From NCBI GenBank assembly GCA_028534125.1, contig CM052837.1:37014001-37078000 (forward strand): 64,000 bases of DNA, in the 5' to 3' direction. Shown piece after piece: positions 1 through 64,000 of the stretch. Under the pieces are notes generated by a model. That model saw only the letters and a list, made by a program, of their open reading frames with translations. It was not told the DNA's origin and made no database searches. A program made the translations under genes and the position numbers. The stretch is from Lama glama. Lineage: Eukaryota. Numbering within the stretch: the first letter of the stretch is position 1; each line of letters begins with the position of its first letter.

Positions 1-979
1 AGGGCCAGGCACGTTCCAGTGGATGAGTGTCTGTTCAGTATCCAGACTTGTGTCCGCATGAGATGTGATTCTGGGTGTGCACACATCTTTCAAAGAGGGT
101 GCCTGCCTGTTCTAAAACTCACACACTGTGAGTGTGGGGTCTTCCCCGTGGACACCCGTTTGGGCAAGCTGTTGCCTTCACCAATGCCTTCTCTCCCCAG
201 CCGGCGGGCGGAGGCAGCACCCTCTTCTCCCTGTTCCCATCGGCTGCACATGGAGGAGGAGGACCCAGACAGGGAGCTTTCTATTTCTGGGCGGAGCCAT
301 CACCCAGGGGAGCTGTGTCCCCCACACCCGAGGTGCATGGCCCGGTGCCTCTGCAGTGCCCACACTTGCTCAGGGCCGGGAGTGAGGCACAGGTGCTCAA
401 GGTGAAAAAAGCCCGCCCGTTGCATGTTCCCTTTGCAAAGTCCCTGTGCCTGGGGCCTCAGCCCTGGAGTGAGAAATCGTTTGCAAAAGTGCACCCGGGC
501 CCTCCAGGGCTGACCCGGCCAGAGCCTCCTGGCCTGGGCAGAGGCAAGCAGAGAACCTTGGAAGGCGGGCCTCCTCCCAGGGAAGCACACTCTGCAGCCC
601 CCGAGGCCGCCGCGCAGCACTCGACACCCCCCACCCCAGCAGGTCTGTGCTGACTGTGCTAACCCCACATGCACCTGAGAGCAGAGGAGGTTGGGAACCC
701 CCAGAAGGTGCCCCGTCCAGTCTCAGCTTCCTCACCTACACGCAGGGTGGTCCCTGCCCCTCCCTCACAAGCCCCAGTGAGAAGGAAAACCCAGCCCGGG
801 GAAAGCTCCAAGCAGGGACACCGCGGTTCCTGCTACCCACCGGTGCTCCCGGGATCCTGGGCTCCAGGTGTGAGTCTAACAGGTGGGAGGCTGTTATCTG
901 GCGGGGCCGAGGAGGCTGTCGGGCCGCGCTGGGCTGGGCGGGCGATGTCAGCCGGGCACCCGGGGAGCACTAGCCGGCC

Positions 980-1125
980 TGTAAATACCAGCACACTCTG
1001 TGCAGGTAACTGACTAGTAACTGTCGTGTAACTGCAGGGTAATCACATGGTTATTTTTGCTTTGCGAATTAAGTGTCACTATGAGAGTGAACAATTATGC
1101 AGGGTAATTATACAGCGGTTCACAC
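980..1125. promoter_or_regulatory. AT-rich non-repeat island, candidate conserved non-coding element
   Basis: Sharp AT-rich patch with repeated TGCAGG(G)TAA, GTAACTG and TAATTA; conservation not verifiable here. Confidence 0.45.
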
Positions 1126-2659
1126 GCAAGGCCGGGAGCAATCATCAGATGATCCACAGGACGTGAAGCTGTGGCACAGACACGGAGTCGTCACCACAAT
1201 AGCTGTACACCGGAGGGAGGCTCGGCTGCGCCCACGGGGTACCTCCCGCTGCGCCCGGCCCCCACCTCCCACGCACAGCCAGACCCCACGAGCAACACCG
1301 TTTCCCTGAGGAGACGTCCCCAGACCTCGGACCCGTGGACCCGGCTTGACACGGCCAGTTTTCCAGGAAAGTTGTTCTCTCCCTAATTCCCTGGGGTTTC
1401 AGCAGAGCCGCCGCCGGCCAAGGAGACGGCGTGGAAAGGCAGGAACGGGACAAGGAGCCAGCCTCTCGCCGTTCGCCTGGTGCCCCTCCACACCTCAGCC
1501 CCCAAGAGACCCCAGGCAGGTGCAGCGACGACCCTGACTCAGGGCCCCCAGCTCTCTCCTGTGTCCTCAGCAACCAGGCTGCTCACCAATTAAACTCGGA
1601 GCAGGGGAGGTGGGCTGCCGACTTGGGGTCACTCAGCACCACAGCAACTAAAAGGCATGTTTCAGAATCACACCCTGTAATTCAGTCACAATGAAAAGGG
1701 CGGGGGGAAAGGTCGATATTGTTCTTAATTAGACTAACTGCTTCCTTTCTGCTGGGGACACGTGCGAGCGGCAGTTTAGCAGGGGGAGGAAAAGGCTGGG
1801 AGAGGCAGCCCTGGGCAGGTGACAGACCGGGAGGGAGCTCTGGAAACACATGTGCAGCGGGTCCAATCTGGCCCACCTGGGGCGACTGAGCCGCTTGGAG
1901 GGGCGCAGACCTCCAGTCAGCCAGGTGAGCCTGGGCAGGGACATCGCCGGTGCTGGTGCGGTGCAGGGTGGGGGGCCTCCGGGATGGGAGGGCTGGGGGC
2001 TGGAGGAGGTGAGGGGCGGGAGAGCCACCCCTCCCGGCACCCCCTCCAGGGAGGAGCAGCGAGCAGGGCAGAGCTGGGGGAGGGATGCCCGCTTCTGGTC
2101 CCCCCCCTTCCCCACGGAGGCCCCTCCCCCCCCTCCCCACGGACACACCTGGCCCTTTACTGGGTGGGCTGCGTTGGCTCCCATTCAAGGTGGCTTCCTC
2201 AGGCTTGGGACTGCCATTTGTCCCCTCCTGAGAGACTGGGATCCTGTCTCATCTTTCTGTGACCAGCCTGGGTGGATGGGGGAGTTGCTAAAGCTGGACT
2301 TTGGCTGCAGTGGGTGTTGGGGTGAGGCCAAGGACCCCCACATAGAGAAGGCACCAGAGGGAGGAGGGAGGTCAGAGAGGGCTGTCAGGGGTGGGGGCTG
2401 TCCACAGTGTCTCAGCCAGGAAGCAGCTCCCCTCCTCTCCTGACCCAGGGACCACCCTCAGGGGTCCACACACACCCTCTGCCAGAGCCAAACTCTGAGG
2501 GTCACTGGACCCGGCCCAGCCACCCATGGCCCCCCAGTGAAGGGCGGGGTCCCTTTGCCTTAGAGACTCTCCACGGACAGGGCGGGGGCTCCTCCCACAC
2601 CCACCAGCAGAGGCGGCCCCCACCTGCCTCCCCCAGGGAGGCCGTGGCACTCAGACTCT

Positions 2660-2856
2660 GAAAGCATATTTGTTAAATGCAGCATATAGCTCATGATTAG
2701 ATTTTAATTTCAATACACTTTGTTAAAAATAGATCACTCTCACCAAGAGCGGGGCTGCAGGAAGGCTTTAAACGGCTCATCTTTGGAATATTAATAGCAT
2801 GGAAAGTGTTATTGGAATAATTTTTCATCATGAATAATAAATTAATAGGATAATCT
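2660..2856. promoter_or_regulatory. AT-rich TAAT-dense island, candidate enhancer/CNE
   Basis: Multiple ATTA/TAAT and TTTGTT motifs in a GC-rich background; no repeat recognised. Confidence 0.45.
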
Positions 2857-5800
2857 GGTGGTGCCATGTGACCCCCGGGTAAGGGTGGGCTTTGTGTCGG
2901 CGGAGTGGGGAGGAGGGTTTGGGGTGTGGATGGAGGATGGAGCTGCCGGGGCTGAGGAGGTGCCAGACATTAACCGGGCTAGGTGTCTGCAGGGATGGGG
3001 GACTCCCACACGCATCTGGGTGGAGGACGGGGCTTGGGACCAGTCCTGCGGAATTTCTGAGCTGAAAGGTCTTGGATTACAGATCAGCTTAGCCAGTTCC
3101 TTACTCCAACAAAAACAGCTGGAAAAAGTCCACAGTCCGAGAGCCCCAGTAAAGCCCCATCCTGTTGGGGAGAGCGTGTGCTTTTTATTCTTTTGGCCCC
3201 CCTACAACTTTCTCGAATGCTTTTTTCTCCTTGGCAAACATCAGGCATTTTCAAGTCATCAAAAACCTGGAAAAATTGTTTGATGGAGCACAGGGGGCTA
3301 ATTACAGAGTAAGGGGATGTCTTTGGGGCCCAAGGGTCTCCTCGGCCCTCTGTGATGCTCAGACCCCCGAGGTCACACCCGCTTCCTCACCTGCCTGTGG
3401 TGGGAACTGCCCACAGGAACCCCACAGTGGCAGGTCACAGGTACAAGCACGCGGGGTCGCCCTGCTGGCCAGAGTCAAGGACAGAGACTCTCGCTGGCTC
3501 TGCTCGGGTGAGGTGTCCCCTCCTGGCCAGTCAGCTGCGGCCGAGGCAGACGGAGATGTGGGGCTGACCTTGCAGATGGAGCTGTGGTGTGGGATTGACC
3601 TTGAAGGTGGAGGTACCACTTGCACCTGGAGTTCCAGACAGATCCTTGTCTGCCTTCTAGCTGCTGTGGGTGAGAATGAGGCTAGCGGGACCCTCGGGAG
3701 GGTTTCGGGGAGCATGCCTTATAGGGGGCTTCCTGGAAAGGCTGGCCTGAGGACAGGGGCTACTGGTCCTGCCCTGGGAGTAGCTATGCCCTGAGCACCA
3801 GGTTGTGGCTTCCTCGGGGCCATCCCAGGAGTCACAAGGGGAGCTCAGGCCTGTAGATCTGAGAGGCAGGACCTCGGGTGGGCAGGGCAAGCTTGGCCGT
3901 TGGGGGAGGGGCCAGGATACCAGGGCGCCACACCTGCTGAATAAGCCGCAGGCGGGGCATGGCTCCCTTGGGCCGTGTGGGTGGAAGGCAGAGTTGTAAC
4001 CCCTGGCCCACTGTTTCCATGGATGCCCCTCCAAGCACCGTCCCCAGACTGGCCAACAAAGGCATCTCAGGCTGGACGTTAGACAATTTCTTTGGCACAG
4101 TCTCAGGTGTACATGCCCCAGTGTGAGTGTGCGAGTGTGCATGTGTGTGAACTAGAGTGCGCATGTGTGTGCTTGTGAACACACACGTGTGTCCTGCTGA
4201 CAGCCGCTGTCCCTCAGACCACTCAGCCCTCCTCAGTCTGGGGCTGCGGGCTGGGGAGAGGGGCTCCAACCATGCATCTCTGTGGGAGCCCCGCCTCCAC
4301 TGCATCCAGGAGCCACAGTCACCCACGAGGAAACGCAAGCGCCGCCCGGGGCTGTATCCTCTCTGTCCTTTCTCCGGTGTCTTCCCAGCAGCTGACAATT
4401 AACGTTCGAAGGAACATGAAACAGAGGAGAAATTACAGCAATTCATCAACCGAAATGATAGGGATAGACATGTGTCGGCAGTGGAAACAGTTTCTATCAA
4501 AATTAAAGTATTTAGAGACTTTCCTCAAATTTCAAATTATGCAAATCACGTCTTCCGTGTGGCTGCCCTGCTGAGGCTCTACCTGCAGGATTACCCAGAA
4601 GTGCCACACGCGCCGTCGTGACTGGGTCCCTCCCGCCCTGCCGCCGCTCCCTCGCTGTCCAGCTCGAGAAGGTCACAGAGGCCCGGCCCGGGAACCAGGC
4701 AGTCCCGTGCTCGAGGAGGACCCTGGGCCTCGGAGACCCACAGAGCTGCACAAACTGTCCAGACGGAAGCAGGCGTTCATCCTGGTCACCATCCTGGTCA
4801 CTGTCCCTGCTACACGTTCATCAATGGCACAGTGGCCATCGGCCAGAAGGGACATGACTGGGACACGTGGCCACCCCCTGGCACTGTGGCCAGGGCAAGT
4901 CTAGGGCGGCTGCGAGCAGAGCCCAGACGGGTCCAGATTCTAGCTATGAGCCAGGGACCCCAGAGCTGGGCTTCTCTGGCTCAATGTACCCCAAAGTCCC
5001 CTGGAGCCGGCGTTGAAGTGCAGATTCCAATGCAGAAGTTCTAGTTCTGCATTTCTAGCTGGCTCCCAGGTGACGTGGCAGGAGCGCCGAGAGGTGGTCG
5101 GGGACTGGGAGCCTCAGGGCCTGGGGCCCACACAAACCAGGTGTGCTGTGCACAGCCCAGGCTGCTGCCCGCTCGGAGGCGGAGGCTGGGATGACCCTGG
5201 CCCCCAGCCCTGTGTCGGGTCTCGCGTGCCTGGGAGCCAGGCCTGCGGCTGGCTTCTGGACATTAGCTCTGGGAGGCGGGCGTGGCCCCAGAGCTCTATT
5301 CCCATGCCATGGGCTCTGCCACTTAATTTCAATGTAATTGATGTCGAATTGAGCACCCAGCCCCCTGTGGAATGCCTGATGAATTCACCGTGATTAACGG
5401 TTTTCCAAGCTCAGGACGGTGGCCAATCAGAGCTGCCACTCCTGACAAGGTTAAGCAGGCCAGGGACACTGGCAGAACAAGATGAGGGCAGGGAGGGGCG
5501 CCTTGGCCCACACCAGCCCCAGCTTCTTGGCGGCCCCCAACCCACAGACCATGTAATGAAGCTGTGTGCTGCAGGGCAGGGAGTTGGGGAGCCAGTTCCT
5601 AGCAAGTAGAGAGATAATGGGAGGAGGTGGAGGAGGGGGCTTGGTGGGCAGGGCTGGGGGCCTGGTGCAGAGGAGGGCAGAGATGGCTCTGTCCCCGCTC
5701 CTGCTCCGGAGTCCAGGGCTCTGAGCATCTTGCTGCTTGCTGAGACCCCAAACCCTCCACAATAGAGATTCCCAGCCCCGTGGCCCAGGGCAGGGGCCCG

Positions 5801-8069
5801 CGGAGAGCAGCGGCCCAGGCCACATGCTCGGCCAGCTCGCCTGGGCAGACACCCTTGGCCTTAGACAACACAGCGGCTGTGGATGGTGGACCAGTGACTG
5901 GGTCGCCAGTCCTTCAAAGATGCTGGGTCCATGGCCACATCTTGGTACAGCGCAACTCTGCAGGATGGGTCACTGCACACTTAGCGCGAGCTCTGCCACT
6001 GAGCCGCACCCTCCTCTCTCCTGACGAGCGACCAGGAGGATGCTGAGAGAGGCAAGGTCTGCCGGCACCCAGCGTTCACAGGGATCTACGACCGAGTGTC
6101 TTCAAGGACGGCCTGAGGGTGCTTCTTGTAGGGTGGAGATGACAACGAACGTTACAGTTTAGATTTTAAAATAATGCTTGTTAGTTTCAGATCTACACAA
6201 TACATGGGCCGTGGTGCGCGTAACTGGGACCTCCCAAAGCACCTAAGCAGGTTCTCTTAGTGGGTTTCGGGTCTCCTTGCATCTTGTTTCCTCCCTGGGA
6301 GAGGGTGCACGGCCAACCTTCCCTGTGCTGCTGCCAGATCACCACCGATTCCAGATTAGTGGGAACTAGATTACTGAGACTTCACTCTAAAAAGGCGACC
6401 CCGGGAACTGAAGGGGCCAGTGCGTGCTCTGTAGGTATGTCCCCACAGAGGACGCATTGACCCGTCCTGCAGAGATGCACCGTACTGAGATGCCGCTGTG
6501 GCTCCGGCATTTTTGAAGTGTTTTTGAGGGCTTGGGACTGGCTGCAGACCCCAGGTAGGGGAGGCGGGTTCAGACACTTCTGTGCTAAGGGCAGTCCGGG
6601 CCACCACGGCAGCCCAGGCCGAAGTCCTCCAAAGGCCCCCTGCAGCCCCCAGGCCAGGAGCTGGGGGAACGTGCTCCCGCCAGCTGGTGACTCCCGGACT
6701 CGTGTCTTTGCTATGGACTCGCGGCCTGACTGGGACGTCGCTCCCAGGCAGGGCCTTGCTGGGCCAGAGTCTCAGGCTGCAGCCTCTCCCCAGGACAGGC
6801 CTGCGGAGGCCCTCCGCCCCTCGCCACGCATAAGAACAGACTCACAGTCGCCGCTGAGGAGAGACCCACGGAAGCCTCAGACGTGGACTTCAGCGCAGAG
6901 AGCTGAAGAGCGATGCTGCGGCCCGGGTTTTCAGCCCATGGGGCCCAAGATCCTGGGAGGAACTGCTTTGGACTCAAGACACTCTTGGGGAAGCAGGTTG
7001 GAGTTTGGGACCCCCAAGGCCTGTCCTCGGTCTCTTGATTTCTTGTTCTGTTCCTGGCCCTCTGCCAACATGCGTGGAGGGAGCCCAGCCCTGACCACCC
7101 TGACCGAGCGGAGCCAGGCCTGCACACAGCGGAAGTCGGGGGATGCCTCGGGTGCCTCCACCTCGGCACCTCGACGGCTCCTGTCTCTGCCCCCACTGGG
7201 GACACCCGCTCCATCCTCTCCCGTGAAGCTCGGTCCTGCTCTGCGCTGCAGCAGCAATGGCCTTGCTGGTGGGGGGTCCAGGCAGGTTTGGGGGATGGAG
7301 GTGCAGAGTAAGGAGGGGACTGGGATGAGGGTGGCCATGGGGACAGCAAGCCAGGCCCAGGGCAGCCTGGAGGCCACGTGGAACTCCACAAAGGAGAGGA
7401 CAGATGAGGAAGGGGTCCCCAGAGCAGAGAATATGCAAAGGTGAGACAGCAGGGGGGTGAGCCAGAGAACCGGTGCGCTGGGGCTGCAGGAGGGCCGGTG
7501 GGCTTTTGTGGCCCTGAGTAACAGCTGTTCCACACCTAGTGATGACTAACCCTGCCGGGGGCACTCCGCCCAGGCTCAGCAGGTCCTGAGCCCCCAGGCG
7601 GTGGCCTGGAGACCCATTCCCCGGGCAGCGGGACTGAGGCCGCTGTCCCGGGATTCGACCCCCCTGCTCCGACTCCAGCACCTCCTGCTCTGCCCTTCCC
7701 CTTGGGGCTTTGCTGGTCAGGAGGAGGCCTGGCCTCTCTGAGGTGGCGCTTCCCCAGGTGAGCCAGGCTCAAGATGGAGCTGAGAGCCCCAGGCCAGGTG
7801 CCCCCCAAATCCTGACAGTTCCAGGGAGGCCGGAATCAGGCAGAGCACCAGGGCTTGAGACATCCCTGCCAGACCCTCCGTGCAGACCTCAGACCGGCTG
7901 GGAACGTACAGGTTTCCATCAGAAACGGGGTTTGGACAGGGGTGGGGGTCTCACAAACTCTCAGAATAATTGTCCCAAGTCTCTGCTCCCCTCTGCGTGC
8001 AAACAGGCCGTGCCCATCTTTTTTTGTCCTGTTTTCCCCAAAATGCCCCTGACTTCAGCGTGCTCATCA

Positions 8070-8420
8070 CCCGTGTTTCAAATATCCTTTAATAAGCAAT
8101 TACCTGTGAACTTAAAACTGCTCTAAAAAATAGTCTTTTTAAAAAAACGATTGATAGATGTGGATTTAGGAGTGTCCATGTCATTAGCGAGCTGGCAGGT
8201 TTGAGATGAGTTTCCACATCTCTTTCTAGTGGAATTTTCCTTTCTTTTTTTGCAGTTAAAGCCAGGTGTCATGGTCACCTTTGAGATATTTTTGTTGAGG
8301 GTGGCCAGGACTTTCACTCTGGAACAATGATACTCGGAACATGAAATTGCTTCTGAACAAAAGTCAAACTAATGAGGTGTGGAGTGGGCCTTTAGGAGTC
8401 AGAACGGGAAGCTAATTCAG
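8070..8420. promoter_or_regulatory. AT-rich island, candidate CNE
   Basis: Compositional island with homeobox-like motifs; no repeat recognised. Confidence 0.4.
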
Positions 8421-8609
8421 CCGGCAGCACGAGGCCTCCCCGCGCACTGGCCGCCAGAGGCCGTCGTCACAAGAGCATCTTTTGGGGAATGACATGGGGC
8501 TGGGGCTCCAGGCACTTGTAGCTGCTCCTGGCAGGAAGCCAGGCATGTTGCCCCTCAGACTTGATGCCTGGGACCTGCCTGCTGGTTTGGGTCCCCCAGA
8601 AACAGATGT

Positions 8610-8835
8610 AAATGTGCATATGCACAGACACACAGGCACACGTGCACACATGCATGCGCACATAGACACATATGCACACACGTGTACACATGCATGCACA
8701 CAGACACGTGCGCACATAGACACATATGCACACACAGACACACATGTACACATGCATGCACACAGACACGTGCACACATGCATGTGCACATATACACACA
8801 TGCACACAGAGACACACATGCACACACACATTTGT
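8610..8835 (+). repeat. Degenerate CA/CATG-rich microsatellite
   Basis: cacacatgcacacagacacg-type units. Confidence 0.9.
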
Positions 8836-9629
8836 GTGGAGGGCGATCTTAGGAAATCTAGTCAGGGTGTGGGGACGCAGGGAGGGGTGCAGCGGCAATC
8901 GGGGAGCCAGCACAGAACACTCTCCTCAGAGATATCCCCCGAGGGTGGGAGAGCCGCAGTGCTCACACCTCGACTTCTCCTGTCGGCTGCCGTGAGGCTG
9001 CTCCTGGCCCTCCCTGGCTCTGGAGAGGGGCCTCAAGCAGAGAGATACAGGGAAGGCAGGTGTGCATCAGCTGGAATGCATGCGGGGGCGGCCAGGGGAG
9101 GCGGGTGGAGCCAACTGCGCCTGCTCCACTTAGATTTAAACCAGCTGTGACATTTCACAGCATTTGTAGTTTTCAGAGCACTTTTATGTATATCAAAGTA
9201 GCCACTAAGAGAGCAAATGGGGCCTCATTTGTCCTTCAGTAAATGTGAGCTGAGCTCCCAGAAGGTGTGGGGTTGGTGGCCAGAGGCAGACCCAGGTCCC
9301 TGTCCTCAGGGGACTCTGGGTGTGTGACCTTTGTCCTAATGCATTGGGATTTTTCAGAAGCATGACTGCTCCCAGGCACTGACAGAGCCTGGGTTGAGGA
9401 GCAAATGGTCAGTTATGGTTTTTACATTATCATGAATTCTCCAAGCAAGACTCCCCAAGCAGATATCCCCAAGAGCTGAGAGTGGAGCGTTCAGCCATAA
9501 TGCCAGGTGGATAAAGCCCCCTCCCCTACACAAGTACACAGGCACAGTGCTCACACACACAGACACACACCACATACATGCACACGCAAGGTATGTGTAT
9601 AAATGCACACACTCATGCAGATGCACAGA

Positions 9630-9850
9630 GGAGGCAGCTGTGTGGTTAGATGGCTTAGGGATAGACAAAACTGGTCTGGTCCCAAACCTGCTCAAAGACA
9701 CTCGGACGTCCCCAGGTCTCAGTTTCCTCATCTGTGAAATGGGGGTGGTGTTTCTTGCCCAGCCTACGTCTCAAGAAGATGATGAAAAGTCAAATGAGAT
9801 AACAGACGGGAAGATCAGTTTGAGGGTGAAAGCTCTTTCTAGGCATAAGG
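9630..9850 (+). mobile_element. MIR SINE
   Basis: Core ctcagtttcctcatctgtgaaatggggg followed by aaatgagataa. Confidence 0.85.
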
Positions 9851-10374
9851 ACAAGTTACCATAGAAGGTTGCTAATATTGTCCCCTGACCTGTGAGCCAA
9901 GGAGAGTTGAGGGTGAAGCAGACCTCAACGCAGGAAGGGGCAGTCAGTCATGAAGTGACCCCCTGCTTGGGAACACGTGTGCGCGAGGCACCCTCTCCAG
10001 GACAAGGTAAGACCTCGACCCCCACCCCAGGCCAAGTCCTGGTCTCCATGGAGGTGCTGGAGGCTTAGACGCAGAGCTCAAGGGCAACTGGCTGGGGCCC
10101 AGTCAGGCTGAAAGCCACGGAAGAGGTAGGAGGACACAGGGGTCCCCTTCTCCCTATGTCCCCACCCGCCCTCTTCTCTCCTAACATCTTAAGTCAGTGC
10201 TAGAAAAAGCGTGCTAAAACCGAGTGCTCTCTTGCAGGAAGGTCGCATCTGCCACCCCCGGCTCAGCGCCTCCTGCTCAGGGAAACTTCCAGGCACCCCG
10301 TCCAGACCAGCCATCCACCATGCCCTCATCATTCAGCACATATCCTCTTCGTGGCTCTTACAACAGGTGTAGTC

Positions 10375-10500
10375 ACACGTCCATTCACACAATAATCTGT
10401 CTGTCCTACTGGACTCTGAGCTCCACGAGGGTGGGGGCTAAACCTGGGTTTTCCCCGCTTGAATCCCCCAAGTAGCCCAGAGCCAGGAACGGAGCACAAC
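10375..10500 (+). mobile_element. L2 LINE 3' fragment
   Basis: tgtctgtcctactggactctgagctccacgagggtgggg resembles the L2 3' end. Confidence 0.65.
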
Positions 10501-10777
10501 AGCACCCTGACCTTCAGCCTTTTAGTGACTTGCCTCCCATTTCATTAAGTGCAATGAAATGCCGCTGCACACATATTCCCATGGGAAGAAATAATTTGCA
10601 AAAAATTCTGGAGTTCTTTGCAATGAAATCTACTGTCCACATGAGCACACCTGTGAGGATGGCTGTGCAGGTCATAGCCAGAGAGCTGAGTAACTGCAGG
10701 GTTAAGTCCCCGAGAGACCAGGGTCAGAGATGGCCAAGGGTCTGGTGGGTGGAGCGTGCGGCTTCCGAGTGGCACCA

Positions 10778-10798
10778 TTCAGCACCTCGGACAGCGCC
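10778..10798 (+). promoter_or_regulatory. Canonical RE1/NRSE (REST binding site)
   Basis: TTCAGCACCTCGGACAGCGCC matches every specified position of TTCAGCACCnnGGACAGCGCC. Confidence 0.92.
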
Positions 10799-11194
10799 CG
10801 CCATCGCCGCCCCGGGGCCAGGTTTGCTCTGTTTTCTTGGGGCCTCAGGATTACGGATGATTGCACAAAGCCATGATGGACGTACCCTTTCTGGGGCCAA
10901 AGCGTCTGCTTTTCTCCTCAAAGCCTCCCCTGGCTCAGAACAGGACGGGGTTCAGGCGCTGGCTCACCACCAGCTCCTTTGCTGTGTGATTTCATCACAC
11001 CCCTGGTCTCAGCTCCCACCAGCCTGGAAGGAGGGGCACCACGTCCCAGCTGAGGCCTCGCTGAGGGTCCTCGGGTGTGACCTGCTCTGTGTTATTGGTT
11101 TACCTTCCAGCATCTTCTCTCCTCCTTGGTCGAAACCTCTGCTTCTGCCTGTTTCTGCAGCCGAGATGCTGCCTGTTGACTGACTCCTGTCCCT

Positions 11195-11255
11195 CCAAAC
11201 AGGTGTGGTGCTGGCACATGGTAGGACCTGATACGTAATTGTTGATTGAATGAAA
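11195..11255 (+). mobile_element. L2 3' tail
   Basis: ctggcacatggtaggacctgatacgtaattgttgattgaatgaa. Confidence 0.65.
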
Positions 11256-11711
11256 AGAGCGCGACTTCCTGATTTCCTTCCTGGAAACTCGATTGTGCAG
11301 ATGCCAACAGAATTCAATTTAAATGTGAAAAGAGAGTAAACAAACCTGTAAGTTGCCGGCTCTCCACGGAGTCAGCACGTCGTCGGCGCCGAGTGCAGGC
11401 GTCACTAGAAGGAAATGGCTTGTTTTTCCGGGTTCCCCTCACACAGGCTGGAGTAAAGAGCGGGGTGAGCAGGCTGAACAACTCGAGCCGTGTTTGCCTG
11501 TGGCTTGTGGGTGGCGTTCCCAGCCTTTTATGAACGGCTCATGATAGCGGTCATTCTCAAGTGGAGAAATGGCATCCTAGCCAAGGGGCCCCCGTGTTCT
11601 TAGAGAACATGGGACATTCCCAAGTACCTGACCTCCCCGAGGGACCATGCAGCCTGCACACAGACAGGGAGCAGGGCAGGGGCTGGTCCTGCACCCGCTC
11701 ACCTGAGCACC

Positions 11712-11895
11712 TGTGAGTTTCCTGTGGCCACAAACTGGGGGCTTAAAACAACACAAACATATTCTCTCACAGTCCTGGAGGCCACATGTCCAAAGTCAAA
11801 GTGTCTGTAGTGTCAGTTCCCTCTCGGGGTCCTGAGGGGGCCTGTGTTCCCTGCCTCTCTTGGCTCCTGGCAGCTCCTCTGTGCCACTGAGGCCC
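11712..11895 (-). mobile_element. MLT1 (ERVL-MaLR) LTR fragment
   Basis: cacaaactgggggcttaaaacaacacaaacatattctctcacagtcctggaggcc is the typical antisense MLT1 3' end. Confidence 0.85.
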
Positions 11896-12299
11896 CCAGT
11901 CCTTCGAGAGGAGTTGTGCGGTGGATGCCGGCAGGGCCAGGACCAGGGAGACCACCCGTCCAGGTGCCCCCGCCCTCCCACCTCCTGGTGCACATGTGCA
12001 GGCCTTGCATCTCCCAGTCCAGCGCCCAGAGTTTGGGGGTCATCCCAGACAGCCACAAGCAATCAGTCAAGCCACAGGGGCAGCGCGTGCATCCCCCCCT
12101 CACCTGACCCCAGGCCGATGATGTGTCTGGAAACACCCAGGAGGCCCTTCCTGCAGCAGAGGGGTCGGGGCGGCGTCTTCCTTCACCAGCTGGCTCCCAT
12201 CTCTGCCTATAAGTCCCCCTCCACCTTCTCCATAAATGGCTCCCTCTAAAAACACCGTCAACACGCTACAGACCCAACACACTCCCGCAGAACCGCTCC

Positions 12300-12420
12300 A
12301 TGATCGTCTGTAATTGCTGAGGATTAATTTGCTAATTGCAGCGAACCTGCATCCTTTTTGTTTTATATCAATTAGCAGAGTAATTAAAAGAAGCAATCTC
12401 TTTGACAGCTTCTCCCTGGC
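12300..12420. promoter_or_regulatory. Homeodomain-site cluster, candidate CNE
   Basis: Five TAATT/AATTA cores in about 80 bp plus TGACAG (MEIS/TGIF type) at 12403-12408. Confidence 0.55.
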
Positions 12421-13569
12421 AGACTTGGCCCCGGAACTAATGAGGCCAGGCTGCCTTTCACGGCCTCCATGTGGCCCTGCCCTTCCGCATGGCCTCCTGC
12501 GAACACCGTCCTCTGACACAGGAGTGCCCGAGATGAGGAGGCTCTGAGGCGGAGGGGCCAGCTCCGGGGTCCCATTGGGGTCTTCATGGAGCAGGGGACT
12601 CTCCAGCCCACCGACTTCCCTGTGGCTCCTGGATGCATGGGAGGAACAGATCCCTGAGACCAATGAAGAGCTGGAGCCCTGCACGGTCCCGCCCTGACCA
12701 CCCAACGCCCCAGGGCAGCCGAGATGCCCTACAGGGCCCACCTTCCGGCCGAGTGGACGTGATCTCTGCCCCTCCATGTGGTGCCCGTGAGGACGTCACG
12801 TCTGCAGAGGTGCCTCAGCAGGGCATCCGGTGAAGACATGAGGACCTCTGCCCTGGACAAAGGAGGGATGGCCATAGCGCGTGCAGGGAGCACGGCTGGG
12901 TGGGTGGCCTTCTAGGGAGGGGCTGCTGTGCCCACCCGGACCCTGGCCAGGCCTGGGAGGAGAGTCTGACGGTCCCGGGTGGGGCCGGGCCCAAGACAAG
13001 AGGGCTGAGGCCCGGCTGGGAAGCCACCCAGCTCAGGTGCCCTTAGCCAGGAGGGTCAGAATAGGGGGACGTCATGCTGGTCAAGGCTGGCTGGGCATCT
13101 GGGTGGGCCTCTGGGTGGGCCCGTGTCTGCCTCCACCACCAGAGTCCCCCCTCCCTTGGGCTACATGCACATGTGCACATGCACACACGTGCACACACAT
13201 ACACTCCACCTCTGCGCCAGGTCAGGTCGGGGTCGGGGGGACCTGCTATAGCTGGGCCTTTCCTCCTTGACCTCCGAGCTCCCTGACCGCAGCCCTCCGT
13301 CCAAATGGGGGTCCTTTCTGGCAGGTCTGCAGCTAGAATCTCCATCTTTTCCAAAAATAATCAGAACGTGTCTTCTGCTTCTAGAATCTCGGTTTTCAGG
13401 TGTCAGAAGGGGGCGGAGATGGATGCTCCGTGAGGACAGTGTCCTCTGCTCTGTGCCGGGCTTGGCTGCCCACCAGGGGCCCAGGGCCCCAGTTAAACCC
13501 AACTTTGAAGTCCATCCCTATGGCTTCTCCTTCACGGCCTCAGAGGAAGCTGGACCCAGGAGCTGTGCC

Positions 13570-13950
13570 CATTTCCTGGGGCTGCTGTAGAGAAACACCA
13601 CCCCAGGCGGCTGCATTCTGATCTGGAGGCCAGAATCCAAAACCAGGGTGTGGGCAGGGCCTCCGGGGGCTCCAGCGGAGGTCCTTCCTGCTTCTCCCAG
13701 CTTCCCGGGGTTCCAGACATCGCTGGGGTGTGGCCTCCTGCCTCCTGTCCCTGCCTGCTTCTTCCCAGGCTTCTCCTCTGTGTTTCCCTCTGTCCCCTCG
13801 TTTCCTTATAAAGACCAGATTAAGGGCTCTGCCTAAAAGGGGATGGGCTCATCGGGAAGCTCTCATCACATCTGCAAAGATCCTGTTTCCAAATAAGGTC
13901 CCATCCGAGGCTCTGGGTGGACATGAGCGCGTGGAGGGCGCTGTTCACCA
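13570..13950 (-). mobile_element. MLT1 (MaLR) LTR
   Basis: tctggaggccagaatccaaaaccagggtgtgggcaggg ... tcacatctgcaaagatcctgtttccaaataaggtc. Confidence 0.85.
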
Positions 13951-14030
13951 CCGCAGGTGCTGCCCTGCTTGGCCGGCGCCCCCTTCTCTGGCCCCGCTGC
14001 CTCCTCCAGCCTGGGGGCCCTCACCTCCAG

Positions 14031-14191
14031 ACTGGCTGCCCTGCCACAGTTCAATTTAAATTTTAGAAAAACAACTAATTCCTGGTACAATGTACCCAAA
14101 TACTGCGTGGGACGTCCTCACACCCCCGCCCTCTGTTGTTGCTCTGAGATTCCCACTTGACCAGGTGTCCCGGATTTTACGGGCTGCCCTA
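14031..14191. mobile_element. MER53-like palindromic DNA transposon relic
   Basis: cagttcaatttaaattttagaaaaacaac ... tgtacccaaatactgcgtgggac ... gttgttgctctgagattc ... gctgcccta follows the MER53 layout (consensus recalled, not aligned). Confidence 0.6.
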
Positions 14192-15458
14192 ATCTGAGCC
14201 GGTGTCCTCATTCACCAGCGGCAGCAGCACCTTCGCCCAGAAACACGGAGGTGAAAACAGGACACTTGTTCTGACGGCGCCCGCTCCCTCCTAATCCCAC
14301 ACTTACTTGCGGTGGTGGCTGTCCCCAGCCCAAGGTCCTGTCACGGACACTGTGACTGGGCGCACGGAGCTCCACCCATGTGCTCTGTACGGGATGAACC
14401 GCGGACCCGCTCGTGGGGAGTCGGGCAGGCGGGCCAACCTCTCCCGGGGGTGTAAATCTCTCTCGGCCAGAAGGAAGGCAAATCTCATGGGGACACCTGG
14501 GCCTCAGTGATGACCGTTCATGTCCACAGCCAGGCACGGACGCTGTCTCAGGAGCAGGGCAATGAGCATATGGTGGGTGGACGTGGCCTGGATTCTCATG
14601 CTGTGGACAGACAGCTGGATGGATCTCAGACACTTTCTTATCCCCACCAGCCAAATGCCCCTCTGTCTGCAGCCCCAGCCGGCCCCTCCTGGCCACCGTT
14701 CCTCCCCATCCTCGAGGACAGGAAGGACAGGAGTTCCACCCAAGGTGAGCCCACCTCTGGAACAGGGGTCCCCTTGGTCCTCTTCCCTGGGCCCCGTCCT
14801 TGCCCAATGCACCTCCTTGGTTTTGGAGTGCTCCCAGTAGGCTCAGACTCTGCCCAGCGACACCCACTGCTGGCCGCACACCCTTTGCTCCAGTACGGCG
14901 CACTCTCAGGGGTGCCACCTGTCCCCTTGCTGGCCCTGCTTTGAGGATGGTCCTCAGCAGGACAGGACAGGGTGAATCTGAGCTCCCAGGAGGAGAGATG
15001 ACCCCGTTCCACACCTCACAGTCCTGCAAGTCAAACAGTGTGAAGGCCCCAGGTCTCCCCTCAGGCCAGGAGCCCCCAGAAGGAAGCCCTTTGAGGGAGG
15101 GCACCTTGGTCTCAGTGGTCAGTGTGTACCAATTGCTGAGAGAAGAGGTGGACGTTCGGGGGACATGGCCTGGAAAGCCAGCAGTTAGCACTGCCCCCAC
15201 CTCCACCACCCAGACAGGCCCAGCCTCATTTCTAAGATGTGAAAAATGGTGTTTCCTCCCCCACAGAGGGGGAAGGGATGGATGACCACTTGTGCCAGTG
15301 ACCCCGGTGTGTGTGGGGGGGTGTTCAGATGTGCACACCCTCACCTCCATATTTACAACCTTCATCTCCATCTTCACAAGCCCTCATCTCCATATTCATG
15401 AACCACCTCCATGCTGTCACATCCTCATCTCCCAGTTCAGAGCCAGAGCCCCCTTTAC

Positions 15459-15657
15459 CTGCCCGCAGAACTGCTGGGGGGCCCCGGCCGCTCCCACACA
15501 ACCAAATGCACCAAATGCCGGGGCCAGGAGGGGTGGGGAGGGCAGGCAGGCGGCATCATCAGCAACAAGTCCTGGGGGACCCGGGGGCCCTCCTGGACGG
15601 AGAGGCCCACACAGCTCCGTGGGGGAGGGGCGGGGGCGCGGCAGGCCGGACCAGCAT
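15459..15657 (-). other. Candidate internal exon (199 nt)
   Basis: Long minus-strand pyrimidine tract (ccccttttctctcccgtctcctcg...ctcctgccttcacgtcgccag|) ending at 15658; donor CAG|GTAAAG at 15458. Confidence 0.35.
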
Positions 15658-16489
15658 CTGGCGACGTGAAGGCAGGAGACACAAACCCACAAATCGAGGA
15701 GACGGGAGAGAAAAGGGGAGCAGCTGCTGCGTGTGGGGGCCGCGGGGGCGCTGCGTGGTGAGCCGCCAGGTCGACCAGGCTGGGTGAGACGACGGTCGCT
15801 GCCCCTAAGTGGCGGCGTCTGGAGGCGCCTACGCTCAACTGCTTTGCCGGCATCCAGTCTTCGCTGCCCTCCCAAGGGCCCCGGCCTAGGGGTGGAGGCC
15901 GGGCGGTGTCTGCAGGAGCGCCGAGCCCCAGGCCCTGTGGCCTTGCCCCGTCCCCACGGGTCCCCCACCCTCCTCGGTGGAGCCTGGGCTTCTTGTTCAA
16001 AAGCGTGGATCTCGAGTCTGTGAACAGAATCACTTTCCATATGCCGTTCTGTGACTTCGCCATTCGCTGCGCTGGCAGCCTGGGGGGTGGACTCCGTGAG
16101 GGCAGGGCTCTCGGCTGGACCCACGGTCCCCCCAGCCCACTGCCCACCCCCCAGGCTGGGGCTCTTGGGCGCGGTGACAGCCCCTCGTGCCCACACGGAG
16201 TGGACCTCTTGCTGGTTTGTGAGCGTCTGGTCCTCTGCTGGGTCAGGCGCCTGTTCAAGTGTTTCTCCTGTTCCTCCAGGACCTGTCTCCTTGCCGACCT
16301 GAAGTTCTCTCTGTTCCAGGTTTGAGTCCTTGGTTGGACCCTGAGCCAAATTTATAAGCAAGTGGCCTTTTGGGATGAAAGCACGTGGACCTGGGCCAGC
16401 CAAGGGCAGGACCAGGCACGAGGCATCAGCAGGAGTGGGGCACGCGGCCTCTCAGCGAACACAGCTGGCAGCTTTGGGTCACCATGTCT

Positions 16490-17710
16490 TCGCTCTGCCG
16501 GGCCTTCTGATGCACAAAGTTGTTTGTCTTGGTGTAAATGACTTTGTGTGGGTAGCGCTTTCGGGACCTTGTTTCAGAGTTCTTGTTCCCCTGCCCTGAG
16601 GTCGTTAAGATGGTTTTCTGCAGCATCTCTAGATGTTTTATGATTTCGCTCTTTACATGGGTTTATCGCCCACCTAGAGCCATTTGTGTACAGACAGGTA
16701 ACTTTGTCCCCACATGGATGCCAGTTTCAAAGAATCTAGCCTTCCTCCACAATCCGCCCCATCCGGGTCACACTCGAGTGTCGGGGGGCCACTTCTCTGC
16801 ACTGTGTCCTTCTCCAAAGGGCCCCTGTCCATCCGGGCACCGGTTCCTCCCCCCGACCCCCACTAGAGCGAGCCCTTCCCGCCTCCTCCAAGTCTGGGCT
16901 TTTCTGCGCTTTCTTGTCTTTTCTGCGCAATTTCGAATCAGCTTGTAAAACCAGTGCCTCTCTCTCCCTCTTACGCACACAGACACACGCACACACCCCT
17001 GCCCCGTGGGATTCTTACCGGCACTGATTTGAATCTACAGGTAAATCTGGGGAGAACCGTCAGCTTTCTGATATTGCTCCTTCCAGCCCCCGTATCTGCC
17101 TGCATAGCTCAGCCCTCTTTAATTCCTCCGCTGAGATGGGTTAGCGTTTTCCACGAGCGAACTAGATTCAGCTGTCATATTTACTCCGGTATATTTTGTG
17201 TTTTGATGTTCGGGTAAACCGTGTTCCGTGTGCTCGTTTCCTCCTGCTTGCTGTCAGTGTATACAAATGTGCTTGGTTTCCGTATACTGCCTCGAATCCA
17301 GAACTCTTGTGCATTCTCCTGTCAGTGCTAATAGCAGCCACAGGTCCTGGCGGGTCTCTGCAAACACCGTCTGCCCGCCACCTGCCCGGGGCGGCTCGTT
17401 TCTCCCGGACCCTCCAGTGCTTTCTGTCCTTTTCTATCCCCACGCCGGTGGGTCCTCAGTCCGTTGGACGCTGGTGCTGAGAGCTGCCCCCGCCTGGCTC
17501 CCGACAGCTTCGTGCAGCCCGGGGCACACCGGCCGCCCTTGGTCAGCAGAAGAGTCCTTTCTCTCCCAGGTTTGCTGTGAGGCTTTTTAAGTCTACATTT
17601 AATCTCAGCAAACCTTTTCTGCATCCGTGGGAGGAACAAAGTTTCCCTCGACACTGCCCCGTGGAGGGTCGCTGGGACACTCAGTCCACTCAGTCTTATC
17701 CAATGCCCCG
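16490..17710 (-). mobile_element. Old L1 (L1M) ORF2 fragment, GC-drifted
   Basis: Antisense L1 signatures: atttcgaatcagcttgt, gatttgaatctacaggtaaatctggggagaac, gctgtcagtgtatacaaatg. Confidence 0.8.
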
Positions 17711-20000
17711 ATGGCCCTTGAGGTCCCTGCTGCTGTCCTGACCACACCTTAGGGCCCCAGGACATGGACACCTGGTGCAGCAGCCTGGCCACGGCCGAGC
17801 CCCCGCCTCGGGTCTCAGATCCCAGGAGAGGGATGAACGAGACACAGCTGCAGCCAAGCCCAGACACTGCCGCCAGCTGCCCGAGGCCGTTCCCCCTCCC
17901 CGTGGGGCCTGCGTGGTCAGCAGGGCGGGGCCGTGGGGAAGGGAGGCCCCACCCGGGCGCCCGGTCCGGACTGAGTGGCCTTCCCCCCCTCGGGCCCCTC
18001 CTCACCCGCCAGGCCCGCGGCCGTGTCTCTCACTGTCTGTGTTGAGACTTTGGGGTGGGGGGCGTTGACTACTGTCCCACCGCATGACATCATAATAGGC
18101 TGCTGTCCCGGCAAACAAAAGGCTTTCGGAGATGCGGAGCAGACACGTCCTATTTATGTCGTCATGACTAGACGGGAGTCGGGGGGGAACATCTGTATGC
18201 TGCCAGAAACAGTAACAGCCGTCCCCTCGTCTGTGCTGGGCTTAAATTACGCCCCGTGCTGCACAGAGAGGGGGTTTTTGTGTGTGTGCAGGTGGGTTAA
18301 TCAAAACCCATTGAAATGCAAAAGGAGGCCCCCCCACTCCTGCCTGGAGAGAGGGGGCTCCTGACCCAGGACAGGGACAAGGACAGAGTGCATGTCCCCT
18401 GAGCCTCTGGGTGAGTGCAGGTCAGGGGTCGGACAAGGCTCTGGAGCCCGATCCCCAAAGACCAAGGGAGGCAGCCACGTCATAAAAACAAGGATGTGTG
18501 GGAACCACAGCCCAGCCCGGGGGCCCAGCCCGGGGGCCCAGTGTCTTCCCCACCCCCACCCTACTTTGGAAGAAATAAACCCAAGAGCTGTTTTATTACC
18601 TAAAACAGGTGTCCCAGGAGAGCTTTCCACCTGTCCTCAAACTGCATTTTCCATCATCATCAAGAGGCCGTTGGGGGAAGAAAAGTCTCGTCCCAGGTCC
18701 TGGCAGCAGGGACAGACCTGGGGGCCTCCCCCCAGCACCGTGAGGGGCGCGCGTGGGTGTGACGTCACGGGTGTTTAAGTCACTGTCTCTGGGGTGGCCC
18801 TGTATCCTGCGGGTTGGGGCATCTCCTGTCCTGTCCCGTCAGCCACTGGAGAACAAGGCGGGCGCCGTGGACAGCACCTCCCCGGGTGGAGAGCGAAACA
18901 AAGCCGCCCCCACCGACCCCAGCCCCTCTCGGGCAAGGGGACACAGCCCAGCTCCGCCCGCGGCTAGTCCGTCTGTGGGGCCATGGGGACCAGCACCTGC
19001 ATGTGCGCCTGGCAGTCACGCCCGACTCCTTCTCTGTCAGAAACAGTATCAGACATTATTTTGCTCTCCCTTTGGTGAAGATGAACTGTTTGGGACCGGC
19101 CGTGTGGCCTCAGTGACACGTGTCTGGGCTCCGCGGGCCAGACAGAGGGCCCATCTGCTCTCCCTCCCAGGAGGTCCACGGGCCGGCGGCCACTAGCCTG
19201 AGGCCGCTTGAGGGCAGAGAGGCTCACTGAGCATGTGCACGTGGGTGGGCGTGCCCCCAGACACATGCACGAGCCAACCAGCAAGTACACAGGTGCACAC
19301 ACGTGTGCACACATGTAGCACACACACAGCCCTGGGACATGACCCAGAGCCCCGTGCCAGACGACCTCGCTCCCCAGGGCATCTGCCCAGTGTGTGGGCC
19401 GCACGTGGTTTAGCACATGGTCCTCCTGGTTTCGCCTGGCCTCCCGTGGACCCCAACTCAGAATGTGAGTCGGAAACGAGGGGCTCGCCCACCTCACAGA
19501 CTTGTACCTCCTGAACACAGGCCGTCCCCAGAGCCTGGCCCCTTCCATCTGCATGCCCAGGCCTCTGGCCCCTTTAGCCAGACTCCCCGACACACCACGC
19601 CTCATGTGTCACTGAGGTCACACAGCAGGTCCCACACACTCGCCTCTCCAGAGCTCGGAGCCCCTTCCCCCCTGAGTCCGCATGCTCCCTGCTTCCTGTC
19701 CCTACCCGGGGCGCAGCCCTCTCCAGCCGGAGGGGTCGGACAGTCCCCAGAGCTGCAGATGCCTGCGCCAGCCACCCTCGGCCTCATGTCCAGCCGGCCC
19801 GGAGCCAGGTGGAAAGGCCTGAGAGTCTGGCTCTCATCCCCCGGCCACCCCTGGGACTCTGCATCTCCTGGCGGGAACCCTCTCACCCCAAGCCCACCGA
19901 GACTTTGCCGAAGGGTGACCAGGGCCTGGCGCGGAGGGGCTGCTCAGAAGCCAGGAAGGTGGTGCGCAGGACGAGCTCGGGTCTGCGATTTCCACTCCAG

Positions 20001-20851
20001 GGAGGTGCCACGGCCCAGCCTCGCAGGACCCAGAGAGCCTGGCCCAGACGGCCCAGAGGCCCGGTGCACAGCGGGGTCATGGGCTGCGGCCGTCTCCAGC
20101 ATGAACGCACCTGGGTGGGCTCGGCCCCAGGGCCCGGTGCACGTGCTCCGCTGCCTTGTTTTCTTCAGCCCCAAAGGGGAGGACGCGCTGGCCACTCTCC
20201 GCCTTGTGGTTGCCCTGCAAGGCCGGCCCCAGCACCCACGGCAGAGGCCACTGTGCCACGTGGCAGCGCGTCAGGTGACCCCTCAGCCGGCCCTGCCCGC
20301 ACCTCTGGTCCCGGGGCTGAGGCACAGCGGGTCGGGGGACTCTAGGGACGCGGCCCCGTTCTCGGGGATTTCAGGGGCTGCACCATCATAGCTGACCTGG
20401 TGTCACCAGCCCCCTCACGTCCCCCAGAGGACATTCCTCGGACACTGGACAGACACTGGCATTGACGCGTTGAAGTCAGAGAGGCCTGGTCAGGGTCCCA
20501 AGTGTGACCTCACCAGCCAGGCACCCGGACAGCAGTGACCCCTCTGAGCTTGGCCCTCCTCGCCTGTGGAGGGAGGCGGGCAGCCCCGGTTGGTGAGGGG
20601 ACGTTAAGGTGACGTCCAGAAAGCTCACAGTCCAAGGATAGGCCTGGAGTGAGGCCACCAGACCCTGCAGCCAGTTGGGCTGGCTCCAGGCAAGGCTGCT
20701 CCTCTGAGAGGCGACGGCCGACCCAGGAAGGCAGCTTGGATTTGCAGCCCAGACAAGCTGCCCGCAGCCCGTGACCCCGCTGTGCACCAGGCCCCTGGGC
20801 CATCTGGGCCAGGCTCTCCACGGTCCAGCGAGGTTGGGGCGTGGCACCACC
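20001..20851. repeat. Inverted repeat pair, 20001-20090 and 20761-20851 (about 87% identical)
   Basis: Manual alignment of the reverse complement: about 12 differences over 91 nt. Confidence 0.9.
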
Positions 20852-22635
20852 TGCATCCCAGACACTAGGACGCTGGGCTGTCAGCCAGAGTTGTGGGCTG
20901 ACCTTGGAGTCCCGGGCCCTCCAAAAGCGACAGAGCTTCCTCCCAGTGCTACGGTTTTGCCTCCAGGTTCAGGGATTCATGGACCCCCGGAGGCACTCTG
21001 TGCAGACTGAGCACCCTGGGCTAAGTCTGGTGGGGGAGAGATGCGCCTAGGAGGGGCTCCCAGGGTCCCTGGCGAGGAGCCTCACTGAGCCCAGGTGTGG
21101 CCTGGAGCATTAAAATTAGGATTAAAGAGCACAGCAGTCCTTCTGGGCACATGCTCCCTCTGCTGGACCAGTGAGAGGGTGAGAACTGGGCAGGGGCTCT
21201 GGGGTCAGAAACCCATGAGGATGCAGCCCCTCAGGTTACATCAGGGTCCTGGGAAGCAGCCCCCTCCCGCTTCCCACCAGCCCAGCGGAGGGGTCTCAGG
21301 GAGGGGCCGGGAGGGGCCCAGGACCCCCGCCCTCCCTCCCCTCCAGTCCTGAGGTCGCCACCACCCTGCCCGGGCCAGGTGCCAAGGACCCACTTGGTTG
21401 AGAGAAAAGCTTAATCAAGACTTTAAAACATGAATCTAAAAGGTCCACTTTAATTAGGTGAATAGACAGAGAATTAAAAGCTGCTGAAAAAACCCCGGGA
21501 AAAATGGTCTCAGAGTTCAAGACTGGTGGCGCTGGATCAGCCTAACTGATCTGGACCTGCTGATTTGGGCTTTGAAGGGAAGTCTAACTCCCTCTTAACT
21601 GATTCACAGCCGGAGCGATTTCCTGGAGGCGGGGGCCCTGGGGTCCTGCAGCCTCTCCCGGGAGGCCGGCGTCCGAGCCCTGCTCGTCTGACTCCTCAGG
21701 ACCCGTCCCAGGTTAGATGCGTGCGTGTGGGAGCCGGAGGCCACGGGGGACCCGGCGGGGACGGCAGGGAGAGGGAGACGCGCAGGCCCGTGCTGCCCCC
21801 CCAGGCGCCTTCCCAGGACACAAACCCCTTCTCAGGGGCCCGTGGGGGGGCCTCGCCCAAACTGAGCGTCTACTGGGCCATTAAAAAAAGCCAAAAAATA
21901 CTCAAAAGAGATAAGCAGTACAAATCCTACTCCAATCAATTAATAGAACCAGAAAATAAAAATACAAATGAAAATCTCCCAATTAATTTTTCAAGTCGTG
22001 AGACGAAGGCCAACAAGACAGAAGAGGAGGAGCCGAGAGTCTCTTTGTATCCCTCGGGCTCTGCTGATCCAGGGAGACAGGAACCTCATGCCCGATTCCC
22101 AACGGCGTGGAGGTGGACGTTCCCGGCGGCCCGCCGACCTGAGACAGCGCTGTACTCTCCACGTACGAGGGGCCTCTCCTTGATCCACAGACTGCCTCTG
22201 AACCTGCGCGCCCTGCGGGGCTGCAGCTGTGCCGTCCTGACGTGTCCGGGGGCGTCCCAGAGCCAAGCGCCGGAGGACGGGCTGCCCAGCCCGCCCAGCC
22301 CCGGGCACGCCCGTCTCTGCGCACCTGACATTTGCAAAGCCTGACACCTGGTGCCCTGCCAAGAACCCCTGAGGTGCAGGGTGCCTGGAACGCCACGTGG
22401 TTCGCAGAAACCTAAGGCCTGCGGTCACACAAGCAGACGTCACACATGACTTGTGTGACTCCTTGTTCTGAAGGAAGTAAACCTGAAAAACAGCCTTATT
22501 GAGAGACAGCTCACCTGCCCTACAATCCATTCACTTAAAGTGCACAGTTCAGCAGCTTTAGGTATAACCCCACAAAGGGCGACCACCACACAACCGATTT
22601 TAGTACCCCCGTTGCCCCAAAAACAAGTCCCGTGT

Positions 22636-22950
22636 TTACAGATTTTATTTACAAACCAGAAACAGACTCACAGACAGAGAAAACAAACTGTGGCTTCTGG
22701 GGGAAGGTGGGAGGGATGGATCAGGAGTGTGGGAGCAGGAGGCACGCGCCACTGTATGTAAAATGGACAAGCAGCGAGGACCTGCTGCACAGCACAGGGG
22801 GCTGTACTCAGTTTCTCATAATGAGCTGTAATGGAAGAGAGTCTGGAAAAAAATAATATTTCTATGTATATGTATAACTGAATCGCTTTGCTGTACACCC
22901 GAACTAACACTGTAAATCACCTACAGGTCAATAAAAAAATAAGACTTTAA
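22636..22950 (+). mobile_element. 5'-truncated artiodactyl-type L1 3' UTR with A-rich tail
   Basis: tttacaaaccagaaacagactcacagac ... gtataactgaatcgctttgctgtacacc ... aataaaaaaa; possible TSD aaaaacaag (22619-22627 and 22949-22957). Confidence 0.85.
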
Positions 22951-23210
22951 AAACAAGGAGAGTTTTTGTGTTGCCGGCCCCCCAGCCCCAGGCAACTGCT
23001 AACCTACTATGTGGACGTCCATGGACGTTTCGTGTACATGGAATCACAGCGCATGTGGCCTCGTGTGTCTGGCTTCTCTCACTGAGCGTCTTGCTTTCCA
23101 GGTTTACCCGCGTTGTGGCCTGAGTCAGTGCTTCGCTCCTTTTCTGGCTGAGAAACATGCAGTTGTACGGACGGCCTGGTCACCACAGACGGACACTGGG
23201 TTTCTTCTAC

Positions 23211-23777
23211 TGAGGTGGGAACCCCCATAAAAAAGACCAGCAGGACCCCCAGGCAGAGCCACTACTCTCCTACCAGCACCATCCGGTTCCCTGGCCCAGC
23301 GGCTTTCTCAATCTTTGCCTCTGAAACGGCTAACTTCTAGGAAAGTGGAACTTACCCCTAAAATTCTATTGGCTCCCTGAGCTAACTCCGGATTGGTCCA
23401 TTTGTTGTACTTCATTTGCATGGAGCTCACTCCTGATTGGTTATTTCCTTCCCTCCTGACTGGTCCATTTCCCTCACTCCTGATTGGTTACTTCTCTCCC
23501 TCCTGATTGGTCCATTTCTACAAAGCTTGTTCCAAATTAGTCAACTTTTGTTATACCTTATTTGCATATGATGTTGCAAAGTATAAACTGGTGGCCTATA
23601 AAAGCCTGTGTAAACCTGCAGCCGGGGTCCTGAGCTTGCAGTGCTGACTCCTCTGGGCCCGCTGGCGTGATAAATCTGAGTTCTCTAGCTCTGAGTGCTG
23701 CGTGGTCTCTCGCCTGGATCCAGGCTGCTGTCACAACCGAGCTGTGACACTGCGCTGTGACACACTTTTCTGCAACA
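23211..23777 (+). mobile_element. Solo ERV LTR (567 bp, probably ERV1 class)
   Basis: TG...CA termini, 4-bp TSD ctac/ccac, host L1 contiguous on both sides, TATAAAA at 23597, GATAAA poly(A)-signal variant at 23669. Confidence 0.88.
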
Positions 23778-24369
23778 CCACTTTTTGGCCACGGTGCGTA
23801 GTGTTGCCGTGAACAGTCAAGCCAAGGCTTCTGTGTGAAGGGGTGTCCTCCTCTCTCCTGGGCTCACACCCAGCAGTGGGCTTGCTGGGTCGCGCTGGGA
23901 CTCCATACGCAACGGTTCTGAAGGACGTCTCCAGCGCACTGAGCACTGTACGTTCCCACTCGCATGCACGAGGGCTCCTAGTCCTCTTTCCACAGACTTT
24001 CATTGTCAGAAAGAAATTGTTTAAAGAGGAAGAAGAAAGCCCACGTTGTTTGCAGCCACGTGGGCACGGTCACCTCTAGCCGAGGCAGGTGGCAGCCCTG
24101 CCGTGAGCTCCTGTTCCTTTCCTCCGGCCACCTGTTGGGCAAAACAGGGCCGTGGCAGATGTGGGGGGCGTTTTCAAATCTGCACATTTTCCTGTCCAGT
24201 ATCTCGGTCTGTATCTTCAAACATACCTATTTGCAAAAACAACTGACTTTGAACTCAGCAAGCCGCCAGCTGCTTCAGACCAACTTCGCTGCATGGATTC
24301 CAGGTTCCTGGGGAGACTCTGGGGGGGGTCTCCTCAGGACCCACAGCTTCACCAAATAAATCAGTCAGA

Positions 24370-25338
24370 ATTAATGAAAAGACAAGCCGCAGATGGGGAG
24401 GAAGTGTTCACAGGCCACATCGCCAACCAGGATCATACGTAGAGTACGTAAAGGACACTCAGAATTCGATAGTAAAGCGCAAATAATCCAGCTAGAAAAC
24501 GGGCGAAAGACACAGGGGAGCGTTTCAGCAAAGGGGACACATGGCTATAAACGAGTGCCGGCAGAGACCTCGGCGTCCCCCGTCACCGGGGATGCGCACC
24601 CCCGGCAGGCCACCCCCCCACGCTCACCAGAATGGCTGAAATTAGGAACAGTGACAACACCAAGTGCTGGCGAGGCTGCGGAGAAGCTGGGACCCTCGGC
24701 CACTGCTGGGGCGGGGCGTGGAAACGGGCAGCCGCCCTGCAGCACAGCCGGATGCCTCACGGAAGGAAGCGTGAACCCACACACAGCCCCGCAGCCAGCC
24801 TCCTAGACGTTTATCCCAGAGGAACGGGGATGTGTCCCACGATCTGCTCACGATCACTCCAGAATCTTGACTTGCGATCGCCAAGCGAGAAACCACCAAA
24901 ATCTCCTACAACAGGTGAAAGGCTAAACAGACCAAACATGGCCGAACCACAGACCACTGAGCCGGCGGAGCGCGGACAGGTCGCCGGGCCCCGCCCCGAG
25001 GGACGGGAGCCAGCCCCAGGCCACATGCGGTACGCCTCCGTTTAGAGGACGTTCTTGAAGCAACAGAGTACGGAGAACAGACTGGAGGCTGCAGGGCGAG
25101 CATACCCGGGCGGCGGGTCCATAAGGGCCAGCAAAGGAAGGCCTCTGTGACACGAACAGGTCTGTGCTGGTGCCCTCGGTCTGCACACGTGATGACGCAG
25201 GGGGCTGGCCCGTGCCCGCTGTGGCGCCAGGCTAGGTCACGTAACGTGTTACACTTGTAGCTGGTGGGGACGTGGCACGGACGGGAATATCTGTCTGTGC
25301 CACTTCCTGTGAATCTGTAGTTATTTCAGAATAAAAAG
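24370..25338 (+). mobile_element. Old L1 (L1MC-like) ORF2 C-terminus and 3' UTR
   Basis: Peptide MAEIRNSDNTKCWRGCGEAGTLGHCW matches the L1 ORF2 cysteine-rich CWRGCGE motif; ends cttcctgtgaatctgtagttatttcagaataaaaag. Confidence 0.9.
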
Positions 25339-26479
25339 CTGTTTTCTCAGTGACAGCAGGCGTTGCTGTGCTCCCGGCCGGCTGGACCCGGGGCCCGTTT
25401 CGGGCGTGTCACAGACGGGCTCGTCCTGCCCGCGGTCTGGCTCACGGTCGTCTGGGGACGGCTGCTCCGTATTGCTTCATCTCACGTCAGAGTCATGAAA
25501 ACGTCACATTGTCACAACAGCAATTTTTAAATCTGTTTTCCCAGCAAGGCAGCAACCAAGCACAACAGCCTCGCAGAGACAGGCGGGCAGGGAGACAACG
25601 TGGTGTCAGCCGCCAGGTTTCCAGGTGTCCCCTTTACAATCCCGCACGACTGGTCCCAATAGACCACAAGTGCAGGGGCAGGCGCTTGGGCTGCAGAGGT
25701 GGGATCCCAGGGCGCTTGCGGCCACACTGCTGCTCTGTCTCTGTCTGCCGGGGTGCAAAGGCTTGGCCGATGGGGCTCCACCTGGTGTGCGGAGGGCAGA
25801 CACCCCTCTGTTCCGGCATCTCTCTGCTCCGTGGCGTCAGCGGGAACCATCACTGTCTTGCTGCTGCAGCAGCAACTGGAGTGCTCCCGAGATGTGGTGG
25901 TCACACGGGAGCAGAGTCAGCTCCTTCCTCCCAGTGAGCTCCCCATTTTAACTGGAACCATTTGTGGTGCATCTCCGTGTGGCTAGAATTCCCTTGGTGG
26001 ATGCGCACACAGCCCGAGGGCCAGCCGGGACCGCAGCCTTGGCCGTGCAGGGGTCCCTCCAAGGTCCTGCCGTCTACGCCCCTGTCCCGGGCCCCCTCTG
26101 CCCAGCTGTGCCGCCTCCTCTGGCAGAGCCCCCCAAACGCCCAGCTGGTTCTGGTCACTCTGATCCTCCAGCAGCTCCTTCCCGGGCTCAATCACCTACT
26201 CCGATAGTTCCTGAGCGCCGGCAGTGAGCCCGGAGGGACTCGGGGGGGGGGGAATCACCCCGCCTCACCGTCCCCAATGAGCCCCGGTGCCCAGCGCTGC
26301 TCCTGGACGCCCGCACACAGTGGAGCAGCGCGGCCCAGCTGGACCCCCCTGGGGAGAGTGAGCCGGGCCAGCTCCAGCCATCTCTTCCCAACTTCACGGC
26401 GCACGGCGCACGGCGCACCGGGACCCTGTGCATACGTACATTGCAGGAACTGGCCAGCACTGCGGATCAGACAGTTTCT

Positions 26480-28830
26480 CCCTGGAGAGCTAGTGGTCAC
26501 GTGCTCACTGGCCGGCCACTGGCCGGCCTCACAAAACGGACGGTTTTTCCTTATCACCTATTTTCTGAAGAGCGTACGTAAGGTTTATGATCACTCCTCC
26601 TTCAGTGTTTGGCAGCCTTCACCAGTGAAACCCGCGGGGCCTGGAGTCTTCCTCCCGGTGCCGTTTCTTAGATCATGAATTCACTTCCTTCCGGAGGCGC
26701 AGGACGAGTTTCACCTTCCTGTTTCTTCTTGGGTCTGCTTTGGCTAGCTGTGTTCCTCCAGGGGTCTTCCCACTTTGTCTGCTACCTAATCTACTGGTAT
26801 AAAGTTGCTTATGATATTCCCTCGCTGAATACCTGTCGCATTTTCCTGACGCTGAGAACGAGTGGGTTCTTTCCTTGATCACTCTTGCTGAGGTTTTATC
26901 AATTTTCTGGATCTTTTCAAAGAGCAGCCTTGTGGTTTGCTGATTTTCCCCACCCACCTCTACTGTCGCCCTTATTATCCTCTCCCTTCTACTTTTTTGG
27001 GCTTAATTTGTTCCTGTTTTCCTCCCTTCTTACATGGAAATTGAAAACAACTGACTTTAGACCTCTAGATCTTTCTGCTTGTCTACTGCCAGCATTAACG
27101 TCTTCCCTCCGAGCACGGCTTCGCTGCGGCCCACAAGTTCTGACGAGTTGTGTCTTTATTTCATTTCACTACAGATTCTTCCGGTTTCCCTTGTGATTGC
27201 TTCTTGGCCCCATGCGAGGTTTAGAACTGCATCGCTTAATTTCCAAATGCTGAGGTAGAGGTCTCTAATTTAATCCCATTGTAGTAATAGAACATACTCG
27301 TAAAGATTCCAATCTTTTGCAGTGTATCGAGGTTTGCCTTAAGGTCTAGCACATGGTCCATGCAGGTGAATGCTCCTAGTGCTTGAAAAAGATGCGAATT
27401 CTGTAGCTGTTTGGCACAGTGTTCTGTTCCTGCCAATTGGGCAGAGCCGGCTGGCAGCTTGTCCCAGTCTTAGACCCCACTGCTGAGTCTCGTCTCCTTG
27501 CTCTGTCCAAGGCGGAGAGGAGGGTGTTGATCCCGGGCTCGTCCGTCTCTCCCTTTACGCTGGCTTTGCCTCAGTGTCTGAAGTTCGGTCATCAGGCGCT
27601 ACGTGCGTGTGACTCGTCTTCCTGGTGGAAGGAGCGTCTTCTCACTACGAAACCGACCGTTCTGTCCCTGGTGAGGCTGCCCGTCTGGTGCTAGGGCAGC
27701 CACACCGACCCTCCTACGCTTACTGGGTGCAGCGAGCCCTCTCCCTCCTAGCATGTTCAGCCTCTCTGGCCTCTTTATTTAACGTGCATCTCTTGTATTT
27801 AGCGTGGATTTGGTCTTGCTTTTTTTATTCAGTTTGATCATTTCTGCCTCTAAACTGGGAAGTTCAGTCCATTTACATTTAATGTGATTACGATAAGGCA
27901 GAGTTTAAGTCTCCCATCTTATTTGTTTTCCTTTTGTTCTGCCCAGTTTCGGTCCTCTGTTCCTACATGAATTACATCTGGTTCCACATCCTTGCTGCCT
28001 GGAGAACTGTAACATTTCTTACAGTCCCTGTCTCCCGACAACAGATGTTCTCAGCTCAGAAAAATCTCAGATGTCTTTATTTCACCTTCATTTTTGAAGG
28101 ATGATTTTCACTGGATGTAGAATTCTTGATTGACAGGCTTTTTTTAAACTAAACGCTTTTAAGATGAATTGTTCCACTGTCTGCAGGAATCCATTCTTTA
28201 AAATGAGAACCTGCTGTTGTTCCCTGGTGTCTCCGTGTCCTTCTGTGTCCTTTTCTCTGACCGCTTTTAGATTCCCCTTCATCTCTTGTTTGTAGTAGTT
28301 TAGCTATGCTGTGCCTAAGTTTGGTCTCCTTCGTATTTGTCCTATTTTTTATATCAACGGGTTGATATTTTTTACCAAATTTGAGGAATATTTTACCATT
28401 ACTTCTTCAAATATTTTTCCTGCTTTATTTGTTGTCTTCCCTTTTGGGGGTTACAATCGCACGTTTATTGGACCACTGATACGTTAGCCCGTATGTTAGC
28501 TTGTAGCCTGCGTCCGTCCCACAGGTCTCTGAGGCTCGGCTTTATCTGTCTTCTTCCAACAGGACAGTTTCACTTGGTCTGTCCTCGGGGTTGCTGGCCT
28601 TCCCTTCTGTGGTTCCCGACCCGCTGTTAAGCCCATCTGGCGAGTGACTCCAGTCTCCATGTCTCCACTGCTTCTCCATCAGTGTTCTCGTTGCTCCCAC
28701 GTTGTCAGGTACATCCCTGACAATACGCATAACCGTCATCTTACAGCCCTCGTCTTCTCACCCCAGCATCTGGGTCCTCTCAAGTTCTGTTTCTATTCAC
28801 CACATTTTTTTTATCTCTTTTTGTGCACTT
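26480..28830 (-). mobile_element. Old L1 relic(s) with ORF1 and ORF2 endonuclease-region remnants
   Basis: Minus-strand peptides LFEKIQKIDK...REYHKQLY (ORF2), FTCMDHVL...NGIKLE (endonuclease), CQSRILHPVKI and DGLNS...EDR (ORF1). Confidence 0.88.
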
Positions 28831-28844
28831 AAAATATTTGTTTA

Positions 28845-29255
28845 ATTTTTAACAACTTGGTTGAAATATGTTACAGGCTATAAATGTGCTCGTTTGAAGT
28901 GTATAATCAGTGGTTCATAGTACATTCCCAGAGGGGTGCAACCATCATCACAACCAACTTAAGAACATGACTTTTACCCCAAAAGAAACCCCCTGCCCCT
29001 TGGCAGTGCCCCCAGCCCCCAGCCCTTGGCAACCACTAATCTACTTTCTGTCTCTGTGGTCTTGTCTACTCTAGACATTTATTTCCTGGAATCACACAAT
29101 ATGTGGTCTTTTGTATGTAGCTTTGTCCAGTTAGCATGATGTGTCCAAGACTCACCCGTGCTGTGGTGTGTCAGTGCCCTGTCTGTCTGCACGGTTGATT
29201 GACATCTCGTTGTGTGGATGGTGCACACACATCCACCGATCCTCAGCTGATGGAC
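28845..29255 (-). mobile_element. L1MB-like 3' end
   Basis: ccccaaaagaaacccc ... cttggcaaccactaatctactttctgtctctgtgg ... ggaatcacacaatatgtggtcttttgt. Confidence 0.9.
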
Positions 29256-29859
29256 CAGGGCTGCTGGGACCGCTCGGCTTGATTCCCCCTGAGAGCGGGT
29301 CCTCCATTTTGCCCTTCGTCGTGGGGCAGAGCCCTTCGTGCAGGGTATGGCCCCCCCAGGGGTTTCACTAAGTGCCAGAGGTGTTCGGTGATGTCACTTC
29401 ACTCTGACTGGCAGGAACTTAGGGCGTCCCGATCCTGTGGCTCCTCGGTTCTGCTCAAAGGATCATAGTGGCCCCACTCTCCTGGACCTCATGGTCTCCC
29501 CTCAGGGCACTGGTGGCCCAGCCCGCAGCCAAGGACCATGAACCTACATGGACGCCTCTCCCCTCTCCTGCACAGGCCCCCCTGTGCCCTGCCTGAGATG
29601 GAGAAGTGTCTCAGTGATCCAACACTGACCTCTGCCTCCCCAGCCCGGCGTGACCTCTGAACTCTCCGTCTCAGCCCACGTGTCTTCTGTCCACGGGCTT
29701 CAGTCCTGTGCTGCCTGCTGCCCGCACCCGAGAGCGCCTGTCCCCGGATTCTGTCCAGTTCTCAGCGGGAAAGGCGAGAGGCGAGTCCAGGCCAGCAGTT
29801 TCTTCCAGGTTGGACTCAGAAGGCCACCACAGAGACTGCTGTGTTGTGTTTTCACCCAG

Positions 29860-30110
29860 CGCCAGCCCACCGTGGCGATTCTGATGTAAGTGGTCCTGAG
29901 ACCACTTGGAGAAATTCTGGTGTTTGACATTAACCGGGGACCTACTCTGTGCCAAGCCCTGGAGAAAATGCCACACAGGCCAGCCTTGTTCAAGGCTCTC
30001 AGAGCTCGCACTGAGGCTAAGCCGTCACCTGGCCCATTGGTCAGATGAGGAGACTGAGGGCGGCAAAAGTCAGTACGTACTTTGGGGTCACACGGCTCGT
30101 GATGCTTAAG
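29860..30110. mobile_element. MER5-like fragment followed by antisense MIR fragment
   Basis: gcgattctgatgtaagtggtcctgagaccacttggagaaa; cccattggtcagatgaggagactgagg. Confidence 0.55.
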
Positions 30111-30704
30111 AGGCAAGATGCCCAGGACAGCCTGCCCTGCTGAGTCATCGCGGAAGCCTGCGGCCACGTCTCAGGACCAGACTGCGGGTTTCTGGGCTCT
30201 TCCGGGGGCTCCCAGCCTCAGCCTGTCCTTTCCGGCCTCTGTGTGCTGCGTTCACTGGGGTTGCCTGACATTCCGTTCAGCATGAGAGGCACCAGGGCCG
30301 CACGACCCCCGCCGCCGACAGAAATGATCTGCGTGTTTCCCGGCAGCTTTCCAGGGACTAGGACTTTGCCCGCGTTATCTCAGCACTTCGACACCATGCA
30401 AAGCCGGCCCAGGAAACGAGACACACAACAGATCCACCCTCAGATTTCCGGTCCCACAGCTAAGCTCAGGCCCGTGGTCAACCGCCTCGCTGCGCCATGG
30501 GGTGTTAGCACTGCCAGCAAGCCCCAAGTGTCCCCCGTGGCCGGAGCATCCCTTCCAGACAGCCGTGAGCACGGCGGACGCAGAGAGCGGCAGCTGTTTT
30601 GAAGCGAGGGGATTTTCGTAACAAAAAGATGAACAGTGAGAGGCTCCCTCGCGGTTGAGGAGGCACGTGTGGAGGCAGACCGGGGACGGAGGAGCGGGGC
30701 TCCC

Positions 30705-31104
30705 ATGGTCCTGGGCTGAGTCACGTCCCCGAACACCTACTCCTCAGTGCCCGTGGGCGTGACCTTGTTTGGAGGTGTGAAAAGATGGGGTCCCAATGGC
30801 ACGGGGTGGCCCTGAGTCCAGCGACTGGCGTTCTCATAAGGAGCGGGACTCAGACATACACAGGGGGAAGCTCCCCGTGCAGACGGAGGCGGAGGGAGAG
30901 ATGTGGCCACAAGCTCAGGGATGCTTGGGGCACGAGAAGCTGGCAGAGGCAGGAAGGACCCTCCTCTGGTCCCTCCGCGAGGAGGACAGTCCTGCCCACA
31001 CCTGATTTCAGACGCCTGGCCTCCAGGCCACGAGAGAATACCTTTTTGCTGTTCTGAGCCAGCAGAGCCTTGGTGCTTTGTTGCAGCCACTCTGGGAAAC
31101 TCTC
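30705..31104 (+). mobile_element. MLT1 (MaLR) LTR
   Basis: gtgaccttgtttgga ... gccacaagctcagggatgc ... gaagctggcagaggcaggaagga ... ctgcccacacctgatttcagac ... ctttgttgcagccactctgggaaact. Confidence 0.88.
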
Positions 31105-32352
31105 ACCACGTCTAAGACAAGCTTCTGTCTGTCCTCCTGTCTGTGTTCCCTCTCCAGGTCATGGATGCCCGAGTGTGGCTTGGTGAGCATGGAACATGGA
31201 GCCTGTCCCCCGCTTCTGCCCAGCACTCACAGACCGGACACCAGACATGTGCAGAAGGCAGTTCTGGGCAGACCCAGCTGGACGTCCAGATTGCAGGACA
31301 CACTGGGTGCCCACCCCTCCAGCCACCTCCTCTGCACCTGCCCCAGGCCTGAAGTCGACTCCTGAAGTCGGGGCGGCAGGGAGGCTGTGCTGGGGACCCC
31401 GAGTGGGCAGGTGGCAAGGCACTGGCAGGGCAGTGTGCCCCAGGCTGGCGGCTGCCCGGACCAGCCTCCTCTTCCCACAGGGAGCTCACTGCTCCCCAGG
31501 CCAGGCTGCTTTTAGAGGCAGAAGGAGAATTCGAGATGGGTGAGGCTGGTCCCTCATTCCAAGAACAGACACAGCGAGGGGCTGCAAGATCATCCGAGAG
31601 CAGGGGGCCTGGGCCGGGGTTTCCTCCAGGCGAGTCCAGGGCCCCCGGGCACAGCGACGCCCTCGGTCGCTCGTCAGGGAAGCAAGGCCTGCTGCTGCTC
31701 CTCGGGCCTGTGGCAGCTCCCCCCATCTCACCGCAAAGCTGCCGGGAAGCCTTGGGATGCAAAGAATCCAAAGGGTAAAAACCTACACTTTTTTATCTTT
31801 TTGCAAATGAATTGGCAGTCCCACGGAGCTACATTGCAGCCTGGATTTCCTACCACAATATTTTCTGCTGGAGCGAATCAAGACATTTGTGCTGCAGAGG
31901 ATTTGCGAGTCCAGCATCTCCAGGTGCCAGGCGTGTGCAGGCACCGGGCTGCTTCCCGGTGCACGCATCGGCCTCGCTGCACCGTGGGGTGTTAGCGCTG
32001 AGCCTGCAGAGTTGGGTACACACGCGCTGCCATTACCAGTCACTCAGACTCTGCTTTGTGTCAGAAACCCACCTGCGGGCTCCTCTCGCCCTGCTGTCGG
32101 CTCCGGGCGGGTGAGGGGCGCGGGGCCCCAGGAGGCTCAGTGCTGCTGCTCCCAGCGTCTGCCAAGGCAGGTTCTGAACAGAAAGACGTACCTTGTGAGG
32201 GCTGAGGGTGCGCAGGAGAGACACCCCGGGGTCTTCGCGGATCCCACCTGTGCCCCCTCTGCATCAGGACGGCCACACGCCCACTGGCTGAGATTTGAGA
32301 GTCTGATTTTAGCGCGTCTAGGGGCTCCTGCAGCGTCTGGCTCTGGGCGCCA

Positions 32353-32432
32353 ACACGGAGGGGCAGACGGCTCCCCTCACCGTCCAGCCTGCACACGGAG
32401 GGGCAGACGGCTCCCCTCACCGTCCAGCCTGC
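32353..32432 (+). repeat. Perfect 40-bp tandem duplication
   Basis: acacggaggggcagacggctcccctcaccgtccagcctgc x2. Confidence 0.95.
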
Positions 32433-32899
32433 CCGTGTGCAAGCCGGCTCTGGCCAGCCTGCTCCCGCCCTCCTTCCTTCCCACGTGGGTGGCCTCTTAC
32501 CGAGAAGGATGGGCGGCAAGGCCTTCTCTGCGCTCTGTGGGCGCCCTGCAGGCTGTTTGGGGTGGGGTGAGGCGGGGGCACCCAGTGGGCACAAGCCGTG
32601 GTGGGGCCGGCAGCCCCCTCCTCGCTCCTCGCAAAGCGGGTTTTCTGTTCTCAACAATGGGAGCTGCTGCTTCCCACCTCTCTGCTCCCTCGAGGGGAGG
32701 AAGGGGAGGCGCGGGACTTCGGGTCGGGACTGCAGGTCCGTACTCCCTCCTCGGGACCCAGGGGTGCGGGGCGAGGTAGGGTGGGGAGCAGCCACTCAGC
32801 TCTCCCCGGGCCCAGCCCAGGCACCCGCCAGGGTCCAGTGAACACGCATCAGGATTCACTGGCCAGACGGGTAAATCTAGGAGATTCCAAACACTGCCC

Positions 32900-32995
32900 T
32901 ACACACACACATACACACTCTCACATCTCACACACACGCACGTGTGCACACAGTACTCTCTCTCTCTCACACACACATACACACACGCACACACC
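32900..32995 (+). repeat. (CA)n/(CT)n compound microsatellite
   Basis: Read directly from the sequence. Confidence 0.9.
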
Positions 32996-34274
32996 AGGTT
33001 TCTGGCTTCATTCTGTGCCCGCCTCCCAGCCCAGCACAGGTGCAGGGCCTACCACACCCCAACATGTCACGTCCCCCCACCCGCCCACCTCACCAGCTGG
33101 TCCCACCAGCCCCCAACTGGTCTGCCTGAGCCAGAGCTGATCTGAGGTTGGGCTGGGGGCCCAGGAGGTGGGGAGGGGGCATCCTGTCCGAAGCCAAGGA
33201 CGAGGCCGAGGCAGCTCTCTGGGCCTAACTTTGCTGACCTGGGGCCCCAACAAGTGCCCTTAGGCCTCACACAGCACACCTGGGCAGGAGAGGCGGAGAG
33301 AGAGGGGAGAGGAGGGGGGAGAGAAGGGGGGACGGGAGGGGAGGGCTCCGTCCCGCACACCCAGAGCCGCAGGTGGAAGTTTCCAGAGCCTCTCTACAGA
33401 CACCACTGAGACCTAGGATTCCCAAACCCTGAGCCAGCTTGCTGGCCGGAGACGCAGCCCAGCACCTGCCCCTTCCCACACCCCTTGTGCCCTGGGGTCC
33501 TGTTCTGCTCCACCAGGAGACCCAGGCAGCTGGTAGGAACCCCATCAGGAACCTGGCAGGGGGCATCGTGTCGGAGATGCTCTTGGCCCATCTGACATTT
33601 CCCCTGTTGTGTCCCCTGCTGTGTCTCCATGATCCTCTCTGCCCCGGCCCCTCCAAGCTCTCTCCCCGACCTGCAGCCCACCAGCCACCAGCCTCAGGGC
33701 AAATATCGTGTCCTCAGGCCACCGGTGTGCTGGGTGCTTCAGAACAGCTGGGGAGCCCCAGACTCGAATCCTGGGTAACGTGCCGTCTCGCCGTGGTACC
33801 CACCATGCCTCGGATTCGGCGTAGCTCAGCCCACGAGGGGCCTGGATCAGCCTGTGGAGTGGGTGGGGCCCATGGGGTGAACTTGAGCAGGTGCGGTGCA
33901 CTCTCCCCCGGCGGGGCTGGGACATGCCCGGGAACGACGCACCAGGACCTAGCTCAGGGACTGTGCCCCAACTTTGCCCTCAGCACCCTCAGGCCAGCTA
34001 CTGTGGGACGGACAGGAAGACGGGGCCTCTCAGGGGCGCCCTGCCTGGAAGACACTTCCGAAGTCAAGCCCCAGGCCTCCACGCGCCGGCAGACGCCGGC
34101 AGAACACCGGTGGAAGAGCAGCCGCTTGGGCTCCGGGCCCCGGGAGAACGTGGCCCCCAGGAGGGCCTGGGGCGGCCTGGCTTCCACCTACCTGGGGGAG
34201 GTGCGCTGGCACCCTGATCGCGCCTGCCCACTGGGGATGAATGGCGCTTCCACCAAGCAGCACAGCCTAAGGAC

Positions 34275-35300
34275 AACTTTAAAAAGGAGCATTTATTTTT
34301 AGCTTGTGCTTTTAACTTGATCATAGTGACGCAGGTAAATTGCAATAAAAACAGTGCAATCCACCAGCAGAGAGCCCATTCAGCAAAGCGTCCTTTTGTT
34401 CAAAATAAAGTGCAAAATGATTTTTGCAATGATGCTACCTGCAAAGGTCAGTGAGGTCAGCTGAGGGGCACCCCCAGGGGAAGGTGATGGAGGCACACCC
34501 CAGCCCCGCAGACGGCGAGCTTGCTGGGCTTTGCCTCAGAATCCTGCACCAAGGCAGGTGCCCTGGGGTGGGAGGACAGGCCCGGGAGGCATGGAGACCA
34601 GAGGGTCGCTCTCCAGGCCCTCCCTCCAGGAGAGCCAGATGGCGTCCGCCCGGAGCCTCCCACGTGTCCCTCTGGCCTGCGCTGGGACTCTCAGTGACGG
34701 CACAGTTAGTAGGGATTAACGAGCAAGGCACTCCATGTGACCTGGATGTGCTTGGGCCAACCAGAAGAACGCAACCAGAACCACGGCAGGAAGCAGACCG
34801 CTAAGGGGACAAAGGCACAGAGAGGCTGAGGAGCTTGCCTGAGGTCACACAGTAAGTGTGCCGGCGATCTGCTGCAGGCGCCGTATTCAGGAATGAATCT
34901 AGCCAAAACAGTAATACCATTTTGCTAATGGATGAAATCTTGTCTCGTTTTTATTAAGAACAGTTAGAAATGTGTTTATTATTCATACGTCCTCTGTCCT
35001 GCTGGGCCTTCGATAGCAGCGTGATTTTCATCAACTGGGAGCCAAGACGCCACGTGTGCTGGGGTCTCTGGTGCTTGGCGCCCCTAGCGGAGGCAAAGCC
35101 ACCTCGAGGCCACGGAGGCTCCACACAAGAGCCAGCGATGACTTTACTCTGAATGTTTTGCCTCTGACTACAATAAACTAATAAAGATTGCACGGGTGCT
35201 CTCATTTTAACAGAACGCAGAGTTATAATTGGTGTCCTATTTTAAGCAATGTAATTTCCCATGACCTGTTTTCCAAATTAACAGAGTAATGAAGGCGTAT
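34275..35300. promoter_or_regulatory. Two AT-rich blocks (34275-34435, 34890-35300), candidate CNEs
   Basis: Non-repeat AT-rich patches with TAAT, TAAACTA/TGTTTAT forkhead-like and TTGCAAT C/EBP-like motifs. Confidence 0.4.
34800..34865 (-). mobile_element. MIR fragment
   Basis: aaaggcacagagaggctgaggagcttgcctgaggtcacacagtaagt. Confidence 0.65.
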
Positions 35301-35366
35301 GCCGTGGCGGGGCTGGACTCCGCAGAGGTGCCGGCCCTCGGCCCCGTTTAAAGGGGCATCTCTTAC

Positions 35367-35484
35367 CCGTGTGTTCGTGCACAGAGGTGCTGAGTTACAT
35401 AAATCCTCTCCTGCCCCATCTCAGGAGCCCAGATTTTAAATCAAAGTGTACTCAAAGAGAATGAACAAGGGACCGTAAAGATCT
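35367..35484 (-). other. Candidate internal non-coding exon
   Basis: Donor CGG|GTAAGA at 35366; weak acceptor gctttcag at 35485; adjoins an AT-rich conserved-looking block. Confidence 0.25.
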
Positions 35485-37554
35485 CTGAAAGCACCACTGA
35501 AAGCCACACCTCTCAGCAAATCCGTCTGCATCCTTCTCGAGGAGGGAGTGCCTGGCAGGCCACACATCAGGAGCCAGACCACCCCACTGGGACCCTTTGG
35601 ATCTTGACGGGCACCAACCCGCAAACGAGGTGGCGTGGGGGAGCTGCACTTCCAGGGAGGCCCCCATCCCCCCACAGGCCCTGCCCCCTGTGCCCCCAGA
35701 GAGAGGGGAGGGAGGTGGGGGGCCTGGGGGGCAGCATCCACCCACCCTCCTGTCTGCCCTCTGGCTGCCTGGCCTGTACCTGTTTGGACCCCTGGGGGAA
35801 GAACTGGCTGGACAGAGGCCCTGGGGTGCTGGTGGGGGCAGGGAGTGCTGGGCTTCAGCTTCCCGGCTGTAAAGGAGGAGGCAAGACCCCTGCCTGGAAG
35901 GCTGCAGGGAGGATCCAGGGGGAAACAGCAAGTGAGGTGCCCCTTCCCCCTCCCCCTCCTCACTCCTCCTCTCCCTCTGTTTGCTGGAGGCCCATCTCCA
36001 GCCAGCATCCAAGACTCTGTTCTTCCCCCGAAGATCCACCCTCTGCTTTTAAATGAGGACAGAAGGCAGCTTCCAAAACACTTGGACACAACAACACTGA
36101 AAAACTTTTGAAAACAGCAGGAGAGCAGGACGCGACCTTCCCGCTAAGAGACAAAGGGCCCGGGCCTCCTCAGGAATGGGAACGTTCTCTCCTCCTCCAC
36201 CGGCCCCTCACCCCGTCCCCACCCCGAAGGACGGCCAAGGGCCTCCAGAAGCCACCCCCTCCCCGACCCCCATGACCTTGGGGCGGATAGAAAGGGACCC
36301 AGCCTGGAGGCCGCAGGGAAGGTGGGAGAGGAACAGCTGGGGGTCCCTGGGGGCAGATCCACCAGACCCGTCAAGGCATCTGAGGGGTCACCCTTCACCC
36401 AGTGCTGCCGAGGACCGGCCCGGGGGCTCCAACGGGGCGGGGAGAGAAGGCTCTCGATGGACTCACCCCCAGGCCACTCTGGAGAGGAGCAGGGCCACGC
36501 AGAGCCCTGGCCTGAGAGCCCCTGCGGTTCTGCGGACTCAGGGCTCCGCCCGGGGTTCCCTGGCTCCTGAGTGGCCAGGCCTGCACCCACCTGCCACCTG
36601 CAGCTGCTCTCACCAGCTCCACTGCTCCACCTGCACAGGGAGGAGTGCAGGCTGGGAAAGCTGGTGGGGCCCGCTGGCTTCAGATGACAATGCCTATGAA
36701 CCCCAACCTGACCCAGGGCCCAGCCTCTCTTCTGCCCTCCCTAACCCTCTACTGCTCCCCCAGACTCTGCCTTCTAACCAACAAGGCCCCCTCCCCCACC
36801 AGCTGCCAGTCCCCACCAACCCCGCCCCGTGGTGATCAGGAACCCTACTTACAGGAAGACCAGGGCTCGGCAGCCCCCAGCTGACCCTGCCGAGCCCTCG
36901 TTGCCCCTGACCTTGGCACCACCGTCTGAAGGGATGTCCTGGTTAATCCCGCTCTGAGCCAGATTAACTTCCAAGATAAAACCTCTGATTCTGTTCTCCA
37001 GCAGCCCCGCCCATGGCGGTGGTCAGGCAAGTGTGGCCCCAAGGGAGCAGGAGGCGTTAGGTGAAGCCCGATTCCCTGGGGACAGCCGGGATTACAGCCG
37101 TCCCCTCCGCTCCGCCGTGTTGGCCGCCAGCTGCTGGCGGGAGCTTCACCAGGGTGAAGCTCGTGGCACGGGGCCTGTTGGAGCCCAGCTGCAGTGAGGC
37201 TCGGCCACCGGGGAAGCTCTCTGCTGGTGTCCCCTGGGTCACTGGGAGCTTCTGGCCCCTTGGTGGCTCGCAGAACCATGAAGGGCTCCCATGCTGGGAG
37301 TGGCCAAGGGTCCAGCTGCCAGACCTCCGGCCAAGTAGTGCACACTTGTGACAGAGCACGACACTGGGCTTCAGGTTGGAGGCTGTGAATTGAGGGTCCT
37401 GCCTCAGGGAGGTGTGTCTGGCTGGATGAACACCCGCCCAGGCCCACGACGTGGCTTCACCAAGGGAGGGGAACCATGCCGGGTGCCAGGTGCAGACAGA
37501 AGGGAGCAGAGCTCTGGGGGCCCAGCTTCCTGACTCCCCGCAGCACACAGCCCT

Positions 37555-37656
37555 GTCCACCCCCACCACGAGCTGGTTAGAAACACAAATCTCAGGCCCC
37601 ACCCCACCCCCGCTTAATCCTGCAGGTGATTCGAGTGCACATTTGAGTCGCACTGA
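37555..37656. mobile_element. MER5A-like DNA transposon fragment
   Basis: gttagaaacacaaatctcaggccccacccc ... caggtgattcgagtgcaca. Confidence 0.7.
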
Positions 37657-38071
37657 TGCCTTAGAAGGCTTCTGGGGGCAGCTGGCCCGGTCGGGGGGCC
37701 TTGCAGGGCGAGCAGGGCCATGTAGGAGGCAGCAGGAGCCCCTGAACTAGAGGCTCACCCAGAACCTGAAATCCCACACCTGGTGTCCTGGCGCCGGTGC
37801 AGCCACTGCCTCACCACAGTCCTCTTCAAATGAGGAAACCTCTCAGAGGGTGCCTGCCACTGCGCTTCCCCAGGTTGAAGGTGTTCACGGCACTTGAGGG
37901 CAGGGAACTGTGTCCCCACTGGACTCTGTAGCTCATGTGCCTGCCTCAGGGCAGGTGCCAGCAGGTGCCCGGGGAACTCGTAGGGGATGGATGGGAGGAT
38001 GGGTGAGGAATGGGTAGCTTTGGTTTCCAGAGTAAGAAACAGATGACATTGAAAATCAAGATGAGCTCCCC

Positions 38072-38590
38072 CGCGGGAGTGTGGAATGCAGCCACTTTGG
38101 AAAACGGCCTGGCAGTTCCTCAAAAAGCCAAACAGTTACCCTAAACCCAGCAGTCCCCTTCCTAGGTGTGTGCCTGAGAGAGATGAGGACATATCCCCGT
38201 GAAGACTTGTCCACCAGCGTTTATAGTAGCTTTACTCATAGGGGCCAAAAGTGGAAAGAACCCAAATGTCATTGCATTATGAATAAACAAATAAAATACG
38301 GTCTAGCCACACAAGGAGTGTTGTTCTGCCCTTAAAAGGAATGCAGTTCTGATCCACATCACTACGGGGATGAATCCTGAAAACGCTGCACTAATTCGAC
38401 GGAGCCAGACGAAAGATTCCCCGAGCTGTGTGACCCTCCCCCCTCCACGAAACGTTCAGAATAAGCCAGTCCTAAGAGGCAGAAGGCAGGTCAGCGGTTG
38501 CCCGGGTCTGATGGAGTATGGGCATGCAGAGTGATAACTGGGGTGCAGGGCTGGTTTTCGGGGTGATAAAATGTTCCAAAATGGACTAGG
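38072..38590 (+). mobile_element. L1MB/L1M 3' fragment
   Basis: gcagccactttggaaaacggcctggcagttcctcaaaaag ... aagtggaaagaacccaaatgtc ... ggggtgataaaatgttccaaaat. Confidence 0.9.
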
Positions 38591-39344
38591 CCATCTGCAG
38601 CTCAGGCTCCCCCGGCCCAGGACGCCCCCCTTGATGCCCACGCCTCCACCTGTGGCCTGGCTGACCCCTGAAAGGACAGATCCCGTCCCAGGCCAGGGCC
38701 CCACGGTCCAGGCGCCCCACCCACAAAGCACTCTCCGCAGCAGCTTCTCCCCAACATACCCTGTCTCCATGGTGATGCTTCCAGGTCTCCTCTGCCTCTT
38801 TCCCTCAGTTTCCCAGCATCACACCAGAGCGGCCTGGCTGGGCACAGCCAGGAGGAACATGCAAAGCGACCACCAGCTGCACCCTGGACACATAGCTGTG
38901 TGGGGGGCCCATTCCCAGCAGGGCTTCCCTCCCAGGCACCACACAAGCCCACGTGTGTTTGTCTGGGGCCGCCTCTCCCTCCTTGGAGGTCTTTAGAGGA
39001 CCAGACAGGACAGGGGGGCCGGTTGAGCCCACGGAGGGGCCTGCCAGCTGCTGGCCACCCTCTGCACTCCTGAGGGGCCCCCTGCAGCCTTAGGATGGGG
39101 AATGGGGTGCCAGACCTAACTCTCCCCTCAGCTTCCAAACACCACAGAGGGCCGAACACTGACACATGTCCAGCCCTGGAGGCCATTCTGCTCCCGCCTG
39201 GCCTCCGTGTCCCCAGGTGTCTTTTCATTGGAAAGGCTCTTTGCTGGGTTGAAGCCAGAATGGGGCTCGACGTGAGCGCAAATGATTTTGCCTTCATAGT
39301 TCACAAAGTGTGTATCAGTTGGTGCCACCCACTCTGCGTGCACC

Positions 39345-39395
39345 CGACACGCACACACACACGCACGCACACGCACACGCACACACACGCGCACA
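39345..39395 (+). repeat. (CA)/(CGCA) microsatellite
   Basis: Read directly from the sequence. Confidence 0.9.
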
Positions 39396-42108
39396 TTACT
39401 CAGGAGGAGACTGGCGTCAGAAGCCCCCGCCTCTGTGCACACACTGGGCGTTTACCTCTGCTTTGTGACACTGATTAAATGCTCGTGGCTGACTTTGGGC
39501 CCAGTTCCTTTCATTTCTTGAAGCTCACATGTCATTGGCAGCAAGGAGTTAAGTCTTTTGATGTCCCAAAACACAGGAAGTTTAACAAATCTCCAGAGTG
39601 TTTGCTGCAATTTTTCACCCACCTCCTTCCATGAGGGAAGCAGTGACCTTCCCCCGTGCCCTTTTTGGAAATTAGAACCGGCCCCCTGCCCACCTCCCCT
39701 GTGGCCAGTGGGCCCCTCGAGTTCCTGTGGGCTAGCCGTTCTGGCCATGCTCCCCCAGCCTGACCTGGGCAGGGCAAGCAGGACCCCGAATGCCAGATGA
39801 CCCCTGCCTGGTACCACACTGGCCCTTGCTCCAGACAGGCCTGTCCAGGGATGCGACGCCCAGGGGCAGGGAGTTGGTGCTGCCCGCCGGCCGGCATCAC
39901 CTCCATCAGCTTAGGGGGACGGCAGAGAGGCCAGTTCCCCTCTCCGGTCTCAGGCCTGGATGTCAACACTTAATCTAGATGGCATTGCCTCCCCTGGTTT
40001 GAAATTCTCCTGAAGTCTTTTTTAAGCAAAAAATCAACACCAACACCAATTAGAGAGAGAGCCTTCCCACCACTGCCTTCTGGGGCTGGTCCCTCCGTGT
40101 CCACCAGACACACCTTCCAGGAGGACGGGTCCAGGACAGAGCAGCACGCCACCTCCGCTAAGGAGGCACTGGCCAGGCCCTGGCAAAGTCCTCAGCTCCT
40201 CGCAGCCAACAGTGGACACCATGGCCCCTTGCACCGCAGGTCAAACTCCACCCACCCCAGTGCCGTGGACCCAACACACGGTCCCTGAAGTATCAGAAGA
40301 CCAGCGCCACTGAGCTGGACAAGTCCTGCTTACGATTTCATCTTCATTTCATCAACCAGGAACCCAGGGGCTGAAGACAAGCCCTGGTCCCTTGGATCCA
40401 CTGTGTTTGGGGGCCCTGGTTGGTGGGTGACGCAGAGAGGGGCATCCTTGGACATCTCAGCTGGGTCTTTGGTCTGTGTCCCCACCATCATGTTCCCCGA
40501 GCAATATCGTGCCCGCCAGGACTGAGGCGGGTGAGCCAGGGCATTCATGTGTGGGTCCAGCCCAGGTCTGTGGTCTGCCAGGGGTCTGCCAGCCGCTTCC
40601 ATGTCCCTGCTTGCACACATACACACAGATATTTGCACACCTATGTGGGCGCACATGGCACAAAGACATTTCCACCTTCAGCCTAGGGATTACTGGCTTG
40701 GACGTTACGGAAAAATGGGAAGAAAGGGAAGAACTGCCCGGCCACCAGCCAGGGGCTGCTATGGCATTTCTGAGACAGAAACCGGGCCAATCGGCACAGA
40801 CGGAAGAGGCGTGTGTGGCAGGAACCGCACGCTCCTGCGCACGCACCGGTGCGCTCAGCAAGGCTGAATGCAGACCGCGGGGCTGGTAAGGACAGCGCAC
40901 CTCATGAATATTCACGAGCTGATGGAGGCAAAGCCAATTAACCACTTGGCAGCTCCATTTCTCCTGGATCCACTCTCCTCGTTTAACTATCAGCCGCCTT
41001 GGGGCAGGTGCTGAGGGCTCTCCCCCCAGCGCTGGGAGGGGTCTTTGCTATTGCCAGACATGTCTCTGACCCAGGGTGTCCCAGTGGTCCTGCGGTTGGC
41101 CACTTGTTCCCCCTGCAGGATCCCAAGTCCCACCCAGGAGCCAAGCACAGCTCAGTGGACTTCCCGAAGGACCCGTCCAACCATCCACTCCTGCCCTCCC
41201 TCCTTGATCCCTGACTGGGGCCGTGACATTGCAGTGACCTCAGCCTTAGCCAGCCTCTCCAATGTCACTGCAGCCACTTCCCAGAGCCCCAGCCCAGGTC
41301 CCTGGAAAGTAGATCCTGAGGCAAGGGTTGCCTGTCCCTGAGGGCAAGGACTGGAACTTCTACAGATGAACTCTGTAGGGGCAGGAGGCATGACTGCTGG
41401 GCTGTCACCTCGGGGTGGGCTGTCAGGAGTCCCAGCTGGATGCCCAGAGGGTGAGGACTCCGGAAAGTTTGCAAAGAGAAGCTGCACCTCAGAGCAGCCC
41501 AGAGCAGAGTGGGTTTGTCTGCCTGGTTCCCTCCTGTCTCCCTTCCCCTCTGGCCCAGGTCCACCCCTCTGGAGCCCACCCCTTGCATTTCCATCTGTGC
41601 CCTCTGGGGCCACACAGGGAACCAGATCCCTCCCACTCCCGAAGTCTGGATGGGCTGCCCTCTGAGCCCACCAGGTGCACGGAGCCCTGAGTCCTACCCA
41701 CTGCCCAGTGGGCTGCGAGCATGGGGGTGGCCTGCCTCATCCTGCCCAGAGCTGGGTGTCTGGCACCAAGGTGGGCAGGATCCACCCACACTGGTTAAAG
41801 GGCAGCTCGAGGGCCAAGGTGGCCCCAGAGGACCCAGTGGAGAGGAGGCTACATGCCCACTGTGCTGCTGCCAAGATGGAGGGGAAGGTCTCTGTGAGCT
41901 CTCAGGACCGCTCACACCAGCGAGAGGACACCTGGTCACTCTGGGCCCCAGTCCTGCCTCCCCTGACCAGCCACAGGCCCTGGGGGGTCACTGCTGTCTC
42001 TGAGCTTTAGTTTTCTCAGCAAGGGAAACTCACCAGGCCCTTCCACAGTGGTCAGGCTTTCTCACCATGGTGAAAACAGTGATGACTGCCACAGGGTGTA
42101 CTTGTGAC

Positions 42109-42189
42109 CTGAGCTCTACTGAGCCCTACCTGGCCCTACCTTAACCCTACCTGAGCCCGGCCTGACCCTTACTGACCCCTACCTGAGCT
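42109..42189 (+). repeat. Degenerate 10-11-bp minisatellite (CCTGAGCCCTA-like, about 8 units)
   Basis: ctgagctcta ctgagcccta cctggcccta ccttaacccta cctgagcccgg cctgaccctta ctgaccccta cctgagct. Confidence 0.8.
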
Positions 42190-43799
42190 GGGAATTCCGC
42201 TTGCCCCTCCCCCATCTGCTGTCCTGCTCCAGCCACGGGGCTGATCCCCTCTCTGCTCGAGGCCCTCGGACCTCCAGTGGGGCCCAGGTGGGAGGAGAGC
42301 TGGGGGCCTGCCTGCCTGCCTCCTCCACCTTGGCCCCTCTCCTGGTAGCCCCCCACAAACACTGCCCACCTCTGTCCTCTCTTGACCCTCAGGTGAGGGT
42401 GGTTGCAGCTCATGTAGCTCTGTGTCCCCTGGAAACAGCCTCTTCACATCCAGTCCCGCAGGGCTCACTGCCAGCCCGCAGGGCTTTGAGGATCAGGTGG
42501 CCCACCTTCGAGAGGCCCACAACAGAGGAAGAGGAAGGGGTTAGCAGGGAAACAGAACCACAAAGTCACCTCACACACTGGTACCAAGGGGCCAAGGAAG
42601 ACTGCAGGGCTACTCAGGGCTGGGGCCAGTCCTGGTGCTGAGCCACTGGAGGAGAGCACAGGGGGCAGACTGCATCTCTGTGTGGAGAGTGGATTGTCAG
42701 CAGGTGCGGGGCTGAGCGGGTGAGGTCCCTGCCCAGGGTGGCAGGGGTTGGGGCCCTCTGGGGAGGCTGCACTGCTGGGGGGGGACAGGCTCAGTGTTGG
42801 GCTGGGGCAGGTGGAGAGGGCAGGAGGTGTTGAGACCTGTCCTGGCCAGCGATGCGAGGGCAGAAGCCCTGGGGTCAGTCAGGAGGAGGGGGCAGGAGGC
42901 CTGAGGCGAGAGTCCTGGAGGGCACCACACCCAAATCGCTGTCCTGCAGAGGGGCCCCAGCACCCCAGAACAGAGCGGAGACCTCCGTGAGGCACAGAGC
43001 CACAACCAGGGCGGGCACGGGCCCAGGACCACCGAGGCCTGCAGACAGCACCGCTGTTGGACTGCAATGGGGGCAAGGCTTACGGTCCTGGGGGACTTCT
43101 CAGGGGTTTGGAAACCTGCCCCTCACCAGCAATCCCCTGACTTCCCAGCACCCAGAGGATGGCGCGTGAGGCCCGCGTTCTGGACAAGCCAGAAAGCCCA
43201 GGCTGTCGCCCACACTTCGTGGCTGGCTAGGGGTGTGCTCTATCCCTCTCAAATTAAGGGAAGGGAGCAATGACCAGGGGTCCCTTTCACAAGGGACCGG
43301 GCGCTGTCAGGGGTTGCAAGAGCCCTGGCTGTCTGGGCAGCACCTTGGACAGCTCCCAGCCTGTCCCGAAACTCCCGGCACCACCGAGCAGGGTGCACCC
43401 TCTGGGGGTCCCAGCTCCCTCTCCTGCTCCTGGGGGTCCCTCAGGATCTCTGATGGAGGAGCCAGGTTCAGCTGGTATCCCCAGCGATGGCCTGACCAGG
43501 GGGAAGGAAGCACCACCCCCCTGCACTCCCGAAGTCGAGCTTGGGAGGCCAAGGGCAGCAGCCCCTCCCCTCAGGTCTTCATGACCCAAGGCCTCTGATG
43601 GTCCCCGTTCTAGTACCACTCTGCTGGTCCATTTCTGATCACCTCCTTTCTCCTTGCTCCTTGCTCAGTCCTGGTGGAGGCCAGGTGCTCTTAGATGAGG
43701 TGGGGGTCTCAAAATGGGAGAAAAACTTCCCAGGACTGTCTTACTTCAAAAGTGTGCATTGTTATTAACATGTTACTTTTAAGAATGAAACAGCTAAAT

Positions 43800-43940
43800 T
43801 CTCTCACAAGTCCCAGGAGGTGGGTGTTGTCAGTGTCCCCATTTCTCAGATGAGGACACTGAGGCTCAGAGTGGCTCAGGGGCCCTTGGTGAGGAGAGGC
43901 AGAGGGGATTCACCGAGGCCTCTGATTTCAGAACTGACTC
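43800..43940 (-). mobile_element. MIR SINE
   Basis: tccccatttctcagatgaggacactgaggctcagag. Confidence 0.85.
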
Positions 43941-45269
43941 TCCAGCCAAGAGGCCAGGGCCTGCCTGAATTTGGACACCAGCAAAGATGACCCAGAATGC
44001 CCCCAGGGAGAAACTCAGCCAGGTACTGACCGACTCATGGAGGCCATGTCCCTCCAAAGGGGCCAAGTTCCAGGGGGGTGAGGTGAGGAGCATCCAGGGG
44101 CCTGGTGGGGTAGGCCAGGCCCCCTGCAGGAAGGGTCCTGAAGGAGAGGTGACAGGCGGGTAAGGAGAGAGGGGACCCCAGGTCTGGGAGAGGAGTGAGG
44201 GAGCAGGGAGGCAGGGTGGGTCTGGGGGCCTCTGGCCGAAGGTCAGCTGAAATGGGGGACACGCACGGTGTCCTCACCTGCCAGCACGATCTCTCATCCG
44301 TTATGCCATGGGAGCCTTCCACTTTCAAGAATGATTTACAAGAAAATATTTTTGCAAAAGCAAGTTCAGTGTGTCCTCATCCTCTCTGCGATGGTGGTGA
44401 TGTGAATGGACTGTTTCATTAATATTAGCCCCGGCCCTGTCAGCAGGATGGGCCCTGGCTTGGCTCAGAGGGCAGAAACCCAGCCAGCCAAGGTGCATAC
44501 CAGGAAGGCCCCAATCCCCCTGAGGGCCACAGTCCCTCAGAGATGGGGGTCCGGGTGCAGTGAGGGAAGGATGCTCAGGGTGCCCTGCCTCTGTGGTACA
44601 GCCCACTCTGCCAGAGCCACGGCTCAGGACCTGGGTCCATGCAGCTGCAGCAAGTCACCTGTTAGAGAAGGACAGAGGGAGTGTGGCTGAGAGCTGTGTG
44701 AGACCCCAGAGGGCCCTGTCCAGGAAGGCAACCACTCAGGCCCCAGAAAAACCCTTCCATCTGCATGGAGAGCACAGCACAGCTCCCTCCCCGCCCTCTG
44801 CTCTCCAGCTCTGACCTATTTTCAGGGACAAGGGATCCTCTGAATTCCTCCTTCCTGCAACCAGTGGTGTAAAGGAAAGCTTAGGAGGAGTGGCGCCTGG
44901 GAGGTACTTGAGCCTGGCCTTGGGATGGGGATGGGGCAGCTCCAAAAGGCAAGAGAAAATGGTCATCCTAGATCAGACTGGCCCCTGGAGGAGGCAGTGT
45001 CCAGGGACAGGATGCAGGCCAGCAGGGCCTCCACCCTTTCTAAGGCAAAGCTCAGGAATCCGAGTCGCTGGAGGAGAGCTCACTGCTCACCGGAGCTGGT
45101 GTCAGGGAGAGTGCACACTGACCCCCAGGACTGCATCTCTGGTCCAGCCCTCCCTGCCACTCTGCACGACAGATCAGTGGTTACTTGCCCCAGGAAGGGG
45201 ACAGGGTCCAGTGCAGAGGGATCAGGGACATACCTAAGGCCAACAAGCAAGAGACAGAGGGCACCATCC

Positions 45270-45640
45270 AGCGAGGAGGTGTAAGAGCATGTAGGAGACT
45301 TTCATAAGGGGCATCTTACAGAGCCATGGCAGGAGCAGAAAAGCCAGGGACAGAACAATGTCCTGGGGTTCATGGAATTGAGGCTGTTGCCCCTCCAGGC
45401 TAGAGGAACACAGGGGAGCAGCTGCTGGAAGGAGCTGTGGCTGTCAGTCAAGGACAGGGCACCCTGCAAGGAAGGTGTGGGATAGACACTAACTCAATCT
45501 CCCTCATCCCTCAGATCTGCTGGTGCCTCCCAGTCAAAGCCAGCTGGAAGCCAGAGGCATGGAGCCCACAGATGCAGCACCTGGGCAGCCACCCAGAGCG
45601 CAGAGCAAAAAGGAGGAGGAAGAGATAGGTGCACATTGCA
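45270..45640. mobile_element. Old ERVL-type LTR fragment (LTR33-like)
   Basis: ccctcagatctgctggtgcctccca ... ggaagccagaggcatggagcccacagatgcagc; family assigned from memory. Confidence 0.45.
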
Positions 45641-48048
45641 GAGAAAACCGCAAATCTTAGCAGTCATTCACACCTTAGTGAGAGTTGGTGTCTAAGAAAC
45701 CCCAAAGGAAGGTATAGGGAGAAAGAAGGCTTGGAGAGACGGTGAAAAGCAGAGCTGCACAAAGTGGTCCAAGGGATGGCAAAGGGTGACGGTGACCACA
45801 GTGCATATCCAAGTGGACATGTCCGCTCTTCGCCTCTGCTCCTGCCTGGCAGACATTCAGCTCCACCTCCCTCCTCACAGACCTCCAGGTGCGCTCCCTG
45901 GTGGCACAGAATTCTGGCACACCCTCCCTTGTCCAGCCTGAGACACCTCCAGTAATAGAGACAAGGGCCCTCGGCAACCCCAGGGTCAGCTCGTGCCACT
46001 CCACCCCCAGTCACCACCACGGCCCGCTCCAGGCGGACCTCCCACCCTCGGAGCAAGCTCTGGGTGGAAACAATCCCAAGTTAGGAAGTGAAGCCTGATG
46101 CTTGAGCGAGCCCCTCGTGCAGAAACCGTGAGACCCTGGGCGTGGAGGCCCCTGAGGCCGCCAGTCCGAGAGCCTCAGTGTCCCTGCCCCACTGGGCCCC
46201 CAAGACCCTCTGCGGTTCTGCCTCCACTTCCCCTTCGGCCCCGTCCAGTCCTCTTATTTAAGAACCTGTGTTTTAGAGAGAGCTTTGTGTCTCTACTAGT
46301 AGTGGGAAATCAATCTCACTCGCCCCGAATGAACATCGGCCCTGTGATGCACACAAAGCCAAGCAGCCTCGCTCAACCCCTCGCGCCTGGGGCCCGCAAG
46401 AGGCTTGAGTGTGGCGTGAGCGGCTGAGCATTTGCGCCGGGGCCCCTCCTCCACACACAGGCCCCTGAGGTGGGCGGTCCCCCACCCCAGCCCCCAACGC
46501 CCCTACCAAGTCGAGACCAGGCCCCTTAGTGTGGCCCCACAGCCCCCCAGTCTGGGCAGCGCCTGTCCACCCGGCCCCACATTCCCACTGGCACCCCCTG
46601 CCCTCCTCCCAGGGCACCCAGCACAGGCTCGGTGTCTGTCCCCTGCCGCCAGTGACTACAGCACACGGCCTCCCCCTGCCCCACCGCCACCTGCGTAAAC
46701 CCTGGGTTCTCGCATCTCCTCCCAGGCTCCGCACTGGTCCCATAGAAGGGTCGATTTTCCTGGGGACCAAGGCTTGTCCTCCCCAGCCCCCACCCCACCC
46801 TCCCATCCCAAGGCCTGGTCTGAGGTTCCATTTGTTCATCCCAGCAGGGGACACTGTGACATTTGCCTCGAGGGGTGGGGGGCAGCCCTGAAGAGGATGG
46901 CAGGAAACTGTTCCTGTCCCTAAGAGCAAACAAGTCGGAGAAGCCCCTCCAAGGCCCCCCTTTCCTGCTGGGGTCACTCAGGAGGAGTAGAGGTGGGGGC
47001 TAGGGGGCTGGAGAAAGGTGCGGATTAGGGAGGAAAAGGGAGCCGGAGGCTGTCAGAGATGAAGGGAGGTGGGGGGCGGGGATGGCAGGAGGATGGAGGC
47101 AGAGAGGGAAGGTCAACTGGGTGGGAGGAGGGACGGTGGTGAGGGAACGACAGGAAAACCCAGATGGGAGAGGTTCCCAGAGGCAACACCCTGCAGAGGG
47201 GGGCACTGCGGGAGGGCCTGGGGACCTGGGGGGCTGCCTAGAACCCCTCCTCCCCCGGAGGCCACCATCCTTCCTCACGCCTGGAGCAGGGCTGTGGCCC
47301 AGGCTGTACGGGGAGGAAGCAGGGATGAGGCAGTGCCCTCACCAGCGTAGACTCGGGACAAAGAGTCTTGGTCTTGGGGCCAGGCTGGGGAGACAAATAG
47401 GCAGGTGGGGTAAGGGTCTCCTGGAGGAGATCCCAAGGCCAAGGGGGTCCCTGCCCTCAGCTCTGCAAGGCCCAGATTCCAGAAGGAAAGTGCCTCTAAG
47501 TGGGCACCCTACCCCATGGGGTCCTGCACACCGGGGTGGGCTGGGGCGCACAACCACGCAGGAGGGGCTCGGGGCTGGCGACGGGTGCTCTGCAGGCCCT
47601 GGAGGGCTCCCAGGGCAACGAGACTCCACAGCCCGCTCCTGCTCTGGCCTCTGTGCTTTCTGGAGGGCAGCAGTGGGGGTAAGCCCTTGCCCTTGCATTC
47701 CCAGGGTGGGGTCTGCTGACACTGGACCCCTAGGTGGGGCCAGTGGGGGCCAGCCTGGGTCACGTCCCCTCAACACATCCTCTGGGACCCGGGCTGGGCC
47801 TGGGGGCAATGGGGCTGCTCCAACACCAGGACCAGCCCAAGGAGCGGGCCGGCCCTGATGTTGGGGGAGGGCGGCTGGGGGGCAGAGGAGCCTCCTGGAA
47901 CCTTAGGAAGTTGGGCAGGGACGTGCGGGGAACAAAAGGCCCATTTCCACCACTGACCAGGCATCCAACCAGTGCCCCTCACTCCAGGCCCTGCCTGGGA
48001 CTCTGCGCTGACCTCCACGCTCCATGACTGCCCAGGTGCGCCACTTAC

Positions 48049-48330
48049 CTGGCTTCCTGGAGAGCACCCGCCAGCGTCCACAGCCCCGTGACCCAGCTAG
48101 AGAGTTGCATCCCTGGGGCTGGTGGGCCCTCGCCTGTCTGTCCCTCGCAGTGGGGCTGGGCTAGCTGGGGCCAGGGAGGAGGGGCAGGGGGCGGGAGCTG
48201 CAGGAGAGGGGCTGCAGCCTCATTTCCATGCTGGGCCCCGTGCCCCCGCCCCATTGTGCGCCCAGGCCGGCGGCTCACAATCGCTGCCTTTGTGGTGGTG
48301 GTGCTCCCGCCCTCCGCCCTCCGCCCTCCG
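48049..48330 (-). other. Candidate alternative 5' exon ending GAAGCCAG|GTAAGT
   Basis: Second perfect donor on the minus strand (intron starts 48048); tandem GC-box-like cccgccctccgccctccgccc near 48305-48330 lies upstream; 5' end is a guess. Confidence 0.35.
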
Positions 48331-50308
48331 CACTCAAGCGTGGAGGCGTCCTGGCCCCCCACCCACTTCAAAGGGCAGCGGGAGGAATTCCCCCTCTGCC
48401 CCCCCCCCGTCCTGGCCTCCTCCAGACCTAAGCCAAGGGGTGGAGGGTCCAGGCGGAGACCTGAGCTCCTACACTGCCAAGGGATTGTGGGGGGGGGGTG
48501 TGCTGTGTTTACATCCTCCCCCCGACCCCTCCACGTCCCACCCCAGAGAAATAGAAGCAGCGAGTTTGGCAGGTTGGTGTCCTTGGAGCAAGGCCCAGCT
48601 GTGTAGGGTGGGGCCTCAGGCCCCACCCCTGGGGCCCCACCCCTCTCGGCCTCAAGCACCTGCTCTGTCAGTCTTTGGGAGTGGTGGGAGGGAATGGGGG
48701 AATGGGCACCTCGGGGATGTTGGGAGTCACTGGTGCCTGGGGGAAGAGAATTTGGGCCTTGCCGCAGGAGCAGGCTGTGTGTGAGGGCCTCTGAGGTCCT
48801 GGACCACCCAAGGGGGAGCTTGGAAGTTGTAGATCATTTTAAGGCTACAGGGGGCACAGAGCAGGGGTTGGGCCCGGAATCCTGTGGCGCTGACAGCAAA
48901 CTCTTCCTCCCTTTGGCTGGAAGCCCTCACCCCCTCCCCCGCCCCAGGCTACATCTGCACTCAGACCCCTGCCACCGGCTTCCAGCCTCTCCCCACTTCC
49001 CTCAGGTCGCAAGACTCTGTCCCCATTTCTCCCCCACCTTGGAACGAGGGCTGGGTCAAGGGTCAAGCGGCCAAGAGCCAGTGGTTTCCAGATGCGGCCA
49101 CAGCACCTCCCCTTTCTAGAGGAATGACAGGCCTCGCACCCAGGAGGGGGCGGGCGTGTGACGAGCAGGCAGGAGCAGAAAGGGCGGGGGTTCTTTGCTG
49201 GTTTCTGTGGATTTAATCCCACGCTATTCGCAGGCTTTCACGGCGGCAGAGGGGAGGGGAGGGGGAAGGGGGTCTCAGCCGCGTCCCTCCCTCCCCCTGC
49301 CCGAGAAGCCACCTGACCCATCTCCAAGTTGTTGGCCCTGGCTTGCGAGGGGGTCTTTGTGCGCAACGGAGGAGTCTGCCTGGAACCTGGAGCCCTGAGC
49401 CACCGGCCGTGCTGCCTTCCCGTACCGTTCGCTCGGAGCCGGGGAGCCCCTGCCCCCATCTGGGGAGCTGGCAAATAAATAAATCCACAAACACAAATTC
49501 TCAGTGTGCTGGGCGGAATTGGCGGCGTGGGCAGCGGCGAGAGAAGGCGCACGGGGTGCGGCCAGGCTGGGGTGCTGTGAGGCTGCACCAGCGCCCAAGA
49601 AGCCGATGGGAGCACACACCCGAGCAGGGGCCTGGCAGCAGTAAGTTGACTTTTATTAAAGCTTTGGAGGCTTCAGGGCCACCAAGAAGGTCCCCACTGG
49701 GCTGGCGCAGAAGGGCGGGCTCCCTTTCCTACCCAGCACCTGCCCCCATGCTCAGGGCAGCCCTTCGTCCTACATGCCAGGACTGGGGGTCACTGGTCGC
49801 TAGGAATGGAAGAAGGGGTGATCCTTGGGCCTCATGGGTGCTCAGGATTCCAAGAGACAAAATAGTAACAGCAAATGCCTGTAGGCGGTCCTGGGGATGC
49901 GCAAAAAGCGGGCCTGGCCCAAGGGAAGAGGGGCAAGACCCCTCCCCCACCTGACCTGCTTGGGGAGAGATCTGCCTGCCAGTGGTGTGGGGAGACAGAG
50001 AGAGGTGCTCGGCCAGGGAAGGGGGCAGCCCCTGTGACCATTCCCTGGCCCTCGCTGGAGCCAGCCTTGTAGGAAAGGGGATCCAAAGAAAGAGCTGGGG
50101 GTCTTTAAACCGGAGGCACCATCCATCGCTCTCAGAATGCAGACAAGCTCCAGGGAGCTGGAGGCCAGAGCCGGCCTGCACCTGTCCAGGAAGCCAAGGT
50201 GGGGGTGCGGGGCGGGGGGCTCCAACCATCTGAAGGAGAGGACAGAAGTTGGGGGAGAGAAGCCAGAGGTGAGATGGGAGAAGATGAGAAGGGGGTTCAG
50301 GGTTCTGT

Positions 50309-50329
50309 TTCAACACCATGGACAGCGGC
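50309..50329 (+). promoter_or_regulatory. RE1/NRSE (REST site)
   Basis: TTCAACACCATGGACAGCGGC; two mismatches to consensus, canonical 2-bp spacer. Confidence 0.75.
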
Positions 50330-51644
50330 GCCCCCCTCCTTCCCCCCACCGCCACCCGTAGCTGTGGGGACCCGCCCCAGAGGCGTTAGAGGCCCCGGAT
50401 GATGGTCTCTGATGAAGCTGAATTTGCCAGCTGCCCAGTGTCCCTCGCCCTCCACCACTACCAGCAAGCATCCAGCCTGGGCCCAGCTGTGGCTGTGAAC
50501 CCTGCAGGCTTGGGGTCTTACTGGGCATTGGGCTTGGGGAGGTGAAGCTCAGCTTCTGAGTGGAGGAGTTGGGGGTGGTTTGTGCCCCATGCAAGGGCGA
50601 AGGGCCACTCCTGACACCAGCAAAGGGCGAGCTGCGGCAGCTGGGAAGGGTTCTAAGGCGGAGGGCCGTCCTGGTGGGTTGAGGACTGAGGGTGGGGGTG
50701 GGGGTGGGGGAGTGTTGAGGACAGAGTCACTCAGAGTGCCAGCCCCCTTCCTAGTCGGCTTTGCTTCCCGAGGGCTCCGGCAGTGCTGGACAGGGCCAGA
50801 AGGAACAGGACGGTGTGCCGAAGGTGGGAGGATCAGTGGGCTCTGCTCTGAGGGCAGATGGCACAGGAGCTGGGTGGGCCTGGAGGGAAGGAGATGGGAC
50901 AGTGTCCTGCTGGCTGGGACTGGGCCTGTGGCTCCCTCACCGTCTGCACTGGAACAAAGGCCTGTGGAGGAGGCATGAGCTGGTGTGGCTTAGGGAAGCC
51001 ACTGGTCCTTGGCCCTAGAGGGACAAATCAGGTTCAACCCTCAGAAGGACTCCAAGGAGAGAGCACTGGCTCAGCAATCAGGCCATGAAGTGTGTCGCCT
51101 GTGCTTCCGTGGGCCGTGGGCTGGGGGACAAGGACTTCCCACGCGAGTCAGGGCCGTGGGAAGAGCAGTCTTGGATGGCGGGTGGCTCCCTGCCCCGGGA
51201 GGTATAACCACCCGGCAGGGCAGACGGCAGCGGGCCTGCGGCCACTCACTAGCACGGAGCTCTCTCAGCAAGTACCTTGCCTTTCTCCCAGGGCTGGGGG
51301 TGGGGGTGCTGGGGAGTGTGTCATTCGGGAGAAAACAGGAGGATGCGACCCGCAGTGAAGGCCTGAGTGAGGTGGTGCGTCTAGGGGTGAAACTAGGCTG
51401 TGTGCAGCCAAGGCGTGGCTGGTGGGTGTCAGTGGGAGTTCAGAGGGGCTGCGGCCGGTGGGCTGCAGGAGGAGCGTTCGCGTGGGTGCAGGACGGGTGC
51501 GGGAGGGGTTCGGGTGTGTGACAGAGAGAGGCGTTTCCGTGGGCAAACGTGTGGCCACAGGGCACTGGGGAGGGTCGGAGGTCCTTGAGGGTGGCGTCCG
51601 TGCGAGCGGAAGAGCGTGCGGGGCGCGACGCGGCGAGTGTGCGC

Positions 51645-51869
51645 NNNNNNNNNNNNNNNNNNNNNNNNNNNNNNNNNNNNNNNNNNNNNNNNNNNNNNNN
51701 NNNNNNNNNNNNNNNNNNNNNNNNNNNNNNNNNNNNNNNNNNNNNNNNNNNNNNNNNNNNNNNNNNNNNNNNNNNNNNNNNNNNNNNNNNNNNNNNNNNN
51801 NNNNNNNNNNNNNNNNNNNNNNNNNNNNNNNNNNNNNNNNNNNNNNNNNNNNNNNNNNNNNNNNNNNNN
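51645..51869. other. Assembly gap (N run)
   Basis: N characters. Confidence 1.
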
Positions 51870-51959
51870 GCCAGCCCGGGCGAGGAAGAGCTGGGCGCCC
51901 CCAGCTCTGAGCCCGCGGACGGTCGGCTCCCAGCTGGCCCGAGGTGCTCGGGGACTTAC

Positions 51960-52239
51960 CTGGCTCCATTTGCGGAGTCCCCGCGCCCTCCTCCGCCCCG
52001 GGCAGCGGCGTGTGGGGCCCGCGGGGCGCGCGGGGCCCGAGGAGGCGGCGGCGGCAGCGGCGGCGGCGGGCGAAGAGCGGCAGGCGGCGGCGGCGGCGGC
52101 GGCGGCGGCTCCCGCCCCGGACGGGTAACTGCGCTCAGGGCCGTGCCGGGGAGAGTTCCGCGAGCGGCTTCTGCGGGTCTTCCTGTGTTCCTCTCCACCA
52201 AGAGCTCGCGGGCCCAGCGGCGCGGGGAGGGCGAGCTCG
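51960..52239 (-). other. Candidate 5' exon ending ...ATGGAGCCAG|GTAAGT (non-coding or uORF-bearing)
   Basis: Perfect donor CAG|GTAAGT (intron starts 51959) inside the CpG island; (GCC)n tract upstream. 5' end uncertain: possible acceptor tctctttttacaacccag at 52240, paired with a further donor CAA|GTAAGC at 52502. Confidence 0.55.
52039..52109 (+). repeat. Interrupted GGC/GCC trinucleotide repeat, pure (GGC)9 at 52083-52109
   Basis: Read directly from the sequence. Confidence 0.95.
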
Positions 52240-52712
52240 CTGGGTTGTAAAAAGAGACTGGTTTCCATTTCTGAGCATCCAGGTTCTTTCTTTTGATCGC
52301 GTTCGTAGCGCGCTAGCGGGTCGGGCCGGGGAGAGGATACAGCCGGAGGAGGGCAGCTGCCCTGCCGAAGCGGGCTCCGCGCCTCTTCGCGGCCCGCGGC
52401 AGGCGGCCGGGCGCGCACACGCTCGCTCACCCCCTCGCCTCCGGCGCCTCCTCGCCGCGATTCCGCGGGGCGCCAGGCTCCGGGGACACCCGAGGGGCTT
52501 ACTTGGGCCCCCTCCCTGCTGCGGAAGGGGAAGAAGAGTGGGCTCTTCGGAGTAGGGGGCGGATCCGGGCTGGAGTCCGAGGAAGCACAGTCGGCGTGGC
52601 GCAGCGCCCCCGCCCCGCCCGCCCGCAGAGAAGACGCCGGAGTGTTCGCGCCCTTCGGGCGAGGACCCCACGCGAGCCGCAGCCGCGGCCCAGACCGCAG
52701 CCTGGCCGCTCA

Positions 52713-52860
52713 NNNNNNNNNNNNNNNNNNNNNNNNNNNNNNNNNNNNNNNNNNNNNNNNNNNNNNNNNNNNNNNNNNNNNNNNNNNNNNNNNNNNNNNN
52801 NNNNNNNNNNNNNNNNNNNNNNNNNNNNNNNNNNNNNNNNNNNNNNNNNNNNNNNNNNNN
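52713..52860. other. Assembly gap (N run)
   Basis: N characters. Confidence 1.
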
Positions 52861-53256
52861 GTGCCCCTCCCGCGGGAGGAGGGCGAGCCCGGCCCCCGGC
52901 GGCCCCTCGCTCCGCGGACAGATCCGATGAACAATGCGCCCGCCCAGAGGGCGGCCCAGCTGCCGGGCCCGGGACCTGGCCGCGGGGACACAAAGGGACC
53001 CGCACGCCGCGGGTGTCGCGGGGCGGGTGGGGGCGATGGAGGGGGAAACCTGTGGCCCAGACGAGACTGCGGCCACGTGTGTCCGCAGCACGGAGCGCCC
53101 AAAGGACGGCGGAGACCGGGAGACAAAGGGAGGGTCCGCGGGGGGCGGCGGAGTGGGGTGTGGGCGCCAGCGTGGGTGGGGGACGCCGTGCACCAGGGAG
53201 TCCGCGGCCGCACGGGCTCGGTCCGGGGAGGTCCGGCCGCACCGCGGGCAGGTTGG

Positions 53257-53277
53257 AGCGCTGTCCGCGGTGCTGGC
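53257..53277 (-). promoter_or_regulatory. RE1/NRSE (REST site) in the CpG island
   Basis: Minus strand GCCAGCACCGCGGACAGCGCT; core CAGCACCnnGGACAGCGC intact. Confidence 0.85.
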
Positions 53278-53366
53278 GGTGGGCGGCCCCGTGGGACAGC
53301 AGCGCCACGGGCGCAAGACCAACAGTGTCCCAAGGGCCACTCGCCCCAACCGCGGCGCGCTGGGTA

Positions 53367-53380
53367 GTTGCCATGGCTAC
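53367..53380. promoter_or_regulatory. RFX X-box
   Basis: GTTGCCATGGCTAC; reverse complement GTAGCCATGGCAAC fits GTNRCC-N(0-3)-RGYAAC. Confidence 0.7.
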
Positions 53381-53737
53381 GAGGGAGGCGGTGGGATGGG
53401 GCCTGAGATTACTGCAAAGTCTGTCCTTCCTCAGTCCACTGGGCCGCTGGGTGGGGGTGGCCCTCTTTGAGCTCCTGGAACTGTCCCCTCGCACCTCGAG
53501 GACGAGGCTCAAAATGGGGTGGGAGGACACGTTTACACCTGAGTCCAGGGTCCGAACAAGGGCAGGTGGGTGCACGTGACCGCATCGTGCCCCAAGCCTC
53601 CTCCGGACTGTGTAGGACTGAGGCACGTGAGGTTCCGCAGCCCCCGGAGAGAAGGCGAATCCCTCCCCCACCATCTGCAGCCGCAGTGACGCCCACTCAG
53701 GTTTGCTGCAGGCATTTTTTTTTTCTGTCCTCTGAGC

Positions 53738-53756
53738 CAGCGCCACCTGCTGGCGC
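53738..53756 (-). promoter_or_regulatory. CTCF core motif at CpG island edge
   Basis: Minus strand GCGCCAGCAGGTGGCGCTG fits CCASYAGRKGGCR. Confidence 0.7.
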
Positions 53757-56700
53757 CCTGGCCTGCGCTCACCCTGGCTCCTCCTGCCTCCCCCTCACCC
53801 GCCAGGCTCCCCCATTGCGACAACATCTTGGGTCACCCTCGGGGCAGGTCAGTGAGCCCTGCTTCCCCTCCAAGCCCCCATCCCTGGCTCGCAGCTGCAG
53901 TCTTTCCTCTTAACCGGGGTGAAGATGAGCTCCTCTGGCCAGGCTTCAAGCCTGCGCATGGGCCCGGGTCTCCCTCAAATCCTCCCGCCCCTGGGCCCTA
54001 GGCAGGGAGCAGAAAACAAGCACAAAAGGAGCCACTTGGGTTTGCGGCTGTGCCCCTCAACGCCCACCCACTCCTGCAGCTGCAGGGCAGGGCACCTGCC
54101 TCCCTACTCCCCGTCTCAGCTCAGCCCTCCAGCCCCTCCCTGAAACGTGGGCTGCAAGCACAGGCCGAAGCCAGGGCCCTCAGTCCATCACCCCACCTCA
54201 AGTCAGGGTCACTGCAGAGCCTGAAGACAGAGTCTTCTGATCTCCTGCCCCCTGGAGGGCAGGAAAGGCCAGAGAGCCTGGCCTGACCATGGTGCAGCAA
54301 GGCTGGCTGCTCTGGCTTGGTGACCCCTTGTCCTTTCTTCCTCTGTGAGGGATTCAGACAGCACCCCCAGGGCACCTCTGGTCAAGGGGGCAGGAGGAGC
54401 CCCGGAGGGGCCCCCGGGTCACTCCTGGGCAGCCCTGGGTCTGGGTGTCCCTGCTGGGTGTGGAAGGAGTGTGGCCTTGTCGAGTCTCAGCTTTCTCTGA
54501 GGGCTGCTCAGAACCTCCCTGGACCAGCGGCATGGACCCTTGCTCCCCTGGCTCTGGGCTCACCCACCTCCCTTCCTGGGGACCTGGCTCCTGACCAGAA
54601 TGGACCTTCCAGGCGAGGGGAGGGACAGTCCTCAGCAATTTCCCTGGGCTAGTCAGTCTGGTGCAAGTCCCGGGGGAAGAGGGTGGGGGCTCTGCCTTCC
54701 CAGAACCCTCCACTCAAGGAGGCCTGAAGTCATAGTCCACCTACGTCCCAGTCCCAACCACAGTTCTGCAGGTCCTCGGGGCTGACACTGAACCGGCCTG
54801 GCCCGGGCCGGGCTACAACTGGACAGTAGTCGCAGTGCAGGGCAGGCCACGTGCCACAGGACAGAGCCCAAAACCCGCACTCTGCACCCAGCAGAGTCCT
54901 GCGTGTCCTTGCTCTGTCTCCCTCCTCACACTCGCGCACCCACACACAGACCACTGACCCCACTCCAGGGGAAGAGCTTGAGCCCCCTGCCCAGTGCTAA
55001 CCGCCCCCAAGCTCCTGGCCAGGGTCTGGCCCACAGGACACTCCCTACAGAGGTGCTAGGGAGTCATCCTGGGGGCAGCAAGCTTGGCCACGTGCTCAGA
55101 ACGTCCCGAGACTGGGCTGGGTACCGAGCTGGGCTCTCCAGCCCAGGGCTCTCCAGCAGGGAGCCACCCCCAGTGTGGGGCCAGTGATGGGAACACGAGG
55201 AGATGGCAAGAGGCCCCCCCACCAGCTTGGCCTGCCCAAGGAACCAGCCCTCTGCTCTGAATAAAACTTAATAAGCTCCAAGGCTGGTGCTGCCAGTCCA
55301 CAGCCTCCTCCAAACCCCGTAGAGTCCCCTCTGGCCCCCCCAGCACTGCCCACTCCAATGCAGCAGCAGAAGAGAGAGGCACTGCAGGGCCAGGCAGCGG
55401 TCAGCCTGGGCTAGAGAGGCCACCACCTCCACACTCCCGGTCCCCTCCGCCCTGCCCTGACCTTGCCTTTTAGGCAGGGCACCCTCAAGTCCAGGCCCCA
55501 GGCAGGCCTCTGGTCAATGCAGAGATTAGAAGCTGAACTCTCCGGCCTGTCTGCCCTAGACAGTAAGCCTGGATACTGGTGGGGGGTGACCCCAGAGAGA
55601 GCACATCACAGGCAGCCCAGACTTCACCTCTGGGCTCCCACAACCAGTGGGGTAGGGTGAAGGGTGATGATGTGCGGAGGCAGTGAAAGTCAATTGGTGA
55701 AGCACTGCTCCCCTGGCCGGTCAGGCAGGAGAGAGTGTGGCGAGGGTCTGTTCCGTGTGGTGACCCCATTCCAGAGGGACTGAGGAGGCAATGGGGTCCT
55801 CTCACAGTCCCCACACATGGGCCAGGGGCTGCACTGTGCACCCCACCCCCACGCAGGCCTCCACGCCCCTCAGCCTCACGTTCCCTGTGTACCTCGTGGT
55901 CTCCTTGGCACCCATGCAACCCCCAGGCTGCTCTGGGGAAGCCAAGACCGGGGCTGACGCCCCAGCCCAAAGGTGAGGAGAGTGCATTTCAGGAGGAGCC
56001 CAGCCAGTCACCTCCCCTCCCACCAACATTCCTGCAGCTGTTTGTCCCCATACAGGGACATGCACAGACTGCCCGGCTCCCTTATTGGGGTCAGCAGCCA
56101 GACAAGAGATGGGCACAAACCTGCCCTTCCCAGGTCTACTCCCTCTGCAGCAGGCAGGCTGGTCCACACACACTCAGCACCCAGGGGGCGTGCAGCCGGA
56201 AGGCACGGGCAGGAATCACCCCTGTGCTGGGGAATGGGAGCCAGAAACGATTCCTGCAGGTTCTCGGATGGGGGCAAGGGCAGCTGAGCCCCGTCCCCAT
56301 GGCCAGGGGTGGGAAACTGAGGAAGGCGGAAAGGCACTGCCCCTCTGGCAGGTAACAGGGCTCTGCTCACAGGGCCTCCGGGCCCCATCTCGAGTCCTCG
56401 GCCACGTTCAGCAGGCCCTTTCAGGCTGCCCCAAGATGACTGTGGACTCCCTGCAGCCCCTCTTCCCTGACTTTTTACCCCAGGGTCACCACCCAGCGGG
56501 GACACCACTCTGGTCCCAGAGTCAGCGGACTCGGCACTCCCGCCTGGACCCGGGGCTGAGCCTCTAAAGGCATTTGTGCTGGAGCCCCAGGCAGTCGGGG
56601 AGGGCACCTAGGCTGTTCTAGGGTGTGACTGCTCTGGACCCTCCTCCTGAGACCCCCGAACTGGGACCGAGGCCGGTCCCTGTGAGCAGAGTCTGCACCC

Positions 56701-57094
56701 CACAGGAACAATGACCAGCAAGACCAGACGTAGGACATTCCCAGGCCCAGCCGGTGCCCAGCTGCAGCTCAAAAAGCATACAGGGTCAGCACTCTGCAGA
56801 GGGCTGCTCTACAAAGCACACACAGCAAGCAGTCTCAGAGCACAGCCAGGCAGCAGGCTCTGCTCCGGCACACCCGAGTTGGGTTGGGGGCTGCCCTGCA
56901 GGTGCTGGTGCTCACCACACGAGGGCGCCTGGAGCCGCTGCAGGATTGCGCTCCCGGACACTCTGGCCAGCAGAGGCCAGGCCTAGAGGCCGTCTGTGTG
57001 AGCGTGACAGAGGCAACCCCCGCCTCACTTCAGACTGGGGAAGGAGGGACACCCAGGCCCACAAGAAGTGAGGCCCCTGCACACCTGTCCTTGC

Positions 57095-57230
57095 TTCATT
57101 CGTTCAACAAGTATTTCTGAGTCCCTCCTGGGGACCAGGCCACAAGTGCTGCCAAGGGCTGGGCCAGCCTGCAGGGGATGGGGCCCTGATGCGCAGAGTG
57201 GGGACCCGGCTGGAACTGAGCCTGGGACAA
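57095..57230 (-). mobile_element. L2 3' fragment
   Basis: ttcattcgttcaacaagtatttctgagtccctcctggggaccaggc. Confidence 0.7.
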
Positions 57231-57388
57231 AGCAGGAGCTTCCTGATGATGGCAGGCACGAAGGTGGGTCCCCTCAGCCATCGGTCATGAGCAATCTCAG
57301 ACCTCACCCAATTCTTTCACCTCTCTCTGCCTTGGTTTTCTCTTCTGTGACCAGAGAGTGAGCTCCGACATGTTCACTCAGTAAATGT

Positions 57389-57618
57389 GATCACCAACAC
57401 CATCAGCTCCATCACCATCACCACTATCATCACCATTCTCACCATCAGCAGCACCTCCATCACCAACACCATCACCATCACACCATCATCAGCACCGCCA
57501 TCACCACCATCACCACTATCATCACCATCCTCAACACCATCACCTCCATCACCATCACCACCATCATCTCCACTATCATCACCATCCTCACCATCAGCAG
57601 CAGCACCACCATAATCAT
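57389..57618 (+). repeat. (CAC/CAT)n, CACCAT-type simple repeat
   Basis: About 230 bp of catcac/caccat units. Confidence 0.95.
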
Positions 57619-60600
57619 CGCGGACCTCACAGGGTGAGGCCACTCAAACTCCCTTTGGCTTGTCCTGTTTTCAGTCCTTTGAAGCACCAGGGGTGGGTGA
57701 GCAGAATGAAGATGAAGCAGGTCACTCAAAAGACCCATGTGCTCCTAGCAGGGTGATCACGTGTTGAAGGCACACGAGAGGCAGAGATGGGGTGAGGCAA
57801 AGAGCTGAGAATTGAGTGGTGAAGTGTGGGGCACTCAGGTCCCCAACCCCACAGAGGGTAGCTCTCATCAGGCCACAGAGGTGCTTGGCCATCACTGCCC
57901 AAGCAGCCCAGACCCAGCTGACCTTTGGGCAGTCTCCAACATCCTGTCCCCATGGTCTTTCAAAATTTCAGGGAAGATCCCTGTCCTGGCACCCAAACCA
58001 CACCTCCCCAGTCACTCTACACTCAGAGAAGTGCAGAACCCCCTGGGGCAAGCATTCCTGCCTCCTGGTTTAGAAGGCATGGTGGCCACTACTCTCAGAG
58101 CCCAACTGTCTTCAAAGATGGGAGATAGTGTCCCAAGAGCCCGCATTTGGCCCATTCCCAGCCAAATCCGACTTTCCTCCTGCAAAGCATCTGAGGTGGT
58201 GGTTTGCCCTGAACCCAGATGGACAGTCAGGCAGGATTCCCCCAGGGGCCCCTGCTTGTCCTGAACCATTATCATCTTCACAACTGACCGTCAGTGTTAC
58301 CAGGGCCCATGTGTGTGCGTGGGCAGGAGCGGTGTATAGACATGCATGTGTTCATGTAATGTCTGTGTGTAACCTGTGTGCACACAATAGGACACAGGTG
58401 TGTGTGCTCACGCTCTCGTCTGTGTTTGCATGTGTGTTGGTGCGTGTGCGCACAGAGGACAGTTCGAGGGTGGGAGAGAAGCACAGCCCTGTGGACTCCC
58501 AGCTGCTCCAACTGGAAAGCCCCTTGCCGTCCTCCCCAAATAGCCCTTCGGGCTTCAGCTCCTTTGGAGGCTCCCATGACCACCCACCCAAGGGCAGGAA
58601 TGCCAGGCCAGTCTCTCCTTGGGGGGCTGTCTCCTTACTCCCGCCATCCACTGAAGCTGCCCCACCCTGGAGTCCCTCATTGGCAGCCAGAGTGCAGACA
58701 CAGACCTGCCCCACCATCCAGGGCTGCAGGTCTGTCTGCCTTCCTGTCCAGCCAGGCTCTGCCCTCCAGGTCTCGTGGGGCCTCCACCCAGCCTCACCCA
58801 ACCCCGTTCTGGCATCCACCAGGCCATGCCCCTCCATAGCCAGCAGACTGAAAAACTGGACAGAGGCAAGAGCAAGCCAGCTCCGTGCCACCCTCACCTG
58901 GGCCCTGGCTGCCGGGTGCGGGGTGGGTCAGTCCAGCTCTAAGCTTCGCTGCCCCTACAGTGCCCGGGAGTAAGGCCCTGGCAGGGGACGCCCCAGGAAG
59001 GCGAGCGGGCTGTGTGCTCTGGCAGCATCCACATTTACTCCGCCCCCCGTGCCCCCACCTCCTGTGCAGCCGGGACCCTGAGCAGCAGTTAGACCCCCAG
59101 GAGGCTGGGAACCCGCTCCTGGCTCTCAGAGCTGGGGACAGAAGCGGGGCCTGATTGGGGCAGGGCTGTGCCTGGGGGAAGGACCAGCTCCCAGAGGGAG
59201 GCTCAGACACAGCCCCTGGCCTCTGGCCTCCTCCTGTGCTGCCCTGACCAAGTCCCTCTCAGACCACGACCCACTCCTGATCTGCATGCGAAGCAGACAC
59301 TGCTGCCTGCCACTCTCCCACCACCTGCACACAAACGCCCCTCCCAGTCCAGTCCCCAGTACGGGCCCACCCACCCTGCCCTCTGTCCTAGTGCCTAGGG
59401 CCTCCCTCTGGCTGCCCCTGCTCCACAACACCCCCACCTGTGCCTGCTGGGAGACTACAGCCAACTGGCCCGCTGCCCACACCCAGCCCCCCGGCGTCCT
59501 CACCTCCGTGAAGGCTTCCCCACCCAGCCCGTCCGCACCAGCCTCCCTCTCCTCTCCCAGCTCCCGCAGCAGCAAGCCGCCGTTGGCTCTCCCGCTGCGT
59601 GTGCTCTACGACCCCTGGGGGGCCCTCAGTGGCAGGGTCTGTGTCACCAAGCCCTGCCCCTAGGAAGGCAGCCAGAGCCCCAGAGGCTGGCTGAGCTCCA
59701 ACTTCTAGTGACTTTGGGGCTTGGGGACAGTGAGGCTCTCGGGGACCTGCATTAAGGGACACGTACTCCTGCAGTGAAAGGATTCAGGTGCCTGCACCAG
59801 GAGTGCACCTGGGCAGGAACCCCAGTATCAGCCTGGGGCTTGGGGGACCAGGGCAAAGGGTAGCATTTCACCAACCAAAAGGGGGTGAGCCACAGGCCCC
59901 TGTCTCTCCCTGGTAACTGTTCTCGGGTGGGGCTGTCCCAGGGCTCAGGCATGAAGCACAGACCCGGTCCTACCAGGGCCACGTCAGAACTTTCGCCAGC
60001 AGCTGTCTTAACACAGGGTGCAGGTAGGAAGAGGCCATGCGGTCCACACTGCATCACTGACACCCACGGTGGGGGTGCAGAGGGCAGTCATCGCTCAGAA
60101 CACACTCAGATGACACGCCTCCGTCGGAGCCGGTGGCTCGTCTCACGTGAGCAAGGAGACACCGGTTTATTTCCACAGTGGGACGGGCCCTGCTGAGCGC
60201 CTGCTGGCCCAGCCTTGGCCCCTGGCCCCTACGTCTGCCAGTGGGCACCCCCTCCCTCTGCACCAGCCCTGGGACTAAACCCACTTCTGCTTCCATGGGC
60301 TACTCTCCAGGGCCTCCCGGCTGCAAAGCACCTGGTGCTGGGGCTCCCGGTACAGTGGCCCTGGGACAGCAATCACCAGCTGTCCTCAACATCCTCCATC
60401 TCCAGGGGACCCCACAGGAAGGAGCTGGAGGGGCGGACTTGACCCTGTGGCCTCCCCAGGTCTGCGAGGAGTTGTGGTAGGAGAGGCCGGCCCAGCACGG
60501 CCTTGAGGTTTCCTCCAGACACAGGGGAGCTAGGCCAAGAAGCCTCCTCGCCACCCCGAGGTGCTGACCACAGTGCCCACAGCCACATGCTCGCAGACAA

Positions 60601-60619
60601 GCCTGGTGTGCTGCAGCCA

Positions 60620-60924
60620 AATACATGCACGGACATCACACGGTGCAGAAAACACGCCCTCAGCACACACAGCACACGTACACACAGCCCCCCTCACACA
60701 CCACGCGCAACTACCTACACATTCACACGCAACCCTACAACATACATGCACAGCACGCCTAAACACAACACACTCGTGCACACACACGCACACACAAGTC
60801 ACAGGGGCACACCCACACGCCCCCACACTCCACACACACTCATGTACACACACGTACATGCACATACAAGTCACAGGGGTACACCCACACGCCCCCACGC
60901 TCCACACACACCCATGTACACACA
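60620..60924 (+). repeat. CA-rich low-complexity tract with internal 72-bp duplication
   Basis: aagtcacagggg...cacacgcccccac...catgtacacac at 60796 and 60868. Confidence 0.85.
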
Positions 60925-61050
60925 GCAAATAACCAAGGAAATGGGGCAAAATGTTAACCATGAGCAAATGTGGGTAAAGGTACCCTCCTGTACTATTCTT
61001 ATTCTTGTAGTTTTACTGTAAATTTGGTATTACTTCCAAATAAAAAGTTT
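60925..61050 (+). mobile_element. L1ME/L1MC 3' end
   Basis: ggggcaaaatgttaac ... tgtactattcttattcttgtagttttactgtaaatttg ... ttccaaataaaaagttt. Confidence 0.8.
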
Positions 61051-63479
61051 GAGAACGTGGATTCCTCGCCAGCCCCCACCCCCGTCCTAACCACCTAGAA
61101 TACACCTGTAAGCACCTTTCCCGGACCTGGGACAAGTCCCTACTCGTGGCACCAGGTACCTACCCCATCTCCAGGTGCCTAAACCCTATCCCTGGGATAT
61201 GGCAGGCACCCCCAAAGAGCAAGGGGGAGGAAGGCTCTCCCTGACCCTGTGGACAAGCCCCACCCAGGGACCAGATGTCCTTGATGAGCTGGCCCTCCTG
61301 ACGCCCCCCCCCCACCCCCCGCCTAGATCAAGAAACACCAGCCACACTTTCCAACACGTCCCCCTGGCCCCGGGGTCGGCCGTGGCTACCACCAACCCAA
61401 CCTGACAGGAGGGACAGCTTGGGGGTTCTCCTGCCGGGTGGAGATGGAGCAGAACCGACACCTGGAGGGGGGCAGGAGGGGCAATGCTCACCCTGGACCC
61501 CTGGTGTGGCCAAGACTTGGCCTGACCAGGCCCCCCTTCCCCGCCAGCCTTCAGAAGCCCTCCATTTCCAGGCAGGAGCCAGTTCAGCAGGTCTGAGGTG
61601 ACATGCCCCTGCCTTCACAACAGGGGCCACCCACCACCCCCTCAGCTCCCTTCCCCTCCCGGACGCCCCTGGGGAGCAGAGGGCAGCCTGGCCACATCAG
61701 AAGCCAACCCCCGGGCTGCCAGTGGTCAAAGGTCACGCTGTCCTTCACCTGGAGATGTTCCTGCATCTCCCGGCTCTGCAGCCACAGCGGCCCTGCGCCC
61801 TACGCCGCCACAGGGCCAGCAGGTCGGGCACCGGGCCCTTTGGGAGGGCCTCTTGTTGGGGTGAAGCCTGGGCCCTGACCGGCTCTCCCTGCAGCACAGT
61901 GGGTGCTGCGGGCAGACACTCCACCTGCGCGCGCTGCCAGGAGAGGAGGGTTCAAGTGGCCTCCCTCTGTGTGGCCCCTCTCCCCGTCACATCTTCACTT
62001 GGACCCTCCCCGGCGGGTCCCTTCCGGTAAATATAGATAAACAGAGAAAAGATAGTCCACCAAGTAACCTTTTAGCTTAAGACATTTCCCCACGTGACTC
62101 ATCCACAGGAACAGTTACTACGTGAAGAGATGGTGCAAGGCAGCTGTTCAAATTCTTTTTACAACACACTGGTTTCGAAAAAGAAATTGCACGTGCAAAT
62201 CTCAAAAGCAACCCAGGGATGCAGAAGAAACAAGTGTATGAGGCTCATGCGGGAGCCCGCAGAGGGGAGCAGCGAGGGCTCCACACAGCAGCTCAGGGGT
62301 CCCGGGGCCTCGTCCAGCGGCTGCGACACCCCTGGGAAGATGTCGGGGACCAGAGACAAGGCTGGCACCCGCTCACGGGCCTCAGCTTGGGCTGCCTCCC
62401 CCTTCAGAGTCCGAGGACAGGGTCCTCACTGAGGGAGGCGCCCCTGAAGGCCAAGCAGCCTCTCTCCGGCCTCCTGCTCGCCCACAGTTTAACAGCCGGT
62501 GCAGAGGAGCCCCCTGCGAACCACCCAGGGAGGCCCTGGGCAGCTGTCAGGATGCTGTGTGCTCCCCCAGTCAGACCCTCTGAGGAAACTTCTAGAGCCA
62601 GAGGGACCACCCCACAAGAACACTGGGCTGCCAACCCACATGGAGTTTAAGAATCTGGAAGTACTGTGCTTTGGAGCAGGGCAGAGGGAGAAAGGTAGCC
62701 AACTGGCTGGCTTAAGGGGGAAAGACTGACGGGCAGCAGCCCTTCATGAGCCAAACCTGACACACACTGAAGGTGGCGTGAGGTCCAGCTCCCCTCCCAC
62801 ACCGTGACCCCCAACAGCCCTTCCTTCCCAGACGCCCCGAGCACCAGGACAGCAAGCGAGCTGGCGGGGCAGGGGAGCCTGCAGACCAGGCAACACTTAC
62901 GGGCCAGGAACCCAGGCCGGCCAGTAACTGACCCGCCACAGCCTCTACTCCCGGTAACTGGCCCCAACCCTCTCTGCTGCCCTGACTCGCAGGAAGAGGT
63001 GGTAACATCTGTCAGGGCACTGGCCGGGCGACCACATCTCGAGCCGGGAGCCACCGCCTCTTCAAGGCAGCCCGACCATCAAGCACTTGGGAGGTGATGG
63101 CAGGGAGACTCCGACACACACGCTTCTGCAAAGGGACCCTTCAGCGGCTCTGCAGTTAAACCGTCGCCAGCCCGTAAGGCAGGGCGGAAGAGTGAGACGG
63201 CGCCAGCCGTGCCGAACAGGCGATTGGCAGGCCTGTGCTCTCCGAGAGGCGAGGCTCCCCGACGCTGCCCGGACCCCTCACAGGCAGCGGCAGCTCCGCG
63301 AGAGCGAGCGCCCAGCCCCGAGGGCCCGCAGAGCTCGCAGCTCGCAGACAGCACCTGCGCACTGGGTGGGTGGCCCTCCGCGTGGGTGCGTGCGCGCGGC
63401 ACGTGTGGGGCAGGCATGTGCACGGCTCTCACACTCCGACTCCAGCTCCTGTGGCGAGCTCTTCAGCAGCCCCTTAGTC

Positions 63480-63930
63480 CACAAAACATGACGGCAAATT
63501 CAATTTCTAGAAGACTTTTTTTGTTTTTTTATCCATTCAGGAAAAAAAATTAGACACACACGGTGAAATTTACAATCGGCGGCATCACCTGTCACACCGT
63601 CTGTCCTACCAGACCTGACGTTTAAAGCTCAGCATTACTGGTATAAAAACATGAAACGGCGTCAGGACGCTCCACGGAGAAAAGTGAGGAGCCCCTCCAG
63701 GCCCGGGCCTGTCACCACTGCCCGCCCAGGAGCACAGCGGCCCCTCCGGGCACGCAAGGCCGTAGGAGGCAGGGGCCCCAAGGAAACAGCACGTTCACCA
63801 AATCTGAACAACTAAAATGTGTCCTTCTGCCTAGTGGAAATCAAACGGACAGACTGGCATTTTAGGTTGATAATAGGTAACAAAGATAAAATGATGGCAA
63901 ACCAGCCAAAGTGAGCCGCAGCCCGCTGAC
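63480..63930 (+). mobile_element. Degenerate L1 ORF2 fragment
   Basis: ggcggcatcacc (GGIT) and tactggtataaaaac (YWYKN) recall the L1 ORF2 GGITLPD...AWYWY motif. Confidence 0.6.
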
Positions 63931-64000
63931 CCCGGCATCTTGAGAGCAGCGCGTCAGCGGAGCTCGGCAGATGGCTCGTGGTTTCTCACGCTCGCTGTAA

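What the first reader, a model, noticed from the sequence alone, without database searches (positions are those of the whole stretch)
10778..53277. Three strong REST/NRSF RE1 elements around one promoter and its long intron
Seen: a full-consensus RE1 at 10778-10798, a two-mismatch RE1 at 50309-50329, and a core-perfect RE1 on the minus strand at 53257-53277. Two bracket the candidate first exon (about 1.6 kb and 1.0 kb away) and one lies about 41 kb away. Established: RE1 is a 21-bp site that recruits REST to silence neuronal genes in non-neuronal cells, and a full match is very unlikely by chance in 64 kb. Inference: the locus is a multiply REST-locked neuronal gene, and the distal site may loop to the promoter.
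Basis: partly seen in the sequence, partly recalled or inferred. Interest (0 to 1): 0.7.

Follow-up and report, generated by a model that had tools for sequence, protein, structure and literature searches.

The report
REST sites around miR-124-3 and HAR1
Four short DNA sites matching the binding motif of the REST repressor lie around the brain microRNA gene miR-124-3 and the HAR1 RNA region; three of them match human sites already in print, and they likely keep these RNAs switched off outside neurons, so the finding is real but mostly ordinary.

Summary
They far exceed chance. The window is the mammalian BHLHE23–HAR1–MIR124-3–YTHDF1 interval: HAR1 at 4417-4534, a mir-124 hairpin at 52736-52807 (+), and no Pfam-matching frame. 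So the bracketed 'gene' is the microRNA miR-124-3, not a shown spliced gene with a 41-kb intron. The sites at 50309 (-2.4 kb), 53257 (+0.5 kb) and 10778 (-42 kb; human -61.9 kb) each match a published human RE1 at 20 of 21 bases with alignable flanks; all three are in a REST ChIP-derived library. The distal site lies 6.2 kb from HAR1, itself REST-repressed in human, so HAR1 is its likelier target; looping to miR-124-3 is untested. One point not found in print: miR-124-2 carries the same bracket (upstream same-strand site with a rare G-to-A change, 5 such sites genome-wide against 194; downstream opposite-strand site identical over 18 bases), suggesting the bracket predates the duplication that split the two loci. 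Verdict: already known; interest 0.2.

The parts
4417..4534 (+). HAR1 element (HAR1A/HAR1B non-coding RNA region); likely target of the distal RE1
   Evidence: Rfam RF00635, 130 bits against gathering 40, full model
10778..10798 (+). RE1, full consensus; ortholog of human hg19 chr20:61,747,869-61,748,069 element (-61.9 kb from MIR124-3); 6.2 kb from HAR1, 42.0 kb from the hairpin
   Evidence: human oligo 20 of 21 bases identical, plus identical 15- and 12-base blocks at window 10828-10842 and 10846-10857, compared by eye; human FIMO score 28.9
43336..43356 (+).
   Evidence: no chr20 entry with coordinates starting 6178-6180 other than the -2.4 kb site in Table S8 of PMC9903721; none between -61.9 and -2.4 kb in Table 1 of PMC2886071
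49159..49163 (.). CRE half site, about 3.6 kb upstream of the hairpin, at the distance of the conserved human half site (-3577)
   Evidence: Table 3 of PMC1794552; one of 3 half sites in 46-56 kb, so position match only
50309..50329 (+). RE1 with weak left half (TCAACACC), 2.4 kb upstream of miR-124-3; the published miR-124a-3 NRSE
   Evidence: 20 of 21 bases identical to Table 1 of PMC1794552, human distance -2437 against -2427 to -2462 here; 12 of 13 upstream flank bases identical by eye; human FIMO 24.4
51501..53500 (.). CpG island, likely promoter and body of pri-miR-124-3 (start site not determined; two stretches read N)
   Evidence: CpG observed/expected 0.84-1.6 in four 500-base bins against 0.42 for the window (two bins contain N)
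52736..52807 (+). mir-124 hairpin, assigned as miR-124-3 (reads N in the window)
   Evidence: Rfam RF00239 search of the own genome: 82.2 bits, cut-off 49, G000:C22:37066736-37066807, one of 3 copies; paralog assignment by neighbours and RE1 fingerprints
53257..53277 (-). RE1, perfect core, 0.45-0.49 kb downstream of the hairpin on the opposite strand; ortholog of the human +0.4 kb site
   Evidence: 20 of 21 bases identical to the human oligos and 29 of 30 at window 53071-53100, by eye; human FIMO 28.8; +0.4 kb row in PMC2886071 Table 1

Best explanation
The window is the HAR1–miR-124-3 interval, and its RE1 motifs are conserved REST sites that likely serve two non-coding genes: the pair at 50309 and 53257 brackets the miR-124-3 CpG island and likely silences pri-miR-124-3 outside neurons, while the site at 10778 more likely silences nearby HAR1A/HAR1B. 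REST bound at these sites would recruit Sin3A/CoREST-HDAC complexes (established for REST); when REST falls in neurons the promoter would be freed for activators such as CREB, and miR-124 then represses REST cofactors (SCP1, CoREST), the known double-negative loop. Shown here: motifs, locus identity, match to human sites. From papers on human and mouse: REST occupancy and repression. Inferred: occupancy in this species, and which gene each site acts on. The fourth site (43336) is likely a younger, lineage-specific addition upstream of miR-124-3.
For: Locus: HAR1, mir-124 at 52736-52807, YTH gene 14 kb beyond the hairpin whose best structure match is YTHDF1 (408.6 bits against 373 for YTHDF3), single-exon bHLH gene 41 kb left of the window start (name BHLHE23 recalled). 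Paralog control: the other two mir-124 loci carry the published miR-124-2 site (-3815, human -3795) and miR-124-1 site (-21077, human -21721), so each of 3 loci is assigned by its own RE1. 3 of 3 named sites match human elements at 20 of 21 bases and lie in a library built from ENCODE REST peaks, FIMO 28.9, 24.4, 28.8, above that paper's silencing threshold of 20.86. Human miR-124-3 is REST-bound in all cell types examined but neurons (PMC4055426, passage). REST knockdown raises HAR1A in two glioma lines (PMC11602025, passages). HAR1 is flanked on its other side by a further RE1 that matches the human -108.5 kb site at 19 of 21 bases.
Against: No occupancy or expression data for this species. 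PMC2886071 Table 1 lists the human -61.9 and +0.4 kb sites as not bound in its K562 ChIP-seq, only -2.4 kb as bound. In the MPRA rows I could see (GM12878, 4 of 5 enhancers; file cut) the motif effect was in the repressive direction in 4 of 4 for the distal site and 2 of 4 for the -2.4 kb site, best logFDR 1.27-1.28 (about FDR 0.05, not clearly significant), and NA in 4 of 4 for the +0.5 kb site. Mouse pri-miR-124-3 is reported as minimally expressed even in cortical neurons (review PMC8269442), so loss of REST may not be the limiting step. The assignment of the distal site to HAR1 rests on distance only; in PMC9903721, 2 of 3 validated RE1 deletions changed distal genes. HAR1 transcription in this species was not shown.
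Confidence: 0.8

Rival explanations
1. All sites, the distal one included, act on one promoter (miR-124-3) through a chromatin loop.
For: No protein-coding gene detected between the sites; distal action of RE1 sites is documented; miR-124-3 is listed as a candidate target of long-range regulation (PMC3123655 table); PMC2886071 lists the -61.9 kb site under miR-124-3 by proximity.
Against: HAR1, a REST-repressed locus in human, is 6.2 kb away against 42 kb; the spacing to the hairpin changed from 61.9 to 42.0 kb between human and this genome while the two near sites kept theirs within about 50 bases. No contact data.
Confidence: 0.2
2. The bracketed unit is a spliced minus-strand transcript (first exon ending at 51960, long intron running left), a divergent lncRNA co-repressed with miR-124-3.
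For: A consensus donor CAG/GTAAGT on the minus strand at 51959, one of 2 such donors found in 48-57 kb on either strand; CpG islands often fire both ways (general knowledge).
Against: No joints in 4 of 4 runs laid; two contigs run unspliced across 51959, but these are low-depth contigs from non-brain libraries that may be DNA, and 1 run laid nothing. No acceptor or second exon identified. Human miR-124-3 is described as intergenic without an annotated host.
Confidence: 0.15
3. The sites are chance or decayed motifs in GC-rich DNA without function.
For: The window is 60% GC; the fourth site has no human counterpart in the tables searched.
Against: 0 of 100 shuffles reach the count; P about 1e-7; three sites conserved to human at 20 of 21 bases in REST peaks. 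Chance remains possible for site 43336 alone (about 0.01 expected per window).
Confidence: 0.03

Closest known systems
RE1/NRSE sites of human and mouse miR-124-3 (Wu and Xie 2006, PMC1794552; Smith 2010, PMC2886071; Conaco 2006, cited there, not read)
   Same: Same locus, same -2.4 kb site (20 of 21 bases, distance within 25 bases), same +0.4-0.5 kb site, same distal site (human -61.9 kb), half-CRE at the same distance.
   Different: Interval compacted (distal site at -42 kb); distal site is full consensus here, one mismatch in human; an extra perfect-core site at -9.4 kb not found in the human tables.
REST repression of HAR1A/HAR1B (Johnson 2010, not held; known from reviews PMC3495748, PMC11467921 and from PMC11602025)
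   Same: HAR1 element present with conserved RE1 sites on both sides (6.2 kb right, 12.5 kb left).
   Different: I could not read the primary paper, so which RE1 sites it used is not verified; HAR1 transcription in this species is not shown.
miR-124-2 locus (bHLH–miR-124–YTH paralogous block on C28)
   Same: Same bracket: upstream same-strand RE1 with A for G at position 5 and AT spacer (17 of 21 bases shared), downstream opposite-strand RE1 with GC spacer (18 of 18 identical by blastn), same gene order.
   Different: Distances -3.8/+0.9 kb against -2.4/+0.5 kb; flanks do not align; the hairpin points the other way relative to its neighbours.

Membership tests
Canonical RE1/NRSE | Left half CAGCACC and right half GGACAG with a 2-base spacer in a 21-base site | tested here: met
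   0 core mismatches at 10778, 43336, 53257; 1 at 50309
Canonical RE1/NRSE | Matrix score above the silencing threshold (20.86 in PMC9903721) | tested here: inconclusive
   No REST matrix on hand for these sites; the human orthologs (1 base different each) score 28.9, 24.4, 28.8; site 43336 unscored
Canonical RE1/NRSE | Conservation across mammals | tested here: met
   3 of 4 sites match human at 20 of 21 bases with alignable flanks, by eye; not found for 43336
Canonical RE1/NRSE | REST occupancy in vivo | not testable with these tools
   No ChIP data for this species. Human: all three in a library of motif-bearing ENCODE peaks; K562 table says yes for 1 of 3
Canonical RE1/NRSE | Motif-dependent silencing | not testable with these tools
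   Human MPRA rows seen: repressive trend for two sites, about FDR 0.05 at best, NA for the third; other cell types not visible
mir-124 family (Rfam RF00239) | Full-length match above the gathering score | tested here: met
   82.2 bits against 49, positions 1-72 of 72
miR-124-3 ortholog | Between HAR1 and YTHDF1, with the -2.4 kb TTCAACACC site | tested here: met
miR-124-3 ortholog | Conserved full CRE about 1 kb upstream of the hairpin (human -968) | not testable with these tools
   The expected place reads N in the window; no full CRE in the readable part of the island
   Donor motif present; no joints in 4 non-brain runs; 0 of 139 frames over a Pfam cut-off (exons in shorter frames not scanned)

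The most novel reading that the evidence does not exclude
The RE1 bracket around miR-124-3 is an ancestral regulatory cassette older than the vertebrate genome duplication that split miR-124-2 from miR-124-3: both loci keep a deliberately weak upstream site (rare G-to-A change) and a strong downstream site in the same orientations, and the cassette inverted as one unit against its bHLH and YTH neighbours. It would be a pair of single transcription-factor sites traceable between duplicated loci over some 500 million years, with tuned affinity preserved.
Probability: 0.5. Interest if true: 0.4.

Novelty: already known. Interest (0 to 1): 0.2.

Why it matters
The REST–miR-124 loop is a textbook switch of neuronal identity, and this window shows its cis-elements intact in another mammal; that confirms conservation but adds little. 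Two smaller points could matter to a specialist: the shared bracket of miR-124-2 and miR-124-3 would date REST control of miR-124 to before their duplication and suggest that the weak upstream site is kept weak on purpose; and the open question of which gene the distal site serves (HAR1 or miR-124-3) can be tested with one deletion.

Tried and rejected
Protein-coding host gene: 139 of 139 stop-to-stop frames of 135 aa or more scanned, none over a Pfam cut-off (one weak hit, E 0.0023, below cut-off). Non-canonical RE1 with spacers 0-14: 1 exact case in the window (11187, spacer 14) and 1 in the flanks, not pursued. Splicing from the island: 4 of 24 listed runs laid, no joints; 3 had only 1-3 low-depth contigs, 1 laid nothing; uninformative. 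Conservation of site 43336 in close relatives remains untested. Flank homology between the miR-124-2 and -3 sites: blastn found only the 18-base downstream motif and low-complexity scraps. The A-variant as a microRNA-locus mark: the other 3 of 5 genome sites have no Rfam microRNA within 5 kb (only one tRNA), rejected. A bracket at miR-124-1: no site with an intact right half and <=2 mismatches within 6 kb. Primary papers Conaco 2006, Johnson 2010 and Mortazavi 2006 were not held. PMC5538296, PMC8391852 and PMC5915100 passages gave no site-level detail. Earlier findings: nothing.
Full report
Observation. The three 21-mers are at the stated places. None of 100 dinucleotide shuffles reaches the observed counts (5 against mean 0.77; 4 against 0.47). 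The exact 14-base core occurs 470 times in the 2.35-Gb genome against 3 for the reversed control, 0.013 per 64 kb; three in one window has Poisson P 3.5e-7, and 1.2e-7 under a 4th-order Markov model of this GC-rich window. The pattern was fixed after seeing the sites, so the P values are indicative, but the excess is not in doubt.

What the locus is. The window is G000:C22:37014001-37078000. Rfam finds the HAR1 element at 4417-4534 (130 bits) and nothing in 120 kb of flanks. A YTH-domain exon lies 2.6 kb past the window end on the minus strand and matches YTHDF1 structures best (408.6 bits against 373 for YTHDF3 and 338 for YTHDF2). A single-exon bHLH frame lies 41 kb left of the window; the name BHLHE23 and the human order BHLHE23–HAR1–MIR124-3–YTHDF1 are recalled. 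None of 139 frames of 135 aa or more in the window reaches a Pfam cut-off. As a control, the two other mir-124 loci carry the published sites of miR-124-2 (-3815 here, -3795 in human; CRE -2027 against -1913) and miR-124-1 (-21077 against -21721). The window's copy is therefore miR-124-3.

The sites are in print. Wu and Xie 2006 (PMC1794552; outline and passages with Tables 1 and 3 seen) give the human miR-124a-3 NRSE at -2437; site 50309 shares 20 of 21 bases and lies 2427 bases before the hairpin match (2462 to its middle). Smith 2010 (PMC2886071; passages with Table 1) lists sites at -108.5, -61.9, -2.4 and +0.4 kb; the table is flattened in the text, and I assign these rows to miR-124-3 because the distances fit the coordinates below. 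The supplements of Mouri 2022 (PMC9903721; sections 10, 13, 40, 49 read, supplements searched, several cut) hold human oligos for chr20:61747869-61748069, 61807367-61807567 and 61810248-61810448 (hg19). By eye, site 10778 shares 20 of 21 bases and two identical flank blocks of 15 and 12 bases with the first; site 53257 shares 20 of 21 bases, and 29 of 30 at 53071-53100, with overlapping oligos of the third. That library took motifs inside ENCODE REST peaks of four cell lines; FIMO scores are 28.9, 24.4 and 28.8 against a silencing threshold of 20.86. Against: Smith's K562 column says bound for only 1 of these 3, and the MPRA rows that I could see (GM12878, 4 of 5 enhancers) show scrambled-minus-native effects of 3.07, 1.79, 0.38, 1.28 for the distal site, -0.38, 0.73, -0.02, 1.06 for the -2.4 kb site, NA for the +0.5 kb site, with best logFDR 1.27-1.28 (two of these enhancers are non-responsive in that line). 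Site 43336 has no entry in the uncut score table for human coordinates starting 6178-6180 and none in Smith's list; it may be lineage-specific, and its conservation in close relatives is untested.

How it most likely works. The near pair brackets the CpG island and hairpin and likely tethers REST with its Sin3A/CoREST-HDAC partners, keeping pri-miR-124-3 off in non-neuronal cells; human miR-124-3 is REST-bound in all cell types examined but neurons (PMC4055426, passages), and REST is reported to silence all three miR-124 loci in mouse progenitors in a double-negative loop with SCP1 (review PMC8269442, passages). A half-CRE sits at 49159, at the distance of the conserved human one; the place of the conserved full CRE reads N. 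The distal site is 6.2 kb from HAR1 and 42.0 kb from the hairpin. REST represses HAR1 in human (reviews PMC3495748, PMC11467921, passages; knockdown raises HAR1A in two glioma lines, PMC11602025), and a second RE1 12.5 kb left of HAR1 matches the human -108.5 kb site at 19 of 21 bases. I therefore put HAR1 as the main target of 10778 (about 0.6), without excluding a loop to miR-124-3: 2 of 3 validated RE1 deletions in Mouri 2022 acted on distal genes. Occupancy and target assignment in this species are inferred. A caution: mouse pri-miR-124-3 is reported as barely expressed even in cortical neurons.

The exon and intron claim. Four of 24 listed runs were laid on 51900-52690: no joints, two contigs cross the donor unspliced, one run laid nothing; the libraries are not brain and may hold DNA. 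A divergent spliced lncRNA is neither shown nor excluded.

The one point that may be new. The miR-124-2 locus has the same bracket: an upstream site on the microRNA's strand with A in place of the consensus G and an AT spacer (17 of 21 bases shared with 50309), and a downstream site on the opposite strand identical to 53258-53275 over 18 bases. The A-form pattern TCAANACCNNGGACAGCG has 5 matches in the genome against 194 for the G-form, and 2 of the 5 are these two upstream sites. Both loci sit in the order bHLH–mir-124–YTH (bHLH frames 137 of 234 aligned residues identical), with the hairpin and its bracket inverted in one against the neighbours. This suggests descent of both sites from before the duplication, which I take from general knowledge to be the early vertebrate genome duplication. 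Against: features were picked after the fact; 4 of the 5 A-form sites have an AT spacer, so spacer and variant are not independent; the flanks do not align; miR-124-1 has no such bracket; no non-mammalian genome could be searched. Three paper searches showed no paper on this (9, 0 and 0 listed; of the 9 I read passages of 3), but the primary papers of Conaco 2006, Johnson 2010 and Mortazavi 2006 were not held, so it may be in print.

Verdict. Observation confirmed and extended; interpretation partly supported; the elements are known human REST sites seen in another mammal. Novelty: already known. Interest 0.2; the ancestral-cassette reading has probability about 0.5 and would deserve 0.4.

Noticed in passing
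L004:1866-1931 (window -8134 and -8083): Tandem pair of minus-strand RE1 sites 51 bases apart, 12.5 kb left of HAR1. One matches the human -108.5 kb site at 19 of 21 bases, with the same GGAGAG variant; the other has a perfect core here while the human oligo keeps only its right half (by eye).
   Followed up: partly
L009:3143 (window -56857) and L003:6920 (window 90920): Further RE1-like sites: a perfect core 16 kb beyond the bHLH gene, and a one-mismatch site 27 kb right of the window; 13 sites with <=1 core mismatch in 184 kb in all.
   Followed up: no
G000:C28:15375467-16022280 against C22:36972861-37081024: Same order bHLH–mir-124–YTH on both contigs with bHLH and YTH on the minus strand, but the hairpin is minus on C28 and plus on C22: a local inversion that carried the RE1 bracket with it.
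   Followed up: partly
L021:4963, L022:4955, L023:4998: The other 3 of 5 genome-wide RE1 sites with A for G at position 5; 4 of 5 such sites have an AT spacer, hinting at a dependence between positions. No microRNA near them.
   Followed up: partly
window 18760-18767: The only full CRE palindrome (TGACGTCA) in the readable window.
   Followed up: no
window 48048 (minus): A second consensus splice donor on the minus strand with the same AGCCAG/GTAAGT context as the one at 51959.
   Followed up: no
window about 1000-1120, 2670-2850, 5320-5410, 8080-8400: Short AT-rich islands with TAAT-type words in GC-rich DNA around HAR1; they look like conserved non-coding elements (by eye), unverified.
   Followed up: no
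window 52044-52109 and 57390-57617: An imperfect (GGC)21 run inside the CpG island and a CAC/CAT-rich tandem array downstream.
   Followed up: no
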